Made by a program: the position numbers and the translations under genes. Source: an uncultured candidate division Zixibacteria bacterium (GTDB lineage: Bacteria > Zixibacteria > MSB-5A5 > GN15 > FEB-12). From it: a DNA stretch of 64,000 nucleotides. The stretch lies in assembly GCA_963806185.1 (NCBI GenBank), contig CAWDXE010000006.1, positions 128,001 to 192,000 on the forward strand, in the 5' to 3' direction. Shown one piece after another: positions 1-64,000 of the stretch (positions are counted from its first letter, which is position 1; each line of letters starts with the position of its first letter). Under the pieces are notes generated by a model. The model had not been told where the DNA came from and did not search any database. It worked only from the letters and a program-made list of their open reading frames with translations.

Positions 1-214
1 GATCAACGCCGGTCACCCGGATCCCCAGCTTTGCCAGCGGGATGGAAATGCGGCCAATGCCGCAGGGACAGTCGAGGAAACTCATCCCCTTCTTGAGCCG
101 CAGCTTCGCCATGATGTAGCGCGCCTCGGCACTTGCCTTGCGAGCGCTCTGCAGTTCCAGGACGTCATGAAAGTCCTCAAAGAAATCATTGAACCATTTC
201 TTCTCCGGTGCCAT
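1..214 (-). CDS. Class I SAM-dependent methyltransferase (5' part; runs off window edge)
   Basis: Manual translation from ATG at 214: MAPEKKWFNDFF...SFLDCPCGIGRISIPLAKLGIRVTGVD, which contains SAM motif I (LDxPCGxG) and the VTGVD strand; GGAG RBS upstream. Not in the ORF track. Confidence 0.85.
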   Translation of the reverse strand, partial: MAPEKKWFNDFFEDFHDVLELQSARKASAEARYIMAKLRLKKGMSFLDCPCGIGRISIPLAKLGIRVTGVD

Positions 215-243
215 ACACACGCTCCTTCCAAGCCCCCTTCACC

Positions 244-636
244 TTACCCTCGGCTTGCAAACGCCACCACGTGACAGTCGGGATCCATCACGTACGCCGC
301 GTTATCGCCCCAGCCGCGCAATTGCAGCGGGCTCAACTCAGTGGCGCCCGCATTCAACGCCCGTGTCACATACGCCTGCGGATCGTCAACCGTCAGATAC
401 AGCTCCGCGCGCGGAATTCCCTCCGCCCGCTCCGGATCCGGCAGCTTGTCGCCCAACAGCTTTTTGATGCCGGAACTGGGCATCAAACCGAGTGTCGAGT
501 TGTCAGTCAGCGCAAATTCGGTCATCCCGGGCACATGAAGCGTCGGCTCGGCCGCCAGCACCGCGCGGTAAAAATCAGCACTGACCTGCTGATCGCGAAC
601 ATAGAGTATGAAAAGCGAGGCCTTCACCGTTGTCAT
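244..636 (-). CDS. VOC/glyoxalase/bleomycin-resistance family protein
   Basis: 130 aa with ILYVRD..S.DFY, ELYLTVDD and WGDNAAYVMDPDCHVV, the typical VOC pattern. Confidence 0.85.
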   Translation of the reverse strand: MTTVKASLFILYVRDQQVSADFYRAVLAAEPTLHVPGMTEFALTDNSTLGLMPSSGIKKLLGDKLPDPERAEGIPRAELYLTVDDPQAYVTRALNAGATELSPLQLRGWGDNAAYVMDPDCHVVAFASRG

Positions 637-711
637 AGAATACGCTCAAGATAGACATGACTGTCCGGTCGGAAAAGCGAATTTGCAGTCCCGGCACTTG
701 GACTCAGTGCA

Positions 712-3192
712 CTATTGAATCACCACCAATTTGCCGGTCTGGTTGCCCGTGGCCGATTCAACCACCCAGTAATAGATCCCCGACACCGCTAACTGGTAAT
801 TCTTCGTGATCAGATCCCAGGCATCGTGTGTCGAATTGGGATCATCCGGCGCGTACTCGTGAATGATCTCCCGCACCAGGTCGCCGTCGAGACTGAGTAT
901 CGAAATCTTGCATCGCGCCGGCAAATTGCCGAAATGAATCCGCCGCCCCCGGTCGATATACAATGACTGGTCGTGATTCTCGTACCCCTTCAGTTCGTAG
1001 TCACCGTCGTACCGATACGGGTTGGGCCAGACATACACCGACGCCTTTTCCCCGGCGACCTCCGCACTTGACGGTATCGCCCACGCCGACGTGATCGTCT
1101 CCTGAAGGCGGCTCTCTTGCGCGGTGATACCCGCCGTGGCAAAGCCGAAATCAAAGGCGGTCACGGCTGCCCAGTATTGAACGGTCGGCAAAAGCTTGTC
1201 GATGATGTATTCGTACTCATAATATTTGGCCAGTCGTTTGCCGTTCACCACAATCACGTCATCATCCGTCCATTGCAGCGTGTCGTCGCTCGGTTTGACC
1301 GCGTCGGGGTAGACTTTGTGCACTTTGTCCGGGGCCAGAGGGGCGTTGTTCCCCTGCGGCAGAAAGCAGAGATATTCGCCGTTGATGACCAGTGGGTGTT
1401 CCCGGTCGTAAAGGCTCGGGTCAAAGTCCGGATCGAGATAGTACTCTCGCAATTGCGCCAGTGAATACGGATCGTTGGTCGGCCGCCAGTCCCAGCTTCC
1501 GTCCGGCGCTCCGGTCAGCCGATAGCGCACCCAGTCTTCACGATCGAAGGACGTCAGCAGCGAAAAACTCGACGGCCGCTCATCGAGTCCGAGAAAAACA
1601 TTGTACCCTTCGAAATCTCGTACGCGCGTAAGCGGATCGATGGACGTCTCCGAACGAAACCCGTTCCAGCGAATCGCCAGTTGCTCCAGCGATGGAATCA
1701 CGCGCATATCGGGCGGCGACGGTGGGCCATCGGCCCGCCAGTCCGGCACGCCGTCACCACGTACCCAGACCGTGTCGCCGTTGCACAACTCGAAGGTGCC
1801 GGAGTACCCATCACCGTCCGTATCATACCCGGGATTGTCATACACCCGACCTGCCCACACGGCGTTGGCGGCCAGATGGGAAAAATCGTACCGACTGTAC
1901 AACCAGTCCGGCTGCTGCGGATTGAATCGACTATACAACATCGGATCGATGATCACACTGTCACCGGCAACGATGGCATAAATGATGGTCCCCTTCGCGC
2001 CGGGGGGAAGATCAAATCCGCCCAGCGACGTGGTGGCCGTCGCCGGATATCCCGACGCGAGCCGGTCGGCCTCCGGCGGCGGCGGAAACCAGCCGTCAAC
2101 GTACCGATCCTTGGCCGCAAATATCTGATCGTAGTCGATCTCCGGATGGCTGAGAAAATAGTAAAGTTCGCCCGCCGTCTCCGGACCGTACTCGTGAAAC
2201 TGTCGGTATGGATCCTCCGGCGTCGCCCGCTTGCGGGGGCTGTAGTACATGTACCCCGGCAACCAGGCCTCCCAATTATAGTTCGGCGTCATTTTCTCCA
2301 CCGGGGCCGCAATGAATCGAAAACCGGCCGCCGCCCGCGCGGAGTATTTCGACCAGCGCTTTACCGTCGGCCGCGGATCCGCCACCATCGCGTAGGCCAG
2401 ATTAATCGTATCCTCTGACAGACAGTTGGCTCGCGGATAGGTGGGCAGGTAGCCGGTGTAGAACTTATCGAATTCCAGATCCAGCTCACCCAACTCGGTG
2501 ATATGGATGACCGGATTGTTGAAACTGAGACCGACGTAAATGTCGTTCAAGGGATGGTCGGTCACATTCTCCAACTGGCATTCGACCAGGACGAAATCAT
2601 CTGACCCCTTGCCGGCCCACGCCATCGATCGTTGGTAAATCCGAAGCCCGATCGGCGTATGAAACGGCGTGAGCACGGTATCAAGATATTCGCATCGAAT
2701 GTCTAGATCCGAACGAGCCGTCGACGAATAAATGCCCGTCCGCGCTCGCTCGGCACTCGAATAGCGGAAAGGCTGAACACCGTAAAACAAAGGCTGCCAG
2801 TCGAACATACAATTCAGCGTATCATAACCCGCTATTGCCCCGATCCACATGTATGAATCCAACAGGAATACATGACCGCTGTTGGCGGGATACGTGCATC
2901 GCTGGATCGGGTCATTACTCAACGGATCGATCACCGGCATCGCCTGACCAAAAATGTCCCAGCTGTACGGCAAACCAAAGCGACCGCTGTTGCTGACCGA
3001 GAGCTGTATGTTCCCCTGATTGTGGGCGGTTTCGTTAGTGGCAATATCGGCCTGCGCCGCCGCGCGCACCGAGGGTATTCGCTGCTGGATGAGCTTGGAG
3101 GGAACAGTGTCCGTCGTCTGCCCGACAGCCGACCCCGGGCGCCATGTCAGGAGGAGGAGCGTCCCAAGAAGGAAAACTAGAGGAACCCGCAC
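712..3192 (-). CDS. Secreted protein with FN3-like region and T9SS-type C-terminal sorting domain variant
   Basis: N-terminal signal peptide; C-terminus VYVWPNPY...IHFGNLP...WDL...SGIY...GKLVVIQ. Confidence 0.75.
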   Translation of the reverse strand: MRVPLVFLLGTLLLLTWRPGSAVGQTTDTVPSKLIQQRIPSVRAAAQADIATNETAHNQGNIQLSVSNSGRFGLPYSWDIFGQAMPVIDPLSNDPIQRCTYPANSGHVFLLDSYMWIGAIAGYDTLNCMFDWQPLFYGVQPFRYSSAERARTGIYSSTARSDLDIRCEYLDTVLTPFHTPIGLRIYQRSMAWAGKGSDDFVLVECQLENVTDHPLNDIYVGLSFNNPVIHITELGELDLEFDKFYTGYLPTYPRANCLSEDTINLAYAMVADPRPTVKRWSKYSARAAAGFRFIAAPVEKMTPNYNWEAWLPGYMYYSPRKRATPEDPYRQFHEYGPETAGELYYFLSHPEIDYDQIFAAKDRYVDGWFPPPPEADRLASGYPATATTSLGGFDLPPGAKGTIIYAIVAGDSVIIDPMLYSRFNPQQPDWLYSRYDFSHLAANAVWAGRVYDNPGYDTDGDGYSGTFELCNGDTVWVRGDGVPDWRADGPPSPPDMRVIPSLEQLAIRWNGFRSETSIDPLTRVRDFEGYNVFLGLDERPSSFSLLTSFDREDWVRYRLTGAPDGSWDWRPTNDPYSLAQLREYYLDPDFDPSLYDREHPLVINGEYLCFLPQGNNAPLAPDKVHKVYPDAVKPSDDTLQWTDDDVIVVNGKRLAKYYEYEYIIDKLLPTVQYWAAVTAFDFGFATAGITAQESRLQETITSAWAIPSSAEVAGEKASVYVWPNPYRYDGDYELKGYENHDQSLYIDRGRRIHFGNLPARCKISILSLDGDLVREIIHEYAPDDPNSTHDAWDLITKNYQLAVSGIYYWVVESATGNQTGKLVVIQ

Positions 3193-3569
3193 GAAGTCGC
3201 CTGTGGACCTTTCGCCAAAAGTATACTTGGCTATGAATATACTCAGTGAAACCGGTTACTTCAAGACCGACTCTTCCCGGTCCCAGCTGCCCGAGCGTCA
3301 TTGCCAAGGAGAAAGTGTTCGAACCCGCTTGTCTATCACTCGGCGGATCTTCGATTGACAAAACCGCCAAAATGCGTACTTTATGGCATACCATACTGCT
3401 GATCCAACGGTTACCTCAGCAACCGCCGGCGAAAGCTAAGAGCACCATGATTTTGCCAAGCGTGCCGACCACGACGGCGGCCGGGAAAGTCCCGCCCGCG
3501 AGTGGTCAACAGTCCGAATTTTCCGACATACGAATATATTGACGCCGTAACTTCTGGAATGGATACACT

Positions 3570-6500
3570 ATGATACCGTACGCACGCATTACCATTTTGA
3601 CGCTGGCCCTGTCTGTCCTACTGGCGGTCAGCCTGCTGGCCGTTGCCCCGACCGATGAGGCGCGCGAGCGCTGGAAAGCTGAGGGCACCTACGACAAGCA
3701 GATTCAGAACTGGACCGACTTTAAGGCCGCTGGCGGATGCCAACCAAATGAGAATACCCCCTTCCCCGAAGGACGAGTCAGCACCCGCACCGCTCTCGAT
3801 GCCAACGCGGTTGATACCTTGAAAGTGCTGGTCATTCTGGTCGATTTCCCCGACTGCAAGTACGACCAATCAACCTACGCCATTCCGGGCGGCGGCACCC
3901 TTACCATGAACGCGGTGGGCACGACTGCAAAATTCGACTCCCTTCTCTTCTCCGTCGCCACCGTGCCGACCGGCTCTATGACTGATTTCTACTGGGAGAC
4001 TTCGTATCAGCGAATTCTGATCCAGGGTACGTCCGTGGGCTGGTACACCATGCCGCAGAACTACTCGTACTATGTCGGTACGAACGACGGCTTGACGATG
4101 GGTTCGACTCTGGCCGGCCAGGCGATTCTCGCCGCCGATGCCGGCGGCGTGGACTTCACGCAATACGACAATGACGATGACGAAACGGTCGAAGGGGTGA
4201 TCATCATTCACGCTGGACCGGGCGCCGAAACGGGCGCCTATGGCATCTGGTCGCACAAATCGAACCCGCAAGGAGCCGGCCTCCCCGACGGCATGCTGGT
4301 CGCATCTTATACCCTGAACCCGGAAGAGTACGGAAGCGGACTGTCGACTGTGGGCGTTTACTGCCATGAGTGGGGACACGTCATGGGATTGCCCGATCTG
4401 TACGATATCAACGAGACCAACAGCCCGAATAACGACGGACTGGGTGACTGGTCTTTGATGGCCGGCGGAAGCTGGAACGACAATGGCCGTCACCCGGCCC
4501 ATTTAGACGCCTGGTGCAAGACCCAACTCGGCCTCGCCAGCATCACCTGGCTGAGCGCCAACCAGAAACAGGTCGAAGTTCCGGCGATTCAATACAATCC
4601 CGTGGTGTATGGCTTGCGGAATACCACGGTCAGCACGTCGCAATACTGGCTGATCGAGAACCGGCGCAAGGTTGGTTTTGACGCCTACATCCCGTGGCAC
4701 GGCCTCATGATCTACCACATAGACAATTCGGTTGGCACCAACGACAATCCCGACCGGCTGCATGTCGGACTTGAGCAGGCAGACGGCATGTTCAGCCTGG
4801 AACAGGTGGGCGGTAGTGACGTCGGAGACCCCTGGCCGGGCTCGGCGAATAAGCGCAATTTCAACGATCGGACTGTCCCCAATTCCCGCACCAACATCGC
4901 CGGCGCGGTCACCCAGGTCGGCGTCTGGAACATTTCCAATTCCGACTCGCTCATGTACGCTGACATGGATATCCGCTGGTCGCGCCCATATGTCGAATTT
5001 TTCGGCAGCGACTCGATTGCGATTTCCGACGCCGCCGGCGGCGACAACGACGGCCTCTACGAACAGGGTGAAACCGTCACGTTCAATTGCCGCATTCGAA
5101 ACACCATGCTGTCCGTCGGCATGGCGCGCATGCACCTGTCGTGCGACAATCCGAACCTGACCATACTCAACAACGACGGCTTGTCATCGGCCGTATTAAC
5201 CAGCAACACCAACGTCACGCTGGCCACACCGATGCAGATTCAAATTCCGGCCAATTTCCAGTCACGCAAAGTCAACTTCACCTTGCAAGTGTCGATCGAT
5301 TCGACCATCTCGCCCGGCAATGACTCCACCTTCTCGCACACTTTCACCTTTGCACGATCTTTCGGCGCGCCGCAGATTCTGGTCGTCGACGACGACAATG
5401 GCCAGTTGCGCAGCGGGGTCGGGTATGAGAAGCGAATTAAGGACGCCCTCGACCGCCTTGGCTTCCCCTATGTCGTCTGGACCAAGCTGACGCAGGGCTC
5501 GCCTACACCGTCGACCATGTTCCAGTACCTGTCGGTGGTTTGGTATACGGGACCAAGTTCGCAGGATGGCGGCGACTACGGCGGTGTGCTGACTGTCGCC
5601 GATGTCACGGCGATGAAAGCCCACCTCGACGCCGGCGGCAGCCTGTTGCTCAGCAGCAATACCGGCGCCGATCAATTAAACACACTCGATCCGTCCTTCC
5701 TGACCAACTACCTGCATTGCACTGTCGACGGACACATCCCGGTTGACGAATTCGCGCAGGAATACCATGGTGTCACCGGCAGTTCCATTGGCGACGGACT
5801 CAAGATCCAGTTCGGCAGCAGTGAACCGGTCTACTATATGGGGGCTCTGCTGGATACGATTAATGGCGGACAGTTTGAATTCTACGGCCAAGGCGAGATG
5901 GGCGGCACCGTCTACGGCTACATCGGCGTCAGCTATCTGGGCACCTATCGCACCCTCTTCCTGACTGTCCCGATCGAATCGACCAATGACGGTCTCATCG
6001 CTCAGGGGTGGGCGCCGCGCGATAGCCTGCTCATGCGGGCGCTCAACTTCTATCAGGGCTCACCCGTCGTGCCAGCAATTTCCTATCTCCGCGTGCAGGG
6101 CGAAGGCGACATCAACCATGTCGTGACCAACTCACCGACTCTGCAATGGAGCTACGTCCACTGGCTCGGCATCACGCCCCAGCAATACGAACTGGAGGTC
6201 GGCACCGATAACGAATGGTCGACCGCCGAAATGTGGGATCCGGCGACCGTTCCAACCGGAGACTCCAGCGTCGCATACGGTGGCGCGCCGCTTGCCGACG
6301 GGCAAACCTACTACGTCCGCGTCCGCGCTCATGACGGCAGTGACTGGACTACCTGGTTTGTCTTTGCCATGAGACTCAACTCCGCCCCGGGTGCGGCCGC
6401 GCCGCTCGATCCGGTCAACGGTGCCATTAGCGCCACCGGAAACCTGACCACCACCAATGCTGCCGACGCCGAGAGCGACGGACTGGCATACCAATTCCAG

Positions 6501-7208
6501 GTCTACGCCGACAGCGCGGGAACTTCGCTCCTGCGCTCGTCGAGTGACGTATCCGAAACGCCTTCCACCACCGGATGGATCATTATACCGGCCCTCCCCG
6601 ATGACAATGTCTACTGGTGGCGTGTACGTGCGTACGACGGAACCGAGTATTCGTCCTGGTCGACCCTCGAAAAATTCGTCCTGAATGCCTCGTCACAGGC
6701 GCCGTCGGCTTTCACGCTGACCACGCCGCCCGAGCCGTCGAATCTGCCGGTCTTCGATCTCAAGCCGACGTTCAGTTGGTCGACCGCCACCGATACCGAT
6801 CCGGGTGATACCGTGCGCTACCGGTTGGAGATCGACGACAACAGCGGCCTGACGACACCGACCACTGTCGACTCGCTGCTGATCACCTCACACGAGGTCG
6901 CCGATTCGCTGGCTTTTGGAACGCAATACTGGTGGCGTGTTACCGCGTACGACAAGTCCGGGCTATCCACTCAGGCGGCCGTCAAGAACTTCTGGACCTG
7001 GCAGCTTGGTGATGTTGATCACTCGCACGGCACCGACATCGGTGACCTGACCGTGCTCATCAACAATCTGTTCATCACCTTTGAACCGATCAATCCCCCG
7101 TTGGTCGCCGACATGACCGGTGACTGCCAGGTGGATATCGGCGACCTGACTGCGCTTATCAATAACTTGTTCATCACGTTTGGACCTTTGGGTATCGGCT
7201 GCCAGTAA
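3570..7208 (+). CDS. M6 family (immune inhibitor A-like) zinc metallopeptidase with FN3-like repeats and C-terminal dockerin-like domain
   Basis: Signal peptide; VLVILVDFPD, HAGPG, zinc motif HEWGHVMGLPDLYD, WSLMAGGSW; YWWRV FN3-like strands; duplicated D(I)GDLTxLINNLFITF at about 7003-7205. Confidence 0.9.
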   Translation: MIPYARITILTLALSVLLAVSLLAVAPTDEARERWKAEGTYDKQIQNWTDFKAAGGCQPNENTPFPEGRVSTRTALDANAVDTLKVLVILVDFPDCKYDQSTYAIPGGGTLTMNAVGTTAKFDSLLFSVATVPTGSMTDFYWETSYQRILIQGTSVGWYTMPQNYSYYVGTNDGLTMGSTLAGQAILAADAGGVDFTQYDNDDDETVEGVIIIHAGPGAETGAYGIWSHKSNPQGAGLPDGMLVASYTLNPEEYGSGLSTVGVYCHEWGHVMGLPDLYDINETNSPNNDGLGDWSLMAGGSWNDNGRHPAHLDAWCKTQLGLASITWLSANQKQVEVPAIQYNPVVYGLRNTTVSTSQYWLIENRRKVGFDAYIPWHGLMIYHIDNSVGTNDNPDRLHVGLEQADGMFSLEQVGGSDVGDPWPGSANKRNFNDRTVPNSRTNIAGAVTQVGVWNISNSDSLMYADMDIRWSRPYVEFFGSDSIAISDAAGGDNDGLYEQGETVTFNCRIRNTMLSVGMARMHLSCDNPNLTILNNDGLSSAVLTSNTNVTLATPMQIQIPANFQSRKVNFTLQVSIDSTISPGNDSTFSHTFTFARSFGAPQILVVDDDNGQLRSGVGYEKRIKDALDRLGFPYVVWTKLTQGSPTPSTMFQYLSVVWYTGPSSQDGGDYGGVLTVADVTAMKAHLDAGGSLLLSSNTGADQLNTLDPSFLTNYLHCTVDGHIPVDEFAQEYHGVTGSSIGDGLKIQFGSSEPVYYMGALLDTINGGQFEFYGQGEMGGTVYGYIGVSYLGTYRTLFLTVPIESTNDGLIAQGWAPRDSLLMRALNFYQGSPVVPAISYLRVQGEGDINHVVTNSPTLQWSYVHWLGITPQQYELEVGTDNEWSTAEMWDPATVPTGDSSVAYGGAPLADGQTYYVRVRAHDGSDWTTWFVFAMRLNSAPGAAAPLDPVNGAISATGNLTTTNAADAESDGLAYQFQVYADSAGTSLLRSSSDVSETPSTTGWIIIPALPDDNVYWWRVRAYDGTEYSSWSTLEKFVLNASSQAPSAFTLTTPPEPSNLPVFDLKPTFSWSTATDTDPGDTVRYRLEIDDNSGLTTPTTVDSLLITSHEVADSLAFGTQYWWRVTAYDKSGLSTQAAVKNFWTWQLGDVDHSHGTDIGDLTVLINNLFITFEPINPPLVADMTGDCQVDIGDLTALINNLFITFGPLGIGCQ

Positions 7209-7254
7209 TCTCGGTCGCTGCCGGCAGTCTCAGTCGCTATCCGCACCCTTCTTG

Positions 7255-7351
7255 CGTCATCCTGAACCTTTTCTAAAAAGTTCAGGATCTCAGTGTTCGG
7301 CAAACCCGCGTGCCTGCCATCGCGAGGCGCGCTTCGCGCCGTGGCGATCTC
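7255..7351. repeat. REP-like palindrome cluster (two families)
   Basis: cgtcATCCTGAAC...GTTCAGGATctc (7255-7291) and gccatcgcgaggc...gccgtggcgatctc (7316-7351), between convergent genes; both families recur in the window. Confidence 0.8.
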
Positions 7352-7414
7352 GCAGTTCCATTCTTCCCGTTGATGACGATTACCGATTGTCATATGTGGC
7401 ACGCAAGTGTCGGC

Positions 7415-9238
7415 TCATGGTACCTCGAAGTGAAAACAAGGAATCACCGGCGGCGGTCCTTCGAGAAACAGGAAATTCACCATATACGTAAGGTCCCCAG
7501 AGGCCTCAACCTGCCCGTCGCAGTTGCAGTCGCCAAGGAGTGGCGTCGGGAAAGGCGGCTCAAAAGAGATGAACATGTAGTCTATCAACCGGGTGAGGTC
7601 GTTGATGTCAATGCCTCCGCTGTTGTCGGCATCGCCGCGTGCAATCGAGAGGACAGCCCGAAAGGCGTCGACGCGGCCGTGACCGTACTCCAAGTTGGGC
7701 GAACCTGTCCCCAGCGGAACCGCCGAGTGATCAAGAATATCGCATACCTCTGTTCGAGATAAACTCTCGGATCGGGAAAGTATCAGAGCGGCGGCGCCCG
7801 CTACGACTGGGCAGGCGGCAGAAGTGCCCCCAAACAGGCAATCGTAGTTGATGTCATTAGGGGAGTCGCAGTTCCATGTTCGCGGGTATGTCGGGTTATA
7901 TCCGAGCGAGTCCATCTGATCGAGAGTCCACACGTCGCCATAATGCCCGGCCATACCGCTGGGCGCCATGATATCCAGATTCATCCCGTATTGACTATAG
8001 TACCAACGCGTATCGCTTGAAGTGAGTGCACCTACGGCGTAGCAACTTAGTCTGAACGATGGATAGCAGATGAAAGAAGCCTCAAAATTGCCGCTCGCGA
8101 AGATAATGGGACAACCCTTTCCGTCGCGTCCGAACAATGCAGCCCGGTCGAGCGCATCATCGACATCTGCGTACAGATCATCACCGGTTATGTAGGCCCA
8201 ACTATTCGAGAGAATATCAGCGCCGTTCTCATATGCCCAGGCAATCGCACTGGCGACATGGTCGTGAGTCACTCCCTGTCCGTCATCCCCAAATATTTTC
8301 ACGGGAAGTATCTTGATGGCGGGTGACATTGAAATGACTCCTGAAGTTACCCCTAGTCCAGCCAAACTGTCAGTAGTATGACTTGCTGCAATAATACCTG
8401 AGCACGCCATCCCATGGTTTCTCCATGGCCCCGGTGCGGGATTGGTGTCATAAGGAGTGACGGAGAAGTCTCGACCGTTGAGGATTCTTACTTGTGGAAG
8501 GTCCTCGTGAATAGTAACTCCCTCATCTATCACTGCCACAACAATAGTATCAAGTACCCCGCTAAAATCCCATACAGTCTGCGAATTGAATTGCCCGATC
8601 ACTTTCTTGACATGCCACTGGTGGCTCTGATAGTGATCAAATAGCTTGTAAGAACACAAGACTGGCCTCAAACCAAATATCGGGTGCGAATAGCGTATTC
8701 CGGGCAAGGCGTGAAGATCATTAGCTAGGGTCAATAGGCGTCGCGTCTGCGGATTCAGGTTGCGAGCCACGAATACGTTTGGCAGGTACTCGAGTTCGCG
8801 CACGGTGTCTGCTCCATATATGTGGAGGATCGAAGAGAGACTGTCGCGCGAAATATTCGCTTCGAACGCTATGACAAGTTCATCTCCGACCGGTGCGGGC
8901 AGTGAATCATTGATGTAGTAGTATGGTTCAGCGACCTCAATGCCGCTCGTGCGATTCAAGGTGTCCAGAAATTCATACAAACCACCCCCCGGTGCGATAG
9001 CTACGGACACGAAGCCATCCAACGCGTCCCCGTCCGCAATTATGGAATCAAGTCGCGGCACGGATTCGATCACCCACTCCTGCGGAACTTCGGTATCAAA
9101 CTTGAGACAAACCTTAGCTGTGTCGACCCGCAGATTGATCTGCCCGCTCCCGCCGTAGTAATACTCCGCTTGTGCCGATGGAGATGCCACCAGCACGAGC
9201 AGCGTCATCAGTGCACATGCAATGACGCGCCTCTGCAT
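7415..9238 (-). CDS. S8 subtilisin-like serine peptidase with C-terminal dockerin-like domain
   Basis: Signal peptide; triad motifs VAVIDEG, NHGMAC, GTSAAC; C-terminal GDADNSGGIDINDLT..IDYMF / GDCNCDG..GDLTYMVNFLF; AAGGAG RBS. Confidence 0.9.
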   Translation of the reverse strand: MQRRVIACALMTLLVLVASPSAQAEYYYGGSGQINLRVDTAKVCLKFDTEVPQEWVIESVPRLDSIIADGDALDGFVSVAIAPGGGLYEFLDTLNRTSGIEVAEPYYYINDSLPAPVGDELVIAFEANISRDSLSSILHIYGADTVRELEYLPNVFVARNLNPQTRRLLTLANDLHALPGIRYSHPIFGLRPVLCSYKLFDHYQSHQWHVKKVIGQFNSQTVWDFSGVLDTIVVAVIDEGVTIHEDLPQVRILNGRDFSVTPYDTNPAPGPWRNHGMACSGIIAASHTTDSLAGLGVTSGVISMSPAIKILPVKIFGDDGQGVTHDHVASAIAWAYENGADILSNSWAYITGDDLYADVDDALDRAALFGRDGKGCPIIFASGNFEASFICYPSFRLSCYAVGALTSSDTRWYYSQYGMNLDIMAPSGMAGHYGDVWTLDQMDSLGYNPTYPRTWNCDSPNDINYDCLFGGTSAACPVVAGAAALILSRSESLSRTEVCDILDHSAVPLGTGSPNLEYGHGRVDAFRAVLSIARGDADNSGGIDINDLTRLIDYMFISFEPPFPTPLLGDCNCDGQVEASGDLTYMVNFLFLEGPPPVIPCFHFEVP

Positions 9239-9259
9239 AACTCCTCCTTTGTTGAAGAA

Positions 9260-10339
9260 CTACCTTCCCGCCTGACACGTGATATCGTAAAAGAGAGCCT
9301 GCACATTGAAGTTGCAGTAGCCGGTAATCGTCCGGCTACGCACGTCGAAAACAACAAGATCGTTGCCAATGATCGACCGTACCCCTACTAGCGTCTTGCC
9401 ATCCGGCGTAATTGCCATCGAGCCGATCGGCATCTGATACTTCAACGGATCCTCCGGCCCACCGGCAAGGCCCAAAGTGCTGACTTCGCTGACGGAATTG
9501 GATGGCACGTCATAGATGTAAAAGGCCGAGGGCGCCAGATCACTGATCATGCTTCCCTCGTTGGTGAAAAACACCGTCTTGCTATCCGGTGCAACTACAA
9601 TGCCACCTGGGCCGGGGGTTAAGTCCTGCCGATAAATCAGCGAGTCAGCCGCAACGTCATAAACTCCAAAAGAATAACCGAAGGAATTCCAACATGAGTA
9701 CAAGTACCAGAGTTTTTCATCGCGGGATGGTACGATTCGTGTAAGTGCGCCGGGCATCGCCGGGATGGTCTTTCGCTCTACATGAATGGTCCGCCCGATA
9801 GTTGCGCACATGATTTCGTTATGAGGTGTCCCCCAGATTAAGCAGTAGAACGTTCTGCTATCGCTGGAGAATATGCCGGCAGACACATTCAGCGTATCAT
9901 CAGAGAACCGCACGCAATAGCTGGGAAGACTCATGATCGTCAATCCGAGCAAGCTCCGATTGAGCAACGCAAGTAGCTTTCCATTGGGTGAACTTGCGGT
10001 TTCCTGAGTCGGATTATGCAGAGTGCGGACAAACTGCCCCGACTCGGTCGTGAACACCATCAACGAATCACCCAGGGACACATACAGAAAGCGGCCATCG
10101 GCAGAGACATTCGAGCGAAGCGACGCAGGCAGGCTATCGCTCACCGTATCTATCGCGCAGGTGGAGGGTGCGAGGCGAAGCACTCGACGACTGCTTAACC
10201 CATCTAACCCATAGAAGTCGTACGATACCGGTTTAGGATTCGGCCCGATCGGGTCATCACACCCCGCCAACCAGACGGCGACCACCACCCAACAGAGCGG
10301 GATCGCGGTCCGTGATAGCTTTCGCCACTTTGATGTCAT
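9260..10339 (-). CDS. Lipoprotein, YncE/YVTN-like beta-propeller
   Basis: Lipobox LAGC; repeated SxDG/TPDG blade motifs; GGAGG RBS. Confidence 0.7.
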   Translation of the reverse strand: MTSKWRKLSRTAIPLCWVVVAVWLAGCDDPIGPNPKPVSYDFYGLDGLSSRRVLRLAPSTCAIDTVSDSLPASLRSNVSADGRFLYVSLGDSLMVFTTESGQFVRTLHNPTQETASSPNGKLLALLNRSLLGLTIMSLPSYCVRFSDDTLNVSAGIFSSDSRTFYCLIWGTPHNEIMCATIGRTIHVERKTIPAMPGALTRIVPSRDEKLWYLYSCWNSFGYSFGVYDVAADSLIYRQDLTPGPGGIVVAPDSKTVFFTNEGSMISDLAPSAFYIYDVPSNSVSEVSTLGLAGGPEDPLKYQMPIGSMAITPDGKTLVGVRSIIGNDLVVFDVRSRTITGYCNFNVQALFYDITCQAGR

Positions 10340-10554
10340 GAAACCTCCCCATCGTCGCGAAGACGATGACCACTACATCATCTAATGCGTGCCCACTCTC
10401 TTGTCAAGTGATATTTTGTGGACAGCCCGGTCGATCACTGACAGAATCTGTCAGTAGATGTGCCGATGTGAACCCTGTACGCAAGGCGCATCTCCGCCAT
10501 TACCTTGTGACATAATATGATGGAGATTTCTAGATTAGTTTTCAGGCGTGGACT

Positions 10555-10803
10555 CCGTACCCCATCCAACGGATGGGTTCTATTTCTCTGGCTTTCCCCT
10601 CACGATGTTCGATGGACTGAGATTGCCACGAGTCTCGTCGCCGACGGCTCCAGTTCAGAGGACTATGCAAAGGGAAAACCGGAGAAAGAAAAACCCACCT
10701 GATAGGTGGGCTACGGAACCGAGATCCTGAATCATCGGAATGATTCAGGATGACGACATGGTGGAGGTTCAGGATAACGAGATGGTGGAGGTTTAGGATG
10801 ACA
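10555..10803. repeat. REP-like cluster: GTAC/GTAG hairpin pair plus reversed CGTC-type REP with two 24-bp half-unit repeats
   Basis: ccgtaccccatcc-aac-ggatggg (10555), aacccacc-tgata-ggtgggctacgg (about 10692-10716), gagatcctgaatcat..atgattcaggatgacg (10721-10755), then atggtggaggtt(c/t)aggat(a/g)ac twice. Confidence 0.8.
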
Positions 10804-10915
10804 ATTCATAAAGACGCCAAAAGTGCGACTCTGTCCGCTCCGTTTTTTTCTTGTAGCTATTCAACTTTCCGTCGGCGATATTTCTGGACGACCAACGACG
10901 CAAGGAAGGGTGAGC

Positions 10916-11272
10916 ATGGTCCGTTATTTTGCCGCCATTGGATTGGCGATGGGGATTGCGACGCTGGGGTGTTCGAAGGAAGAACCGGCCCCGAAATCAT
11001 CGACCGAACAAACCGAAGCCAACAGCCTTACCGTCAAACTGCCCATCGAACAGGTGATGACCGAGTTCACGGACAGCCTTATGTCATTTCCGGGAGTAGT
11101 CGGTGTGGGCGTCGGCGACTCCGCCGGCAAGCCGTGTATCGCCGTGCTGGTCGTGGAAAAAACGACTGATCTTGAAGCGCAGGTGCCCAAACAATTGGGC
11201 GGCTATCCGGTCCGTATCGACGAGACGGGGGATTTCCGGCCCGACGATGATTCCATTCCGCCCGGCGACTGA
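10916..11272 (+). CDS. Small hypothetical lipoprotein
   Basis: ATG at 10916 after AAGGAAGG; lipobox TLGC; PGVVGVGVG..GKPCIAVLV..GGYPVRI domain. Confidence 0.7.
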   Translation: MVRYFAAIGLAMGIATLGCSKEEPAPKSSTEQTEANSLTVKLPIEQVMTEFTDSLMSFPGVVGVGVGDSAGKPCIAVLVVEKTTDLEAQVPKQLGGYPVRIDETGDFRPDDDSIPPGD

Positions 11273-11274
11273 GC

Positions 11275-12738
11275 CTACAGGTGGAAATACTCTTCGAAGG
11301 AATACCTGAACCCCTGCGGTGTAAACTCGCCGCTCTCCGTGTCCTGCACGTACGTCTGGCTAAAATCACCCGCGACAATCTTCCGAATCATCGCCACAAA
11401 CGTGTCAATCTCCGCCGTCGTGTTGTACAACCCGAACGACATCCGGATCGCCCCCGGCACGTGCGAACGGTCGCGGGCGAGAATCTCCAGCTCCAGTCGC
11501 TTGGCCTCATCGTCCGTCAGATTCAATAAATTACGAATGTACGTGTGGGCACAGAAACAACCCGATCGCACCCCAATGGCTCCCTCGTACCCGAGAATCG
11601 CCGCCACCAGCGAGTGTGGCAGATTGCCCACGTTCATCGAAATCACCCCCAGCCGGTTGATCGCCTGCGCCGGATCGGTTTCTCCGTAAACCGTAACCTC
11701 GGGGATCTTCCGCAATTGCTCCAATGCATGCGCTGTCAGCTCGCGCTCATGCTCGATTATCTGTTTCCACCCCAGCGCCTGAAACATCAGGATCGCCTTC
11801 CCCAGCGCCACTACCCCCACGATGTCGGGCGTGCCGGCTTCTTCCTTATCCGGAAGATCAGTCCAGTACGCTTCTTCAATCGTTACGATATCGACCACCC
11901 CGCCGCCGACTGTATCCGGTTCGCCGATTTCGAATATCCGCTTGTCACCCACCAGCACCCCGACGCCAAACGGCGCGTACATCTTGTGCGCGGAGAAAAC
12001 GAGAAAATCGATGCGATGCAATGGATCGTGCGGCTTCATGTCGATGGGACGGTGCGGCACCAGTTGCGCCCCGTCGACCACAAACCGCGCTCCCAGCTTG
12101 TGGGTGTGTTCGGCAAAGTAATCAAGATCGTTGATGTACCCGGTCACATTCGACGCACCCGTGATCGCCACCACTTTGATGCGTGAACCGAACTTGGCGA
12201 TCTTCGCCTGAAAATCCTCGCGGCTGATCGTCCCGTCAGCGTTCAACCCGACATGCTCGACCCGTCCCACTCGCCGCCAGGGAAGTTCATTGGAATGATG
12301 TTCCATGAGCGTCGTCAGGATGATGCTCTCCCGCCCCGGGCGCAGCCGATTGGCCAGCTTGTTGATGGCGTCGGTGGTGTTTTTCGTGAAGATGACCACT
12401 TGCTGATGCAGATCGGCCCCGACAAACTTCGCCACCAGGTCGCGCGACTCTTCGTACGCCCAACTCGAAAGCTGCGATTTGAAACCCGTGCCGCGATGTA
12501 CATTGGAATACCATTTCAGAAACGACGACACCGCATCGGAGATCGGTGCAAAGGTCGGCGTCGACGCGGCGTTATCGAAATTGACATACGTCTTCGGTCC
12601 GTGCATGGTCGGCACGACCGTGTGAGCCCCCACCATCAGGTCGGGCAGCCGATCGATCGTTATGTCACCGCTCTGGGCGGTCGCGGCGGTCTTGGACGAC
12701 ATAAGAATACTCCCGTCGTGTGCCGACATCGCGGTCAC
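11275..12738 (-). CDS. Class V PLP-dependent aminotransferase / cysteine desulfurase-like protein
   Basis: NFDNAASTP, EHHSN, DGAQ, SAHKM (PLP lysine), EAGTP, RSGCFCA. Exact start uncertain. Confidence 0.9.
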   Translation of the reverse strand: MTAMSAHDGSILMSSKTAATAQSGDITIDRLPDLMVGAHTVVPTMHGPKTYVNFDNAASTPTFAPISDAVSSFLKWYSNVHRGTGFKSQLSSWAYEESRDLVAKFVGADLHQQVVIFTKNTTDAINKLANRLRPGRESIILTTLMEHHSNELPWRRVGRVEHVGLNADGTISREDFQAKIAKFGSRIKVVAITGASNVTGYINDLDYFAEHTHKLGARFVVDGAQLVPHRPIDMKPHDPLHRIDFLVFSAHKMYAPFGVGVLVGDKRIFEIGEPDTVGGGVVDIVTIEEAYWTDLPDKEEAGTPDIVGVVALGKAILMFQALGWKQIIEHERELTAHALEQLRKIPEVTVYGETDPAQAINRLGVISMNVGNLPHSLVAAILGYEGAIGVRSGCFCAHTYIRNLLNLTDDEAKRLELEILARDRSHVPGAIRMSFGLYNTTAEIDTFVAMIRKIVAGDFSQTYVQDTESGEFTPQGFRYSFEEYFHL

Positions 12739-12765
12739 GATGCATGTACCAAAGTAGAGGCGATG

Positions 12766-13977
12766 TCAGGATTTTTCCAGAAATTCCAGATACTGCGACG
12801 CCCACATCTCCCGGTGATGATACCGGGTCGCGTGCGTATGATACGATTTCCCCAGACTGTCACCGTCGATCTTGCCCGATTTCAAGTCGAGAATCAGCTC
12901 CGTTAAGTGGCGCGGATTATCGGTTGCAAACGCCAGCGCACCGCCCGCCCGCTCAAGTTCCCGTACCGCTTCACCGTCGCGCGATCCAAACAGAATCGGG
13001 CGGCCGGAAGCCATGTACTCAAACAACTTACAGGGAAACGTACCGCGCGTTATGGGCACTTCGCGAAGACTCTCTATGAGAACGTCACTGGCCTTCAAAA
13101 AGTGAGGAATGGTCTCCAGCGGCTGTGAGCCAACGAAGCGGACATTTTCCAGACCGTACTCCGCTACCATCTGCTCAAGCTTCGCCCGCTTCTCACCCTC
13201 GCCGACAAACACGAACAGGATATCCGGGCGATCAGTCAGGTGGCGCGCCGATTCAACCAGCGTCTCCAGTTTGTGCGCCCAGCCGAGTGTCCCGGCGTAC
13301 AGGATAAGATACTTGCCGTGCCACCCGAATTTGGTGCGAATACCGTTGTAATCCGCCGTCGAAAACTCCGGAGCAAACCCGGATTTGATCGTCTCCACGC
13401 GCGTCGGTTCAATGCCAAGCTGTCTGATATAGTCGGCGATACCGTCGGTGGCCGCAACAATCTTCTCCGCCTTGCGGTAGAGCGAATGCATCATCCACTT
13501 GAGCGAACGGGTGAAGACGGACTTGTTGAGATTGCCGAAATCCTCGCTTGATTCCGGCTGAAGATCGCGAATCTCAATGACAAACCGGGCACCCCGGAAC
13601 TTGCTCAATAGCCACCCGATCACCGGCGTATTCACCGGTGGCGTGGAGGCCAGCACCAGGTCAACTTTTCCTTTGATCCGAAACGCGTTCAGAAGGGCGG
13701 TAAAAAAGAACACGGCGAATCCGATCATCCGCCGAGTAGGGTGACGATTCGAGGCCGGTAGGACCCAGCTTCGGAATACCCGTACCCCTTCCATCTCCTC
13801 GTAATAGAACAGCTTACCACGATACTTCTCGGGTACTATGCCATCCGGGTAGTTCGGCATAGCCGTGAGTACTGACACCTGATGGCCTTGCCGCACGAAG
13901 AAACGGGCAAATTCATATAGCCGCCGAACCGCTCCGCGTTCTGGCGGAAAATGTTGTGTGACAATCAGTATGTGCAT
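12766..13977 (-). CDS. GT4 family glycosyltransferase (WbuB-like)
   Basis: MHILIVTQHFPPE, MPNYP, YAGTLG, PCKLFEYMASGRPI. Confidence 0.9.
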   Translation of the reverse strand: MHILIVTQHFPPERGAVRRLYEFARFFVRQGHQVSVLTAMPNYPDGIVPEKYRGKLFYYEEMEGVRVFRSWVLPASNRHPTRRMIGFAVFFFTALLNAFRIKGKVDLVLASTPPVNTPVIGWLLSKFRGARFVIEIRDLQPESSEDFGNLNKSVFTRSLKWMMHSLYRKAEKIVAATDGIADYIRQLGIEPTRVETIKSGFAPEFSTADYNGIRTKFGWHGKYLILYAGTLGWAHKLETLVESARHLTDRPDILFVFVGEGEKRAKLEQMVAEYGLENVRFVGSQPLETIPHFLKASDVLIESLREVPITRGTFPCKLFEYMASGRPILFGSRDGEAVRELERAGGALAFATDNPRHLTELILDLKSGKIDGDSLGKSYHTHATRYHHREMWASQYLEFLEKS

Positions 13978-14174
13978 ACAATGTCAAGAATTGTACCTCT
14001 TTTTGCCCCTGCAAGCAATAATTTTGTTCGCGCCTCCGGCTTTTTTTGACCGCCGTTCCCAATTAACTTGACAAAGCCCCTCGTGATTTTTTTCATTTGC
14101 GCCAGTGCTATTGCGGAATTTGTACACTACATTTGTGTATAAAGGACCAAAGACATCTTAGGAGGTTGTTGTTC

Positions 14175-14687
14175 ATGAGACTTGCCAAACTCTCTCTCAT
14201 CATCCTGGCCTTGGCGGCGATTCTTGCCTCGATTGCCATCGCCCAGGAAAAGCCGAAGGCCACCATCGTTGGCCCGGAAAAATGCAAAATGTGCCATAAG
14301 GCTGAATTCACTGCGTGGTCTGCCACCAAGCATGCCAAGGCCTTCGACGCGCTGAAGCCCGAAGAACAAGCCAAGGCCGAATGCGTCGGCTGCCACGTTA
14401 CTGGTAAGACGGCCGAAGGCGTTGCGGTGAACGGCGTGACTTGCGAAGCCTGCCACGGCGCCGGCTCGGAGTACAAGAAGCCGACTATCATGTCAGCGGC
14501 CAAATGGAAAGCCGAACCTGACAAGTACAAAAAGATGGCTCTGGAAGCCGGCCTCGTTATGCCGACTGAAGCCACCTGCAAGAACTGCCATAAGGCTGAA
14601 GGAAACGCGAACTTCAAGGAACGCGATTTCAAGGCCCTGATGAGCCAGGTTCACGCGGTCAAGGCGGAAGCCCCGGCCACGAAGTAA
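14175..14687 (+). CDS. Periplasmic tetraheme cytochrome c (c554-like)
   Basis: AGGAGG RBS then ATG 14175; signal peptide; four CxxCH motifs (CKMCH, CVGCH, CEACH, CKNCH); VTCEACHGAGS. Confidence 0.9.
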   Translation: MRLAKLSLIILALAAILASIAIAQEKPKATIVGPEKCKMCHKAEFTAWSATKHAKAFDALKPEEQAKAECVGCHVTGKTAEGVAVNGVTCEACHGAGSEYKKPTIMSAAKWKAEPDKYKKMALEAGLVMPTEATCKNCHKAEGNANFKERDFKALMSQVHAVKAEAPATK

Positions 14688-14715
14688 GACGAACTGACAA
14701 GTTGAAATAGCACGC

Positions 14716-14747
14716 AGCGGCTCGCGCAAGCGAGCCGCTCTTATTTT
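14716..14747 (+). terminator. Rho-independent terminator
   Basis: agcggctcgc-gcaa-gcgagccgct followed by cttatttt. Confidence 0.75.
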
Positions 14748-14857
14748 GCCGACTGTGGTCGGTGATATCGTCTTCCGGCTGTGTTGCAATCATTGACCCA
14801 CATAATGTATATTTACCGCAACGCCATGTCACCCGACACACAGGAGGATTGCCCGCT

Positions 14858-15271
14858 ATGGCCGAACTGAAAACCAGAGCCACGACCGCCAGTGTCGCGA
14901 AATTTCTTGCCGCCATTACCGATGAGGGCCGCCGCAAGGACGGCCGGAAGATCGCCGTCATGATGGAAAAGATCACGCGCGCCAAACCGAAAATGTGGGG
15001 GCCGAGTATCGTCGGATTCGGCGAGTATAAATATACCTACGCCGACGGGCGTGAACTGGATTGGCCAATGGTCGGCTTCTCACCGCGCAAGCAGGCCATT
15101 TCCATCTACCTGATGGGTGGATTGCAGCATCAGGCCAAATGGCTCAAAAAGCTGGGCAAGCACAAGACCGGCAAAGGGTGCCTGTACGTCAATCGGCTCG
15201 CCGACATTGATTTCGAGGTCCTGACAGCGATGGTGAAAGCATCGGTGGCAAAGATGAAAGCGCGTTTGTGA
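14858..15271 (+). CDS. DUF1801 domain protein
   Basis: AGGAGG RBS, ATG 14858; MWGPSIVGFG.Y.Y, GFSPRK, LGKHKTGKGCLY. Confidence 0.85.
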   Translation: MAELKTRATTASVAKFLAAITDEGRRKDGRKIAVMMEKITRAKPKMWGPSIVGFGEYKYTYADGRELDWPMVGFSPRKQAISIYLMGGLQHQAKWLKKLGKHKTGKGCLYVNRLADIDFEVLTAMVKASVAKMKARL

Positions 15272-15389
15272 TTTACGTTTGGATAACCTGCAAACATCAA
15301 CACCGCAAAGCCACCGCACTATGGCATTTTCCTGCGGCAGCCGACAACCGACCATTATCTCGTTGATGAACGCCGATTGAGATGAAACC

Positions 15390-15875
15390 TCAGGCGTAAT
15401 TGGTCATCATCTCCGATATCATGCGCATGTGACCCGCCTCGAATTTCGCCAACTGCTCGAACATCTTCTTCCCCTCGGTCTGATCCATGATCTTCGCCTG
15501 ACCGTCAAACAGGTCATGCGCTTCCTTCTCGAGCTGATAGGCAAGATCGAGAATCTGCTTCACCGTCGTCGTCTTCGCCAATTGGCTGAGCAAATCACGA
15601 TGCACGGCCGACATATCCTCCGTGATCTCCGGCAGCCCGGGCATTTTGAGAATGTCCGCCGTACTGATCCACTTCTCACTTCGGTTCAGCGAATCGTACT
15701 GACGTTCCAGCACGTGAAAATGGTCCTTCTCTTCATGCGCCAGCTTCTCCAGTATGGTCTTGAACGCGGCCGACTGACTCTTCTTAGCCGCCGCGACATA
15801 GAAGACATAACTCGCTACCTCGGACTTAATTCCCGCTGTGAGAGCATCCAGAATCTGTCGACTAACCGGGGTCAT
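15390..15875 (-). CDS. Rubrerythrin/ferritin-like family protein
   Basis: Two E...FY...ExxH-type half-sites (LAHEEKDH, LAKFEAGH); start placed at ATG 15875 after GAGGA. Confidence 0.8.
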   Translation of the reverse strand: MTPVSRQILDALTAGIKSEVASYVFYVAAAKKSQSAAFKTILEKLAHEEKDHFHVLERQYDSLNRSEKWISTADILKMPGLPEITEDMSAVHRDLLSQLAKTTTVKQILDLAYQLEKEAHDLFDGQAKIMDQTEGKKMFEQLAKFEAGHMRMISEMMTNYA

Positions 15876-16140
15876 ATCTGCTTCCTCTATGATCAAATGC
15901 CAAATCTTCTATCTCTTACCGGCCGCCCGGCAAACACCACCAACTAAGTTATCTTTTTCACAAGCGATGTCAACAGAATTGTGGCGCTCAATCTTCGACG
16001 CCGCTGCTTTCCCTTGCGTCCGTTCGGCTCATGTGCTAATATGTCTCTATTAGGTCAAAGTGACCAACCCTGCGCTCATTCAAGCCGGGGACTAAACGTC
16101 TAATGCCATCCTCCAGGCGTGTGCATGCTCCGGGAATGGT

Positions 16141-18417
16141 ATGCCGCAGATCAGAGTTCGGATCCGATTCAGTTGTCGCAGCAGATGCGTGCTCGCGCTG
16201 GTGTATGCGCTTTTATGGCTCACGGCGCCGACGAGTACATATGCCCAATCCTGCTGTGAAAGCGCCACCGGCAACCTCGATTGTGAAGAGATGTCCATTC
16301 CCGACATCGCCGACCTCACCATCCTCGTCGATCACCTCTTCCTCACCTTCACCCCGCTCTGCTGTGAGGCCGAGGGGAATGTCGATGGCAGCGCCGACGG
16401 CGTGATTGACATCGCCGATCTCCAGGCCCTGATCGAGAATCTCTTTATCAGTTTTGCGGAGACCTCGCCGTGCGATATGGAACGCGTCGTAACCGACTCG
16501 ACCCGGCTGGCGATCGTCCGTATCGTTGCCCCGGTCGCAGACTCATTACTGCGTCACAGTCTCCACTTTGGTGAAGACCTGCGCGATTTTCTTTCCACCA
16601 TCCCCCGATTCGAAGCGACCGGGTACGACACGGCCACACAGAGCGTATGGGGAAGGTTCGTCGACGGCACGCTTTATGTCGCCGTCGACAATTTTGCGCC
16701 TTCCACTGACAGCGGTATGTCGACGCTCATATCATCTGCCTCGACGCCTCCGCGCGTGTCATCACCGCCAGGAATGGCATCCATCGCGAAACGTACAAAC
16801 ACTGCTCCCGCCGGCCTGCCCTGGTCGACCTCCGTGCGCTCACTGGTCACGCTCGACAGCACTTTTCGGCCCGGCAATGAGGCGATTGAGACTATGCTCC
16901 AGGCCAACGGCTACACCGTTGTTTCGCGCGATGCGTCCGTCGACGGACTGCTTCACGTGGGGGGCGATGGCGTTTTCTATTTTATGACTCACGGCGGCCA
17001 CGCACACTTGCGCTATGGTCGGGAGACCTTTGCCCTGGAGACCACGACACTCTGTACGGAGTCAACCGTTGCCGTCTATCACACGGGGCTGGAAACAGGT
17101 TCCCTGGCGATCATGCAGGTGATGGATCGCGCGCGCCTTACTTCTCAGCTGCGCTTAGCCATCACCACCGATTTCGTGATTGCCCACTGGAATGACTTCG
17201 CCCCCAACGCGATGGTCTTCATCAACACCGGCGGCATTCTCGCTCCGCAGGGTTTGTCCCTTCGGGAGATTCTTTTCGAAAAGAAAGCGTCCGCGTGTTT
17301 CGGTTGGACCGGCCCGATCGGTGCTGATGCCGCCAATTTCGTCGCCTCATTCTTGTTTGATCGCCTGCTCGGCGCCAACGAAATCGAACCAAAAGAAACT
17401 CCGGCCCAACGTGCCTTCGACTATCAGCACATCTATCAGGATCTCGTCTCACGCGCTTTGCATCAATACACCCCCGGCGACAAAACTCCGGGTACGACAA
17501 CATTTCAGGTTGATGCCGGCCCCGGCGATTTCGGCCTGCTCACACCAAGCATCCGCCGGCTATCGATCGACGCTCATGACGTCATGTCAGTGACCGGCTT
17601 CTGCGGAGACAATCCCGGCGCCGCAGGACGCCTGCTCGTGAATGACACATCGCTCCCGGTGTTGTCGTGGGAACCGGGTCTCATTCGCGTGCAACTGCCC
17701 GACTCCGGCCTTGGCGCCGTTGGCCCGGTCGCCATCGAGATCGATCCCCGCTCAAACGGCGGCGCAACACCCGCCATTCGTCGAAGCAACATTGTTCACC
17801 TCACCGCGTGGGAAGGCTCTATGACCTACACCCATACCGATCTCGGCACTCTCAAGTACACGATCGATTCAGACATCCGCCTTCGCGCCGATCTGCATCC
17901 GTACCGCGACGAACCGCATACCGTTCCCCTTCTTCCACCTGTCGACGTCGTTGGATCGCTGGCCACAAGCGCCGACATATCCGCCGCCGGCACACACACG
18001 ATGACCACGGGAGATTCTTCGATCACCATCAAATGGTCGGGCGGCTGCACGGTGCCGGCCGCTGCAATCGAATCGGCTGACGGTCAGTTTGTTGCCGGTG
18101 TGTTTGATGCACAGAACTACTTGCTGAACTTGCGACTTTCCATGAATGGCGCCGATAGTTGCATCACCGCCACCACCCTGCTTAATTCCGGCGATTCAAC
18201 GCACCGCTTCCTCACCGCCACAATCGATTCCACTATATATGATGATAAACCAGGTCTGATTTTTCACCTGCCCTTGGAAGTTAATTGGGATATTCAGTCC
18301 GGAATTCGCCAAAGCATTGTTCCGTCACTCGTTGACCCATCGAAATCCATGAGCATCAGGCTCCAGTGGAACACGCTTTCAGCCCAGTACCCTCCGCACC
18401 CTGACGCTCCCCGGTAG
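16141..18417 (+). CDS. Secreted protein with N-terminal dockerin-like domain and IPT/TIG-like domain
   Basis: Signal peptide, then CC...DIADLTILVDHLFLTF..CC..GNVDG..DIADLQALIENLFISF..C; central THGG region; SW...IRVQLP...GPV IPT-like strands. Confidence 0.7.
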   Translation: MPQIRVRIRFSCRSRCVLALVYALLWLTAPTSTYAQSCCESATGNLDCEEMSIPDIADLTILVDHLFLTFTPLCCEAEGNVDGSADGVIDIADLQALIENLFISFAETSPCDMERVVTDSTRLAIVRIVAPVADSLLRHSLHFGEDLRDFLSTIPRFEATGYDTATQSVWGRFVDGTLYVAVDNFAPSTDSGMSTLISSASTPPRVSSPPGMASIAKRTNTAPAGLPWSTSVRSLVTLDSTFRPGNEAIETMLQANGYTVVSRDASVDGLLHVGGDGVFYFMTHGGHAHLRYGRETFALETTTLCTESTVAVYHTGLETGSLAIMQVMDRARLTSQLRLAITTDFVIAHWNDFAPNAMVFINTGGILAPQGLSLREILFEKKASACFGWTGPIGADAANFVASFLFDRLLGANEIEPKETPAQRAFDYQHIYQDLVSRALHQYTPGDKTPGTTTFQVDAGPGDFGLLTPSIRRLSIDAHDVMSVTGFCGDNPGAAGRLLVNDTSLPVLSWEPGLIRVQLPDSGLGAVGPVAIEIDPRSNGGATPAIRRSNIVHLTAWEGSMTYTHTDLGTLKYTIDSDIRLRADLHPYRDEPHTVPLLPPVDVVGSLATSADISAAGTHTMTTGDSSITIKWSGGCTVPAAAIESADGQFVAGVFDAQNYLLNLRLSMNGADSCITATTLLNSGDSTHRFLTATIDSTIYDDKPGLIFHLPLEVNWDIQSGIRQSIVPSLVDPSKSMSIRLQWNTLSAQYPPHPDAPR

Positions 18418-18462
18418 CATATTCCGCTTGCCAGCCGGTACGCCGGCAATCATACTCCATAT

Positions 18463-19159
18463 ATGCCAACGGATTTAGCAGCGAACCTTCTGCGAGATTG
18501 AACGTCAAATCACCGACGCCTGCGTTACGGCCCGTCGTAACCGCGACGCGGTCACCATCATCGCCATCACCAAGACTCACCCCGCGACCGTCATCACCGA
18601 CGCCGTTAATTTGGGATTGCCCGATATCGGCGAAAGCCGCGTGCAGGAAGCGGAAGAAAAGTTCGCGCAGATCGGCCACATCGGCCGGTATCATCTGGTC
18701 GGGCATCTGCAGAGCAACAAGGTGAAAAAGGCGGTGCAGCTATTCGATGTCATCCATTCGGTCGATTCGCTCAAGCTGGCCGAAGAGATCAGCAAGCGCG
18801 CCGCTGAACAAGACAAGACGATAGACTGCCTCATCGAAGTCAACACTTCAGAAGAGCCGCAAAAGCACGGTGTCCAGCCGACCGAGGCGGTCGCCCTCAT
18901 CCGCGAGATTTTCCCCCTCCCACATCTCCGGCTGGTTGGATTAATGACCGTCGGCCCCCTGACTGACAATGCCGATCGGATTCGGGATGCTTTCCGGATG
19001 CTCCGGCACCTGCTCTTCCACGGCCAGGACATTGCCGGACCGCAATTTAGCGAACTTTCCATGGGTATGTCGGGCGACTTTGACCTGGCTATTCAGGAAG
19101 GCGCCACCATGATCCGTCTCGGTACCGCCCTTTTCGGCGCTCGCGAACCGCAAGTCTGA
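18463..19159 (+). CDS. yggS: YggS family pyridoxal phosphate homeostasis protein (frameshifted near 18490)
   Basis: ATG 18463 MPTDLAANL; after skipping 1 base: EIERQITDAC...IIAITKTH...GESRVQE...HLVGHLQSNK...LSMGMSGD..IRLGTALFG. Confidence 0.9.
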
Positions 19160-19326
19160 CACTCCCCGATTCACGCTAAGAACCGATCTTTTTTGGAGTT
19201 GGCGGTTAACTTTGCCCGTCCCCTGTTCGATAACTAGAGGGTAGCGGCCGATTGAGCTGATTAGTGTTTGCACAGCCAGAGCGCCGGAAAACCAGGGAGT
19301 CTATGCCCGCAACCAGTGAGACGCGT

Positions 19327-20346
19327 ATGGAGCTAACACCCAACGATATCCGTAATCTTGAGTTCGCGAATTCCCTTCGCGGCTACGACAAGGACGCCGT
19401 CGATACCTTCAAAGAGCAGGTCGCTCGGGCGCTTGAAACCGTCAAGCAGGAAAATGTCAAATTGAACATGGAACTGGAATCCCTGCGGATCCAGGTCGCC
19501 GGCATCAAACAATTCGAGGACACCATTAAGAGCGCGGCCATCGATTCCCGCCGCAACGCCGACATGCTGTTGGCAAACGCCCGCAAGGAGGCCGAGCAGC
19601 TTGTCACCGCGGCGAAAGCCGAAGCTGAGAAACTGATGGCTTCGCGCAGCGACCGCATGCATGACATCGAACAGCGCCTCCAGAATCTAGATCTGGTCAG
19701 AAAATCCTATGTCGCCAAACTGCGCGGCATGATACAGTCGCACATGGAACTGGTCAACGAGATCGCTCGCGAGTCGGCGACGCCCATGACGACGCAATTA
19801 CGAGAGCATCGCCGCGAAGATAACATCGACATTACCGAATCTACCGAGGTCCGCCGCGCCATGCGCGAGACCGTCGCCACTCAGCCGTCAACGTCCGATG
19901 CGCCGGTACTCGAGGAAGCCAACGCCGCCGGCAATATCATTGCCGCCGTCCACCAGGCGACGGAAGAAATCCAGTCGCTTACCAAGACGTTGCGGGGCGA
20001 GGATGATCCGTCGGTCGATCCCGAACTGGCCGCCGCTCTGGAGAACTACAACAAAGTAGCACAGTCGCAAGGCGCCGATGGCACCAAGAAGCGGGCCAAA
20101 GACACCCAGCCGATTCCGATCTCTGAAAATGCCCTGGGTCGCGTGACGACTATCAACAACGAGCAGGTCCTTGAGGAACCGGATCACGCGCATCCGACAG
20201 AAGAACACGACAGTCAGACCGAACACAACTCGATCAATATCGATCAACCGATAGCCGCCAATCCGGTGGCCGACAGTCTGGCGCGCGAACTCGACGAGGT
20301 CGCGGCCAAGTTCGAAGAGGAAATGGACAAAGCGGACAAGGTCTGA
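19327..20346 (+). CDS. DivIVA domain protein with long acidic C-terminal extension
   Basis: MELTPNDIRNLEFANSLRGYDKDAVDTF, then coiled coil; downstream of yggS. Alternative start at 19303. Confidence 0.85.
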   Translation: MELTPNDIRNLEFANSLRGYDKDAVDTFKEQVARALETVKQENVKLNMELESLRIQVAGIKQFEDTIKSAAIDSRRNADMLLANARKEAEQLVTAAKAEAEKLMASRSDRMHDIEQRLQNLDLVRKSYVAKLRGMIQSHMELVNEIARESATPMTTQLREHRREDNIDITESTEVRRAMRETVATQPSTSDAPVLEEANAAGNIIAAVHQATEEIQSLTKTLRGEDDPSVDPELAAALENYNKVAQSQGADGTKKRAKDTQPIPISENALGRVTTINNEQVLEEPDHAHPTEEHDSQTEHNSINIDQPIAANPVADSLARELDEVAAKFEEEMDKADKV

Positions 20347-20367
20347 GCCACACATTGCAGAACACAC

Positions 20368-20404
20368 AAAGCCGCCCGGCCTGCACCCGGCGGCTTTCTT
20401 ATTT
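20368..20404 (+). terminator. Rho-independent terminator
   Basis: aaagccgcc..ggcggcttt followed by cttattt. Confidence 0.65.
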
Positions 20405-20423
20405 GCACGCCAGTCGACACTTT

Positions 20424-20926
20424 GTCATCGTGAATCATTCCCCGCTTCGTCATCCTGAATCATCCTCCCGCCTCGTCATCCTGAATCATTCCTATGATTC
20501 AGGATCTCAATGTTCACCGAATCGCCAAACAAGTCATCCCCGCCCTCCCATTTGTCATTCCCGCGAAAGCGGGAATCCAGGGTAGGGATTAGCCGGTCCG
20601 TGACCTCGTCGGTGATGCTGTAGAGACTCTGCAAACACCCCACCGCGTAGACGGTGGGGTCCGGATGGAGGACGAGGCTGGCGCACGAGGCGTACGCCAG
20701 CCATGGGATGAAGAGAGCTGAGAGATTGCCACGGCGCGAAACGCGCCTCGCAATGACTGCGACGAGATAATGGAGCGAGCAGGGAAAGTACGTGATAAAC
20801 GAAAGTGTTAAGATTGCTTCGTCGCGTTGGGAAACGCTCCTCGCAATGAGTATTGATGCGGTACGTCGCACTGCCCAGGACCTGACTCTACGAAGATGGC
20901 CGGCGCACGAGACGTACGCCGGCCAC
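20424..20926. repeat. Dense multi-family REP-like cluster
   Basis: gtcatcctgaatcat x3 ending in a full hairpin (20424-20508); gtcattcccgcgaaagcgggaatccag (20554-20580); ccccaccg hairpin (20637); ggcgcacgag.cgtacgcc (about 20678 and 20898); gattgc...ctcgcaatga (20722, 20810). Confidence 0.85.
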
Positions 20927-20948
20927 CGAAATCAATCGCTCTTCATCC

Positions 20949-22568
20949 TCACCCCATAAACGGATACCGGAAATCCTTCGGTGGTACGAAGTTCTCCTTG
21001 ATCGACCGCGGCGACGTCCATCTCAGCATATTCTGAATGCCGCCCGCCTTGTCGTTGGTGCCGCTGGCTCGTCCGCCGCCAAACGGCTGCTGCCCCACTA
21101 CTGCGCCGGTCGGCTTATCGTTGATATAGAAATTTCCCGCCGCATTGCGCAAAGTCCGCTCGGCCAGCGCAATCGCCGACCGGTCGGTCGCAAACACCGC
21201 GCCGGTCAAAGCGTAGGGTGACGTTTGATCGCACAGGTGCAGAGTCTTGGCGAATTCGTCGTCTTCATAGATGAACATCGTCATCACCGGGCCGAAGATC
21301 TCTTCTTCCAGCGTTTTGTAGTGCGGATTGCTGGTGACGATAACAGTCGGTTTGATGAAGAAGCCGTTAGTTTTGTCGTATTCGCCGCCGATCAGAATCT
21401 CGGCGTCTTTCTGCGTTTTGGTGTAATCGATATACGCCGTGATCGATTTGAAAGCGCTCTCGTCGATCACCGCATTGATGAAGTTGCCGAAATCCTCCGG
21501 ATCACCCATCTTCATCGCCGACACCTGCGCCACGATTTTCTCTTTCAGAGCCGGCCAGAGCGACTTGGGCAGATAGGCGCGCGACGCCGCACTGCATTTC
21601 TGACCCTGGTATTCAAATGCGCCACGCGTGATCGCAGTCGCTAATGCGTCGACCTCCGCGCTCGGATGCGCCACGATGAAATCCTTGCCCCCAGTCTCGC
21701 CGACAATACGCGGATACGATTTGTAGACGGCGATATTCTCGCCGATCGTCTTCCACATCGACTGGAACACGCCGGTCGAGCCGGTGAAATGAATTCCGGC
21801 CAGCATCTTGTTTTTCAGCACGACGTCGCTCACCGAGCCGCCGCGCGCGAAGATCAGATTGATCACGCCGGCAGGAAGTCCCGCCTCGCGCAGAATCTTC
21901 ATGATGAAGTACGACGTGTACGCGACGGTCGACGCCGGTTTCCAGACCGCCACGTTGCCGAGCATGGCCGGCGCGGTCGGCAGGTTGCCGTTGATCGAAA
22001 CGAAATTGAACGGCGACACGCAGAAGACGTACCCTTCGAGCGGACGGTGATCCATCCGGTTCCAGAGAAGCGGACTGCTGTCGGGCTGAACCTTGTAGAT
22101 TTCCTGCATGAAGAAGGCGTTGAACCGCCAGAAATCGGCCAGTTCGCAGACCGCGTCGATTTCGGCCTGAAAAATATTCTTGGAATGCGCCAGCATGGCG
22201 GCGGCGTTCATGACATAGCGATACGGTCCGGCGAGCAGGTCGGCCGCTTTGAGGAAGATGGCGGCGCGATGTTCCCACGGCATGGCGGCCCAGGCGTTTT
22301 GCGCCTCGACGGCGGCGTCGATCGCCATCTGAGCTTCTTTGGGGCCGCCCTGATAATAGTGACCGAGAATCAGCTTATGGTTGTGGGGCGAGCGGATTTC
22401 GATTTTGTCGCCGGTGCGGATTTCTTTGCCGCCGATGATCATCGGGATATCGATCGGAGTGGCTTTGAGTTGGGCGAGCGCTTTTTCTATCCCCTGACGC
22501 TCGACACTGCCGGGCGCGTAGTTGAGCACCGGTTCATTTTTGGGTGTCGGGACGTGAAAAATTCCCAT
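20949..22568 (-). CDS. pruA: Delta-1-pyrroline-5-carboxylate (L-glutamate gamma-semialdehyde) dehydrogenase
   Basis: NEPVLNYAPGS, QAEIDA, SPFNF, HFTGST, GETGGKDF, FEYQGQKCSA, EEIFGP, GNFYINDKPTGAVVGQQPFGG. Confidence 0.95.
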   Translation of the reverse strand: MGIFHVPTPKNEPVLNYAPGSVERQGIEKALAQLKATPIDIPMIIGGKEIRTGDKIEIRSPHNHKLILGHYYQGGPKEAQMAIDAAVEAQNAWAAMPWEHRAAIFLKAADLLAGPYRYVMNAAAMLAHSKNIFQAEIDAVCELADFWRFNAFFMQEIYKVQPDSSPLLWNRMDHRPLEGYVFCVSPFNFVSINGNLPTAPAMLGNVAVWKPASTVAYTSYFIMKILREAGLPAGVINLIFARGGSVSDVVLKNKMLAGIHFTGSTGVFQSMWKTIGENIAVYKSYPRIVGETGGKDFIVAHPSAEVDALATAITRGAFEYQGQKCSAASRAYLPKSLWPALKEKIVAQVSAMKMGDPEDFGNFINAVIDESAFKSITAYIDYTKTQKDAEILIGGEYDKTNGFFIKPTVIVTSNPHYKTLEEEIFGPVMTMFIYEDDEFAKTLHLCDQTSPYALTGAVFATDRSAIALAERTLRNAAGNFYINDKPTGAVVGQQPFGGGRASGTNDKAGGIQNMLRWTSPRSIKENFVPPKDFRYPFMG

Positions 22569-22713
22569 GACGGACTGCTTTCTGAAATATGGTTAAACGA
22601 CAACGTCTAATTTTGGGGCAATGTAGCAAAGGGGACCGAGAGGGGCAAGGGGGGAATGGAAAGGGCGGGGAAGTGGTTGCGTTTTAGGCTGTTAAGGGAA
22701 ATAGGCGAGTAGA

Positions 22714-22883
22714 GTCATCGCGAGGCTCGCTTCGCGCCGTGGCGATCTTTCAGTTCATTCAATGGCTGGCGTACGTCCCGTGCGCCAGCACCGTTCACCA
22801 TTCGTACCCCACCGTCTATGCGGTGGGGTATCTGAAAGCCTGGCCCACTGAAGATACCCCACCGTAAATCGGTGGGGTACGGA
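22714..22883. repeat. REP-like cluster: composite module plus REP doublet
   Basis: 22714-22829 is an inverted copy of 20637-20757; 22803-22883 is a doublet also found inverted at 40334-40413. Confidence 0.85.
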
Positions 22884-23081
22884 GTAGAGCGGTTATCGGA
22901 AACAGATTTTGAGGTGTGCTAGCGGGTGGTTGAAGTGGAGAGAGTAAAATGAACCAGCGTGATTTGAAAATGTGATATTTTGACCCATACATTCGGTGTA
23001 TCGTTCGACTTCAACTTGTCGGCGGAATGTATGATCTGTAATTCCGAAAATGTCTTTCCATTGCACCTTCGCCCTTCCCAC

Positions 23082-23204
23082 AACGTCACCCCCGCCTTCC
23101 CCACAACGTCACCCCCGCCTTCCCCAAAACGTCACCCCCGCCTCCCCCAAAACGTCACCCCCGCCTCCCCCAAAACGTCACCCCCGCCTTGAGCGGGGGC
23201 CCAT
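23082..23204 (+). repeat. 23-bp tandem repeat (4 units) ending in a full REP hairpin
   Basis: aacgtcacccccgcct(t/c)cccca(c/a) at 23082, 23105, 23128, 23151; at 23174 it continues as aacgtcacccccgccttgagcgggggcccat. Confidence 0.95.
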
Positions 23205-23530
23205 CAGGATCGTAACGCGATGTACTACGTTTACGTCATGACGAATCGCCGTCACGGCACGCTCTATGTCGGCATGACCAACGACCTGATCAAGCGGGTG
23301 GGTCAGCACAAGCAGAACATGGCCGACGGATTCACCAGCAAGTGGGGCCTCCATACGCTTGTATATTTCGAGATGATCGAGCACGCGTACGAGGCTATTC
23401 AGCGCGAGAAGCGATTCAAGAAGTGGAATCGTAGCTGGAAAGTGCAGCTCATTGATGAAAACAACCCCGACTGGGCGGACTTGTACCCAGAGATTTTGGG
23501 AATGGGCCCCCGGTCAAGCCGGGGGTGACA
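23176..23530. mobile_element. Putative REP-flanked GIY-YIG element
   Basis: Inverted 28-bp REP copies (23177-23204 and 23502-23529) enclose only the nuclease gene. Mobility is inferred, not shown. Confidence 0.55.
23220..23528 (+). CDS. Small stand-alone GIY-YIG nuclease (UPF0213/YhbQ-like)
   Basis: YYVYVM..TLYVGMTNDL.KR..QH, EAIQREKRFKKW.RSWK..LI..NPDW.DL. Confidence 0.92.
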   Translation: MYYVYVMTNRRHGTLYVGMTNDLIKRVGQHKQNMADGFTSKWGLHTLVYFEMIEHAYEAIQREKRFKKWNRSWKVQLIDENNPDWADLYPEILGMGPRSSRG

Positions 23531-23547
23531 TTGGGGCGGCATCGTTC

Positions 23548-23589
23548 CGTCAGGTCCTGCGCCGAGTCTGCGAGGCGTGTGACCAGACG
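23548..23589. repeat. 42-bp imperfect palindrome, inverted partner at 24816-24857
   Basis: Reverse complement matches 24816-24857 at 38/42 positions. Confidence 0.8.
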
Positions 23590-23611
23590 GTCTTTCGATA
23601 ATCACGCCCCC

Positions 23612-24671
23612 TCACCCCTCCGCCACCACCCTCGCATATAACTGCGTCAGCGTTCCCCCATACCTCTCCCACGTGAATTCGCGCGCGCGATGCGTGCCGG
23701 CGGCGATCAGGGCGTGGCGATACGGTTGATCATCGAGCAGGCGGCGGAGCGCCTCGGTGCTCGCTGAGGGTTCGTCGGGTGACACCAACACACCCGCGTC
23801 GCCGGCCACCTCGGCACAACTGCTTCGGTCCGACGTTATCACCGGCGAGCCAGCCGCCATCGCCTCCAACACCGGCATGCCAAACCCCTCCTCCCACGAC
23901 GGCAACAAGGTCGCGGTTGCGTGTTGGTATAGCGCAGTCAGGTCGGCCTGCGCCAGACGCGAAAAGCGGATAAGCCGCTCGGACGGAAAACGGGCCAAAT
24001 CGCGCACCGCGATATCGTCGTACCCAAACCCCGGTTCCCCTACGATCACCAGCGACAGATTTTTCAGCGGCATGACGGCATCGACAATATGCCCAAGATT
24101 CTTTCGGTTTTCGATTCGCCCCACAAACAGCACGTACGACTGCGACAAGACCGGTCGGACCGGTGCGCTGATGTCGGCGTCGGTCGGAATCGACGGGATA
24201 CTCACCCCCAGCGGGATCGCCACACATTTGTCGGGGGCGACCAGATCAAGTTCGAGCAATTTGCGGCGGGTCCATTCGCTGTCGGCGATAATCAGGTCGG
24301 AACGGAAGATATCGTTGCGCATGCGCACTTCCAGCTTCTTCTGGAACGGCGCAGGCTGGTACGGATTCGGGATAGAGCGACCAGACATCGTGCGTGGTGT
24401 AGATGACTTTCTCGCTTCGCACGGACGGGAGGCGATGGCACAGGGCATGGACAATATCGTAACGGGGTGACCGGAAGCGGCTCAACAGGCCGGTTTGTTG
24501 GACGGGGATGTTTTGCACTTTCACGTTGTTCGGATCGCCGCGACGATAGAGGGCGGTAGGGCGCAGATCAGGGTGTGAGGCGGCCATCCGCAGAGTGTGA
24601 TGGCAGACCTGCGCGATGCCGCCGTAGGGCGAGACGGCGAGTGAGGTGACCTCGAAGGCGATGTTGAGCAT
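23612..24671 (-). CDS. GT4 glycosyltransferase (MtfB-like), split by a +1 frameshift at about 24370
   Basis: N-terminal ORF ...IYTTHDVWSLYP joins NPYQPAPF... of the second ORF if one G of ggg (24369-24371) is removed; FVGRIENRKN, EGFGMPVLEAMAAG. Confidence 0.85.
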
Positions 24672-24762
24672 CGATCAAACAAAGGCCAATGAGGGTGGAA
24701 ATGTCAAGGGAATCGAAAGAGGCTGCTTGCCCTCACCGCAGACCTACATGTCAGCAAGTCTT

Positions 24763-24960
24763 GTAGGACAGGATCCCCGCTTCTTAGCGGGTGATCCTGA
24801 CGTCCTATTCTCAAGCGTCAGGTCACACGCCTCGCGGACTCGGCGCACGACTTGACGCAACGCAGGCGTGGCGCACGGGACGTACGCCACGCACGGAGGA
24901 TTCACGTCGGGCTGAGCCTTCGACTTCGTCATGGACAAACTCCGTCGAGGCCGGTCGTCG
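24763..24960. repeat. REP-like cluster
   Basis: GTAG-tagged hairpin (24763-24807), 42-bp element (24816-24857), gtggcgcacgggacgtacgccac (about 24868-24890), cttcgacttcg-type element (about 24905-24960). Confidence 0.7.
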
Positions 24961-25058
24961 CCGCAGGAAAGAATCCCCTGGTTGCGTTCTCTCCCCTGCC
25001 TTCCTACTTTGTCGCATGACTGATTCTGTCGCCATCAATTGCGATCTGGTCTGGGGAC

Positions 25059-25766
25059 ATGAAAATGCCCGCACTCGCCGCAAATGCAGGACGGATTGTC
25101 GTCGTGGTCGACACGCTCAGTTTCTCCACGCTCGTCGCATTCGCCACGATTAAGGGGGCCAAGATCTACCCGGCGGGCACGCGCGATGATGCAGCGAAGG
25201 TGAGCATCGAAACCGGCGCCGAGCTGGCCGTACGGCGGAAAGAGGTTCCAGAAAAGGGGCGGTACTCGCTTTCGCCGCTGACCTATGTCGAGGCCACTCC
25301 GGACACCAGGGTGGCGATTTTTTCCCCGAACGGCGGCATGGCGACACTTTGCGCCAGAAGTGCCCCACACGTCTTCGCCGGAGCGCTGGTCAACGCCGGC
25401 GCGGTGGCACGCCGAATCAACCAACTTGTGACGGACTTTTCGGCCGGTGTAACCGTAGTCGCCTGTGGCGAACGAGTGGAACGGTCGGGTGAGACCGGCG
25501 ACCACCGTGAGGCGGTCGAGGATTATCTGGGGGCGGGAGCGATTCTGGCCGGAATTGATTTACCCAAGTCGCCGGCCGCGGCTGACTGCGCGAGGGCTTA
25601 TCTGGTCAACCGGGCGAACATCCGTTCATTGTTGGTGGGGAGTTTTAGCGGTCAGGAGTTTGCCGGGACCGGCTTTTTTGCCGATGTCGAGTTTGCGGCG
25701 CGAGTGGACTTGATCGATTCCGTGCCCGAACTTCGACCCGGCCCACACCCTTGGTACGCTGCCTGA
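25059..25766 (+). CDS. 2-phosphosulfolactate phosphatase (ComB-like) family protein
   Basis: VVVVDTLSFST, SLSP, SPNG, GALVNA, VACGER, EDYLGAGAI. Confidence 0.85.
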   Translation: MKMPALAANAGRIVVVVDTLSFSTLVAFATIKGAKIYPAGTRDDAAKVSIETGAELAVRRKEVPEKGRYSLSPLTYVEATPDTRVAIFSPNGGMATLCARSAPHVFAGALVNAGAVARRINQLVTDFSAGVTVVACGERVERSGETGDHREAVEDYLGAGAILAGIDLPKSPAAADCARAYLVNRANIRSLLVGSFSGQEFAGTGFFADVEFAARVDLIDSVPELRPGPHPWYAA

Positions 25767-25791
25767 TCTGCTCGGGGAACTCAAGGCACTA

Positions 25792-25816
25792 GTACCCCAC
25801 CGGAACGGTGGGTTCA
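25792..25816. repeat. GTAC-tagged REP-like hairpin
   Basis: gtaccccaccggaacggtgggttca; exact reverse complement at 32140-32164. Confidence 0.8.
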
Positions 25817-25883
25817 GCCTTCAATGGCTACCTTGTTCGTCGACAACCGCGTGGCCGATTGCGCGGAGCCGGATTTTCAGCAC

Positions 25884-25905
25884 AAAAAAACCGGCCAGCA
25901 GCCGG
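25884..25905 (-). terminator. Terminator after tRNA-Glu
   Basis: ccggc-tgctg-gccgg followed by T7 on the minus strand. Confidence 0.6.
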
Positions 25906-25913
25906 AAAAAAAA

Positions 25914-25986
25914 TGACCCCAACGGGAGTCGAACCCGTGTTACCGCCGTGAAAGGGCGATGTCCTAGGCCACTAGACGATGGGGTC
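25914..25986 (-). tRNA. tRNA-Glu (anticodon TTC), CCA not encoded
   Basis: GACCCCA...TCGCC-CT-TTC-AC-GGCGG...ACGGG-TTCGACT-CCCGT-TGGGGTC-A folds as a cloverleaf. Confidence 0.97.
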
Positions 25987-26010
25987 GCAGTAGCTTCCTG
26001 AGAGCCCGAT

Positions 26011-26038
26011 AGTATAAAGATTTCCACCCCGGTGTCAA
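26011..26038 (-). promoter_or_regulatory. Sigma70-type promoter of tRNA-Glu
   Basis: TTGACA-16-TATACT upstream of the tRNA. Confidence 0.65.
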
Positions 26039-26088
26039 GAGGTAATGGACCGTCTTACAACCTCAAAGTTGACCCAAGACCAGCTGGT

Positions 26089-26508
26089 TTAGTCAATGGC
26101 CGGGACCATCAGAATTGGGATTGTGGCCCGGTGAAGCAGGGCCGACGACACACTCCCCAGCACCCAGTCGGCCAGAAGACGGTGGCCGTGGCCGGACATG
26201 GCGATCAGATCGAACCCTCCCTTGTCAACCAGAGCCAGAATCTCTTTCACCGGGTCGCCACAGGCCAATACGGCCGTAGCATCGAAGCCGTCCTTCCGCA
26301 AATCATCCTGACACTTCTGCAGGTAAGCCCGGTCCTGCTGCATTTCCGGGGACTCCCCAAGATTGCGCTGGTTCCGAGCCATGAAACCGTCAGCCACATG
26401 AATCAAGGTCAGCTTCGACTGGGCCAAACGGGCGAGCGGTCGGATATGGGTCAGCACGGCCCGGTCGACCGGGCTGTTGTCCAGAGTTATGAGAATATTC
26501 TTATACAT
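26089..26508 (-). CDS. Universal stress protein (Usp family)
   Basis: MYKNILITLD.S, DLIAMSGHGH, LGSVS..LLH...PILMV; directly downstream of mntH. Confidence 0.9.
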   Translation of the reverse strand: MYKNILITLDNSPVDRAVLTHIRPLARLAQSKLTLIHVADGFMARNQRNLGESPEMQQDRAYLQKCQDDLRKDGFDATAVLACGDPVKEILALVDKGGFDLIAMSGHGHRLLADWVLGSVSSALLHRATIPILMVPAID

Positions 26509-26532
26509 AGAATCTTCCTGAGACCGATTGGT

Positions 26533-27933
26533 TTACGACAGCCACCCGACAAACGTCTGGAATAGTAAGAACCCGTTTAGACAGATAATGATCCCGGCGA
26601 CCACCCAGGCTAACCCCGAGAGCCAGCCGGGATTGACGAATGACCCCATCATCCGTTTGTCTCCTGTGAACTTGATCAACGGCACAATGGCGAAACTCAG
26701 TTGAAGGGAGAGGATGACCTGGCTCAAAATGAGCAGTTCGCCGACACCCTGATCGCCGAAGAGGGCGGCGACAATGACCGCCGGGACAATCGCCACCATC
26801 CGGGTCAGGAGCCGTCGCACCCAGGGGCGAAGTCGGATATTCAGGAAACCCTCCATAACAATCTGTCCGGCCATGGTTCCGGTCAGGGTCGAGTTCTGAC
26901 CCGAGGCGAGCAGGGCGATCGCGAACAGGGCGCTGGCCAGCGGAACGCCGAGAGCCGGGGTGAGGAGCATGTAAGCGTCATTAATGTCCGCCACATCCTG
27001 ATGACCGGTGGTGTGAAAAGCGACCGCGCTTAACACCAAAATGGCGGCATTGATGAAAAAGGCCAGCAGCAGGGCAAAAGTGGAATCGATAGTGGCGAAC
27101 TTGACCGCCATCTTCTTCCCCTTGTCGGTACGATCATACGCCCGGGTCTGGACAATACTCGAATGAAGATAAAGATTGTGGGGCATCACCGTGGCGCCGA
27201 GAATGCCGATCGCGATATAGAGCATGGCGGTGTCGGTGGCGATCCGGGTCTGCGGAATCAGACCAATCAACACGTCGCGGATCACCGGCTGGAACATGAG
27301 CAGTTCGTAGGCGAAGCAGCCGCCGATGAGCACAATCAGCCCAATGACCAGCGATTCGATATACCGGAAGGCCTTGTGCTGGAGGTAGAGCACGACCAGA
27401 ACGTCGGCGGCGGTCAGGACCACCCCGACCACCAGGGGTATGTGAAAGAGCAGATTCAGGGCGATAGCCGAGCCGAGCACCTCCGCCAGATCGCAGGCGG
27501 CGATGGCGATTTCGCACAGAATCCATTGGAAAATGACCGCCGGTTTGGAGTAGTGGTCACGGCAGGCCTGGGCCAGATCCCGTTCGGCGACGACCCCCAG
27601 TTTGAGGGCGAGGTGCTGAAGTAGGATGGCCATGAAGTTTGAGATCAGGATCACCGAAAGCAGGGCATAGCCGAATTGGGCCCCTCCGGCCAAGTCGGTA
27701 GCCCAGTTGCCAGGGTCCATGTAGCCGACAGCGACGATAAAACCGGGGCCGCCGAAAGCGAGGAGCTTTCGCCAAAACTTGGCGTTGGCATCGACCGGAA
27801 TGGAGGCGTGAGCCTCCGGCAGCGACGGGGTCTGGACCTCACTGTGCCAGCCGGTTTGAGCCGCCCGTTTCGGCGGGGGATCGGCCGCGATCGGGGATTC
27901 CTCGGGCTCGTTATGCGGTTCTTTCTCGGTCAA
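26533..27933 (-). CDS. mntH: Nramp family divalent metal (Mn2+) transporter
   Basis: GYMDPGNWATD, GATVMPHNLYLHS, GQNSTLTGT.AGQIVMEGFL; TTG start after GAGGA. Confidence 0.95.
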   Translation of the reverse strand: MTEKEPHNEPEESPIAADPPPKRAAQTGWHSEVQTPSLPEAHASIPVDANAKFWRKLLAFGGPGFIVAVGYMDPGNWATDLAGGAQFGYALLSVILISNFMAILLQHLALKLGVVAERDLAQACRDHYSKPAVIFQWILCEIAIAACDLAEVLGSAIALNLLFHIPLVVGVVLTAADVLVVLYLQHKAFRYIESLVIGLIVLIGGCFAYELLMFQPVIRDVLIGLIPQTRIATDTAMLYIAIGILGATVMPHNLYLHSSIVQTRAYDRTDKGKKMAVKFATIDSTFALLLAFFINAAILVLSAVAFHTTGHQDVADINDAYMLLTPALGVPLASALFAIALLASGQNSTLTGTMAGQIVMEGFLNIRLRPWVRRLLTRMVAIVPAVIVAALFGDQGVGELLILSQVILSLQLSFAIVPLIKFTGDKRMMGSFVNPGWLSGLAWVVAGIIICLNGFLLFQTFVGWLS

Positions 27934-28016
27934 TGTATCCTCGCTAAGTCTACTTTCAGGGTTGAGTCAGATCGACATCGGGCCGCTGTGCGGTGCCGCG
28001 ATCGACCTGTCCAGTG

Positions 28017-28045
28017 AGTATAACCTGCCGCCGCGATTGGTTCAA
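28017..28045 (-). promoter_or_regulatory. Sigma70-type promoter of mntH
   Basis: TTGAAC-17-TATACT about 85 bp upstream of the start. Confidence 0.6.
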
Positions 28046-28322
28046 GTTTGATTACACAGTTGCGTGTGGCGGGGTAGGCAAGACAACCAAACATGGACAT
28101 CAACGGGTGGCGTTCGGTCGATCAAAACTGGAGTCTCAGAGTCCGCGATGGGGCGCAAATCCAAGCGGACGCCTTTCCCCCGGTTATGTGATGCGAAGTC
28201 GAGCGGGAAAACGGCACAATCGCTCAGGGTGAACCGCTCGCCGAACTGTACAATCTATACACTATGTATGTACATTCTTTTTGACATAAGCTATCAGATT
28301 ACACAGTAAGTTGTATAAGATG

Positions 28323-28352
28323 TTGACAAAGCGTTTAGCTTAGATATATCAT
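28323..28352 (+). promoter_or_regulatory. Candidate sigma70 promoter of the regulator gene
   Basis: TTGACA-18-TATCAT in an AT-rich tract. Confidence 0.45.
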
Positions 28353-28532
28353 TGTACAGTCAGTGTCAGCGGGGATGATCGATTCTTCGACCGGGAATCA
28401 GGGGAATACGATGGTTATCCTCTGCGAGTCGCAGGGACGCGACCCGGTCGGCAACTGTCACGCGGGCTCGCTTGAGTGTTCGAAGCGAGCCCGTTGTTGC
28501 TGTCGGAAAACTCAGGGACGGATCGACAAGTC

Positions 28533-29867
28533 ATGTTGCCCCAGGTTCTGATTTACAATGCGACCGCCACGATCGGCCGAGTTCTGTCCGCCTTTTTGGC
28601 CCGTCATCAGGTTCACGCAGTCTACGTTTCGAAGCCCGACGAGACGCTCTCGCGGCTCACTCCCGGCCAGTTTTCGATCCTTTTGCTCGACCTGAATTTT
28701 GGGGACGAGCGCAATCCGTTTGACTATCTGGAGGCGGTTTTTGACCGCGATCCGGACATTGTGGTGATCGCCATGCCTGGCCGTCCGCAGTACGAAACGG
28801 CGATGGGGATGATGGAAGCGGGGGCGTTTGCCTTCATTCCGAAGCCGCTCAACGAGCACCTGATTTGGGTGACGGTCAACAAAGGGTTGGAGCATTACCG
28901 GCTCCGGCAGGTCCGTCGGCGGATGGAAGAGGGGCTTCAGGTCAGCCGATACGGGGAGTTTTTGGGGGTCAGTTTGGCGGTTCGGGGGGCGGTTGAAACG
29001 GCTCGAGCGGCGGCCGGGGTGGCCAGTCCGGTGCTGATCAGCGGTGAGCCGGGGGTCGGAAAAACCCATTTGGCGCACCTGATTCATGAGTGGTCGGGGC
29101 GGCGGCCGGTGGTGCGGGTCCGGGTTTCGACGGTCGCACCGGACCGGCTGGAGCGGGAATTTTTCGGCCAGGTCCGTACGACGACCAGCAAAGCGGTCCA
29201 ATTCGACCCGGGTTTGTTTTACCGGGCGGAAGGTGGGACACTGATTATAGATGAGGTCGAGCGCCTGCCGTTGGCTTTTCAGGGGAAGCTGGCGCAGGCG
29301 CTCGAGGACGGCAGGGTGTTGCCGGAGGGGGCAACACAGCCGTACCCGATTGCCGTGCGGGTGGTCGGTTTGACGACGGCTGATCTTCGCGAAGAGGTCG
29401 GGGCGGGGCGGTTTCGCGAGGATCTCTATTTCCGGCTGGCGACCGTGCCGATCGCCCTTCCGCCGTTGCGGGAGCGTCGGGAGGATATCGCCCTGCTTTT
29501 GAGGCAGGTGATGACTCAGTTGGGGCGGACGTTTGAGGAGTTGAGCCAGGAGCTGGTCACGCAGTTGCTGGTGGCGCGCTGGCCGGGGAATGTGCGACAG
29601 GTGGAATCGACCCTGGCGCGGATGGCGGCATTGAAACCGTCGGGTGTGCTGGAGGTGGTCGATTTGCCGGCAGACTTCGACGAGCCGGTGGGGGTAGCGC
29701 CGAGGGTGGAGTTGCGCCTGACGGATGCGTCGCGGCGGAGTGCGGCGATATACACAATTCAACATGCGTTAGCGCAGGCGCGCGGGAACCGCACGCGGGC
29801 GGCAAAGCTGCTTGGAATACCGAGACATACGTTATTATATCGTATGAAGAAGTTGGGGATGCGGTAG
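28533..29867 (+). CDS. NtrC-family REC-AAA+-Fis HTH regulator, atypical (no GAFTGA)
   Basis: LLLDL..KP receiver, GEPGVGKT Walker A, GGTLIIDE, FREDLYFRL, WPGNVRQ, GNRTRAAKLLGIPRHTLLYRMKKLG. Start may be 28476. Confidence 0.88.
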   Translation: MLPQVLIYNATATIGRVLSAFLARHQVHAVYVSKPDETLSRLTPGQFSILLLDLNFGDERNPFDYLEAVFDRDPDIVVIAMPGRPQYETAMGMMEAGAFAFIPKPLNEHLIWVTVNKGLEHYRLRQVRRRMEEGLQVSRYGEFLGVSLAVRGAVETARAAAGVASPVLISGEPGVGKTHLAHLIHEWSGRRPVVRVRVSTVAPDRLEREFFGQVRTTTSKAVQFDPGLFYRAEGGTLIIDEVERLPLAFQGKLAQALEDGRVLPEGATQPYPIAVRVVGLTTADLREEVGAGRFREDLYFRLATVPIALPPLRERREDIALLLRQVMTQLGRTFEELSQELVTQLLVARWPGNVRQVESTLARMAALKPSGVLEVVDLPADFDEPVGVAPRVELRLTDASRRSAAIYTIQHALAQARGNRTRAAKLLGIPRHTLLYRMKKLGMR

Positions 29868-29934
29868 GGGGGGGAAAAGGCGGCCTTTAGGGCCCAGGCC
29901 TTGTCAATCACAACGGCATGGGAGTTAACGACTA

Positions 29935-30513
29935 CTATTCACCTACTAAGTCGAAATGCCCCAGAATTGGCTCCAAACGGCAGGGAGCACCATCTATTAT
30001 TACCGAGCTATCAAGTAATACTGTGACTTCTTGACCTGAAGTTCCCGATGAGGGTGTCCAATCGAAAGGCAGCAGGGTGTCTGAGAAAACAGCGGTACTC
30101 CAAATTTCAATCACAGGTCGACCGGAACGGCGCACGGCGCTTCCAACCAACCTCACGTCCTGCCCGTTGTACAGAACCCGTATGTACTGCGGCAGGATGT
30201 CGAGCTTCGTAGCTCTGCTCTCCGGATAGGCGACGAACGTCACCTCCAGCGAATAGGATTTCTCTCCGTTCCGGTGTGACGGCCTGCTGACAGCAACCAA
30301 AAAGCACACCTTAGGGCTCGGGATAACTCTGCTCAGCACTGCCACCGTGCTATCGGTTGCCTCAAGCCATACGATATCTTCCCGTCTTCGGTCATAGATG
30401 TACGGATCCATTGTTGCCATATTGGGCCGAGCACAGCCAACGTTGGAGACAACAACACCCAATATGATTGTTGCACCCGCAAGCAGCTTACCCAGATGAT
30501 CTTGAAGTGACAT
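29935..30513 (-). CDS. Hypothetical lipoprotein
   Basis: 192-aa ORF with hydrophobic N-terminus and VGC lipobox-like motif; visibly more AT-rich than its neighbours; no family recognised. Confidence 0.5.
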   Translation of the reverse strand: MSLQDHLGKLLAGATIILGVVVSNVGCARPNMATMDPYIYDRRREDIVWLEATDSTVAVLSRVIPSPKVCFLVAVSRPSHRNGEKSYSLEVTFVAYPESRATKLDILPQYIRVLYNGQDVRLVGSAVRRSGRPVIEIWSTAVFSDTLLPFDWTPSSGTSGQEVTVLLDSSVIIDGAPCRLEPILGHFDLVGE

Positions 30514-30701
30514 ACTTCTGCAGCAGCGTAATCTGAAGCTTTCCCTTTTACAACATCGCTCGTCCCATCCGCTCTGTCAATAGGCGAGGGGGCTGGGCTT
30601 CTCGATCGATGGAAGCGGTCTGGTCTGTTGGAATGCATTCGTCAATGGCTGCCTCTCGTTCGCGCACAGAGCGTGTGCGAGCGGTCAAGAAAAGAGAACT
30701 G

Positions 30702-31344
30702 AGAGATCGCCACGGCCCGAAGCGGGCCTCGCGATGACAGGTGAGTGGATTTGGTGCACCAAGGCGTGGCGCACGAGACGTACGCCAGCCACTGACAGTA
30801 ATTGTCAGAAATTGGCAGTGGGCGGGTGGTGAGTGTCAGATTGTGTCAGGGGAAGGGGTGAGTGAGGCGACGAGGAGGAGAAGAGGGGGCTGGCGCACGA
30901 GACGTACGCCAGCCAGTGTCAGAAAATGTCAGAAATTGGCAGTGAGCGGGTGGTGAGTGTCAGATTGTGTCAGGGGGAGGGTGCGTGAGGCGACGAGGAG
31001 GAGAAGAGGGGGCTGGCGCACGAGACGTACGCCAGCCACTAGATCTACCCTGCAAACTGAAAGATCGCCACGGCCCGAAGCGGGCCTCGCGATGACATTT
31101 CTTAGGGGGCGGGATCCGCGGAGACAGTGACGAAGGATTCTCACGATAAGAGTGGATCGGTGCGGGACGAGGGATTTGAGGTTGCTTCGTCGCTACGCTC
31201 CTCGCAATGAGTGGTGGGAGGGGTAGTGCCGCACTGTGTCAAGCGCGCGCACTGCGATGACAGGTGCTTGGGGCGGGCAACGCGATGACAGCTCAGTGGA
31301 TTGAGTGTACCTAGGTGTGGCGCACGAGAACGTACGCCACGCAC
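30702..31344. repeat. REP cluster with 123-124-bp tandem duplication
   Basis: tggcgcacgagacgtacgccagcca at 30767, 30891, 31014 with two near-identical spacers; identical gatcgccacggcccgaagcgggcctcgcgatgaca on both sides; further REPs at 31172 and about 31317. Confidence 0.88.
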
Positions 31345-31358
31345 AGTGACTAGCGTCT

Positions 31359-31802
31359 CTATTTCGAGGTCAGCTTTTCCGGCGTCTTTTCGTCGGACAA
31401 CAATTCCTTGTGGGTCGCGCCCCGTTCCATCTTCTGCTTCTCCAGCGACCACACGGTCTCGACACCGTCGATGACATACTTCTGTACGTCGATCGTCCGC
31501 GCGCCCCGATCGTAGAGGCCGGTCACGGTGATCTTGAAGTCGGTCCGTCCGCCACCCTTCACCAGGTCGACCGAGTGGTCGTTGCGAAGGAAACGGATAA
31601 AGGTACCGTCGGTGAGCTTCACCCCGTAATCGTGGCCGAACGTGTCGCACTGCGCGTGCATGGCGAAGGCTTTCTGCATTTCGCAGGCGATACAGGTATA
31701 GGTGCCGGTGATGGTCCGTGTGCGATTGGCCGTCTGGCCGAGGACGCTGGCGGCGGCGATCAACAGCATAGCTGCGATCACCAGTAATTGGCGCTGTTTC
31801 AT
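31359..31802 (-). CDS. Hypothetical secreted protein with CxxC...C...H motif
   Basis: GGAG RBS, ATG 31802, signal peptide MKQRQLLVIAAMLL; TITGTYTCIAC..HAQC..GHDYG. Confidence 0.7.
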   Translation of the reverse strand: MKQRQLLVIAAMLLIAAASVLGQTANRTRTITGTYTCIACEMQKAFAMHAQCDTFGHDYGVKLTDGTFIRFLRNDHSVDLVKGGGRTDFKITVTGLYDRGARTIDVQKYVIDGVETVWSLEKQKMERGATHKELLSDEKTPEKLTSK

Positions 31803-32004
31803 AGGCGGCGACTCCGTAAGATATGAGGTTGTTCGTTGATATGGACTTCGTGAATCTACGATCATCTCGTTAGCGAGGCAAGCAGAATCCGATTGAAAAA
31901 TCTACTTGTGATGGGGCGGGGGTCGGGGGGTAATCGGGGTATCGTCGTGTTTTGTAAGTAGTTGGTAATAAGTGGATTAAACGGCCAACGGGGGAACGGA
32001 CGGA

Positions 32005-32466
32005 GGCCTTCGACTTCACTCCGGGCGGCGTATTACGGATTACGCACATTTCAATGGTAGGTCAGGGGCCTTGTGCCCCGGACAGCAAGGCTGGCGTACG
32101 CGAGTGCGTGCACAGGGAGTAGGGGGAAGCATTGAATCTTGAACCCACCGTTCCGGTGGGGTACGAGCGACGCTATAGCGAACACCGATGGATTTGAGGT
32201 TGCTTCGTCCCCTTCGACTCCGCTCAGGGTCCTCGCAATGAGTCAGTCGAGTTTTCGATTCATCGGTCGCGCTTCGACTTCGCTCAGTGCGACGTATTAT
32301 CGAGATGCTGAAGCACGATAAGAAGCGGCTTTAGCATGACAGGCTTCAGCATGACGATTCTATGGGCCCCCGCTTTCGCGGGGGTGACATTGGAGAAGGC
32401 GGGGGTGACATTAGTCTACTGTCGGGTTTCTCCGCGAGCAAAGCTCGCTCCGGAACCCGACCTACG
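32005..32466. repeat. Dense multi-family REP-like cluster
   Basis: Hairpins at about 32057 (GTAG), 32140, 32190, 32264, 32302, 32362 and 32419-32465 (reversed GTAG REP). Confidence 0.85.
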
Positions 32467-33032
32467 GTAAGGGGGCCAGGGGGAAGGTGCGCACCGAGAC
32501 CCAGTGGTCACCGGCGTCAGGCGCGACCAGATCGATCGACGCCGGCATAGAAGTGTTCGTCGGGTAAATACGGCAGGATTCGCTCTTTCACCATCACCAC
32601 GCGATGATCGGAAATCTCCTTCGCGACCGTCACGTGCGGCACGAATTGCTTGTGCGGCAGAGGCAGATCGAGACGGGCGTGCAGACTCTTGTACAGCGTG
32701 TTAATGACCGGGCTGACTTTCACACACCAGTAGATAATCGGATATTCGGGATAGAAATCACCGATCGATGACAGTTCGACGCGAAACGCGGAGCGTTCGG
32801 CCGTTTCCGCATAAATCGTCCGGGCGACATCGTCGATGGTCTGTTGCGTCTTGAAGGGGAAGACAAGCGAGATGTGGGAGTCGACCAGTTGATGGTCGGG
32901 GTCGAATTTCTCGCGGTGGGGCTGCACGATCCCGTCGAGCTGTGGCGGCAGAAAAATCACCACGGCGAATTCGTTGGTCTCGCCGCGGCGGTGCAGCTTG
33001 TCGCGGCGATAATTATATTCCAAATGAGTCAT
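32462..33032 (-). CDS. 2H phosphoesterase / 2'-5' RNA ligase family protein (+1 frameshift near 32545)
   Basis: Two HxS/T motifs (HISL, HVTV). Removing one base gives ...FYAASIDLVAPDAGDHWVSVRTFPLAPLP*, ending at TAG 32462. Confidence 0.82.
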
Positions 33033-33040
33033 CGGAATCT

Positions 33041-34486
33041 CTACCTGTAGAAGACCAGTTCAATGCGGCGGTTTTTGGCCCGACCGGCGGCGGTGTCGTT
33101 CGAGGCGATCTGGTTTATCTCGCCGCGCCCGAAAGCTTTCATCCGGTCGCTCGCCACGCCCTGGGTCACCAGATAATCGCGAACCCGCATCGCGCGCTTC
33201 TCAGACAGTTTCTGGTTGGCGACGTCGGTCCCGATGTTATCGGTGTACCCGTTGATTTCCAGTTTAATATCGGTCACGACCGCCAGCAGTCCAGCCAGTT
33301 TCTTCAGTCGTTCCCGCGAATTGGGGTCAATTTCGAAAGAACCGGGCGGATAGTCAATATACAGAATCAGTGGTTTGGCGAAGATGGCCATGTCGATACA
33401 GCCGTGCCGATCGACAGCAACACCCGGGAGCGTATACGGACAGTCATCCAGACCGTCAGGAACCCCGTCCTTGTCGCTGTCTATCGGGCAGCCGCTCGAG
33501 TCGACCACGGCACCTACCGGGCTGAACGGGCAGGCGTCGAGATAGTCGGGAATGCCGTCAAAATCGGAGTCGATCGGGCAGCCGTACATGTCGATGGACC
33601 CGGCCGCCTTGGCAGGTGTGCCGGGGCAGTCGTCGAGGCCGTCGTAAACGCCGTCGCGATCAGAATCAACCGGGCAGCCGGTTTTGTCGACTACGGCGCC
33701 GAGCGGGGTCGAGAGGCACCGGTCGGTAGCGTCCGGGACGCCATCCTCGTCGCTATCACCCAGAAGCGTTCTGACGGGCCGTCGGACGTTAGGCGGCGGC
33801 GCAGACCAGGCGGAGTCGGACGTCCAGCGGGCCGGTTTTGCGCGTCGGCTGCCGAAATGGACCTGGATTCCGGCGGTGGCGCTGTAGAGGGCACGGCCGC
33901 GCAGGCTATTGTAATCGCCTCGGAACGGGGCACCGGCCCCCGTTTGGTAGTCGGCGCGGAATTCGCCGTGGATGGAGAAGCGCGGGTTGGGGGTCGCACT
34001 AAGGCCGAGCGCGACACTGGTGATCACCTCTGACGCTTTGTATTTGCGGGGACTGTCAGTGTTGTTAAAGGCGTCGAGGACAGTGTCAGCGATGCCGTCA
34101 TTGATCTTCCAGGCCATCAGTCCACCGCCCAGGCCGATTTCAAGATTAAACGTCTTATCGGGAGGAAAGAAATTGCGGCGAAACAAGAGCGAAAAGCGGG
34201 TGGCCCGGTAGTCGCCACTGAAGGAGGAGTCGCTCGATGGGAAGAGGGGATCATCGGCCGCCAGCCTGAGCTTGTCGTTGCTGAATGAGGCAATATCGCC
34301 GGTGAGTTGCCACTTGTCGGAGAGTCTGTAGCCGACGATGCCGCCGAAGAGCTGGCCATTATCGGCGCCCTGGAAATCTGAGAAGGCAATACCTCCGGAG
34401 CCGTAGAAACCGCCGACCGACCAGCGGTAGGATTCGGCGGAGGCGGTGGTTGTTGTGAATAGCAGCAAAGCTAGAAATAGGCGCAT
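33041..34486 (-). CDS. OmpA family protein with N-terminal beta-barrel and thrombospondin type-3 repeats
   Basis: Four DSDxDGVxDxxDxC repeats; C-terminal GYTDNIG..N.KLSEKRA..GRG..KNRRIE. Confidence 0.92.
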   Translation of the reverse strand: MRLFLALLLFTTTTASAESYRWSVGGFYGSGGIAFSDFQGADNGQLFGGIVGYRLSDKWQLTGDIASFSNDKLRLAADDPLFPSSDSSFSGDYRATRFSLLFRRNFFPPDKTFNLEIGLGGGLMAWKINDGIADTVLDAFNNTDSPRKYKASEVITSVALGLSATPNPRFSIHGEFRADYQTGAGAPFRGDYNSLRGRALYSATAGIQVHFGSRRAKPARWTSDSAWSAPPPNVRRPVRTLLGDSDEDGVPDATDRCLSTPLGAVVDKTGCPVDSDRDGVYDGLDDCPGTPAKAAGSIDMYGCPIDSDFDGIPDYLDACPFSPVGAVVDSSGCPIDSDKDGVPDGLDDCPYTLPGVAVDRHGCIDMAIFAKPLILYIDYPPGSFEIDPNSRERLKKLAGLLAVVTDIKLEINGYTDNIGTDVANQKLSEKRAMRVRDYLVTQGVASDRMKAFGRGEINQIASNDTAAGRAKNRRIELVFYR

Positions 34487-34538
34487 GGGGACAATGTCGA
34501 AGACGGAAGCGGCGATGGCAATTTAAAACACCGGCGGC

Positions 34539-35828
34539 TCAGTAAAGCTTTTTGAGACTAATTCCGGTGTAGTAGGCGGAAAGAATCTGATCGAAGAGTT
34601 CCCCGCGCCGGGCTTTGCCGATCGCACCGCACTGGCACATGCCGACGCCGTGGCCGTAGCCGCGACCGTTGAATACGATATTCCGGGTGTACCCTTCGGA
34701 GTCACGCTCGATGGCGACATCGAAACCGGCCGAGGGGAGAATAAGATCGGGATTGGAGGCGCGGCCGATAACCCAGCGGACCCGGTCCTTGGTGAAGCGG
34801 TAGTTGTCGTCCACCGTACGCACGACCATTTTGGAGACACGACCACCCGCCGTGCGTTCTTCAACTTTGACGTCGAGAATTGTGCTCAGACGGATGTCGC
34901 GCCCACGATCGGTGCTGAGGTACTGCTCGATCCGTCCGCGCAGTTGCGGCTCGGTGAAGGATTCCTTCCAGACGTAGTATTTTGACCAACTGCAGTCGGA
35001 GCTGTCCTCGCGTGATTTCAGGTAGGGTTCTTCCTTTTTGTCCCAGACCTGCTCGATGTTATCAGTGATACCACCGCAGGTGGAGTGATAGTAGGCGTTG
35101 ATGAAGGCATCGTTGTACATGGCCACCGTACCGGCGGTGAGGTCGATGGCATTATTGACGAGCACTACCTCGGCATCGGCGCCTTCGTAGACCTGGTCGG
35201 CGACCGATGAGCGCATGTCATACGGTTCGCCTTCATATTGCTGGAGGTGGGCCATAGAATAGGTGCGCGCGGCGACGGCCTGGGCCTTGATAGCTTCGAT
35301 TTCGTTCTCCTCGCGAGGGCCGATTTCCGGCGGCACGACACCGCGCAGGTAATCTTCCATGTAGAGCACATTGACGAGGCGGACGTTGTGGCCCTGGGGC
35401 AGGATTTTCATGATACCGCGATACCGCTTGTTGTTAACCATGAGGCGATTGTTGGAGCCGCGCGGGATGATGTTCACCTCGTCGAGTCCCTCGCTAACCA
35501 CCTCGCCGCCGCGATCCAAAACCGAAATTTTGCGCACGCCCATCCGGGCGGAAATCGGCTGGCTGGAATAGAAGACTTCTTGTTCGCCGCCGCGGAGGCA
35601 TTCGACGGCAAAGGCCTGATCGGCTGACACGGAGACCGATTCGGCGTTGTCGTTTAGCAGGACGCGAACGAACGGAACGCGGATGACGTTGGTCACCTGT
35701 TCTTCGTGAATCCCCGGAATTCCGGCACAACTGAGGGTGAGTGAAAGGACGACAACGGCAAAGATAACGCGGATCGTCAGGCGAAACGACGGTGAAAATG
35801 CAAAACGGCGGTCGGTAGTATCGGTCAC
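34539..35828 (-). CDS. SpoIID/LytB domain lytic transglycosylase-like lipoprotein
   Basis: EDYLRGVVPPE, KAQAVAARTY, DQVY, YHSTCGG, GYGHGVGMCQ.GA; LSC lipobox; GTGA overlap with the anmK stop. Confidence 0.9.
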   Translation of the reverse strand: MTDTTDRRFAFSPSFRLTIRVIFAVVVLSLTLSCAGIPGIHEEQVTNVIRVPFVRVLLNDNAESVSVSADQAFAVECLRGGEQEVFYSSQPISARMGVRKISVLDRGGEVVSEGLDEVNIIPRGSNNRLMVNNKRYRGIMKILPQGHNVRLVNVLYMEDYLRGVVPPEIGPREENEIEAIKAQAVAARTYSMAHLQQYEGEPYDMRSSVADQVYEGADAEVVLVNNAIDLTAGTVAMYNDAFINAYYHSTCGGITDNIEQVWDKKEEPYLKSREDSSDCSWSKYYVWKESFTEPQLRGRIEQYLSTDRGRDIRLSTILDVKVEERTAGGRVSKMVVRTVDDNYRFTKDRVRWVIGRASNPDLILPSAGFDVAIERDSEGYTRNIVFNGRGYGHGVGMCQCGAIGKARRGELFDQILSAYYTGISLKKLY

Positions 35829-37030
35829 GACTTGGTCCTTTTCGGTGGCTGGACGATGTGGCCAAGAACCGGCTGGGGCAGTTGCGGCCGGCTGGAATCG
35901 AAGCGGGTGCGCAAAGGTTCGCCGCGCAGGCCGGCCTCGCCCATAACGGCGTAGGCTGACGACTCGACCAGTTGCGGATCGAAGCCGAGTTCGGCGATGG
36001 AGGCGACATCGTTTGGATACAGCATATCAGTCAGGCGGCGGACGAAGTATTCATTGCGGGCGCCGCCACCCATTAAGTATACCGTGTGGAGACGGTCGTC
36101 ATCAGCAAAAAACGGGGCGACTCTTTCGACAATGGTGCCGACGGTCAGTTCGGCGGCGGTAGCGAGCATATCGAACTTTGACAGCTTGAGTTTTCGGCCG
36201 GCGGAGTAGATCTGCTGCATGGTTCTCACGCCGAAGTCCTCGCGGCCGGTGGACCGTCGATTACTGCGGAAGAACGGATTGGCGGCGAGCATGGTCATCA
36301 GGCGAGTGGAAATCACGCCGCGGCCGGCGAAAGCGCCGTTCTTGTCATAAGGAAGATTGAACAGAAATTGCGTAAGCAGGTCCGACAGGACATTGCCCGG
36401 GCCGCAATCGGCGGCACGAACGGCAAGTTTCGCATGGCCGGTCGGAAAGTAGAAGTAGTTTGCCATGCCGCCAATATTGACGATCAGGCGCGACTCTTCT
36501 GGATCGGCGAACAAACGCGCCATGGCGCCGACCGTAATAGGAGCGCCCTCACCGCCGAGGGCAATATCGCCCTGTCGGAAGTTGCCGACAGTCATGCAGC
36601 CGGTCAGGGCTGCGATCTGGTCGAGCGAACCGAGCTGAAGTGTGCCATTGAGCGGATGGCCGAGAATCTTGAGTTTCGCCGGAAGATGACGGACAGTCTG
36701 GCCGTGAGTGGCGATCAGGTCGACGGTAATGCGCCGGCGCTTGAGTTTCGCAATGAATCGCGAGCCGGCCTGGCCGATGACCCGACCGATCAGGTTGTCG
36801 AAGCGGATGACAGCATCGAGATCGACCTTGTCGGCGTCGGCAAGAAAATGGATGGATCGCCGCAATTGAGGAGTGAATGGCGCCGAGATGCTGTCGAGAA
36901 TGCGATAGCTGGTTTTCCCTTGCGTGTGGCTGATGCGCAAGGCGACCAGATCGAGGCCGTCGGCAGAGGTACCGGAATTGATGCCAACGACGGTAAGGCT
37001 TTGGCGATGTATAAGCTCGGTCAGTGACAT
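35825..37030 (-). CDS. anmK: Anhydro-N-acetylmuramic acid kinase
   Basis: SGTSADG, THGQTVRH, TLQLG, GGEGAP, NIGGMAN, DCGPGN, STGRE, GGGARN. Confidence 0.92.
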   Translation of the reverse strand: MSLTELIHRQSLTVVGINSGTSADGLDLVALRISHTQGKTSYRILDSISAPFTPQLRRSIHFLADADKVDLDAVIRFDNLIGRVIGQAGSRFIAKLKRRRITVDLIATHGQTVRHLPAKLKILGHPLNGTLQLGSLDQIAALTGCMTVGNFRQGDIALGGEGAPITVGAMARLFADPEESRLIVNIGGMANYFYFPTGHAKLAVRAADCGPGNVLSDLLTQFLFNLPYDKNGAFAGRGVISTRLMTMLAANPFFRSNRRSTGREDFGVRTMQQIYSAGRKLKLSKFDMLATAAELTVGTIVERVAPFFADDDRLHTVYLMGGGARNEYFVRRLTDMLYPNDVASIAELGFDPQLVESSAYAVMGEAGLRGEPLRTRFDSSRPQLPQPVLGHIVQPPKRTKS

Positions 37031-37035
37031 ATTGC

Positions 37036-38049
37036 CTACTGAATGGCCACGCGGCGGAGTCTGCATTTTAGTCCGGCAATCCGTTCCAGCGAAGCGGTGA
37101 GTCGGGCAGGCGGGATATTTCCGCGCCGCACCGCATCGACAAAGTAATCAAACGCCTCCATGGCCAGTTCGTAATCTCGCCCGAACAGGAGAATATCGTG
37201 TCCGGCGAGGAAAGCCGCAACAGCGCGTTCGCCGATTGAACCGAGCGTTTCAGCGCCGGCCATAGAGAGATCGTCGGTGATAACCAGACCGTCAAAATCC
37301 AGCCCTTTGCGCAGCAATGAATCCATCACGGTTTGAGAACCGGTGACGATTGCCGAGTCCAGTTCGGGGAGAACGACGTGAGTAGTCATGATCATATCGG
37401 CGCCGGCCTCGATGCCCGCGACAAACGGAATCGATTCTCTCTGGCGCCAGACGAATTCGTCATACTTGATCGTGGGAGTCATAGTGTGAGGATCGAGATC
37501 GCCTGCGCCGAGTCCGGGGAAATGTTTCAGGCAGGAAAGCAGGCCGGACCGACGCGAGACCTCGACCGAGGTGCGCACGAATTTGGCGACGTGTTCGGGG
37601 TCGCTGCCGAAGCTTCGTCCCTCGAGGACGGCATTCTTCGGGTTCGTGAAGATGTCCGCGACCGGGGCGAGATTGAGGTTAAAGCCAAGGGCCTCAAGAT
37701 AGACGGCGGAGCGGGAGTAATCTTCGCTGAAATGATCGGTGGTTTTTTCGCGGCCGTAATCGGCAGCCGAGCGGAATTCGGCCGGAGCCCCGCGCAGACG
37801 ACAGACCCGGCCACCCTCCTGATCAATGGCAATAAAGGGAATAGTGTCGTGCTGGGCACTCCTGATCTGATCGACGTTCTGTCGGGCCGCAAGGTGAGTA
37901 GGGCAGTTTTCTTCAAAGAAGATTACGCCGCCCAGGCGTTCCTCCCTCACGAAGTTCCGGAAAGCAGAAGAGGGTGCGGAGCCGGGGAATCCGCACATGA
38001 ACAATTGTCCGAGTTCTTGCATCAGGTCAGCCATATCAGTAAACCCCAC
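37036..38049 (-). CDS. nagZ: GH3 beta-N-acetylhexosaminidase
   Basis: AIDQEGGRV, NLAPVAD, RSF, KHFPGLG....DPH, ITDDL.M. Start may be ATG 38034. Confidence 0.9.
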   Translation of the reverse strand: MGFTDMADLMQELGQLFMCGFPGSAPSSAFRNFVREERLGGVIFFEENCPTHLAARQNVDQIRSAQHDTIPFIAIDQEGGRVCRLRGAPAEFRSAADYGREKTTDHFSEDYSRSAVYLEALGFNLNLAPVADIFTNPKNAVLEGRSFGSDPEHVAKFVRTSVEVSRRSGLLSCLKHFPGLGAGDLDPHTMTPTIKYDEFVWRQRESIPFVAGIEAGADMIMTTHVVLPELDSAIVTGSQTVMDSLLRKGLDFDGLVITDDLSMAGAETLGSIGERAVAAFLAGHDILLFGRDYELAMEAFDYFVDAVRRGNIPPARLTASLERIAGLKCRLRRVAIQ

Positions 38050-38065
38050 ACACTACGTCCTGCTA

Positions 38066-39625
38066 TCAGGCGATGCAGACGAGATTTTTTCCAGAACCTT
38101 TGGCTCGATACAACGCTTGATCGGCCACAGAGACGAGTTCCTCGTGCGACCGGCCGTTTTCGGGGAACGATGAGACACCGACTGAGACGGTGATCTTCAC
38201 TTTTCCGGCCGAACCCGCATCAATGATGGTACTCTCCACCTGTGATCGGATACGCTCCCCGATATGGTGTGCTTCACTCTGGGGCGTCTGAGGGAGAATG
38301 ACGACGAATTCCTCGCCGCCATAACGGGCGAAGATATCGACATCGCGAATACAACTCTTGATAACGCGAGAAAGTTCCTTTAGTACAACGTTGCCGACCT
38401 CGTGCCCGTACGAATCATTAAGCTTCTTGAACCAGTCGATGTCAACCATAATGAGCGACAGGGGGAGGTCGTAACGGGTGGCACGCTTCTTTTCTTCCTG
38501 CAGTTTCTGAACGAAGTAGCGATAATTGAAGGTTTCGGTCAGTTCGTCGATGATGGTCAGTTCGGCCGTGCGGCGATGCAGTTCGGCGTTTTCGATCGCC
38601 AGGGCGGCCGAGCGGGCCACCACCGTCAGCATCTGGACGTCGCGATCGGTGAAGCGATCCCGTTCAGGCGCTTCGGCGAGCAGGAGTCCCTGGGTCTGGC
38701 CGTGAGCGGTCATCGGGACGACGATAAGCGAACGCGACTGGGACATCATGGGCAGGTAATCATCGCGGTCACCGATTTCCTTGATGCGGATCGGCTCGTG
38801 CATGTCGGCCACCTTGCGCAGCAGGTCATTCTTGGTGATATCAAGCGCTTTGGCGTGGAAGTTGGCATGGCCGTCGATCTGCCTCGCCCGGTAATAGAAG
38901 GTATCCGGGCGATTGCGAAACACCAGCGCAAATTGCTGGTATTGCAGAGTGCGGCCGAGGATGCGTGCTATCTCTTTGACCACGCCGTCGGGTTCGAGAA
39001 TGGCCGCCAGGATGCGGGTGTTCTCGTAGATCATCTCGAGTTGGGCCTGTGATTTTTCCAGTTCCGACGTGCGCATATTGAGCGTATCGAAAAGCTTCAT
39101 CAGGCGACGTTCGGATTTGCGCAGATAATCTGAGGCGTAGGCCACGGCCAGGTAACTGATCCAGAGAAAGCCGATGCGCATGGTGACCCCGAAGAGGGCG
39201 TCAATGGTCAGATCCTGGGAGATGATTATCAGATAGGCAACCGTGACGATGACGGTCACGGCGGTGGCGAACCAGAAGGTGAGCATGTAGGCGCCGACCG
39301 AAACGGTGAGAAAGAACAGGACGAACATCGACGACTGGACGCCGCCGGTGTAGGCGATGAAGATCGGGACGAATATGATGTCGTAGATGATCGCCGAGAG
39401 ATAGGCCAGTTTCATATCGAAACGGTCGCGAATGGCCAGCGCCAGGAGGCTGAGGTTGGCGATGAAGGTGACAATAATGATGCTGCAGAGGACGGGCTCA
39501 TCGCGGAGGATACTGGAGGACAGGACGTACCAGAGAAAGCCGATGAGCGTCAATACTCGGGTAAGCAGAAAGATGACGTCAATCCGCGGCAGGAGAGTCT
39601 TGTTACGGTCGAGAAACAGTTTCAT
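38066..39625 (-). CDS. Membrane-anchored GAF-GGDEF diguanylate cyclase
   Basis: About 6 N-terminal TM segments, GAF domain, DIDWFKKLNDSYGH, RDVD I-site and RYGGEEF. Confidence 0.92.
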   Translation of the reverse strand: MKLFLDRNKTLLPRIDVIFLLTRVLTLIGFLWYVLSSSILRDEPVLCSIIIVTFIANLSLLALAIRDRFDMKLAYLSAIIYDIIFVPIFIAYTGGVQSSMFVLFFLTVSVGAYMLTFWFATAVTVIVTVAYLIIISQDLTIDALFGVTMRIGFLWISYLAVAYASDYLRKSERRLMKLFDTLNMRTSELEKSQAQLEMIYENTRILAAILEPDGVVKEIARILGRTLQYQQFALVFRNRPDTFYYRARQIDGHANFHAKALDITKNDLLRKVADMHEPIRIKEIGDRDDYLPMMSQSRSLIVVPMTAHGQTQGLLLAEAPERDRFTDRDVQMLTVVARSAALAIENAELHRRTAELTIIDELTETFNYRYFVQKLQEEKKRATRYDLPLSLIMVDIDWFKKLNDSYGHEVGNVVLKELSRVIKSCIRDVDIFARYGGEEFVVILPQTPQSEAHHIGERIRSQVESTIIDAGSAGKVKITVSVGVSSFPENGRSHEELVSVADQALYRAKGSGKNLVCIA

Positions 39626-39727
39626 ATCTGGCGCCTGATAGTCTTAAGACTGTATCGGCAGATATGGAGGTTTATTTATTGGAGGAAAAGGGGTTAGGGG
39701 GAAGATCCGCGCCGGCGTCAGAGTCGC

Positions 39728-40288
39728 TCAGAGGGCCGACGGAAATCTCCGCCGCGAGGCGAAGTATGCGGCGACAAGAAAGATGCCGCCGCCGTACAGA
39801 ATCGAGCCGAAACTGACGCGACCGAACAGATTCCACGGCGCGAACGGATGCAAAGTAGATTGAGACGGATTGGCCGGATCGTAATAGACGATCACGGCCT
39901 TTCCTTTTGGATATTCGGCGACGATTTCCCGAGCGACGTCGTATTTCGAGTTGCGTCCGCCAAAGGCTGGTGAATCCATCGCGGTAGTATCGATGAATTG
40001 CGTCCCCCCCACGCTGTAGGAATAGACTATTTCGGGATGGAAAGCGCGGTGCCCGGCGACCTGCGTTTGCAGGACTTCACCCGACACCGACGGCCAATGA
40101 CGGCGATCTTCGGAGATACCGAGCGAGCGGAAGGAGATGAGGACCAGTGCGGCACCACAAAGAGCCAGTACCAGTCCGAGCAGAGCGAAACGGCGCGTGG
40201 TCCGGAGTACCCCCTCGCGGAAGAGCAGTACCGGCAGAATTACCAGCAGACTGACAGCCACGAGGACGATGAGGGCGGAAGAGAGCAT
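39728..40288 (-). CDS. DUF3592-like membrane protein
   Basis: WPSVSGEV, Y.YSVGG, V.VYYDPANPS.S between TM helices. Start placed at ATG 40288 because the upstream extension is REP sequence. Confidence 0.75.
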   Translation of the reverse strand: MLSSALIVLVAVSLLVILPVLLFREGVLRTTRRFALLGLVLALCGAALVLISFRSLGISEDRRHWPSVSGEVLQTQVAGHRAFHPEIVYSYSVGGTQFIDTTAMDSPAFGGRNSKYDVAREIVAEYPKGKAVIVYYDPANPSQSTLHPFAPWNLFGRVSFGSILYGGGIFLVAAYFASRRRFPSAL

Positions 40289-40333
40289 ATAAACTAGTAG
40301 AACACGGATTGGCGGGGAGGGTTCGGATTGACT

Positions 40334-40640
40334 TCCGTACCCCACCGATTTACGGTGGGATATCCACGCGTGGCAACTCCCCAGATACCCCACCGCATAG
40401 ACGGTGGGGTACGGGTAGAAGAGAGCTTGTCATTCTGGCCCCCCATTGTCATTCTGGAGCGTAGCTCCAGAATCTCAGTGTCCACGAATCTGACGTCATT
40501 GTCATTCTGGGCGCTCAGCCCAGAATCCATGAGGCCACACACGCCACTGCGCTACGCCTTAACCTGGATTCCCGCTTTCGCGGGAATGACAAAGGGGGCG
40601 GGTATGACCGGAGGGGACGGGTATGACAAGAGGGGTGGGC
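40334..40640. repeat. Multi-family REP-like cluster
   Basis: GTAC doublet 40334-40413; gtcattctgg hairpins at 40448 and 40501; ctggattcccgctttcgcgggaatgac 40564-40590 with two half-unit repeats. Confidence 0.85.
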
Positions 40641-40777
40641 GATTCCGAGTGGTACAGAGCTCCCAAGAAGAGCAGCACTTTTAGGTTGTCTTTTTGCCCG
40701 GCGGGCGGCAACTTAGCTTGTCTGAGGCCGTAAAGATTCTGGGGGTGGGGAACCAGGATAAACCAGGTAGGTCGAAC

Positions 40778-42040
40778 GTGCGAATAGTTGCCGCTATCTT
40801 CTGCGTAATCGTACTGCTGCCGCTCGTCGCGGCGGCCTCCGAGTTCGAATCCAAGAAAGATCTCCACATTTCCAACCTTCACCAGATTGATGACGATCTG
40901 TACGTCTTTGGGGAGAAGCTGCAGATGGACGGATCGATATCGGGTGACCTGGTGGTGTTTTGTTACGACGCCCGGATGGCGGGGACAGTGGGTGGATCGG
41001 CCAATCTGTTCTGCCGATCGGTGCGACAGAGTGGTACGATATTGCACAGCCTGCGGACATTTTCCGAAGAGGCAACGATCGAGGGGAACATCAGCGGGTC
41101 GTATCTCGGTCTGGGGAGGCGGATTGATGTCGGCAAAGGAGCGGTCATCGAGCGCGACCTCACGGTGTACGCAACTGACGCGAATATCGAAGGACTGGTG
41201 AAGGGAAAGGCCAAGATCGAAGGGGTCCGAATCACGCTGGCCGGGACCATTGAAGGGGACGTGCTCGTCAGGGGAGAGAAGATTTCAATCATTCCGCCGG
41301 CGATCATTCGCGGCGCGCTCGTATACGAATCCGAAAAGCCCGAGGCCCTTGATACTACATCGGGAATCATTCTGGCCGGCGGCGTCAAGTGGCAGTTGCC
41401 AAAGACGGACGAGGAGAAAAAGGACGAGCAGCCGAACTATGTGCGGAAGATCGTCATAGAGATCTCCGGCATGCTGGCCGCCTTTCTCTTTGGCATCATC
41501 GTGGTGGCACTGTTCCGTCCGTTTGCCGCGGCCTCGGTGGACCAGTTGACGCGGCGCACGTCAGTGTCGTTTGCGGCCGGCCTTTTGACATTGGGCATAT
41601 TACTGGTTGCCATAGCAGTGCTGCTCTTTTCCATTCTGGCGGCGATTGCGGGCGTGATCATGGTGGGCGGATCGCTGGCAATCGTCGGTGCGATGATATT
41701 GATCTTCTCGACGCTGATGATTCCGATCAGCGGCTTTGTCACTTTTGTGGGCTTCGCCGCCGTGTATACGGCCAAGATTGTGGCGGCGTTTGTGGTCGGT
41801 GCGCTGGTACTTCGTCGTGCCGACAATGGTGATGATCGACTGGGCAAATTGACCTTGCTGGTCGGGCTGGTGATACTCACGGCTTGCTTTGCCATTCCCT
41901 ACGTCGGGTGGCTGGCCGGGCTGGTGGTCGCCTGCTTTGGCGCGGGTGCAATAGTGCTGGGTGTGCGATCGTGCCGCCTGCACGTGCCGGGTGCGATGAA
42001 TAACGCTTCAGCCGACGCGATGCAGCCGCCGGCGAGTTAA
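40778..42040 (+). CDS. Bactofilin-like (polymer-forming) beta-helix repeat protein with C-terminal membrane domain
   Basis: Signal peptide, repeated xGxIxGDL/V motifs, then 5-6 TM helices including IPYVGW; GTG start 40778 inferred. Confidence 0.75.
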   Translation: MRIVAAIFCVIVLLPLVAAASEFESKKDLHISNLHQIDDDLYVFGEKLQMDGSISGDLVVFCYDARMAGTVGGSANLFCRSVRQSGTILHSLRTFSEEATIEGNISGSYLGLGRRIDVGKGAVIERDLTVYATDANIEGLVKGKAKIEGVRITLAGTIEGDVLVRGEKISIIPPAIIRGALVYESEKPEALDTTSGIILAGGVKWQLPKTDEEKKDEQPNYVRKIVIEISGMLAAFLFGIIVVALFRPFAAASVDQLTRRTSVSFAAGLLTLGILLVAIAVLLFSILAAIAGVIMVGGSLAIVGAMILIFSTLMIPISGFVTFVGFAAVYTAKIVAAFVVGALVLRRADNGDDRLGKLTLLVGLVILTACFAIPYVGWLAGLVVACFGAGAIVLGVRSCRLHVPGAMNNASADAMQPPAS

Positions 42041-43755
42041 AACCCGGAAGCCTTTCCCCCGTTGCGATAATCGGATGCGGCCTGCAACAGGCCGTTGGGT
42101 TGATACTGCACGATATGCAAGTCACCCCAGTCATCCTGCTCGGCGACTTCATAGCCCATCGTGATCAGCGCCTGAATAGTGCTGATGTCGAACTTCCCCT
42201 TTTCAAGCGCGAGTCTGTCCGGCAACCACTGGTGGTGGTAGCGGGGAGCGTCCACAGCCTCATTTATGGTCATGCGGAAACGCGAGATGTTGATGATCGC
42301 CTCGGCAACCGTTGTCGTAATACGAGAGCCGCCGGGCGAGCCAAGAGCCATGAACGGCTGACCACCTTTGAGAACCAGGGTGGGCGACATCGAAGACAGC
42401 ATGCGCTTGCCCGGTTCGATTTTGTTCGCCTCCGAGCCTACCAGGCCGTACGCGTTGGGGACGCCCGGCTTGAGGGAGAAGTCATCCATCTCGTTGTTGA
42501 GCAGGAATCCGGCCTCATCAACGATCAGGGCCGAGCCGAACGAGGTATTGAGCGTAAAGGTTATCGCGAGCATGTTTCCGGCCGAATCGCAGACGGAGAA
42601 ATGGGTGGTCTGGGGAGACTCCTCGACGCCAGGGAGCGGGTTGCCGCTGGAAACGGCACTTGATGGTGTGGCGTGCCCGGGATTGATCAATGTGCGGCGC
42701 CGGCTCAAATAAACATCACTCAACAGTCCATCGGGTTGCTTATAGAAAGCGGGGTCGCCCAGGTGTTGGGCGCGGTCGGCGTAAGCAAGTCGAGCGGCCT
42801 CGGCAAACAAGTGGATGTACTCGGGTGATTTTGCCGTATAGCGGGAGAAGCTGAATGGCTGGAGCAATTTGAGAATCTGTCCGACGACGACGCCGGCTGA
42901 GCTCGGCGGAGCCATAGTGTAGATATCGAGCGAATCGAAAGTGAAATGAGCCGGTTCGCGCCAGAGCGGACGATATGCGGCCAGATCATCTTTGGTGATG
43001 CGCCCGCCATATTTCTTCATGCAGGAGTCGATCTTGTCGGCAATCAGTCCGCGATAGAAGGCATCCGGCCCTTCATCCGCGATCATCCGCAATGATACGC
43101 CCAGGTCCTGTTGAATCAGCGTGTCGCCGGCCGCTAGCGGCTTATTACCGGGGAGAAAGAGTTTGGCTGATTCCGGGAATTTTTGGAAGTCGGAAGTTCG
43201 TTTTTCGACGGCGGAGGCAAGGTGTGATCCTACGACGAATCCGGAGTCGGCGTAACGAATCGCATACCTGAGCAACTGTTCCCAGGGAAGACTGCCGTAC
43301 CGCTGCCACAGTTCATGCAGACCGGCCACGCTACCGGGGACTCCGGCGGCCAGGGCGCCGGTGATGGAGGCGTCTTTGACGACATTGCCGGAAGAGTCGA
43401 GATACATTTCGGCAGTCGCCGCCGCGGGCGCTGTCTCGCGGAAATCGAGTGATTCGATCTTGCCTGACCGGGCGTTGCGGATGAGGGCGAAGCCGCCGCC
43501 GCCGATATTGCCGGCTTGCGGGTAGACTACGGCAAGGGTGAAGGCGACAGCGACGCCAGCGTCAATGGCATTGCCGCCCTGTCTGAAAACGTCAAGCCCG
43601 ACCTGCGTGGCGAGTGGCGAGACGGAGGCAATGGCGCATTTCTCGTATGACTGGTCGATTTCAAAGCCGGTACAGCCGGTGAGGCTGAACACCAGTGCGA
43701 AAAAAACAACCCGCCGGAGGACTGACCGGCGGGCGAAATCAAGGCAACATGACAT
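42037..43755 (-). CDS. ggt: Gamma-glutamyltransferase
   Basis: GGNAIDA, GNIGGGGF, DFRETAP, TTHFS nucleophile, LLNNEMDDF, RMLSSMSPT, GSPGGSRI; LTGC lipobox. Confidence 0.95.
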   Translation of the reverse strand: MSCCLDFARRSVLRRVVFFALVFSLTGCTGFEIDQSYEKCAIASVSPLATQVGLDVFRQGGNAIDAGVAVAFTLAVVYPQAGNIGGGGFALIRNARSGKIESLDFRETAPAAATAEMYLDSSGNVVKDASITGALAAGVPGSVAGLHELWQRYGSLPWEQLLRYAIRYADSGFVVGSHLASAVEKRTSDFQKFPESAKLFLPGNKPLAAGDTLIQQDLGVSLRMIADEGPDAFYRGLIADKIDSCMKKYGGRITKDDLAAYRPLWREPAHFTFDSLDIYTMAPPSSAGVVVGQILKLLQPFSFSRYTAKSPEYIHLFAEAARLAYADRAQHLGDPAFYKQPDGLLSDVYLSRRRTLINPGHATPSSAVSSGNPLPGVEESPQTTHFSVCDSAGNMLAITFTLNTSFGSALIVDEAGFLLNNEMDDFSLKPGVPNAYGLVGSEANKIEPGKRMLSSMSPTLVLKGGQPFMALGSPGGSRITTTVAEAIINISRFRMTINEAVDAPRYHHQWLPDRLALEKGKFDISTIQALITMGYEVAEQDDWGDLHIVQYQPNGLLQAASDYRNGGKASGF

Positions 43756-43780
43756 ACGAAAACCTTTGCTCCAGGCGGGA

Positions 43781-45964
43781 CTAGGCTCGCTTCTCCACCA
43801 GGAAAATGAGACCATCAGGATACGAGACGGTCACCGGAATGCCGATTTTGAGATCCTTGGCGGTGGTCTTGATCGGTTCGGCACCTTCGCCGGCCATGAT
43901 ATTGGTCAGCTTGAGCTGTGCGGCGTTGAATCCGGGGATCTTGAGATCGGCCTGCACGATAATTTCTTTGGACTTTGCCTCCAGGGCGTCGGACAATTCG
44001 CCGGCCGGCGGTACGACGACAAAGAGAACTCCCTTCTTCTCCCCCATCTGAAAGGCGAGATCGACGGACGGGTCGGAGCACTGCAGATACGACGTGAAGT
44101 TCTCACCGTGCAGAGTGGTTTCAATAAAGCCGAGTTTGTGGTGATTGCCGCCGGAAGCGACGTCAAAGGTGAACAGATATACCGTGCCTTTGAACCGGCT
44201 GCAGCAAACGCCGACGACTTTGCCGTCCTCTTTGACGAGTTTCTTCGACTTGGCATCATCGACCGATTTCACGGAGCCGTAGATGTAGGTCGTGAAGGTT
44301 CCGGCCTTGTGTTCGACCTGGCCGATATGATAGTCCGCTCCCGTCTTGATGCGGAAATGGTTGGACAGAACGGTGCATGGGCGGAGTTCGTCATCGTAGC
44401 GAGGCATGAGGCCGCACATGACGAGCGTCACACCGGCCTTGGCCAGTTCTACCAGCGCCTCCTGATCGCGTTCAGCCATGATCTCCGTGACCGGCACGAA
44501 GAGCAGCTTGTATTTCTTCAACGATTCATAGTCGCGGTTTTCCCGAATACCGTACGGTAGTTTGAGGCGAGTCAGATCGCGACAGAAACCGGTGGTGGTA
44601 TCGTCGAGCAGTCGCTTGAGGAATTCGAATTCCTTGATGCCGTCGGTCATTTTCATCCACTGATAGAGGCGGAAATTGAGCACGGCGATCTGCGGATCGG
44701 CGGTCATGTCGTCGAAGCCGATGGTGGAAATCGTCGAGGTGAAGTTTTTCACAACTTCGAAGCCGTCCGAGACGGTTCCGTCGGCGTGCAGGGGGGCGCC
44801 GTACCAGTGATCGCGATCGACAAACATGTAATGATTCAGCCCTTTGAAACCGGCCGACATGGCGGCGGCAAAGTAGAAACGGCGCTGGTTGTCGGTGACC
44901 GGCGAGAGTTTTTCCTCGCGCTCGGCCGAGACGGCGGCGCGACCGGATGAGAATGAGGCGGCGAAAGCAAAGCCGTATTCTTCCTTCAGAAAGCGGGCCT
45001 TGTTGGCCAGATCGAAATAGCCACCCTCGGGGAAAACGTTGGCGCCGAGAAACGGCGCGCGATCCTCAGGTACCAGATTAAACGCGGGCAGCAGTTCACC
45101 GGAGCGGAAATAAAGCGACCGGAAAAAGAGCGGCTCGACCGTATAGGCGGTGAAAATATCCTCGAGCGATTGCAGGTAAAGATTGAGCATGTACTCGCGG
45201 AACTTGCACCAGTCGACGATTTTGGCGTAGTCATCGAGAGAAATCGAGGTGAACTTTCTCGGCGGCTCGACGGTCTCAAAGGCGGCGTGCTTTTCTTTGT
45301 ATTTCGCATTCAGCTTCTTGATCTCGGTATACTGGGTATCGAGCCACGACGGCCAGTATTTGGCGAGGACGTCGGGATTGTAATCGGCGCGATCGGGTGC
45401 GACCTGGCGGGCAAAGGAAGTTTCATAATCGAGCTCCACCATAAACACCGGCCCGCGCGGGTGGACGTAGTTCTTGGTCGTTTCAATGAAGGCACGGAAA
45501 TAATTCTTCAGGTGAAACTGGAAATTCGAGTGCAGATAGCTCGGCAAATAGCCGCCCTCGACGCCGTGGTCGGCGGGCAATTTGACTTCCTGGCCGCTGG
45601 CATCCCGGGCGAAAATCTTGATGTCGTTGAATAGTTGCTTGGGCAAGCCGCCGTTGGGGAGTTGTCCGCCCACCCAGGGGCCGGGACGGAGTATGACCTT
45701 GAATCCGAATTCGCGGGCCAGTTCAAGAAAGACGATCAGATCCTTGCGCGGGTCATCAAAGCCGTTGAAATCGATATCTTTGGAAGCAACCTGATGGATG
45801 TTCCATGGCACAGCCGTGGCAATGATGCGAAAGCCGGCCCGTTTGATACGATCAAAGCAAATCGACCAGTATCTTTTTTCGATGCGGAAGTAATGCATTT
45901 CTGCGGCATAGGGCTGGTACGTTTCTTTGCCGATGGAGAATTTATTACCGATGACACCGAGCAT
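43781..45964 (-). CDS. GH35/GH42-like beta-galactosidase family protein (possibly non-catalytic)
   Basis: AEMHYFR, VPWNIHQ, VILRPGPW..GGLP, NHYMF; C-terminal trimerisation-like domain. Confidence 0.8.
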   Translation of the reverse strand: MLGVIGNKFSIGKETYQPYAAEMHYFRIEKRYWSICFDRIKRAGFRIIATAVPWNIHQVASKDIDFNGFDDPRKDLIVFLELAREFGFKVILRPGPWVGGQLPNGGLPKQLFNDIKIFARDASGQEVKLPADHGVEGGYLPSYLHSNFQFHLKNYFRAFIETTKNYVHPRGPVFMVELDYETSFARQVAPDRADYNPDVLAKYWPSWLDTQYTEIKKLNAKYKEKHAAFETVEPPRKFTSISLDDYAKIVDWCKFREYMLNLYLQSLEDIFTAYTVEPLFFRSLYFRSGELLPAFNLVPEDRAPFLGANVFPEGGYFDLANKARFLKEEYGFAFAASFSSGRAAVSAEREEKLSPVTDNQRRFYFAAAMSAGFKGLNHYMFVDRDHWYGAPLHADGTVSDGFEVVKNFTSTISTIGFDDMTADPQIAVLNFRLYQWMKMTDGIKEFEFLKRLLDDTTTGFCRDLTRLKLPYGIRENRDYESLKKYKLLFVPVTEIMAERDQEALVELAKAGVTLVMCGLMPRYDDELRPCTVLSNHFRIKTGADYHIGQVEHKAGTFTTYIYGSVKSVDDAKSKKLVKEDGKVVGVCCSRFKGTVYLFTFDVASGGNHHKLGFIETTLHGENFTSYLQCSDPSVDLAFQMGEKKGVLFVVVPPAGELSDALEAKSKEIIVQADLKIPGFNAAQLKLTNIMAGEGAEPIKTTAKDLKIGIPVTVSYPDGLIFLVEKRA

Positions 45965-46020
45965 ATAAGTTCCTGTCGTTCAATAAATTAGGCCAAATCA
46001 CACACATTGATGAGACATTT

Positions 46021-46049
46021 ACAATACCATAATATGATTGGGCTGTCAA
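46021..46049 (-). promoter_or_regulatory. Sigma70-type promoter of the GH35-like/ggt unit
   Basis: TTGACA-17-TATTGT with extended -10 TG. Confidence 0.6.
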
Positions 46050-46120
46050 TAAGATTCGTGTAATTAATTGCGGTGCAATCGATTAACAGTGCGAAATGGT
46101 TGGATTCGATTGTCAATCAC

Positions 46121-46150
46121 AAAAAAAGAACCCGCCGAAAAGCGGGTTCT
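46121..46150 (-). terminator. Rho-independent terminator
   Basis: agaacccgc-ttttcg-gcgggttct followed by a T run on the minus strand. Confidence 0.85.
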
Positions 46151-46173
46151 TCCAAATCAACTCGTGCTGACTC

Positions 46174-47118
46174 TTACTTCATCAGAATCATCTTCTTGGT
46201 TTGGACGAAGCTCCCGGCTTCGAGCTTATAGAAGTAGACGCCCGACGCGAGAGCGGAGGCATTCCAGTCGGCCGAATAACGGCCGGCGGCCTTTTCCTCG
46301 TTCACCAAGGTGGCGACTTCCTGTCCGAGCAAGTTGTAGATCTTCAGAGAGACCTCCGACTTTACCGGGAGTTCGAAGTTAATCTGGGTCGCCGGGTTGA
46401 ACGGGTTAGGGTAGTTCTGCATCAGGGCGAACTCTTTGGGGAGACCGTCACCGGGAATAACGTTCACTCCCGTGCCTACCGGGCCAATGACAAAGCAGGC
46501 TCTGCCGGACCAGAGAGGCGTGGAGAAGTCGCCGGTATTGCCGCCGTAGAGCATGGACCATTTCCAAACGTTGGTCGGTGGGAATTTCATCGACGAATCG
46601 AGGCAAATCGTTTTGCCGATATCGGCGACTTTGGGTCGGATGCGGATCACGAAATGCCGCACGTCAGTCTGCGCGGGCAGGCCGAGTCCGATATCATTGC
46701 CGGCGCCGGAAAACGAGATTGTATCCGGCGAAATACCATCGGCGCGTACCGGAGAACCTGTTGGGGTGGAGAAAGTACGCAGTTGATAGACGGTCGGAAA
46801 GAGCGCCTTGGAGAGCAGACCGGTGGTGTCCATGCCGATTGGGCCGAGGTTGGAGCCGCGAAAGTTTCCGGGGCAGGAGTCGGTCCAGGTGGCGCCGTCG
46901 GGTGACGACAGGATGAACGCATTGGTAACGTTAAAGCCGGAATCAGACAGGTTGGTGTACCGGATATAGAATTTCACGGTATCGCCGGCTTTAATGGTAT
47001 CAGCAGTCGGTGAGCCCAGCCGATTGCCGACGCTATCGAGCGAAATTTGTGTGAGTGCGTAGGCTTGTCCGCACGACAGCGCAAGAAGTATGGTGAGAAA
47101 GACGATCAATCGCTTCAT
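46174..47118 (-). CDS. Secreted single-domain protein with T9SS type A-like C-terminal sorting domain
   Basis: AGGAG RBS; signal peptide; LPKEFALMQNYPNPFNP...IYNLLGQEV...LASGVYFYKL...KKMILMK. Confidence 0.85.
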   Translation of the reverse strand: MKRLIVFLTILLALSCGQAYALTQISLDSVGNRLGSPTADTIKAGDTVKFYIRYTNLSDSGFNVTNAFILSSPDGATWTDSCPGNFRGSNLGPIGMDTTGLLSKALFPTVYQLRTFSTPTGSPVRADGISPDTISFSGAGNDIGLGLPAQTDVRHFVIRIRPKVADIGKTICLDSSMKFPPTNVWKWSMLYGGNTGDFSTPLWSGRACFVIGPVGTGVNVIPGDGLPKEFALMQNYPNPFNPATQINFELPVKSEVSLKIYNLLGQEVATLVNEEKAAGRYSADWNASALASGVYFYKLEAGSFVQTKKMILMK

Positions 47119-47320
47119 TGGTATCTCCTAACAACTCAAGTAGTCACGTGATGTCAACAACCCTCATCACAATCCGCCGTGAGAATGGACTCTCGGAGCC
47201 CATCCTGGCGTCAACTGATCGAGCGATCAGTCCAGGAATAAACGTGATCAATTTACTGCCTTACAGACACCTCCCTGGTTTGGCCACACGGATGGCATGT
47301 TACGTCATGGTATTAACTTG

Positions 47321-47349
47321 AACATACTCCCTGACAAAATGCCAGTCAA
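47321..47349 (-). promoter_or_regulatory. Sigma70-type promoter
   Basis: TTGACT-17-TATGTT preceded by a T-tract, about 200 bp upstream of 47118. Confidence 0.5.
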
Positions 47350-47465
47350 TAAAAAAAAGGACTCGAAATCGGTCGACCGGTGACCCATGAGGCTCGGTGC
47401 AGTGCGACCGAGAAGGGTATGTGGATTATACACTTGAGTCGGGCCGGCGGAGTCAAAAACAGGAC

Positions 47466-47497
47466 AAAAAAACGGCCACTCCCGAGGGAGTGGCCGT
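47466..47497 (-). terminator. Rho-independent terminator
   Basis: acggccactcc-ctcg-ggagtggccgt followed by a T run on the minus strand. Confidence 0.88.
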
Positions 47498-47531
47498 CGC
47501 TTGCCCTACGGCAAACCAATCGAGCAGTTCA

Positions 47532-50500
47532 CTAGAGGTTCTGGCACGCCGGAAGCGGTGCGAACGTAATGAACAGGTTGTTGATCAGAGCCGTCAAGTC
47601 ACCTACGTCGACGCTGTTCAACGGATCGCCATCACAGTTGGCTTCCGCCGGGCAGTCAATCGCTTCAAAGGTGATAAACAGGTTGTTGATCAACTTGGTC
47701 AAGTCACCGACGTCAACGCCGTCAGTGATGTCACCATCAATATTACCCACGGTGGCAATACAGCAACCGGCGACCACGCAATTGTCGGTGAGGCCGCGCA
47801 GCTTACACAGATACCAATTCTTCGCGGCATCGAAGTTGGCCTCGAGATCAGTAAGCGTGCCCTGCTTCACGGAGAAGTAGCCGGTATAGACAACCAGCGT
47901 GTCGCTGGTGATCGTGGTGTTGCTCAGAACCGAAAGGACCATGTTATGGTCATCGGTGAAGCCCGTCGCGGCCAAGCCGGAGACGGTGTCACGATTCCAG
48001 TAATAGGCGCCTTCGTTGTCCTGCGACATGGTGTCATATTTGAACACCGAGTCGTTCAACTGAGCGTACATACCGTGCGGTACGTCGTGGTTGATCGTGC
48101 TGTCGGCCACGTCTTCGCTGCGTTTGAAGTAACCCATGAGCGCATGGGCGCCATAGCGCAGTGAATCCGGGCAGGTAAGCGTGGTGTCGGTGCCGCGCTG
48201 ATAGGTGAAGCCCTTCAGCGAGACGCCGGTCTTGTTGTCAGAACCACCGATACCCGGGACGTCCCAGTCGGCATGTTCGGCAATCGTCACACCGGAGACG
48301 GAACCGGCTTTCGGCCAGTACTTGGTCTCGGCAACGACGAAGTTGCAGTTACCGCTCAACGGGGCGTAATAGGTACGGCTCAGGACGATCGTGGTGTCAC
48401 GGTTGACCATCTTGCCCGTGTAGAACCAGTTGTAGTCGACTGTGCTGCCGGAGGCAGGGGTCGCACCATCAATGTTCTTAAAGGCCTGGTCGGTCGTGAA
48501 GTCACCCTGGAACAGGGCGGACGTGAAGACGTACGTGGAGGCACCGGTCTTCTTGATGACCTGCGGGCCGCCGCTATACAGGTACACGTCGTTGGCCGTC
48601 GTGTTCTCGCAGTCGCCGGCGAGGCCGACGAAGTCGAGGTTTACGCCACCGGCGCCGAGATTACCCATGTCACCGTTGGAAGAAACAACCAGGCGGGTGC
48701 AGGTCGTGGCGACCGTATCCCATACCAGGCCGACAACCGTATCGGCGACGAGGTAATTGACGATCGGAATGACCTTGACAGAGTCAAGCGTCGGCACGTT
48801 CGAGTGCAGAGTCACAGAGCCGTTGAGCGCCCAAACGTTACCGGTAGTGAAGAACGGCGTGGCAATGATATTGATGTTAAAGGAACCGAAAGAGGCTGCC
48901 GGTACGATCAGGGAAGGCGCGGACAGGGTGAGCCAATTTTCGGTAGCGTAGCTGGTCTTCGCAGCGACGATCGAGGCGACGTTGAGGACATCGTTACCCT
49001 GGTTGGTCACCGTAATCGTGTGAACGTTGGTGGCACCGTGGTTCACGAACATCGGATAGCCAAGCAAGGTCGGCGATATCTTGATACGCGGAGCCGAAAC
49101 CGGCGCGACGCACGCCAGGCGAGCATAGCGCAGCGGGTTCAGCGTCGGGACGAACGTCAACGACGCGTCCTGCAAATTGTACTGACCCGGATAGTGATCT
49201 TCCACATAGAACAGGTGGAGGGTCGAGTCGTTGGTAATGGTACCACCCAAAGTGAGCGGCGCTTCCGGCCAGGTCATGGCCACGCCGTACTGTGAGGAGT
49301 CCATACCATTGCGCGATACCGCCATCTTGACGTCGTTCATACAAACGCCGCCGCCGGTGGCCGAGTCGCAGTCCGGGGTATAGGTATTGGTGATGTTACG
49401 CGGGGCATCCCACAGGGCGCCGGCGAGGTCATTGGACACCGACATATAGACGTCGGCGTTCGCATAGAACCGCCAGTCGTTCGGAGCGCCACCCGAGGTG
49501 CAGTCGTCAGGCACAACCAGAGGGTTGTTCAGGTCGTTGGCCATTGACCAGAATACGTACAGCTTACCGGCGCATTCGGAGACCGACATGTAACCGGTAG
49601 TCAGGGCGTTGTAGCCGATCCAGCCGCACAGGTCGCCCGGAAGCAGGCTCTGATCCCACGTGGCATCATAAATCAAGCTGACAACGTTGGTCGACTTGGA
49701 CCAGTGGTACATGTTGGAACCGCGATAGAGCGAGTTCCAGGAGAAGCCGGTGGTATACGGATTGGCATCGACGTTGGCCGCATTGAAGGCCGCGTGCAAA
49801 ACGCCGTTGTGATCGTAGACTGCCTGGGCCTCAACCCACGGAGAGTACGACGCCACCGAGCGATCGGACGAAGTGATCTGAGTCCGAGGACCCCAGTTCA
49901 AGCCGCCGTCGGTCGATTCGCGATAGAACAGAGCTTCGTCGTTTTCTTCACCGTGCAGATAGCCGCCGTCAGTCGTGCGGGTATACACAACCGCGATGTT
50001 GCTGTTCACGCGTGAAGCAGCCAGGTTGATCTGGTTAAAAACGGTATCCAGAAGTTTCGGACCAACCCAGGTACCGGCGGCCGTCTGGCCGAGCTTGCGG
50101 TAATACAGCATCGGGAAGTCAGACAGGTTGCTCGGATTGCCGGTCGTGCGGGCAAGAAGAGCGTTCCAGCGAGCCGCAACGTGCAGCACGGTGTCGGTAC
50201 CGATGATCTGTGTTTCAACAATCGGGACAACCAATTCCGGAGCGGTGTCACCAGGATTAGCACGCCAGGTGCTGTAGCCGTTGACGCCGAGTTTCGGAAT
50301 CTTCGTTCCCGTGCCCCAGGTGCAGGAATAGGCGGCACCTGAAGCCGGCTGGTAATAGAAGTGGTTGTCGGTCTGAGCCGCCGGGTCGGCACCGGCCAGG
50401 ATGACGCGGCCCTTGGGGGTCACCGCCATCGAGGTGATGATGCCAAAGTCGCCGGCTGCCTGAACTTCGCAACCAACGCCCAGCAGTTTCGGCCAGCTGG

Positions 50501-50933
50501 CGAGCGTGGGGCTATACACGTTATAGCCGGCGCGTTCTTCAGCGGTGGTCGAGTTGGGCTGATCCTGATAAACGAAGTGCATATCCGGAGTGCCCCAGAA
50601 ATCCGCGCGACGGCCGCGGGGTGAACCCTGCCAGTCGTCGTAAGAAGCTTCAACTTCGATACCCGGGCCCGCGGTGGCCGCGTTGTCGCCGGCGGCGCCG
50701 ACGGAGACGCGACGCGAAGCTCTGGCTTCGTTCGGGCCCATCAGGCCGGCAAAACGATCGGTAACATTTTCAGTCGGCCGATCAGCGCGCGGGAAACTGA
50801 GTTGCTGAATCTTCGCTGCCCGTTCGTCCTGAACACGCTGGGTGTCCCAGGAGGCGCGAGCGAACGCGAACGACGTCAGCAGCAGAGCCGCGAGCACCGA
50901 GACGACGAGAATTGTCACAAGGCGCTTAGTCAT
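47532..50933 (-). CDS. Large secreted protein: Asp-box propeller-like region, Ig-like domain, C-terminal Cys-capped dockerin-like domain
   Basis: Signal peptide from ATG 50933; RESTDGGLNW Asp-box; TVTNQG..L.V Ig strand; GCC..GNIDG..DVGDLTKLINNLFITF..C..ANCDG..DVGDLTALINNLFITF..C. Confidence 0.8.
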   Translation of the reverse strand: MTKRLVTILVVSVLAALLLTSFAFARASWDTQRVQDERAAKIQQLSFPRADRPTENVTDRFAGLMGPNEARASRRVSVGAAGDNAATAGPGIEVEASYDDWQGSPRGRRADFWGTPDMHFVYQDQPNSTTAEERAGYNVYSPTLASWPKLLGVGCEVQAAGDFGIITSMAVTPKGRVILAGADPAAQTDNHFYYQPASGAAYSCTWGTGTKIPKLGVNGYSTWRANPGDTAPELVVPIVETQIIGTDTVLHVAARWNALLARTTGNPSNLSDFPMLYYRKLGQTAAGTWVGPKLLDTVFNQINLAASRVNSNIAVVYTRTTDGGYLHGEENDEALFYRESTDGGLNWGPRTQITSSDRSVASYSPWVEAQAVYDHNGVLHAAFNAANVDANPYTTGFSWNSLYRGSNMYHWSKSTNVVSLIYDATWDQSLLPGDLCGWIGYNALTTGYMSVSECAGKLYVFWSMANDLNNPLVVPDDCTSGGAPNDWRFYANADVYMSVSNDLAGALWDAPRNITNTYTPDCDSATGGGVCMNDVKMAVSRNGMDSSQYGVAMTWPEAPLTLGGTITNDSTLHLFYVEDHYPGQYNLQDASLTFVPTLNPLRYARLACVAPVSAPRIKISPTLLGYPMFVNHGATNVHTITVTNQGNDVLNVASIVAAKTSYATENWLTLSAPSLIVPAASFGSFNINIIATPFFTTGNVWALNGSVTLHSNVPTLDSVKVIPIVNYLVADTVVGLVWDTVATTCTRLVVSSNGDMGNLGAGGVNLDFVGLAGDCENTTANDVYLYSGGPQVIKKTGASTYVFTSALFQGDFTTDQAFKNIDGATPASGSTVDYNWFYTGKMVNRDTTIVLSRTYYAPLSGNCNFVVAETKYWPKAGSVSGVTIAEHADWDVPGIGGSDNKTGVSLKGFTYQRGTDTTLTCPDSLRYGAHALMGYFKRSEDVADSTINHDVPHGMYAQLNDSVFKYDTMSQDNEGAYYWNRDTVSGLAATGFTDDHNMVLSVLSNTTITSDTLVVYTGYFSVKQGTLTDLEANFDAAKNWYLCKLRGLTDNCVVAGCCIATVGNIDGDITDGVDVGDLTKLINNLFITFEAIDCPAEANCDGDPLNSVDVGDLTALINNLFITFAPLPACQNL

Positions 50934-51327
50934 TCTTGATTCCCTTTCGATTCGTTGTGTGTTCCCAACAATCGTTAACAATAAAGTTACAGTTTACGAA
51001 AAGCGCAAAACGCAACAGAAACGCATGAGCAGCCATCTCGTCATGACAGCGGCGCATGCCAGTGTTACTCACTTCCTCGGATTCACCTCCCTTCATACCC
51101 GTCGGAATAAACCGAAACCGGGGACCACAGTAATCGTCCGCTGTGTGCTAAACGTTATGAGATGCATTCCAATAAATATGTCATTACGCCACGTTCGGCG
51201 TGTGTGCGACCCGAACCGGTAGGCACCTGACCAGAGCCGGCTATGTCGTGAGGTTTTATCGTTCGGTATGAACTCTTCTGTCCAAAGGCAATCCCTGCAA
51301 TCGGATGCTTACCCTTTCACGTCATAC

Positions 51328-51356
51328 AAATTATTGCGAGACGGCGATGTTGTCAA
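51328..51356 (-). promoter_or_regulatory. Candidate sigma70 promoter giving a leader of about 390 nt
   Basis: TTGACA-17-TAATTT downstream of the terminator at 51459. Confidence 0.45.
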
Positions 51357-51458
51357 GGTCTTTTCGCTCGCAGCGAGCAGATTGGCCATTCGACAAAGTC
51401 GTTATCTCGCACAGCATTCGAGACGCAAATCTTGCGACGAGGACGAAGGGGTGTCAAT

Positions 51459-51488
51459 AAAAAAAGCCGCTCAGCAGTGAACGGCTTT
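51459..51488 (-). terminator. Rho-independent terminator
   Basis: aaagccgttca-ctgc-tgagcggcttt followed by a T run on the minus strand. Confidence 0.8.
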
Positions 51489-51514
51489 CATACGAAATGA
51501 AGATAGATTTCGAA

Positions 51515-54500
51515 TTATCTCGGCGGCTGAGGGCCGTTAAAATACAGGAAGTTAATCAGGTAGGTCACATCGAGAATGTTCACACTACCGTCATTGTCGA
51601 CGTCTGCAGCCACCATAGTTACCGGTTCCGGGCCTTGGCGGAAGAGATAGGAGATCAGATAGGCCATGTCGTTCATGGTGTAGCGACTGTTATTGTCAAT
51701 ATCGCCCCGGAGGAAGGCAACCACACGGATAACGGTGGTGGCGGTATCGGCCAAGCCGCCCGGGTCGGTGGCGATGATCCGGATTTGCGAGACCAGGCCG
51801 ATCTGAGCATTGTCCGGCAAGAAGATATAGTTACCCGTACCATTAAGCGAATCCACGAATCCCGCATTAGTGACAATGGGCGTAGCGGTCATGGTGAGTG
51901 TCTGCAGGTCCGGATCTGCGGCCCGAGCAACCACATTGGTGATCACATTGGCCGGACAGTTGGTAGTGTCAGCCAAGACGGTCGAGAAGACTGGAGCCTG
52001 ATTGCCGGCCTCGGTCACGTCGATCTGGATTATGGCGGTATCGCGTGCGGCCTTGGAGTCAACCGCAATGAAGCGTACCGTGTAAATACCTGCCTGACTA
52101 AAGGTTGGCGTAAAGGAGAAGGTCTTAACGTTGGTCGTCCCCACAAACGTGGCGCCGACCGGCATGTTCTGTGCGGACAGCGTCGGCAAGGTGGCACCAC
52201 CATCAGGATCGGTGGCAGAGACCACGAAGCTGAGGGTGACCCCTTCAGCGATGGTCTTGGTACCTTCGCCGCCGGCAACCGTGACAATGGGGAGGGCGTT
52301 GCGATCGAGCACCGCTATCTGTACCGGTGCGAGCGCATCTTGTACGATGGACGAATCGGCGCCGTCTTTGGCGTAAAAGCGGACGTAGTAGAAGGTTCCC
52401 GGAGATACCGCACCCTGCGAGTAGCTTGGTATGAACCTGAGCAGGGCGGAACCATTGCCCGAATCGGCAATCGACATGTTGGTCGCGAGGGAGTCGGTGA
52501 CCCCATCAAGGCGCGCCCGGATTTTCGGAATCGTACCGTCGAAATCAAAGGCGTTCACGAGGTAGATCAAGGTGTCGCCTTCGAACATGGTGCGGGCTCC
52601 ATAGGTGATGATCACCGGAGCCCGATTGGTGTCGAGCACCGAGATATTGACCAGCTGCGAATCGGCGACGCCGGCAACGTCGAAGTCCTCCGCCTTGAAA
52701 AAGACCTGATAGAAGCCGGAGTCGGTATCGGTCGGCGCCCAACTGAAGGTGCCGGTACCATTGCGATTATCCGTAAACGTCGCACCCGCAGGAAGCGGGT
52801 TGGCGGTGAGTAACGGATAGTTGGTGGCATCGACGTCGGTCGCGGAGATGTTGAAGTTCAGCGCGTTCAATTCTCTCACGCTCTTGTCAGTAATGTTGGC
52901 AAGCACCGGCGGTTGATTGCCGGCCTCGACGATGGTAAGGACGATGTCGATGGTATCGGCGACGGTGCCGTCGGTAGCGCGAATTGTGATGGTGTACGAG
53001 CCGGCTTGGAGGTAATTGGGGGCCATGTAGAAGGTTCCCAGACCGTTGCCGCTATCCGCAAAAGTAATGAGGGCGGCCGGGACGATCTCAAGCAGAGACA
53101 TCGTGACCGTACCACCATCGGGATCGTGCACTTTGATACGGAAGAGACCGGTTTGACCTTCGGTGATGGCCGGGCTGGCCGGGATGGAGTCAAACACGGG
53201 TGTCTGGTTGCCGGCTTCGATCACCTGAATAAAAACCACTTCTTTGTCGACCGCGAAGCCGTCGTACGCCTCAAAGGTGACAGCGTAGAGTCCGGCCTGT
53301 GTGAACGACGGATTAAAGGTGAAGACAGCCGTGCCATTGAGGTTGTCCACGAACGTAGCATTGGCCGGGAGCGCGCCGGTGCGCAGCACGGGAGCGCCGT
53401 CGTCCGGATCGCTTCCGGAGACATTGACGACGAGCGACTGACCCTCGGTAACGGCTTTCGTGCCGATGGCCGCGAGCACAGGCGGGAGGTTCACCGTCTT
53501 CACCACGACGTTGATCGCTATGAGAGTGGACTTGGACGGAACGCCCTGGTCGACGGCAAGGAAGTTGACGACGTTGGTCCCCGCCTGCCCGGCGGTAGGC
53601 GTAAAGCGGAAGGTGCCGGTATTGTCACCGTTATCGGTAAACGTGGCGCCCGTCGGCATGTTGACGGCCGAGAGGAATATCCGATTGCCGGCCACGGCAT
53701 CGGTGGAATCGTACGCCGTGAGCGTGAAGACCAACGGGTCGTTGACTTTCACGCCGAACGGTCCGGCCGCGGCGAACGTCGGCGGCCGATTGACATCGTT
53801 GGTAGTAACCTGCACGATTTCGACACCGGTCTGAATCGGCGTGCCGTAATCGATGGCGAAGAAGCGCACGGTATCGATGCCGGCATCGAAGTAGCCCGGC
53901 TTATACGTGAGGGTACCCGTGCCATCGTTATGATCAACAAACGTATAGTGCAGAAGGGTGGTGGACACCGACAATCTCGGGGCCACGGTCGGTGCGTCGG
54001 GATCGGAGGCGCTGACATTGAGGATGAGTGAGTCGCCTTCGTTGACAAGCGTATCGGCCACGACCGTAAAGATCGGCGGAACGTTACCGGACGGGAAGAT
54101 GGTGATCTGCACCAGTTCCGAATCGGCGAGGACACCGTCGGTCGCGACGAACGTAAGCAGGAACGAACCCTCCTGATTGAAATCAGGTGAGAAAACAAAC
54201 GTCGCAGTACCGTTGCCATTATTGGTGAAAGTGGCGTTGGTCGGCAGTGGCGACGCCGAGAAGGTCGGCAGGGTGCCGTCCGGATCAGCGGCAGTCACGT
54301 TAAACGTCAGCAGTCCGCCTTCGACCCCTGCTCGGTTGCCGATAAGGGCGAGGACAGGACGTTGATTGCCGGCCTCGGCCACGGTGATAACCACAATCTC
54401 GGAATCGATATCAGCCGGGTACTGACCGTCGGTCGCATAGAAAGTTACGTTGTAGACGCCGGCCTGAGTGAAGCCGGGGGTCCAGCTGAGCGTACCGGTA

Positions 54501-57500
54501 CCATTGAGATGGTCGGCGAAGTTCGCTCCGCTTGGTCGGGTTGACGTAGACAGGACGGGCATGACGCCATCCTGATCGGCCGCAGTGATGTCGAAACTAA
54601 GCGCCGCGCCTTCGGTGGTAGTGTACGGACCGATGGGGAAGAGAACCGGTAAACGGTTAGTATTGAGCACGGTGACATTTACCACAATGCTGTCGGCGCC
54701 GAGACTGGCGTCGGTGGCAATAAAGCGAATCGGATACAGTCCCGCTTGAGTGAAATCCGGTGAGAAGGTGAAAGTGCCGGTGCCATTGCCATTGTCGACG
54801 AAGGCGACATTAGTGGGGCTGTTCTCGATCGTGAGTGAAGGAATACCGCCGTCGGGATCAGTCGCGGAGACTGAGAAACTGAGCACTGCACCCTCGGCGA
54901 TACTGGTGTCGGCGCGGGTGGCGAACACCGGCGGCTGATTGCCGGCCTCGAGCACCGTGATGACCACGTCTTCCGAGTCGGCGGTTATGCCGTCGGAGGC
55001 GTAGAATCGGACCGTATGGAATCCGGCTTGCGTAAAGTTGGGTGTCCAGGAGAAGGAACCCGTACCATTACCGTTATCGGTGTAGACCGCGCCGGCCGGC
55101 AGCGTGCTGGTGGTCAGCGTCGGAGTCGTACCGTCGGGATCGCTCGCCGACGTGGAAAACGTCAGAAGCGTGTTCTCAGTAGTTGACTGGGCGCCGATAG
55201 CCGCCAGCACCGGATTCCGATTCAGATCGGTAACCGTGATGGTGATTGTTTCAGAATCGGCGGCGAGTCCGGCATCAGTAGCGATGAAGGTGACGGTGTA
55301 AACGCCGGCTTGCGTAAAGTCGGGATTGAAGGCGAATGAGCCGGTGCCGTCGCCATTGTCGACAAAGCCCGCATTGGCGGGAAGGGTTGAGGTCGTGAGC
55401 GTGAGCGGCGTCAATTCCGGATCGGCAGCGCTGACGGCGAAGTTCAAGGCCACATTCTCGCTGACCGTCTGATTACCAATCGCGGCCAGAATCGGCGCCT
55501 GGTTGCCGGCGTCGAGGACACTGATGGCGACCACCTCAGAATCGGTTGCCACACCATCGGAGGCATAGAAGGTCACGGAGTAGCCGCCGGACTGCGTGAA
55601 GTCAGGCGTCCAGTTGAAGGTGCCGGTACCGTCACCGTTGTCTATGAAAGTGGCGCCGGTGGGCACGGCCGTTGAGGTCAGGGTCGGAATAACGCCGTCG
55701 GCATCGGCGGCAGTGATCGTGAAGGCAAGATTGACGCCTTCATTGATCGCCTTGCCGCCAATCGCAGCCAGGACCGGCAGCTGATTGGTGTTCGACACGG
55801 TAATGGCGACCACCTCGGAATCCGTCACGGTGCCGTCTGAAGCGTAGAAGGTGACCGAGTATCCCCCGGCCTGAGTGAAGCCGGGCGTCCAGTTGAACGT
55901 CCCGGTGCCATTGGCGTTATCGATGAAAGTTGCGCCGGTCGGCAACGCGCTGGTCGTGAGGACCGGTGAATTGCCGTCAGGATCGTTGGCTGATACGCCG
56001 AAGTTCAAATTGGTGTTCTCGCTGATCGACTGTGCGCCGATAGCCGCAAGGATAGGGTCCTGATTCACGTTGTTGACCGTGATAGCGACAACTTCGGAGT
56101 CAGTAGCGATACCGTCACTAGCGTAGAACGTGACACTGTATCCGCCCGCCTGTGCGAAGGTCGGCGTCCAGTTGAACGTCCCGGTGCCGTTGGCGTTGTC
56201 AATAAACGATGCGCCACTGGGCAGGGCACTCGTGGTCAGGGTCGGCGTAGTGGCGTCGGCATCAGAGGCTGAGACACCAAAGTTCAGATTAACGTTTTCA
56301 TTTACACTCTTCGCACCGATGGCGGCCAGGATAGGCGCCAGATTAGTGGTGGAGATGGTGATCGCGACCACTTCGGAATCGGTAGCCGTACCGTCAGTCG
56401 CATAGAACGTGACACTGTACCCGCCCGCCTGGGTAAAGTCGGGGGTCCAGGTGAACGTGCCGGTACCGTTGGCGTTGTCGACAAAGCCCGCGCCGGTCGG
56501 CAGAGCTGACGTGGTAAGCGTAGGCGTAGTGCCGTCAGCATCGGAAGCAGTGATACCAAAGGTCAGAAGGGCACCCTCGACACCACCCTTGGCGCCGATG
56601 GCAGCCAGGATTGGATCCTGGTTTACGTTATTGACGGTGATCGCGACTATCTCAGAGTCGGTGGCGATGCCGTCAGAAGCGTAGAAAGTCACGTTAAATG
56701 AGCCGGACTGCGCAAAGGTCGGCGTCCAGTTAAACGTACCGGTGCCGTTGGCGTTATCGACAAACGATGCGCCGCTCGGGAGAGCGCTGGTGGTTAGGGT
56801 CGGTGTCGTTGCATCCGGATCGGAGGCTGACACGCCAAAATTCAGATTGACGTTTTCATTCACGTTTTTCGCGCCGATCGCCGCCAGAACAGGGTCGAGA
56901 TTGGTACCGGCGATAGTGATGGTGACGACTTCTGAGTCGGTAGCGACACCATCGGTAGCGCGGAAGGTAACCGGGTAGACGCCGGACTGCGTGAAGTCGG
57001 GTGTCCAGCTGAAGGTGCCGGTACCGTTGCCGTTGTCTAAGAAAGCGGCGCCGGTGGGCAGAGTTGACGTTGTGAAGGACGGCGTCGTGCCGTCGGCATC
57101 GGCGGCAGTGACGCCGAAGGTCAGGAGGGCGCCTTCCAGACCGCCCTTGGCACCTATCGCCGCAAGGACGGGGTCTTGATTGACGTTGTTCACCGTGATG
57201 GCGACAACTTCAGAATCGGTAGCCGTGCCGTCGGTGGCACGGAAGGTGACGTTGAACGAACCGGCCTGTGCGAAAGTGGGCGTCCAGTTAAACGTCCCGG
57301 TGCCGTTGCCGTTATCGATGAAAGTTGCGCCGGACGGCAGAGTGGATGTAGTAAACGACGGGGTCGTGCCGTCGGCGTCCGCAGCGGTGACGTTGAAATT
57401 CAGATTCACGTTTTCGTTGATGTTCTGTGCGCCGATAGCCGCAAGGATAGGATCCTGATTCACGTTGTTGACCGTGATAGCGACAACTTCGGAGTCAGTA

Positions 57501-60500
57501 GCGATACCGTCACTAGCGTAGAACGTGACACTGTATCCGCCCGCCTGTGCGAAGGTCGGCGTCCAGTTGAACGTCCCGGTGCCGTTGGCGTTGTCAATAA
57601 ACGATGCGCCACTGGGCAGGGCACTCGTGGTCAGGGTCGGCGTAGTGGCGTCGGCATCAGAGGCTGAGACACCAAAGTTCAGATTAACGTTTTCATTTAC
57701 ACTCTTCGCACCGATGGCGGCCAGGATAGGCGCCAGATTAGTGGTAGAGATGGTGATCGCGACCACTTCGGAATCGGTAGCCGTACCGTCAGTCGCATAG
57801 AACGTGACACTGTACCCGCCCGCCTGGGTAAAGTCGGGGGTCCAGGTGAACGTGCCGGTACCGTTGGCGTTGTCGACAAAGCCCGCGCCGGTCGGCAGAG
57901 CTGACGTGGTAAGCGTAGGCGTAGTGCCGTCAGCATCGGAAGCCGTGATACCGAAGGTCAGAAGGGCGCCCTCGACACCACCCTTGGCGCCAATAGCGGC
58001 AAGGATAGGATCCTGATTCACGTTGTTGACGGTGATAGCGACTACTTCGGAGTCGGTCGCGGTACCGTCGGAAGCGTAAAAGGTCACGCTATACGGTCCG
58101 GACTGCGCAAAGGTGGGCGTCCAGTTGAACGTACCGGTGCCGTTGGCGTTATCGACAAACGATGCGCCGCTCGGGAGAGCGCTGGTGGTTAGCGTCGGTG
58201 TCGTTGCATCCGGATCCGAAGCCGACACGCCGAAATTCAGATTGACGTTTTCATTCACGTTTTTTGCACCGATGGCGGCCAAGACTGGGTCCTGGTTAAC
58301 GTTGTTGACGGTGATGGCGACTACCTCGGAGTCGGTCACGGTACCGTCGGTGGCGTAGAAGGTCACGTTGTATGGTCCAGCCTGAGCTAAGGTCGGCGTC
58401 CAGTTGAAGGTACCAGTGCCGTTGGCATTGTCGGTGAAGCCGGCACCGGTCGGCAGAGCCGATGTAGTCAAAGTGGGCGTCGTAGCATCCGGATCGGAGG
58501 CGGACACGCCAAAATTCAGATTGGCATTTTCGTTGACTGACTTGGCACCAATGGCGGCCAGGACGGGCGCCTGATTGGTACCGGAGATTGTGATGCTGAC
58601 GACTTCAGAATCGGTGGCAACACCGTCGGTACCGCGGAACGTGACGGAGTACCCGCCGGCTTGTGTGAAGTCCGGCGTCCAGCTAAATGTCGCCGTGCCG
58701 TTGGCATTATCAATATACGTCGCGCCGGTCGGCAGAGTTGAACTGGTGAAGCTGGGCGTCGTGCCGTCGGGGTCGGAAGCGGACGTGACGAACGTCAGCA
58801 GACTTCCTTCAGCCCCATTCTTCGCACCGATGGCGGCCAGGACGGGGTCCTGGTTCACGTTGTTCACCGTGATCGCGACTACTTCAGAGTCGGTCGCGGT
58901 ACCGTCAGAGGCATAGAAGGTCACGCTATACGGCCCGGCCTGAGCGAAGGTCGGCGTCCAGTTGAAGGTACCAGTGCCATTGCCGTTGTCGGTGAAGCCG
59001 GCACCGGTGGGCAGAGCTGAGGTCGTAAGTGAAGGTGTAGTGGCGTCGGCATCGGCGGCCGAGACGCCGAAGTTCAGGTTGACGTTTTCATTCACACTCT
59101 GGGCCCCGATGGCGGCCAGCACAGGTGCTTGATTGCTACCGGAGATGGTAATGGCGACTACTTCGGAGTCGGTAGCCGTACCATCAGTCGCATAGAAGGT
59201 CACGCTGTACCCGCCCGCTTGCGTGAAGTCGGGAGTCCAGTTGAAGGTACCAGTGCCATTGCCGTTGTCGACAAAGCCCGCGCCGGTCGGCAGAGCTGAC
59301 GTGGTAAGCGTAGGCGTAGTGCCGTCAGCATCGGAAGCAGTGATACCGAAAGTCAGAAGGGCACCCTCGGCACCACCCTTGGCACCGATGGCCGCAAGGA
59401 TAGGATCCTGGTTCACGTTGTTCACCGTGATGGCGACGACTTCGGAATCGGTAGCCGTACCGTCAGTCGCGTAGAAGGTCACGCTGAACCCGCCCGCCTG
59501 CGCAAAAGTCGGCGTCCAGTTGAAGGTACCAGTGCCATTGCCGTTGTCGGTGAAGCCGGCACCGGTGGGCAGAGCTGACGTGGTCAAAGTGGGCGTGGTA
59601 GCATCCGGATCGGAAGCGGTCACGCCGAAATTCAACGCGACGTTTTCATTGACGTTCTGCGCGCCGATGGCGGCCAATATCGGGTCTTGATTTACGTTGT
59701 TCACCGTGATGGCGACGACTTCGGAATCGGTAGCCGTACCGTCAGAAGCGTAAAATGTTACGCTATAGGGACCAGCCTGAGCAAAGGTCGGTGTCCAGTT
59801 GAAGGTGCCAGTGCCATTGCCGTTGTCGGTGAAGCCCGCGCCGGTGGGCAGAGCTGACGTGGTCAAAGTGGGCGTGGTTGCGTCCGGATCGGAAGCCGAC
59901 ACACCAAAATTCAGATTAACATTTTCGTTGACCGACTTGGCACCGATGGCGGCCAGGACGGGGTCTTGATTGACGTTGTTCACTGTGATGGCGACGACTT
60001 CGGAGTCGGTAGCCGTACCATCAGTCGCATAGAAGGTCACGCTGTACCCGCCCGCTTGCGTGAAGTCGGGAGTCCAGTTAAAGGTACCAGTGCCATTGCC
60101 GTTGTCGGTGAAGCCGGCACCGGTGGGCAGAGCTGACGTGGTCAATGTCGGTGTGGTTGCGTCCGGATCGGAAGCCGACACACCAAAATTCAGCGCGACG
60201 TTTTCATTGACGTTCTGCGCACCGATGGCGGCCAGGATTGGGTCCTGGTTCACGTTGTTCACGGTGATAGCGACGGTCTCCGAGTCGGCGTCACTTGTCA
60301 CCGGATCAAGGGCGATAAAAATGACATTCACGATACCGGCCTGCGTAAAGTCAGGCGTAAACGTGAGTGTCCCGGTGCCATCGCCGTGATCGACCCACGA
60401 CGCGTTGGCCGGCAGGGGGCCGGTCTGCATGATGGGTGTTGTGGCGTCGACGTCGGTTGCCGTGTCGGCCACGGTGAGGGTCAACCCTTCGTTGATCGAC

Positions 60501-60616
60501 TGTGGGCCGATCGGGTTGAGCACGGGAGGAGCGGTTTGCGCTCCCGCAGTCATCGCGAACGCCGCGACGATCAGAAGTACCAGCAAACTCAAGCGTGTAT
60601 TCATAAGGTAAGTCAT
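51515..60616 (-). CDS. Giant secreted protein, 31 tandem Ig/cadherin-like repeats (about 93 aa) with C-terminal dockerin-like domain
   Basis: Signal peptide; 31 counted N.xPVL..IG...DPD...DNGNGTGTFNWTP.F.QAG.Y.VTF.A.DG...DSE repeats; end GDIDNN....NDMAYLISYLF..GP.P..ADVDNDGSVNILDVTYLINFLY; GGAGG RBS. Confidence 0.92.
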   Translation of the reverse strand: MTYLMNTRLSLLVLLIVAAFAMTAGAQTAPPVLNPIGPQSINEGLTLTVADTATDVDATTPIMQTGPLPANASWVDHGDGTGTLTFTPDFTQAGIVNVIFIALDPVTSDADSETVAITVNNVNQDPILAAIGAQNVNENVALNFGVSASDPDATTPTLTTSALPTGAGFTDNGNGTGTFNWTPDFTQAGGYSVTFYATDGTATDSEVVAITVNNVNQDPVLAAIGAKSVNENVNLNFGVSASDPDATTPTLTTSALPTGAGFTDNGNGTGTFNWTPTFAQAGPYSVTFYASDGTATDSEVVAITVNNVNQDPILAAIGAQNVNENVALNFGVTASDPDATTPTLTTSALPTGAGFTDNGNGTGTFNWTPTFAQAGGFSVTFYATDGTATDSEVVAITVNNVNQDPILAAIGAKGGAEGALLTFGITASDADGTTPTLTTSALPTGAGFVDNGNGTGTFNWTPDFTQAGGYSVTFYATDGTATDSEVVAITISGSNQAPVLAAIGAQSVNENVNLNFGVSAADADATTPSLTTSALPTGAGFTDNGNGTGTFNWTPTFAQAGPYSVTFYASDGTATDSEVVAITVNNVNQDPVLAAIGAKNGAEGSLLTFVTSASDPDGTTPSFTSSTLPTGATYIDNANGTATFSWTPDFTQAGGYSVTFRGTDGVATDSEVVSITISGTNQAPVLAAIGAKSVNENANLNFGVSASDPDATTPTLTTSALPTGAGFTDNANGTGTFNWTPTLAQAGPYNVTFYATDGTVTDSEVVAITVNNVNQDPVLAAIGAKNVNENVNLNFGVSASDPDATTPTLTTSALPSGASFVDNANGTGTFNWTPTFAQSGPYSVTFYASDGTATDSEVVAITVNNVNQDPILAAIGAKGGVEGALLTFGITASDADGTTPTLTTSALPTGAGFVDNANGTGTFTWTPDFTQAGGYSVTFYATDGTATDSEVVAITISTTNLAPILAAIGAKSVNENVNLNFGVSASDADATTPTLTTSALPSGASFIDNANGTGTFNWTPTFAQAGGYSVTFYASDGIATDSEVVAITVNNVNQDPILAAIGAQNINENVNLNFNVTAADADGTTPSFTTSTLPSGATFIDNGNGTGTFNWTPTFAQAGSFNVTFRATDGTATDSEVVAITVNNVNQDPVLAAIGAKGGLEGALLTFGVTAADADGTTPSFTTSTLPTGAAFLDNGNGTGTFSWTPDFTQSGVYPVTFRATDGVATDSEVVTITIAGTNLDPVLAAIGAKNVNENVNLNFGVSASDPDATTPTLTTSALPSGASFVDNANGTGTFNWTPTFAQSGSFNVTFYASDGIATDSEIVAITVNNVNQDPILAAIGAKGGVEGALLTFGITASDADGTTPTLTTSALPTGAGFVDNANGTGTFTWTPDFTQAGGYSVTFYATDGTATDSEVVAITISTTNLAPILAAIGAKSVNENVNLNFGVSASDADATTPTLTTSALPSGASFIDNANGTGTFNWTPTFAQAGGYSVTFYASDGIATDSEVVAITVNNVNQDPILAAIGAQSISENTNLNFGVSANDPDGNSPVLTTSALPTGATFIDNANGTGTFNWTPGFTQAGGYSVTFYASDGTVTDSEVVAITVSNTNQLPVLAAIGGKAINEGVNLAFTITAADADGVIPTLTSTAVPTGATFIDNGDGTGTFNWTPDFTQSGGYSVTFYASDGVATDSEVVAISVLDAGNQAPILAAIGNQTVSENVALNFAVSAADPELTPLTLTTSTLPANAGFVDNGDGTGSFAFNPDFTQAGVYTVTFIATDAGLAADSETITITVTDLNRNPVLAAIGAQSTTENTLLTFSTSASDPDGTTPTLTTSTLPAGAVYTDNGNGTGSFSWTPNFTQAGFHTVRFYASDGITADSEDVVITVLEAGNQPPVFATRADTSIAEGAVLSFSVSATDPDGGIPSLTIENSPTNVAFVDNGNGTGTFTFSPDFTQAGLYPIRFIATDASLGADSIVVNVTVLNTNRLPVLFPIGPYTTTEGAALSFDITAADQDGVMPVLSTSTRPSGANFADHLNGTGTLSWTPGFTQAGVYNVTFYATDGQYPADIDSEIVVITVAEAGNQRPVLALIGNRAGVEGGLLTFNVTAADPDGTLPTFSASPLPTNATFTNNGNGTATFVFSPDFNQEGSFLLTFVATDGVLADSELVQITIFPSGNVPPIFTVVADTLVNEGDSLILNVSASDPDAPTVAPRLSVSTTLLHYTFVDHNDGTGTLTYKPGYFDAGIDTVRFFAIDYGTPIQTGVEIVQVTTNDVNRPPTFAAAGPFGVKVNDPLVFTLTAYDSTDAVAGNRIFLSAVNMPTGATFTDNGDNTGTFRFTPTAGQAGTNVVNFLAVDQGVPSKSTLIAINVVVKTVNLPPVLAAIGTKAVTEGQSLVVNVSGSDPDDGAPVLRTGALPANATFVDNLNGTAVFTFNPSFTQAGLYAVTFEAYDGFAVDKEVVFIQVIEAGNQTPVFDSIPASPAITEGQTGLFRIKVHDPDGGTVTMSLLEIVPAALITFADSGNGLGTFYMAPNYLQAGSYTITIRATDGTVADTIDIVLTIVEAGNQPPVLANITDKSVRELNALNFNISATDVDATNYPLLTANPLPAGATFTDNRNGTGTFSWAPTDTDSGFYQVFFKAEDFDVAGVADSQLVNISVLDTNRAPVIITYGARTMFEGDTLIYLVNAFDFDGTIPKIRARLDGVTDSLATNMSIADSGNGSALLRFIPSYSQGAVSPGTFYYVRFYAKDGADSSIVQDALAPVQIAVLDRNALPIVTVAGGEGTKTIAEGVTLSFVVSATDPDGGATLPTLSAQNMPVGATFVGTTNVKTFSFTPTFSQAGIYTVRFIAVDSKAARDTAIIQIDVTEAGNQAPVFSTVLADTTNCPANVITNVVARAADPDLQTLTMTATPIVTNAGFVDSLNGTGNYIFLPDNAQIGLVSQIRIIATDPGGLADTATTVIRVVAFLRGDIDNNSRYTMNDMAYLISYLFRQGPEPVTMVAADVDNDGSVNILDVTYLINFLYFNGPQPPR

Positions 60617-60628
60617 CCTCCCAGTCCT

Positions 60629-63410
60629 CTATTTCAGGAAAAGCATCTTCTTAGTTTGGTTGTCGTCACCAACCTGCAAGCGGTACAGATAAAGCCCGGT
60701 GGCGACCCGACGCCCGGCGTCGGAAGTAGCATCCCAGGAAACCTTATAATCGCCCGGCGCGCGGGTGTCGTCAACGAGCGTTTTCACATGTTGGCCCAGG
60801 ACGTTGAATATTTCGAGCTTCGTCTTTTTGAAAGCCTCGTTCGATACCGGCACCGAGAATTCAATAATGGTGGTCGGATTAAACGGATTGGGGTAGTTCT
60901 GGCGAAGCAGGAAGCTGATCGGGAGCACCGGATCGACGCCCTTGGACGGTGATGGAGCCGGCCGTGGCAGTCGACAGGAGCGCTTGGGTCAGGCGGATGG
61001 CAGAGCGGTCGCCGGCGCGAAAGTCCTTTTTCGCGGTCATCGGGATTTCGACCAGATCGGCCAGTCCGGGCTGTAGTAACTCATTGTAGCGGAACGGCTT
61101 CATGTGGTAAATGAGCACCTTCATGCGGCCGCCGCCGTTGTCTTTATAGTTGATGGTGAATTTCTCGTTAAATGCCGTGAGCTTGGGAGCACCGAGCGTC
61201 ACGGTTTCGGGATCATACTCAACCTCGAGCTGAACCCCGGCTACCTGATCGGGCAATTCGGAGCGAACTGCCATGGTCTCGGAGGAGCCGGACGAAAGAT
61301 CGTCGTAGGCCAGTGACATAACGGCCACGTCGGTCGGGCTCGGCTGCGGCGGTGCCGGATTGATCGGCAGGCCGTAGATCAGATTGATGTCGGCCACGAG
61401 GTCGAAGACGTCGATGTTCGAATCAACAATGATATCGGCAGTACGGAACTGACGGAAAGTGAGGTCGAAGGTCGCGATGATCTTGGCGACGATGTTCACC
61501 AGATCGGCGACGTCAATGAACTTATCGAGGTTAACGTCGCCCGGGTTGTCGCACTCGACGACGCCGGAGTCGGTGACCAGCTCGACCGATCCGAAATTCG
61601 GATTGGGGTTGATCGAACCGCGTCCGTTCTTGAGGCCGAGCCAGTAGGTGGTCCACGGCACGGCGCTGGAATCGAGCGTCAGCCAGGCGTACATCACGGC
61701 CGTGCCGGAGGCGGAATCGACGCCGACCGGTTCATTGTTGAGGCCGAACGACAGCACCCGAACTTCACCGGGGGTGACGCCCAGATTGTCGTACACAATG
61801 TACTCAGGCACGCGGCCGCTCACGGTAAAGGAATCGACGCTCACTTGCTGATACGGCCAGGCCAGGTCAAACTGGATGCCGTAGAATGTTTTGTCAGTGA
61901 CCAGGTTGATGGGCCATTTGACTTCCGGCGTGCCGCGCAGTCCGCCGACCGGCTTCTGGCCGGGGGCGGAAACTGAGAAGAGGCGATCGCGGGCAGTCTG
62001 GTTAACAATGACGGTAACCGAACGTGTCGCGGTACTGGTCGTGGTCGCCTGGAAGGTCAGGGCAAAAGTGCCGGACTGATTGAAGTCAGGCGTGAAGCTG
62101 CAGGTACCGGTTACCTGAGTTGTGCCGACCACCGGATTTGTTGGTGAAAAATTGGCGTTATTCGGCGGCGAAACCATCGACAAGGTGATACTCTGCCCGG
62201 ATGAACCGGCCGTTCCTATTACCGAGAACGAGACCGTCTGGCCTTGATCGATGGTATAGCTGACATCGGTCGGGTTGAAGGAGATTGACGGTCCGCCCGG
62301 AGTCACACCGCTGATGGTCACCTGGGCCTGGTCGGTGGCGGTCTTGGTCGCCTTATAGGCAGTGATAGTGAAAGTCGTGGTGGTCGTGATTTGAGGCGAC
62401 GTAGTACTACCGGTTAAGGCAGTAAACTTGGGTCGATATGAAGCAAATTGCGGCGATGTTATCACTACCGAGTCTATATTCGTCGCCACCCATTGGAGGG
62501 ATGTCGTGCCATTAGAGGCCACCTCGCTCGGATTGGCGATGAGGTCGACGGTCGGGTCGGGGACGTCGACATAGGCGGTGTCAACTTTGAAGCCGCCGTT
62601 GATTTGCGTCGGCCAGACCTGATAGGAAGTGGCGACATACTGGGTGTCGACCACCAGAGGCGAGAGGCTGGTTGTGTCCTCGATAAATGTCAGCGAATCG
62701 AACCAGAGGGTACTTAGCTGAGAGCGACGGCAGCCGACAATGACCGTGTCCAAAATACCGTCAGCGGGGTGATTTGTGTCGGCCACATAGAATTCGTTAG
62801 CCTGATAGAACGTAATAGCGGTAGCCGCATTGTGGAAGACCTTGCCGGCGTGACCCAATTCCTTGACTTTGAACTTCACCGAAAACAGGTTATCAGAACC
62901 TCCGGGCAGACTGTCGATCTTGCCGAAGGGGAGGAAGTTACAGGCGATAACGTCCTTCATACCTTGATAATCGGAGATAACGAGATTGTAGAAGGTGTCG
63001 ATGGAAATCGGAAAGCCGAAATCATCGAGCACAGAATCAATGGTTTTCGGAAAGCGAGCCGACGTGACGGTGTAGTCGACGAAGTTGGAGTCGATCTCCC
63101 ATTCCAAACAGGCGTTGGTGAGTGGATCCTTGTTGATACACACCGAATCCTTCTTGTATGCCGGTGTGAGAAACGCCGTGTCGAACTTCACGAGGACCTG
63201 AAATCCGGCCGTCACCGAATCAGCATCGTAGAAGATCGGCATGCGAGCGGTATCGCCCGGCTTTCCAAGGAACGGGACGACTTTGACGAAGTCGTTCGGG
63301 CTGGGCGTAATACTGCCGCAGCCCAACTGCGCCTGTACCCCCGAGGCCCAGAGGACCAGAACCATCAGAAGAAACAGCGGAATTTTCATCAATCTCATGG
63401 TCACCCTCAT
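60629..63410 (-). CDS. Scaffoldin-like protein: three cohesin-like domains, Ig repeats, internal dockerin, FlgD-Ig/T9SS-type C-terminal domain (+1 frameshift near 60940)
   Basis: GKPGDTARMPI..AGFQVLVKFD; V.WPINL..YGIQFDL.W; VAGVQLEVEYDP; PGDVNLDKFIDVADLV..ADI..D.NIDVFDLV. Removing one base joins VQGVDPVLPISFLLRQNYPNPFNP...KKMLFLK. Confidence 0.8.
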
Positions 63411-63449
63411 CTATTCTCAGCAGAACTTTGCTATGATAAACTCCTGTCC

Positions 63450-63998
63450 CTACTTCACCATCGCCATCTTGCGCGTGAGTGAGACGCCGGTTGCTTCCAA
63501 TCGATACAGATAGATTCCCGAGGCGGCGGCATTGCCGCGGCTGTCATGGCCGTCCCAGCGGATCGTGTGCGTGCCCGCCGGAAGGTCGTTGTCAACAAGT
63601 GTCCGGACCTCCTGCCCGAGAAGATTGTAGATAGCCAGACGAGTGTGTCCGGCTGCCGGCAGGGCGAATTCTATCTGAGTTTCCGGGTTAAACGGATTCG
63701 GATAATTCTGGCTCAGCGCATACTCGGAGGGGAGCGACGCCGCGTCGGACGGCTTTGTCACCGAGACGTACTGACCATCAGCCGAGGCCAGATCGGCGAT
63801 CTGCACCCGGCTGGTGGTCAAGTTTCGTATCGCAAAGAGATCAGAGCGGCCGGCGGAGATTGTCTCACCGGACAGGGAGTACAGCAGCACGTTGACTGTG
63901 TGATCATCAATGAAGGTCACCATGGTCATCTGCGGCTGCAGATTCTCGACGTCGTCAAGCGCGACGGCGCGATCGATTTCGAGGGAGAGAAACAGGCC
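63450..63998 (-). CDS. C-terminal part of a secreted protein with FlgD-Ig/T9SS-type sorting domain (5' end outside window)
   Basis: Frame is open to the window edge; LPSEYALSQNYPNPFNP..IYNLLGQEV..WDG...ASGIYLYRL..RKMAMVK. Confidence 0.85.
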   Translation of the reverse strand, partial: GLFLSLEIDRAVALDDVENLQPQMTMVTFIDDHTVNVLLYSLSGETISAGRSDLFAIRNLTTSRVQIADLASADGQYVSVTKPSDAASLPSEYALSQNYPNPFNPETQIEFALPAAGHTRLAIYNLLGQEVRTLVDNDLPAGTHTIRWDGHDSRGNAAASGIYLYRLEATGVSLTRKMAMVK

Positions 63999-64000
63999 GC

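Follow-up and report, generated by a model that had tools for sequence, protein, structure and literature searches.

Short tandem copies of the 5' half of a hairpin stand in front of GTCA-tagged hairpins in this genome, almost exclusively on the tag side. Genome-wide, across four hairpin families (F1–F4), an upstream half-copy accompanies 60 of 170 hairpins and a downstream one accompanies 2. Among full F1–F3 hairpins the count is 48/123 for an upstream 5'-half copy versus 2/123 for the mirror-image 3' half (Fisher p=1e-14), both mirror cases being loose matches, and for F4 it is 12/47 versus 0/47. Half-copies were found at 22/1397 untagged and 1/44 GTAG-tagged hairpins, and at 4/137 hairpins of three non-CGTC families that share the same genome and the same strand bias. 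Other taxa show the same polarity (16/149 upstream versus 0/149), as do viral loci (34 versus 0). Copies had originally been reported as always on the tag side, which these counts bear out with mirror copies nearly absent, and the pattern expected of generic slippage, copies on both sides or at untagged hairpins, is not what we see. Slippage set by fork direction was rejected as the source of polarity, with arrays at 43/95 versus 8/20 hairpins by skew strand of the tag, and so was transcription orientation, with arrays in all four gene contexts by rough ORF calls. Because mirror copies are near-absent, other hairpin families lack arrays and the skew strand is irrelevant, a polarity that is specific to the tag rather than generic slippage is supported. 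A strict pattern, limited to family F1 and blind to degenerate units, finds half-hairpin arrays in 53 of the phylum's 285 genomes. Such arrays also occur in independent collections. At 0.97 half units per hairpin, the present genome is unusually array-rich.

Within the 64,000-nucleotide stretch analysed here (the window), re-reading confirmed as described all eight half-unit loci originally reported, and all eight array hairpins carry an unpaired CGTC/TGTC tag at one end. The longest array comprises four 23-bp half units (23085..23176, + strand), each made of the tag, the 5' arm up to the loop and a C-rich leader. The G of GTCA falls at 23085, 23108, 23131 and 23154 in these units, which differ from one another by stepwise substitutions, and at 23177 in the full CGTC hairpin that follows (23176..23203, +), an F1 member with a 5-nt loop and a CCA-type tail. 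Also on the + strand, half units of 25 and 26 bp (G at 20424 and 20449) precede a full F2 hairpin (G at 20475; locus 20424..20508), one 21-bp half unit (G at 20533) precedes a full F1 hairpin (G at 20554; 20533..20580), and one 19-bp half unit (G at 40429) precedes a full F3 hairpin (G at 40448; 40429..40476). On the − strand, two 24-bp half units (G at 10802 and 10778) stand ahead of a full F2 hairpin (G at 10754; 10721..10802), a 21-bp half unit (G at 32409) ahead of a full F1 hairpin (G at 32388; 32362..32409), two half units of 19 and 18 bp (G of the first at 40627) ahead of a full F1 hairpin (G at 40590; 40564..40627), and a 15-bp half unit (G at 32355) ahead of a long-loop hairpin (G at 32340; 32302..32355). 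The genus contains this genome only, so the window loci have no orthologous alleles.

Several generalizations need narrowing. Full hairpins were said to be preceded by arms, which is true of the eight loci; an arm-length half unit is absent at six other full hairpins of the window (7256, 7316, 23529, 30738, 31096 and 40501). The half was said to be the hairpin's own arm, but at 20533 and 40564-40627 it belongs to another F1 subfamily variant, and in five arrays elsewhere in the genome the half comes from another family altogether. The C-rich spacer and degenerate distal unit fail at 32302-32356, an exception where the spacer is 1 nt and the distal arm is the better one. Distal units are the more degenerate in this genome (11 versus 2, with 8 ties), a tendency not seen across taxa (4 versus 2, with 30 ties).

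A unit begins about 8-10 nt ahead of the tag and ends at the tip of the hairpin. Because units end at the tip, their length tracks stem length, with medians of 21, 22 and 26 nt for stem ends at 11, 13 and 15 (Spearman 0.60, p=1e-8, 77 units), and 10 of 11 F4 halves measure 27-30 nt. Leaders, which form the spacers between units, are 8-11 nt long; all 77 own-family units of this genome have a spacer of 6 nt or more, and only 7/151 cross-taxon arrays have a shorter one, in a scan that admitted units from 7 nt. A half arm resembles its own hairpin more closely than it does permuted ones (0/5000 shuffles), and spacers also beat permutation; for F3 halves the match is no better than under permutation (p=0.26). 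Across taxa, elevated identity to the flank extends from −1 to −8 (z 2.3-6.9) and is no longer seen at −9 to −12; it reaches 6/8 or better in 27/110 cases versus 2.5 expected; in this genome z exceeds 2 at −1 to −3 only. Spacers compared with the reverse complement gave a weak signal (4.19 versus 3.98 ± 0.08).

Exact local duplications account for only 10/151 cross-taxon arrays, with junction microhomology of 0-2 nt in 8 of these 10. At one locus, alleles with 0, 1 and 2 units stand on a common flank (L444-L454), and the same spacer turns up at a second locus whose flanks differ (L442-443). This recurrence and the scarcity of exact local duplications indicate that units also move between loci, so that an array is no clean ordered record, and the earlier proposal of an ordered record of events was overstated. 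On spacer evidence, a CRISPR-like recording array was likewise rejected: the spacers have only the leader length given above and are 74-95% identical per position between neighbouring units.

The longest array abuts a gene for a small single-domain GIY-YIG nuclease (ssn, 23220..23528, +). Its 102-aa product has PF01541 as its only domain (E=2.6e-15), an NCBIfam search returned no family for it, and it is 47% identical (E=3e-34) to an unannotated homologue from N. gonorrhoeae (L456), the Neisseria protein used for the comparison. We therefore call it Ssn-like by sequence, with putative activity. The gene lies between two inverted hairpins, at 23177 (+), the left end of the cassette, and at 23529 (−), where a full hairpin without a half unit covers the gene's 3' end (23502..23530, −). 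One of the genome's four ssn-like genes, at C1:866455, is likewise flanked by hairpins on both sides. The published degenerate SRM motif matches this right flank and three of the eight array hairpins (20553-20580, 32362-32389 and 40564-40591) and misses the other five; because shuffled genomes give 23-40 matches in three shuffles versus 47 in the real one, the motif is weak here.

What might make the copies is suggested by the side on which they stand. N. meningitidis SsnA cuts on the tag side (Chenal et al. 2025, PMC11893778), which is also the array side, so the copies likely mark faulty repair. Our preferred reading, for which we would claim slightly less than an even chance, is that the arrays are scars of repair at an Ssn nick. 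By analogy with Neisseria and Wolbachia homologues, characterized in vitro only, Ssn would nick the tag strand a few nucleotides 5' of the tag. Synthesis from the upstream 3'-OH would then run across the tag and 5' arm until it stalled at the tip, where the 3' arm of the old strand would still be paired; the new end could slip back to the C/T-rich leader upstream of the nick, and fill-in and ligation to the old 5' end would add one unit. Later units might arise by ordinary slippage, and loci might exchange units through recombination in the shared arm. A lower bound on spacer length is expected under this scheme because re-priming must occur upstream of the nick. From the 20-nt product of the NTS75 oligo (PMC11893778, supplementary file 1) we calculate that the Neisseria enzyme cuts 5 nt ahead of the G in GTCA, and the upstream junction of the units (about −7 to −10) lies 3-5 nt beyond this −5 position.

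The earlier idea of a site-specific nick-and-extension process thus keeps its tag-specific one-sidedness on the SsnA cut side; its link with the gene is not supported. A correlation of arrays with GIY-YIG genes had been suggested as a check, and genomes with an ssn hit carry 0.121 half units per hairpin versus 0.077 (Mann-Whitney p=0.15), and the value is 0.067 once two extreme genomes are dropped. By the strict pattern, half units are absent from five ssn-positive genomes with 27-60 hairpins each (G161, G158, G201, G283 and G284), of which G158 is complete and has 27 hairpins. Besides this lack of enrichment, the offset between the upstream junction and the Neisseria cut, the few exact copies, flank identity confined to −1 to −3 in this genome, the F3 permutation result and the 15-bp unit with its 1-nt spacer speak against the nick model. 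Array frequency appears to depend on the host's replication or repair background rather than by mere possession of ssn, and the arrays themselves are probably functionless scars.

One-sidedness could also arise without any cut if the hairpin re-formed behind the polymerase, leaving only its tip single-stranded, and the C/T-rich leader, a feature confined to the tag side, offered microhomology to the arm end or loop. We regard such nuclease-free polar slippage as possible, if rather unlikely. It would explain why arrays do not correlate with ssn, singleton hairpins share the G-poor leader (about −10 to −1), and microhomology is clear at some junctions, including L444-L454 and the 23085 array of the window. 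Three-nucleotide microhomology is indeed commoner upstream (32/66) than downstream (17/66), but this roughly twofold availability bias falls far short of the observed 60:2. Slippage of this kind also sits poorly with the minimal microhomology at most exact junctions and with the three non-CGTC families that have the same strand bias and almost no half-copies, and it leaves the scarcity of spacers under 6 nt without a reason. Recombination offers another route, in which half units are leftovers of earlier resident hairpins: a donor leader plus hairpin replaces the resident 3' half, or a head-to-tail dimer loses one 3' arm and tail. Halves from other families or subfamilies, the spacer common to loci with different flanks, spacers mostly unlike the local flank, and long repeats at C7:474150-474420 and C7:77250-77680, each reaching from one hairpin's leader to the tip of the next hairpin, all favour it. 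We nevertheless consider it improbable as the main source, since arm and spacer are significantly local and recombination alone gives no reason for junctions at the tip and about −9; the reciprocal products, orphan 3' halves, resembled chance matches in unrelated sequence on inspection, with loose 3' patterns.

The host's replication mode might itself be the driver, with many non-oriC starts producing nicks, flaps and single-stranded DNA near hairpins and a host or Ssn hairpin-binding protein merely setting the side. Array-rich genomes do show sawtooth (this genome, G000), flat (G122, 0.55 half units per hairpin) and irregular (G104, 5/11) skew, and a roughly two-replichore skew is seen in G012, which has no F1 hairpin, and in G161, which has 38 hairpins and no half unit. 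This sample covers only five related genomes, four of them in part, arrays occur in many further taxa outside it, and G000 has both recG and the 5'-nuclease domain of polA, so that loss of either was rejected as a cause; we give this explanation little chance. A search for RNase HI came up empty in all five genomes, G012 included, and therefore does not single out G000. An assembly artefact is the least credible source by far, given the stepwise substitutions between units of one array, the strict one-sidedness in 53/285 genomes and independent collections, and the 0/1/2-unit allele series. Three sequencing runs that contain 5-10% of the sampled words, available as contigs, include no listed piece that reaches across an array.

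The genome has a further peculiarity. GC skew jumps upward at ten places away from dnaA, in strong, regular sawteeth about 300 kb apart, and hairpins cluster at the jumps, oriented inward; two of the four ssn genes lie at jumps, including 23220-23528. In the window, skew switches from negative to positive at 20000..25000, just where the ssn cassette and the longest array lie; successive 4-kb values across the switch are −10.9, −1.8, +4.8 and +14.5, with the minimum at C6:150,000-152,454. This base composition suggests many replication starts. A DnaA-like match at 28476-29867 proved to be a sigma-54 activator rather than an initiator, and no initiator-like family stood out among unannotated ORFs common to the jump regions in BLAST pairs. 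One could imagine that Ssn nicks prime DNA synthesis in vivo, aborted events giving half-hairpin arrays and productive ones forks, above all where hairpins form an inverted pair, as at the ssn cassette, with about ten origins away from dnaA and the sawtooth skew as the outcome. Nicking such a pair would free 3' ends that point as the skew requires. We think this joint claim very doubtful: the strand bias and clustering are shared by GTAG-type repeats, and half of the ssn genes lie elsewhere than at jumps.

The hairpins themselves are already known as CGTC-tagged REPs or Ssn-related motifs; for the one-sided half-hairpin arrays we found no description in the literature. Di Nocera et al. 2013 (PMC3733652) did not find a dedicated transposase for CGTC REPs, and Chenal et al. 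2025 (PMC11893778) demonstrated cutting by Ssn, not copying. If our preferred reading of repair at an Ssn nick is true, a polar duplication with fixed ends (the tip and about −9) would be the genomic footprint of Ssn on its own chromosome, and cut positions of other Ssn homologues would be predictable from arrays. Distinct from the arrays, and possibly of greater consequence, is the sawtooth skew, which would mean a bacterium whose replication starts at about ten regular places off dnaA.

In flap-endonuclease-deficient cells, flap ligation keeps the displaced 5' end and yields short tandem duplications with little microhomology. The copies here are likewise short and poor in microhomology, but they are confined to a tagged hairpin and to one side of it, in a genome that retains the 5'-nuclease domain of polA. 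Cyanobacteria with DnaA-independent multi-origin replication (Ohbayashi et al. 2020, PMC7198777, as far as the available part goes) also have dnaA and lack a two-replichore GC skew; theirs is irregular, whereas the sawteeth here are strong and regular at about 300 kb.

As described in the available part of Di Nocera et al. 2013 (PMC3733652), CGTC-tagged REPs share with the present hairpins the CGTC/TGTC tag, a stem starting with A, a 4-5 nt loop, a short tail, a mostly intergenic location and several families per genome. YGTCAT prevails among GTCA hairpins genome-wide. F1 fits the REP description (8-9 bp stem with AT start, 4-5 nt loop, CCA-type tail) with an 8-bp stem, some members starting AC; in F2 and F3 the stem measures 10-12 bp and the tail is CTC or CCA, and F2-F4 stems exceed 8-9 bp. 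In that part of the paper, head-to-tail dimers are negligible, clusters rare and half copies unmentioned, whereas head-to-tail clusters and halves are common here; the prevalence of head-to-head dimers is given there as a descriptive trait, not a strict criterion. Neisserial NIME arrays of dRS3 and RS (Bentley et al. 2007, PMC1797815) have the same hairpin core and differ between strains in how many units they contain, with recombination as their presumed mode of growth, but consist of full dRS3 palindromes with 19-214 bp RS spacers, unlike the one-sided half hairpins with short leaders seen here. A further related system is Ssn/NTS-SRM (Chenal et al. 2025, PMC11893778). Its main text contains no genomic half-site arrays ('tandem' does not occur, and 'half' refers to engineered split substrates), most array hairpins here miss its motif, and the present protein is a putative nuclease. 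In common are the YGTC-tagged hairpin with a CCA-type tail, the small single-domain GIY-YIG gene between inverted hairpins, with its Neisseria homologue at 47% identity, and a published cut on the tag side, where the arrays stand.

All eight one-sided arrays named in the original prediction are present in the window as described, and TRF alone recovers five of them. Each unit consists of a GTCA tag and a 5' arm that stops at or slightly inside the loop; a C/T-rich stretch then leads to the next tag. The claim that tagged hairpins are preceded by half copies of their own arm with a C-rich spacer stood at these loci in outline, but half units of arm length are absent from six other full hairpins in the window, the half at 20533 and at 40564-40627 belongs to a different subfamily variant than its hairpin, and at 32302-32356 the spacer is only 1 nt and pairing is better in the distal arm than in the proximal. 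Elsewhere in the window, 51515-60616 (minus strand) encodes a protein of 3033 aa that has a C-terminal dockerin and some 20 Ig-like repeats (period 279 bp, 16 copies), with further dockerin-bearing secreted proteins encoded nearby.

As far as the accessible portions of these papers describe them, the hairpins fit both CGTC-tagged REPs (Di Nocera 2013, PMC3733652) and NTS/Ssn-related motifs (Chenal 2025, PMC11893778), with the motif given in the latter present in only three of the eight array hairpins. There, the substrate of SsnA, a small GIY-YIG nuclease, is the tag strand in single-stranded form, which it cuts; from the NTS75 oligonucleotide and its 20-nt product, we calculate that the break falls 5 nt upstream of the G in GTCA. 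The window gene at 23220-23528, with inverted hairpins on either side, encodes a single-domain GIY-YIG protein of 102 aa (47% identity to a Neisseria homologue) and is one of four of its type (ssn) in the genome. Six Y1-type (RAYT-like) HUH transposase genes (L008-L013), several with flanking GTAG-type hairpins, share one genome with four ssn genes, and a short gene for a GIY-YIG protein of a different type lies between two similar tRNA-like sequences (contig C5:189740-189940).

Genome-wide comparison of upstream with downstream positions and with untagged hairpins bore out the expectation that the duplications are one-sided and tag-specific. In tagged families F1-F3, an upstream half copy is present at 48 of 123 full hairpins and the mirror downstream copy at 2 (p = 1e-14); the 47 hairpins of tagged family F4 have 12 and 0, respectively. 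Control rates were 22/1397 for untagged hairpin ends and 1/44 for GTAG-tagged ones, with 4 upstream and 1 downstream copies among 137 hairpins of three non-CGTC families, one of them counted on both strands. Within the phylum, 53 of 285 genomes contain a strict F1 half pattern, led by G122 (45) and this genome, G000 (33). Across many phyla, among the matches listed (at least 131 loci), 16 of 149 hairpins are positive upstream, including one duplicate and about five that are loose by inspection, and 0 of 149 downstream; viral contigs show half-then-full order at 34 loci and the mirror at none. Because array frequency is similar whether the tag lies on the C-rich (43/95) or the G-rich strand (8/20), the polarity goes with the tag, and fork direction is rejected as its source.

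Unit length tracks the stem, with medians of 21, 22 and 26 nt for stems ending at 11, 13 and 15 (Spearman 0.60, p = 1e-8, 77 units), and F4 halves are 27-30 nt long in 10 of 11 cases. Spacers reach at least 6 nt in all 77 own-family units and fall below 6 nt in 7 of 151 cross-taxon arrays, units from 7 nt having been searchable. Across taxa (L215-L372), the commonest unit length is 21 nt, flanked by shoulders at 18 and 24 nt, and multiples of three are in slight excess.

In 48 de-duplicated arrays of G000, half arms are closer to their own hairpin than to permuted ones (0/5000 shuffles; not significantly so for F3 alone, p = 0.26), and spacers resemble the local flank more than permuted flanks (0/2000); position by position, the local excess rises above z = 2 at -1 to -3 alone. 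Cross-taxon flank identity, assessed in 110 of the 151 arrays after dropping those with units outside 16-24 nt or poor arms, is elevated at -1 to -8 and not farther; exact local duplications occur in only 10 of the 151, with microhomology of 0-2 nt in 8 of these 10. Distal units are more degenerate, as predicted, in G000 (11 vs 2, 8 ties) but not across taxa (4 vs 2, 30 ties). Three G000 loci (C7:474150-474420, C7:77250-77680 and C3:47340-47600) are composites in which at least two different hairpins keep a fixed order, and longer duplications there span from the leader of the first to the tip of the second. One flank common to eleven related contigs carries no unit (L445, L448), one (eight contigs) or two (L452, whose contig end cuts through the array); the spacer gained there copies the flank imperfectly and recurs at a second locus whose flank differs (L442, L443). 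From the local matches, shared spacers and long repeats, we therefore infer that units are made by local duplication and afterwards blurred by slippage and exchange between loci.

The observed basis for a mechanism comprises polarity, the tip junction, a spacer floor near 6 nt, a partly local origin and variable unit number. We tentatively favor a pathway in which a nick at the tagged hairpin, on the cut side derived from the accessible part of PMC11893778, would be followed by extension up to the hairpin tip; the new end would then slip back to a point upstream of the nick, and fill-in and ligation would leave an extra unit. The proposed correlation of arrays with GIY-YIG genes did not emerge among 101 often incomplete and related genomes, each with at least five full F1 hairpins: the ratio of half units to hairpins is 156/1287 in the 73 with an ssn match and 30/391 in the 28 without (Mann-Whitney p = 0.15), and the ssn-positive rate excluding G000 and G122 is 0.067 per hairpin. 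A role for Ssn is still compatible with this result, given that many of these genomes are incomplete and related and that recent loss of the gene is possible. By itself, ssn is insufficient, since G161, G158, G201, G283 and G284 have the gene, 27-60 hairpins and zero half units. Slippage onto the leader without a nuclease is a somewhat doubtful alternative to the nick pathway; singleton hairpins likewise have a G-poor leader, starting at about -10, and microhomology between tip and flank can be found roughly twice as often upstream as at the mirror position. That half units are remnants of recombination or deletion is improbable as the main account, and these processes are likely secondary contributors under any model. 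An artifact is barely credible.

The replication pattern of G000 is a separate lead. Its GC skew is a sawtooth of about +/-10-19%, also visible at third codon positions in genes of both strands, with gradual declines between ten strong upward jumps: one at window positions ~20000-25000 (C6:150-152 kb) and others near C1:218k, 542k and 865k, C3:101k, C4:184k and 302k, C5:51k, and C7:390k and 857k. The pattern suggests that this bacterium has multiple origins of replication; the accessible part of PMC7198777 describes multi-origin replication with irregular skew in cyanobacteria. Genes are without bias to the G-rich strand (747 vs 720), dnaA (C1:993839) lies away from any jump, and RNase HI (PF00075) had no match in five genomes of one family (G000, G008, G009, G012 and G014). 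Of 85 hairpin clusters, 28 lie within 25 kb of a jump (p = 4e-6 against the 13.6% expected), and among the 56 with an orientation (5 ties excluded) 45 point at the jump. Of the four ssn genes, two are about 2 kb or less from a minimum in the whole-sequence skew: the one at 23220-23528 and that at C1:866455, for which the codon-corrected minimum is 10 kb off. Genome-wide, 95 of 115 CGTC hairpins have their tag on the C-rich strand, a bias that is not Ssn-specific because non-CGTC families, which likewise cluster near jumps, share it (33:7, 36:9, 15:9). Among five related genomes, G012 (complete, same family) and G161 look conventionally two-replichore where sampled; G122, rich in half units, is nearly flat across 637 kb (C16 and six other contigs), and half-unit-rich G104 is sawtooth-like in 543 of 887 kb of one contig (C3), with sign switches ~280 kb apart. 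The three with irregular skew (G000, G122 and G104) are the array-rich ones, an anecdotal association at five genomes, and host replication mode is very unlikely to be the driver of the arrays.

Overall, we regard the arrays as a genuine, undescribed variant behavior of a known repeat-nuclease system, with its mechanism unproven; no description of one-sided half-hairpin arrays was found in the literature searched, which covered few subscription papers. Variable unit number is described for dRS3 arrays (Bentley 2007, PMC1797815), whereas half units, which the accessible part of that paper does not describe, set the present arrays apart.

Follow-up and report, generated by a model that had tools for sequence, protein, structure and literature searches.

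The analysed window is a 64,000-nt stretch of DNA from a 3.6-Mb, 82%-complete assembly, in which the first-pass annotation had described positions 23082..23530 as a GIY-YIG nuclease gene enclosed by an inverted pair of CGTC-type REPs. The elements identified at the locus are listed below.

23073..23175, + strand: array in which four half-hairpins follow one another with a period of 23, each made up of a C/T-rich leader, a GTCA tag and a 5' arm; it flanks the left hairpin at its tag side
23085, 23108, 23131 and 23154, + strand: tags of the four half-hairpins, whose spacers make up a stepwise series starting at the outer flank
23176..23204, + strand: left CGTC-tagged hairpin of SRM type, 7-bp stem and 5-nt loop (genome repeat matches, folding)
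23206..23209, + strand: weak candidate for a ribosome-binding site (AGGA), 10 nt upstream of the ATG, read from sequence only
23220..23528, + strand: gene for a single-domain GIY-YIG nuclease of 102 aa, assigned to the Ssn family (Pfam, alignment)
23502..23530, - strand: right TGTC-tagged hairpin, inverted, with a G-C closing-pair variant (genome repeat matches, SRM pattern, folding)

The left hairpin ends 15 nt before the ATG (23220), and the last codons of the gene overlap the right hairpin, the tag of which supplies the TGA stop codon at 23526-23528, as first described. The earlier statements that the two hairpins are inverted with their tags pointing outward from the gene, and that the left 28-mer at 23177-23204 and the right 28-mer at 23502-23529 differ solely at the loop-closing pair (C-G vs. 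G-C, one compensatory pair), were also confirmed. Each hairpin folds with a 7-bp stem and a 5-nt loop at approximately -10 kcal/mol (DNA parameters), with modest folding z-scores of -2.4 and -1.8. The four half-hairpins (tags 23085-23154) lie within the interval described earlier and had been overlooked. Four sequencing runs gave scattered short pieces here; one 151-nt read contig from a single run, too thin to count at depth 2, skips 23098-23169, which corresponds to about three half-units. A promoter scan at the locus returned one site against 0.6 expected, and no terminator was found there.

The 102-aa ORF matches the Pfam GIY-YIG domain (PF01541) with 56.9 bits (cut-off 22.6) and no other Pfam domain; none of the NCBIfam profiles scored above its cut-off. 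Chenal et al. (2025; PMC11893778) describe Ssn nucleases as small single-domain GIY-YIG proteins (<150 aa; CDD cd10448) with similarity to SsnA at E<1e-10 over >75% of their length and SRM hairpins on both gene sides. The 102-aa protein lies within this size range. In a tblastn comparison, it showed about 45-46.7% identity over 88% coverage (E 1e-23) to the Neisseria gonorrhoeae orthologue, which stood in for N. meningitidis SsnA in the family-threshold comparison and whose orthology was deduced, in an unannotated record, from residue spacing and NTS flanks; the similarity thus exceeds the family threshold. Residues Y5, Y16, and E63 correspond to SsnA Y6, Y17, and E64, the catalytic residues mutated by Chenal et al., are invariant in the alignment, and are equally spaced. 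Moreover, the protein is 51.6% identical to the homologue in Azospirillum lipoferum 4B, one of the 29 SRM-defining genomes of Chenal et al. The right hairpin fits the SRM pattern of Chenal et al. at every position, and the left hairpin falls outside the strict pattern, by one mismatch on our reading, yet belongs to the same family, so that SRM hairpins occupy both gene sides. These sequence comparisons indicate, almost beyond doubt as regards Ssn membership, that the locus is an Ssn-family nuclease gene with its cognate tagged hairpin on both sides, as two copies inverted relative to each other.

In the N. gonorrhoeae record, the start codon of the ssnA orthologue (positions 995-1273) is not in the reading frame of the remaining gene, and the flank of the gene shows a tag-side half-copy near 880-910. 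No close relative of the 102-aa protein was found in the PDB, where the weak matches were 1zg2 and 1ywl (E 0.007 and 0.03). These UPF0213/YhbQ-like proteins are likewise single-domain GIY-YIG proteins whose size is similar, but the similarity is weak and the match ends at about residue 79, omitting the C-terminal NP.W.DL segment that is kept in Ssn. A phage collection of 50,697 records yielded no match at 1e-8, and the 33 records labelled 'plasmid' are mostly large replicons.

Published work on this family shows that CGTC-tagged hairpins lie on both gene sides in 42% of Ssn homologues, that SsnA binding requires the hairpin to be ssDNA and is followed by a cut upstream of the tag, and that this binding depends critically on the C after the palindrome (PMC11893778). 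The 20-nt product obtained from the NTS75 oligo places the cut 5 nt before the G of the tag. Furthermore, four Ssn homologues cut ssDNA 5' of the tag and hairpin in a sequence- and strand-specific manner and left dsDNA and RNA uncut, and what the first-pass annotation had supposed, that such a nuclease recognises or cuts the tagged hairpin, is thus already published for these homologues. The sole in vivo role shown in that article is the cutting of incoming DNA and lowering of transformation in Neisseria; its discussion likens NTS-ssnA-NTS to an insertion sequence and names the IS200 and REP-RAYT parallel, with mobilisation unproven. The SRM-ssn-SRM flanking and the REP/RAYT analogy are both reported there, whereas the first-pass annotation had taken the arrangement to be undescribed. 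Both the system and the mobile-element hypothesis are therefore already in print (2025), and the locus is an ordinary one, one more Ssn/SRM unit among thousands.

Like the published Ssn/NTS-SRM loci, the present one encodes a single-domain GIY-YIG protein of ~100 aa in which Tyr/Tyr/Glu are kept, and it is flanked by YGTC hairpins that are dispersed in the genome and carry a C after the palindrome. Unlike them, it has a stem and a loop of its own sequence, with a run of C in the stem, 5 nt in the loop and an A-C mismatch at the base, and a stop codon inside a hairpin; single tag-out copies hug the gene where the Neisseria and Azospirillum loci have dimers or clusters. A term search of the available supplements of PMC11893778 did not find the host phylum. 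The hairpins also agree with the CGTC REPs defined by Di Nocera et al. (2013; PMC3733652), a superfamily that includes Neisseria dRS3 and is characterised by a YGTC tag, a short stem, a 4-5-nt loop, a CCA-type tail, and dispersal; here, these features are represented by a 7-bp stem plus an A.T/C base position, a 5-nt loop, a CCA tail, and 22 copies. Di Nocera et al. found no dedicated transposase, the gap to which the first-pass annotation had alluded, and they are not cited by name in the available text of the Ssn article. The arrangement is also like that of the REPtron (RAYT/TnpA(REP) with GTAG REPs; PMC8266576), in that inverted tagged hairpins flank the enzyme gene and the hairpin with its tag is recognised in ssDNA and cut outside the hairpin, as predicted for the nuclease here. 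Unlike in the REPtron, the only Pfam domain is GIY-YIG, not an HUH/Y1 tyrosine transposase, and the flanking tags are CGTC/TGTC rather than GTAG. Strand transfer by HUH transposases relies on a covalent bond to tyrosine that is retained after cutting (PMC8266576), and this phosphotyrosine and strand-transfer chemistry is a RAYT trait that Ssn is not known to share.

The left hairpin has 22 matches in the genome within 6 substitutions, and family statistics were derived from the 21 copies within 4 substitutions. The G-C loop-closing variant of the right hairpin occurs in 1 of 21 copies and is unique to this locus. Both-side stem changes were found at pairs 1, 2, and 7 in 4, 5, and 1 copies, respectively, with T-A at pair 1 in 4/21 and G-C at pair 2 in 5/21, three of the latter coming from one repeated cluster. 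Stem pair 5 shows 2 wobbles, and 3 broken cells occur in pairs 1-2; the stem-base A-C mismatch is present in 18 copies and the C after the palindrome in all 21. The lone swap between the two flanking hairpins had been read as a sign that the hairpin structure is selected. A single stem swap can come from one mutation plus palindrome-templated correction, and the lone C-G/G-C swap therefore shows no selection by itself. Support for the stem comes from the family, through the swaps that other copies carry at pairs 1 and 2, and not from the one at the locus.

More than 100 GTCA-tagged hairpins are present in this genome, in which the published SRM pattern is weakly enriched (47 vs. 23-38 in 5 shuffles). 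The genome contains only one gene of the present nuclease clade and four Ssn-like genes in all, with three hairpin types; each of the three additional genes is enclosed by a different hairpin pair of its own. A 27-copy hairpin family with a 10-bp stem encloses no Ssn gene in this 82%-complete assembly, and a distant GIY-YIG gene (contig C5:47789-47983) has a related hairpin type on one side only. Across the genome, GTCA-tagged hairpins are preceded by a variable C/T-rich leader at -11 to -4, with a pyrimidine fraction of 0.64-0.85 (~0.5 beyond -12). The leader is also found in 67 elements without a half-copy, and it could be a target preference, decayed half-copies, or added bases.

The association between nuclease and hairpin was evaluated at 31 homologue loci outside this genome (29 best matches from related genomes and 2 from a contig scan). 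Tag-out hairpins flank 29/31 loci on either side and 23/31 on both sides, compared with 2 of 216 displaced background windows; the figure of 23/31 is optimistic, as the flank classes were defined after the flanks had been viewed, and the loci are best matches per genome from kin that are not independent. The enrichment that the first-pass annotation had suggested looking for was thus present, and nuclease and hairpins form a matched pair. In addition, a branch of 26 rows (99/97) in a 38-row nuclease tree, whose bootstrap was still unconverged and which includes two long-branch rows, contains all 22 rows labelled with the short hairpin. The rest of this branch comprises 3 unlabelled rows and 1 mislabelled short hairpin (L005), and the 12 rows outside it have other hairpin types or none (0/12 short hairpins). 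The nuclease clade tracks hairpin type.

A close homologue (E<=1e-25) was detected in 105 of 285 genomes. When these genomes, which include kin and are thus not independent, were grouped by count of the exact short hairpin, a close homologue was found in 19/117 without the hairpin, 20/61 with 1-4 copies, and 66/107 with 5 or more. The remaining 41 of the 107 hairpin-rich genomes had no match at E<=1e-25, in assemblies that are incomplete and with a single query.

The 102-aa protein is predicted, with high probability, to cut its own hairpin. By analogy with Neisseria SsnA, the left-hairpin cut is expected between 23171 and 23172 on the + strand and the right-hairpin cut between 23535 and 23534 on the - strand, which would place both cuts just outside the unit on opposite strands. 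In the mechanism we propose, the Ssn enzyme would recognise the hairpin in DNA that is single-stranded and make a cut ~5 nt to the 5' side of the GTC tag, host polymerase or recombination would act on the cut end, and host repair of the cuts would spread the hairpins and the whole unit. GIY-YIG nucleases hydrolyse DNA, and no strand-transfer chemistry is known in Ssn; spreading would therefore need host repair. The tag-side half-hairpin arrays may represent the scar of such repair, formed as the cut end re-primes at the hairpin loop.

The half-hairpin arrays are polar. A tag-side half-copy accompanies 39/126 full GTCA-tagged hairpins of this genome, and a tail-side half-copy none (0/126). By hairpin family, the tag/tail counts were 25/0 of 39, 8/1 of 46, 12/0 of 27, and 2/0 of 25. 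Four RAYT-type repeat families gave 0/0 (35, 42, 44, and 100 matches), although the tail end of one (R2) is loosely defined and another (R4) is palindromic and was counted on both strands. Exact patterns in 285 genomes gave 114 tag-side matches in 47 genomes and 1 tail-side match, the latter count being lowered somewhat because the tail is less conserved than the tag. Most half-copies stop at the arm or 1-3 nt into the loop. The half-copies thus lie on the side that SsnA cuts, a position suggestive of cut-and-repair in which the end re-primes at the loop. No mention of tag-side half-arrays was found in the available text of the Ssn and CGTC articles (PMC11893778 and PMC3733652) or by literature searches, in which these two articles were the only ones to bear on the repeats.

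The spacers between half-copies are 7-13 nt long and C/T-rich, and the outermost ones are exact flank copies in 5/20 and 2/23 arrays. In this genome, similarity to the outer flank is higher for the spacers than for shuffled pairs (p about 0.02); the corresponding cross-genome p value is confounded by composition. A purely non-templated origin of the spacers found no support, since they partly resemble the flank. Half-arrays per hairpin were as frequent in genomes with a detected close homologue (69/1349) as in those without (34/639); this comparison gave the cut-and-repair reading no support, although a difference could be masked by Ssn genes that were lost or unassembled. Another GTCA family also has a half-hairpin array (window 20416-20600, period 25-26), which precedes its full hairpin; a short hairpin with a half-copy of its own follows.

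The signs of movement are indirect. None of the pruA loci of 29 relatives (0/29, some loci being cut short) carries the nuclease gene within 1.5 kb; the neighbouring glycosyltransferase is likewise absent from all 29, and synteny is low at these distances. Among 30 nuclease loci, clearly orthologous neighbours were found for only one pair, from the same genus and at the same site (L006/L007). The Ssn gene of Azospirillum lipoferum 4B lies, with two hairpin dimers, between sufB and sufC. The search for an empty site of the present unit found no same-genus genome among 60 relatives. For two related units, congeners (G140 and G123) have adjacent flanks with no nuclease at the same site; a precise empty site was not found in these congeners, where the flanks are 64-90% identical and more DNA differs, and the junctions are unreadable because the flanks are too diverged.

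Several readings of these data were compared. A chance origin, in which two common repeats landed around an ordinary small GIY-YIG gene, might be suggested by the repeat-rich intergenic region, with its several other repeat families, and by the abundance of GTCA-tagged hairpins in the genome. This reading has practically no probability left and is refuted by the same tag-out pair at 23/31 homologue loci against 2/216 background windows and by the published both-side flanking (PMC11893778). It is also quite improbable that the CGTC hairpins are spread by RAYTs or plain replication slippage, with one-sided arrays arising because the C-rich leader shares microhomology with the C-rich arm or loop, and with the nuclease only cutting. 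The genome does contain six RAYT-like genes (Y1_Tnp matches), the array at the locus is a stepwise tandem series with flank-like spacers, the C/T-rich leader occurs even in elements without a half-copy, arrays are equally frequent without a detected Ssn gene, and slippage through C-rich microhomology is possible. However, the six RAYT-like genes are all at loci other than that of the nuclease gene and are flanked by other, mostly GTAG/GTAC-type repeats, with no GTCA hairpins in 220 nt on each side, in agreement with Di Nocera et al. (2013; PMC3733652). Moreover, untagged hairpins show no polarity (half-copies 5 vs. 5 of 596), families without a C-run arm are polar too (12 vs. 0 of 27), and exact flank copies are limited to the few outermost spacers noted above. 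One RAYT-like gene sits within a long tandem array of whole repeats.

A more serious, although still unlikely, alternative is that the host retains the nuclease as an ssDNA restriction or recombination modulator, much as Neisseria does, with incoming or exposed ssDNA being cut at the hairpins, that its origin is marked or its regulation provided by the flanking copies, and that the repeats now spread mainly by other means. Deletion of ssnA in N. meningitidis leads to 5-fold more transformation with NTS-bearing DNA (PMC11893778), and the single gene of this clade in the genome, the independence of half-array frequency from a detected gene, and the same-genus pair that retains the unit at the same site point in the same direction. 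The patchy presence in 105/285 genomes looks selfish by contrast, and the differing sites in nearly all genomes compared, the several paralogues each with its own hairpin pair, and the insertion inside the suf operon of Azospirillum also argue against a purely host-kept gene. The two roles are compatible with each other. We consider the probable overall explanation to be an Ssn unit that cuts at its hairpin and is likely spread by host repair. For the narrower claim that Ssn cutting drives the spread of these repeats, the balance tips only slightly in favour, and the first-pass proposal of a REPtron-like unit in which the nuclease spreads the hairpin is kept as a hypothesis. More tentatively, Ssn enzymes might be the missing mobilisers of CGTC-type REPs, acting without transposase chemistry and leaving one-sided arrays as a readable scar.

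For the question of how CGTC REPs multiply, the one-sided half-arrays, which are frequent in this genome, give a countable readout for the cut-and-repair model. If this model is true, each paralogue-hairpin pair within a genome would be a separate selfish replicator. The present genome is a handy test bed, with four Ssn-like genes, three hairpin types, and six RAYTs with unrelated repeats as controls. In addition, the new hairpin sequence could offer another ssDNA-cutting specificity for tools.

Several further observations were made near the unit and elsewhere in the genome. The intergenic region of the nuclease unit holds several further repeat families. Mosaic repeat clusters at window positions 22713-22880 and 20631-20930, on either side of a pruA-like aldehyde dehydrogenase gene, mix Ssn-type and RAYT-type repeats and are linked by an 81-nt inverted match. 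Another palindromic element, a 47-nt inverted pair (89%) at 23543-23589 and 24816-24862, brackets the region of the glycosyltransferase gene (23612-24454). A 758-aa protein encoded at window positions 16141-18417 has no Pfam match. Outside the window, a different small GIY-YIG gene (contig C5:189656-190050) begins just past a tRNA-Met gene, at a distance of a few bases, and has a near-copy of the tRNA-Met 3' half behind it, with no GTCA hairpins; it looks like a minimal element integrated at the tRNA.

Follow-up and report, generated by a model that had tools for sequence, protein, structure and literature searches.

A putative non-cellulosomal cohesin-dockerin surface system conserved across the phylum Zixibacteria

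We hypothesize that a gene cluster of an uncultured Zixibacteria bacterium is the core of a phylum-wide, non-cellulosomal cohesin-dockerin surface system, in which scaffoldins with sorting tails, served by SprA/PorV and PorU of a type IX secretion system (T9SS), would bind dockerin proteins in a Ca-dependent manner; from the sequence evidence we put the probability of this reading at roughly 60%. The cluster occupies positions 46174 to 64000 of a stretch of 64,000 nucleotides (herein the window, meaning the whole of the DNA analyzed), where the list of open reading frames (ORFs) gives five co-oriented genes, all on the minus strand, as an earlier reading made from the letters alone (herein the sequence-only reading) had described. 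The gaps that it gave between the first three genes, 39 bp (63450 to 63410) and 12 bp (60629 to 60616), are both confirmed. The features are:

63450 to 64000, minus strand: scaffoldin A (gene 1), 3' end, with a type A sorting domain at 63453-63722
60629 to 63410, minus strand: scaffoldin B (gene 2), with signal peptide, cohesin 1, two Ig-like domains, cohesin 2, internal dockerin, cohesin 3 and type A sorting domain
62574 to 63326, minus strand: B cohesin 1, divergent and with insertions (Z 14.4 vs 4n2o)
62001 to 62567, minus strand: two Ig/PKD-like spacer domains of B, from the predicted model
61542 to 61994, minus strand: B cohesin 2, predicted type-I-like fold (Z 16.2 vs 6kgc)
61359 to 61547, minus strand: B internal dockerin-like module, a sequence class of its own
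60933 to 61328, minus strand: B cohesin 3 (Z 11.8 vs 5k39), whose best match is a type II cohesin
60939 to 60945, minus strand: +1 frameshift that cuts the sorting tail off from the B frame, likely an assembly indel
60629 to 60928, minus strand: type A sorting domain of B (NYPNPFNP), read in the shifted frame
51515 to 60616, minus strand: stalk protein C (gene 3), 3033 aa, with signal peptide, 31 Ig-like repeats, a C-terminal dockerin at 51518-51715 and no sorting tail
51462 to 51489, minus strand: terminator-like hairpin 3' of gene C
47532 to 50933, minus strand: gene D (gene 4), about 1133 aa, secreted, with a C-terminal dockerin of the major class at 47541-47756
47471 to 47498, minus strand: terminator-like hairpin 3' of gene D
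46174 to 47118, minus strand: gene E (gene 5), 314 aa, with signal peptide, cohesin-like domain (46468-47052) and type A sorting domain (46186-46413)
46124 to 46153, minus strand: terminator-like hairpin 3' of gene E

Terminator-like hairpins number eight in the sequence against 5.4 +/- 2.4 in shuffles. One follows each of genes 3, 4 and 5, which makes a shared operon of all five improbable; gaps of 414-581 bp also count against it, and it was rejected.

All three cohesin-like segments that the sequence-only reading saw in scaffoldin B are predicted to adopt the nine-stranded beta-sandwich of cohesin type. When the predicted model was compared with the PDB, residues 469-619 matched the solved cohesin 6kgc (Z 16.2, rmsd 2.0, 133 aligned), residues 25-275 matched 4n2o (Z 14.4, rmsd 2.9, 155 aligned) and residues 691-822 matched 5k39 (Z 11.8, rmsd 2.6, 125 aligned), the best non-cohesin row standing at Z 10.3; a Foldseek search with all 839 residues of the model brought up nothing but long multi-Ig chains and was not informative. 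The Pfam scan gave no cohesin match to the B copy of the window, and a profile of cohesin 2 matched solved cohesin sequences weakly (E 0.09-0.7); both results weigh against our model. Mean identity among homologues is 29% for cohesin 1, 55% for cohesin 2 (the most conserved cohesin) and 63% for the internal dockerin. Polar residues of cohesin 2 (Y506, G507, Q509, D511, N538 and consensus E594) are highly conserved, and the strands that carry them are presumably the dockerin-binding face. The internal dockerin attributed to B stands in part: the alignment retains its duplicated motif in 22 homologues, several orthologues have a precomputed PF00404 match, but the module of the window copy has low pLDDT and no Pfam match. 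No carbohydrate-binding module (CBM) family matched B or A in the Pfam scan, which remote CBMs could escape.

The NYPNPFNP sorting domain ascribed to B is likewise present in the sequence but separated from the gene in the assembly, where the B ORF stops at 60879 and a +1 shift near 60940-60945 puts the tail out of frame. We consider this likely to be an assembly error, because all 22 aligned homologues are single ORFs with the tail and three more shifts occur in gene 1; signal peptide and C-terminal TIGR04183 domain share one ORF in all 22 homologues, whereas B and A of the window are frameshifted. A programmed or phase-variable frameshift was judged unlikely, given the lack of a repeat tract at the site, the intact homologues and the further shifts in A (three) and in a Z paralogue (two). 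In a read check of four public sequencing runs the site was covered by one contig of depth 3, which carries an insertion there, and this cover does not settle the cause. The public runs for this genome hold small shares of its DNA only, and no RNA run is listed.

Gene 1 does carry the type A sorting domain by which the sequence-only reading defined it (above the TIGR04183 cut-off, as in gene 5) but is also a scaffoldin. It runs on for about 2 kb beyond the end of the window, where it encodes two cohesins (one match of 30.4 bits, above the cut-off, the other of 22.9 bits, below it), Ig repeats and an internal dockerin; it has three frameshifts in this assembly and intact orthologues in relatives. 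The rule that proteins here, the scaffoldin excepted, bear a dockerin or a sorting domain and never both fails for gene A, which has an internal dockerin and a tail. The stalk is as described, with exactly 31 Ig-like repeats of about 93 aa each and a Pfam dockerin of 31.8 bits (cut-off 22.9). Gene D ends in a dockerin, but the propeller assigned to it is unproven: its fold matched nothing in Pfam, NCBIfam or PDB, and the signs of a propeller are one Asp-box motif and a lead-level BNR look-alike at 0.84 in the Atlas, where it also matches unnamed clusters at 0.89-0.90. It belongs to an unnamed family with several paralogues. Of the 18 other genomes that have a match, five, which all fall into the same family of bacteria, carry a homologue on the strand of B, 10-25 kb downstream of it. 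Gene E, described as a small sorting-domain protein, indeed combines a signal peptide and C-terminal TIGR04183 domain in one ORF, but its model adds a divergent cohesin-like domain (nine top structure rows are cohesins; best Z 9.7, rmsd 2.9, 135 aligned; pLDDT 65, weaker than B). We regard it as a candidate one-socket anchor or carrier.

Scaffoldin B was found in 86 of 101 Zixibacteria genomes (E<=1e-60), with a single match in 84 of these, and is near-core and nearly always single-copy in the phylum. Among 20 loci picked from the 86 genomes for spread and long contigs, a Z gene lies upstream of B in all 20, a stalk gene directly after B in 19 (in the other the contig ends) and an A-type gene between Z and B in 12. 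This conserved Z-(A)-B-stalk cluster spans the phylum, and in one genome A-B-stalk is duplicated as a unit (locus L060). Z, A and B have a common tail order of cohesin, internal dockerin, further beta domain and sorting tail. Stalks in relatives reach 40 or more repeats; dockerins were not detected on the first stalks of L062, L066, L067, L068 and L081, an observation that, like the lack of a tail on B as assembled, counts against our model. These data bear on another reading, a structural coat: an S-layer-like mesh or tether in which cohesin-dockerin pairing serves mainly to link Z, A, B and the stalk to each other, or takes place in cis within one chain, and enzyme display is secondary. B is distributed like a structural gene, the shared domain order and long stalks would suit a mesh, and ten dockerin-bearing segments of the genome also have a cohesin-like domain, which would allow head-to-tail chains. 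Many cohesin-like domains directly adjoin a dockerin in the same chain, which would also fit cis pairing and likewise speaks against our model. We nevertheless hold a coat to be unlikely, since about 90 unrelated proteins, including eight peptidases and a five-heme cytochrome, bear a terminal dockerin that would be needless for a pure mesh.

The bacterium's own genome encodes 101 dockerin domains in 93 segments (a PF00404 search gives 19 matches in the genome), and terminal-type matches occur in 41 of 41 genomes, from 9 to at least 149 in each. With a best E of 1.5e-8, the terminal-dockerin profile matches 27 solved sequences, of which almost every one is a cellulosomal dockerin. Three classes (terminal, B-internal and Z/A-internal) are separated with tree supports of 100/97, 98/77 and 97/88, from 72 columns and with groups assigned by best profile, which makes the result partly circular. 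By a crude heuristic, signal-peptide-like starts occur in 72 of 90 dockerin segments versus 352 of 985 control segments. Of the 93 dockerin proteins, 49 were scanned with Pfam, yielding eight peptidases (three S8, and one each of M6, M64, C10, M1 and M43) and no glycoside hydrolase; further tagged cargo includes lectin-like and repeat proteins and the multiheme (five-heme) cytochrome. The lack of a cellulase that the sequence-only reading noted for the window extends to the genome: GH9 was not found in the 82%-complete assembly (positive control detected), GH48 was found in 0 of 41 genomes by a search in which its positive control was not detected either, and the sole GH5 is in neither the dockerin nor the sorting-tail set. 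Of the marks of a cellulosome, a several-cohesin scaffoldin and many dockerin proteins are present, whereas dockerin-bearing cellulases (GH48, GH9, GH5) were not found.

The placement of the dockerins raises the question of whether the tag is read by a cohesin at all. Within 15 residues of the stop in 88 of 93 segments and accompanied by a sorting tail in only one of 93, it could itself be a sorting signal recognized by another partner, such as a PorV-family barrel, the cohesin-fold domains being spacers or lectin-like. Close paralogues can end in either tag (gene E in a tail, three C3 proteins in a dockerin, at 54-59% identity), at least four PorV-family genes score over the family cut-off, and the 101 dockerin domains far exceed the cohesin-like domains (22 segments plus the B and Z type). 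We find this quite improbable, however: dockerins usually outnumber cohesins in cellulosomes as well, the two modules share genes and also share the conserved cluster, and conservation of B cohesin 2 is concentrated in its polar strand residues.

The sequence-only reading had named homologues of PorV, PorU and SprA as machinery to look for in the genome, and these are present. SprA scores 542 bits in the bacterium's own genome (cut-off 200) and is over the cut-off in 101 of 101 genomes; PorU scores 654 (cut-off 420), is over the cut-off in 41 of 41 genomes, adjoins a PorV-family gene in the own genome and holds a His and a Cys in the expected motifs, which we take to be catalytic. Four PorV-family proteins are over the family cut-off in the own genome, with the strict PorV equivalog under its cut-off, and 46 type A tails match; no PorP/SprF carrier was over the cut-off there, and PilQ is the best-scoring family for both secretins, whose GspD scores fall below the cut-off. 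The motor genes were looked for in 101 genomes (GldM), 61 genomes (GldN) and 41 genomes (GldL) and found in none, in searches where no positive control was detected. A T9SS without a detectable GldL/M/N motor, and dockerin-only proteins without an evident way across the outer membrane, are two points that the sequence-only reading missed. Both count against our model: in Flavobacterium the Gld motor is required for substrate release from SprA, according to the available part of PMC10994853, and the dockerin-only proteins, including the 3033-aa stalk, have neither tail nor recognized export route. Complexes might instead form and be released to the medium or retained in the periplasm, with a motor-less translocon or an anchoring that differs from Bacteroidota; the undetected motor and a PorZ-like protein well under its cut-off (103 vs 260) would agree with this, but the presence of PorU in every genome searched, beside a PorV-family gene in this one, leads us to think it very unlikely.

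The preferred reading, a surface assembly on tailed scaffoldins, would work as follows. Sec would carry all parts into the periplasm, from which Z, A, B and the small proteins with cohesin and tail, gene E among them, would be taken to the exterior by virtue of their tails, on a T9SS-type SprA/PorV route. In Bacteroidota, PorU replaces the sorting tail by a lipid anchor, and PorU would probably do so here at the surface. Terminal dockerins would then plug peptidases, lectin-like and repeat proteins, the multiheme cytochrome and the 31-repeat stalk into cohesins in a Ca-dependent manner (B cohesin 2 being the likeliest socket for the stalk), and internal dockerins would join scaffoldins to one another in tiers. 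Rather than a cellulase machine, the cell would have a general surface display that can be reconfigured and that serves to scavenge proteins and to adhere. A more speculative proposal, which we regard as doubtful, is that the C-terminal dockerin is an indirect signal for export and anchoring, such that cargo binds cohesin-plus-tail carriers (B, A, E and small ones) in the periplasm and rides through the SprA of a GldLM-less T9SS. The near-exclusive terminal dockerins, the tag-swapping paralogues, the lack of a clear T2SS secretin and the undetected motor genes would fit it.

Multi-scaffoldin cellulosomes are known from C. thermocellum (CipA/OlpA/SdbA), A. cellulolyticus (ScaA-ScaB-ScaC) and R. 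flavefaciens (ScaA/B/C/E). The putative Zixibacteria system resembles clostridial and ruminococcal cellulosomes in cohesin fold, duplicated dockerin motif, several dockerin classes, two-module adaptors and one-cohesin anchors; in contrast, those systems have Gram-positive SLH or sortase anchoring, a cellulose-binding scaffoldin and GH48/GH9 cargo, none of which was found here, where the parts must also cross an outer membrane. With the T9SS of Bacteroidota, as covered by the available parts of PMC10994853 and PMC12635249 (the latter with no statement found there on distribution outside Bacteroidota), it shares SprA, PorV-family carriers, PorU, a PorZ-like protein and type A tails, and differs in the Gld and PorP/SprF components, which the searches described above did not detect.

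A CTD-bearing scaffoldin has already been proposed in silico for Ca. Stygibacter (Cloacimonadota), another diderm of an uncultured phylum, with tandem cohesins, a C-terminal surface-attachment domain and signal-peptide proteins ending in dockerins (Williams et al. 2021; PMC8542988). In the accessible text, a single genus has one scaffoldin of 3,755 aa that contains CBMs, and four enzymes are named (S8, C25, GH18, GH57), whereas Zixibacteria have short scaffoldins without detected CBM, internal dockerins of separate classes, a multi-gene cluster phylum-wide and dockerin proteins that number tens to >100 per genome and of which those scanned include no glycoside hydrolase. The planctosome of Nemodlikiaceae (Planctomycetes), hypothesized to be a non-cellulosomal complex for peptide degradation (Andrei et al. 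2019; PMC6461901), likewise has an adaptor with both dockerin and cohesin but, in the portion seen, a lamin-tail domain as proposed anchor, no T9SS tail and few components. The mucinolysome (PMC12997984) and amylosome (PMC4611034) are also aimed at substrates other than cellulose, yet their accessible accounts concern gut anaerobes with carbohydrate-active cargo. We found no literature linking Zixibacteria with dockerins or on a motor-less T9SS in the phylum, in a search that was judged from listings and left most subscription papers outside.

If our reading is correct, cohesin-dockerin assembly would belong to the core envelope of an entire diderm phylum, on the scale of the richest cellulosomes but directed at proteins, adhesion and possibly electron transfer. 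It would offer new, probably orthogonal cohesin-dockerin pairs, testable as small recombinant domains, and it raises the questions of how a SprA, PorV and PorU translocon works without a recognizable GldLM motor and by what route tail-less dockerin proteins reach the surface. Were export indirect, two known machines would be joined in a new secretion logic, with some ninety cargo proteins in each genome, among them a multiheme cytochrome and a stalk of 3000 residues.

The five co-oriented genes claimed in the sequence-only reading are present as described, on the minus strand, including the tight packing of the first three: scaffoldin B (gene B) starts 39 bp past scaffoldin A (gene A), and the stalk gene (gene C) lies 12 bp beyond the end of the B sorting tail at position 60629. 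As assembled, B runs into a stop at 60879, while its tail (NYPNPFNP), a type A sorting domain, lies in a different frame that reaches 60629; all 22 aligned homologues (from 25 found, three partial hits being excluded) are single open reading frames that include the tail. Since there are three frameshifts in gene A and two in a paralogue of gene Z (a further scaffoldin-type gene upstream of A, outside the window), an indel-prone assembly is the likely cause of the break in B. In this assembly, which is 3.65 Mb long and 82% complete, the window corresponds to G000:C6:128001-192000.

Scaffoldin B was modelled with AlphaFold (mean pLDDT 71, pTM 0.34), and the model was aligned structurally against 48,161 solved chains. 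The top 20 rows were all cohesins, spread over three separate segments, so that each of the segments previously called cohesin-like has a predicted structure that aligns with solved cohesins:

Cohesin matches on the predicted model of scaffoldin B (minus strand)
Residues 25-275: cohesin match, Z 14.4
Residues 469-619: cohesin match, Z 16.2
Residues 691-822: match to a type II cohesin, Z 11.8

Recognition of the dockerins by a receptor other than a cohesin appears quite improbable. The internal dockerin-like module is more strongly conserved than any other part of B (63%), but the model renders it poorly and Pfam gives no match for it in this genome's copy. Residue 594 (window about 61617) is Gly, the aligned position being Glu in 94% of 32 rows for cohesin 2, and may be either a real variant or a further sequencing error.

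Upstream of the window, the rest of gene A encodes cohesins together with an internal dockerin. Gene Z encodes 881 aa, in which an internal dockerin and a tail accompany two further domains, one E-like and one cohesin-like. Gene C does encode the proposed dockerin-tipped stalk, with 31 repeats and a Pfam dockerin match. For the secreted protein of gene D, described earlier as a dockerin-tipped propeller, a C-terminal dockerin of the major class was recovered and the propeller fold is unproven. The N-terminal domain of gene E, the small tail protein, folds like a divergent cohesin in a model of modest quality (nine best structural rows all cohesins, top Z 9.7, followed by non-cohesin rows at 8.8). 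Terminator-like hairpins lie 3' of genes C, D and E. Of the two downstream neighbours, one (window 43781-45964) resembles glycoside hydrolases, lacks a signal peptide and scores far below the cut-off of the exo-beta-glucosaminidase model; the other (window 42037-43815) is a gamma-glutamyltransferase. Neither carries a tag or has an evident link to the locus.

Scaffoldin B has a match in 86 of 101 genomes, as a single match in 84 of these. Among 20 loci chosen for spread and size of contig, Z lies upstream of B in all 20, and in 19 the gene after B encodes a repeat stalk; between Z and B there is an A-type gene in 12, small cohesin-tail genes instead in two and none seen in six. Two additional loci share the order Z-A-B-stalk, and in one relative (L060, G089:C1:1037000-1056900) the A-B-stalk block is tandemly duplicated as a unit. 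Gene D is a family-level accessory, matched in 18 of 40 other genomes; five of these have it downstream of B at a distance of 10-25 kb. A mainly structural mesh, or pairing in cis, is a rival reading of the system that we consider unlikely.

By an iterated profile, 93 reading-frame segments of this genome carry dockerin-like domains, 101 in all; 88 of the segments place the dockerin within 15 residues of the stop. TIGR04183 gave 46 matches, and our own tail profile 54 segments, some of them false (e.g., FlgD). All 41 genomes searched have terminal-type dockerins (from 9 to at least 149 matches per genome); in this one they coincide with a tail in only one segment. That segment, L018:788-5680 (G000:C7:811787-816679, +), encodes an S8 peptidase in which four terminal-type dockerins lie internally; a cohesin-like stretch is present too, along with the sorting tail. 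A separate internal dockerin type occurs in eight segments, with the tail in frame in six and frameshifted in two. Terminal, B-internal and Z/A-internal dockerins form separate groups on a tree of 75 rows and 72 columns, a separation that is partly circular because the groups were assigned by profile.

A Pfam scan of 49 of the 93 dockerin proteins returned eight peptidases, FG-GAP and SBBP repeats, C-type lectin, beta-helix and one CBM9, but no glycoside hydrolase; many had no match. The scanned proteins also include one cytochrome-like secreted protein, at L037:183-1706 (G000:C7:792682-794205, -): it has five CxxCH heme motifs, ends in a dockerin of the major class and, as a multiheme cytochrome, could dock on the scaffold. 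The window holds three further dockerin proteins (3570-9238 and 16141-18417). Two are peptidases, of families M6 and S8, each with the dockerin at the C-terminus; the third, of 758 aa, has its dockerin at the N-terminus and gave no Pfam match. Either tag can stand at the end of paralogues: the domain of gene E recurs, at 54-59% identity, in three dockerin-tipped proteins of contig C3. Four tandem genes at L026 (G000:C3:28660-34841, +) are candidate adaptors: there the E-type cohesin-like domain is combined with two Ig-like domains, with a dockerin taking the place of the tail. Small one-cohesin proteins with tails elsewhere in the genome (L007:4279-5259, L008:799-1635, L010:809-1630) are candidate anchors or carriers.

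On the export side, the SprA translocon of type IX secretion (T9SS) scores over cut-off in this genome (G000:C4:96261-102383) and in 101 of 101 genomes, and the PorU sortase is found in 41 of 41; PorU and PorV-family genes lie here at C4:246618-252650, four PorV-family proteins exceed the family cut-off; the score of a PorZ-like protein is under its own. GldM was matched in 0 of 101 genomes, GldN in 0 of 61 and GldL in 0 of 41, and since control genomes gave no match either, these motor and ring components are to be read as not found rather than absent. An outer-membrane half without GldL/M/N matches could represent a motor-less or differently powered T9SS; in Flavobacterium, according to one study, release of substrate-carrier complexes from SprA requires the motor (PMC10994853). 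A bolder reading, that dockerin proteins ride piggyback through a motor-less T9SS, is doubtful. Two secretins score under the GspD cut-off, with PilQ as best score, and the second secretin cluster could be a divergent T2SS. Two loci are possible dedicated carrier cassettes: L023 (G000:C4:218200-224729), with a TonB-dependent receptor, a divergent-tail protein and a PorV-family barrel side by side, and L022 (C4:81889-86486), where two PorV-family barrels come after a protein with a divergent tail. Release of the complexes, or their retention in the periplasm, seems quite unlikely.

The analysis shows which modules are present, how they are conserved and which machinery genes exist, while the folds are predictions. 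As the most likely mechanism (probability about 0.6) we infer that tail-bearing cohesin proteins would be exported and anchored, that the anchored proteins would bind and capture dockerin-tipped cargo, and that internal dockerins would arrange the scaffoldins in a hierarchy of tiers. Domain labels for such proteins already exist in databases. Most named records of scaffoldin relatives are labelled Zixiibacteriota, Zixibacteria or GN15, and one Acidobacteriota; on that ground the genomes searched are taken here as Zixibacteria. We found no published account of a Zixibacteria cohesin-dockerin system in the open-access literature. Related proposals are an in-silico system of tandem-cohesin scaffoldin, C-terminal anchoring domain and dockerin enzymes in Ca. 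Stygibacter (PMC8542988) and a planctosome for peptide degradation in Planctomycetes (PMC6461901). The Zixibacteria system would work like a multi-scaffoldin cellulosome, yet it is not one, because no tagged cellulase was found, in keeping with the earlier remark that none is linked to it in the window. What our own tests add is a predicted third cohesin in B, a cohesin-like fold in the small tail protein, three dockerin classes, the swapping of tags among paralogues and a pattern of SprA and PorU without a detected motor.
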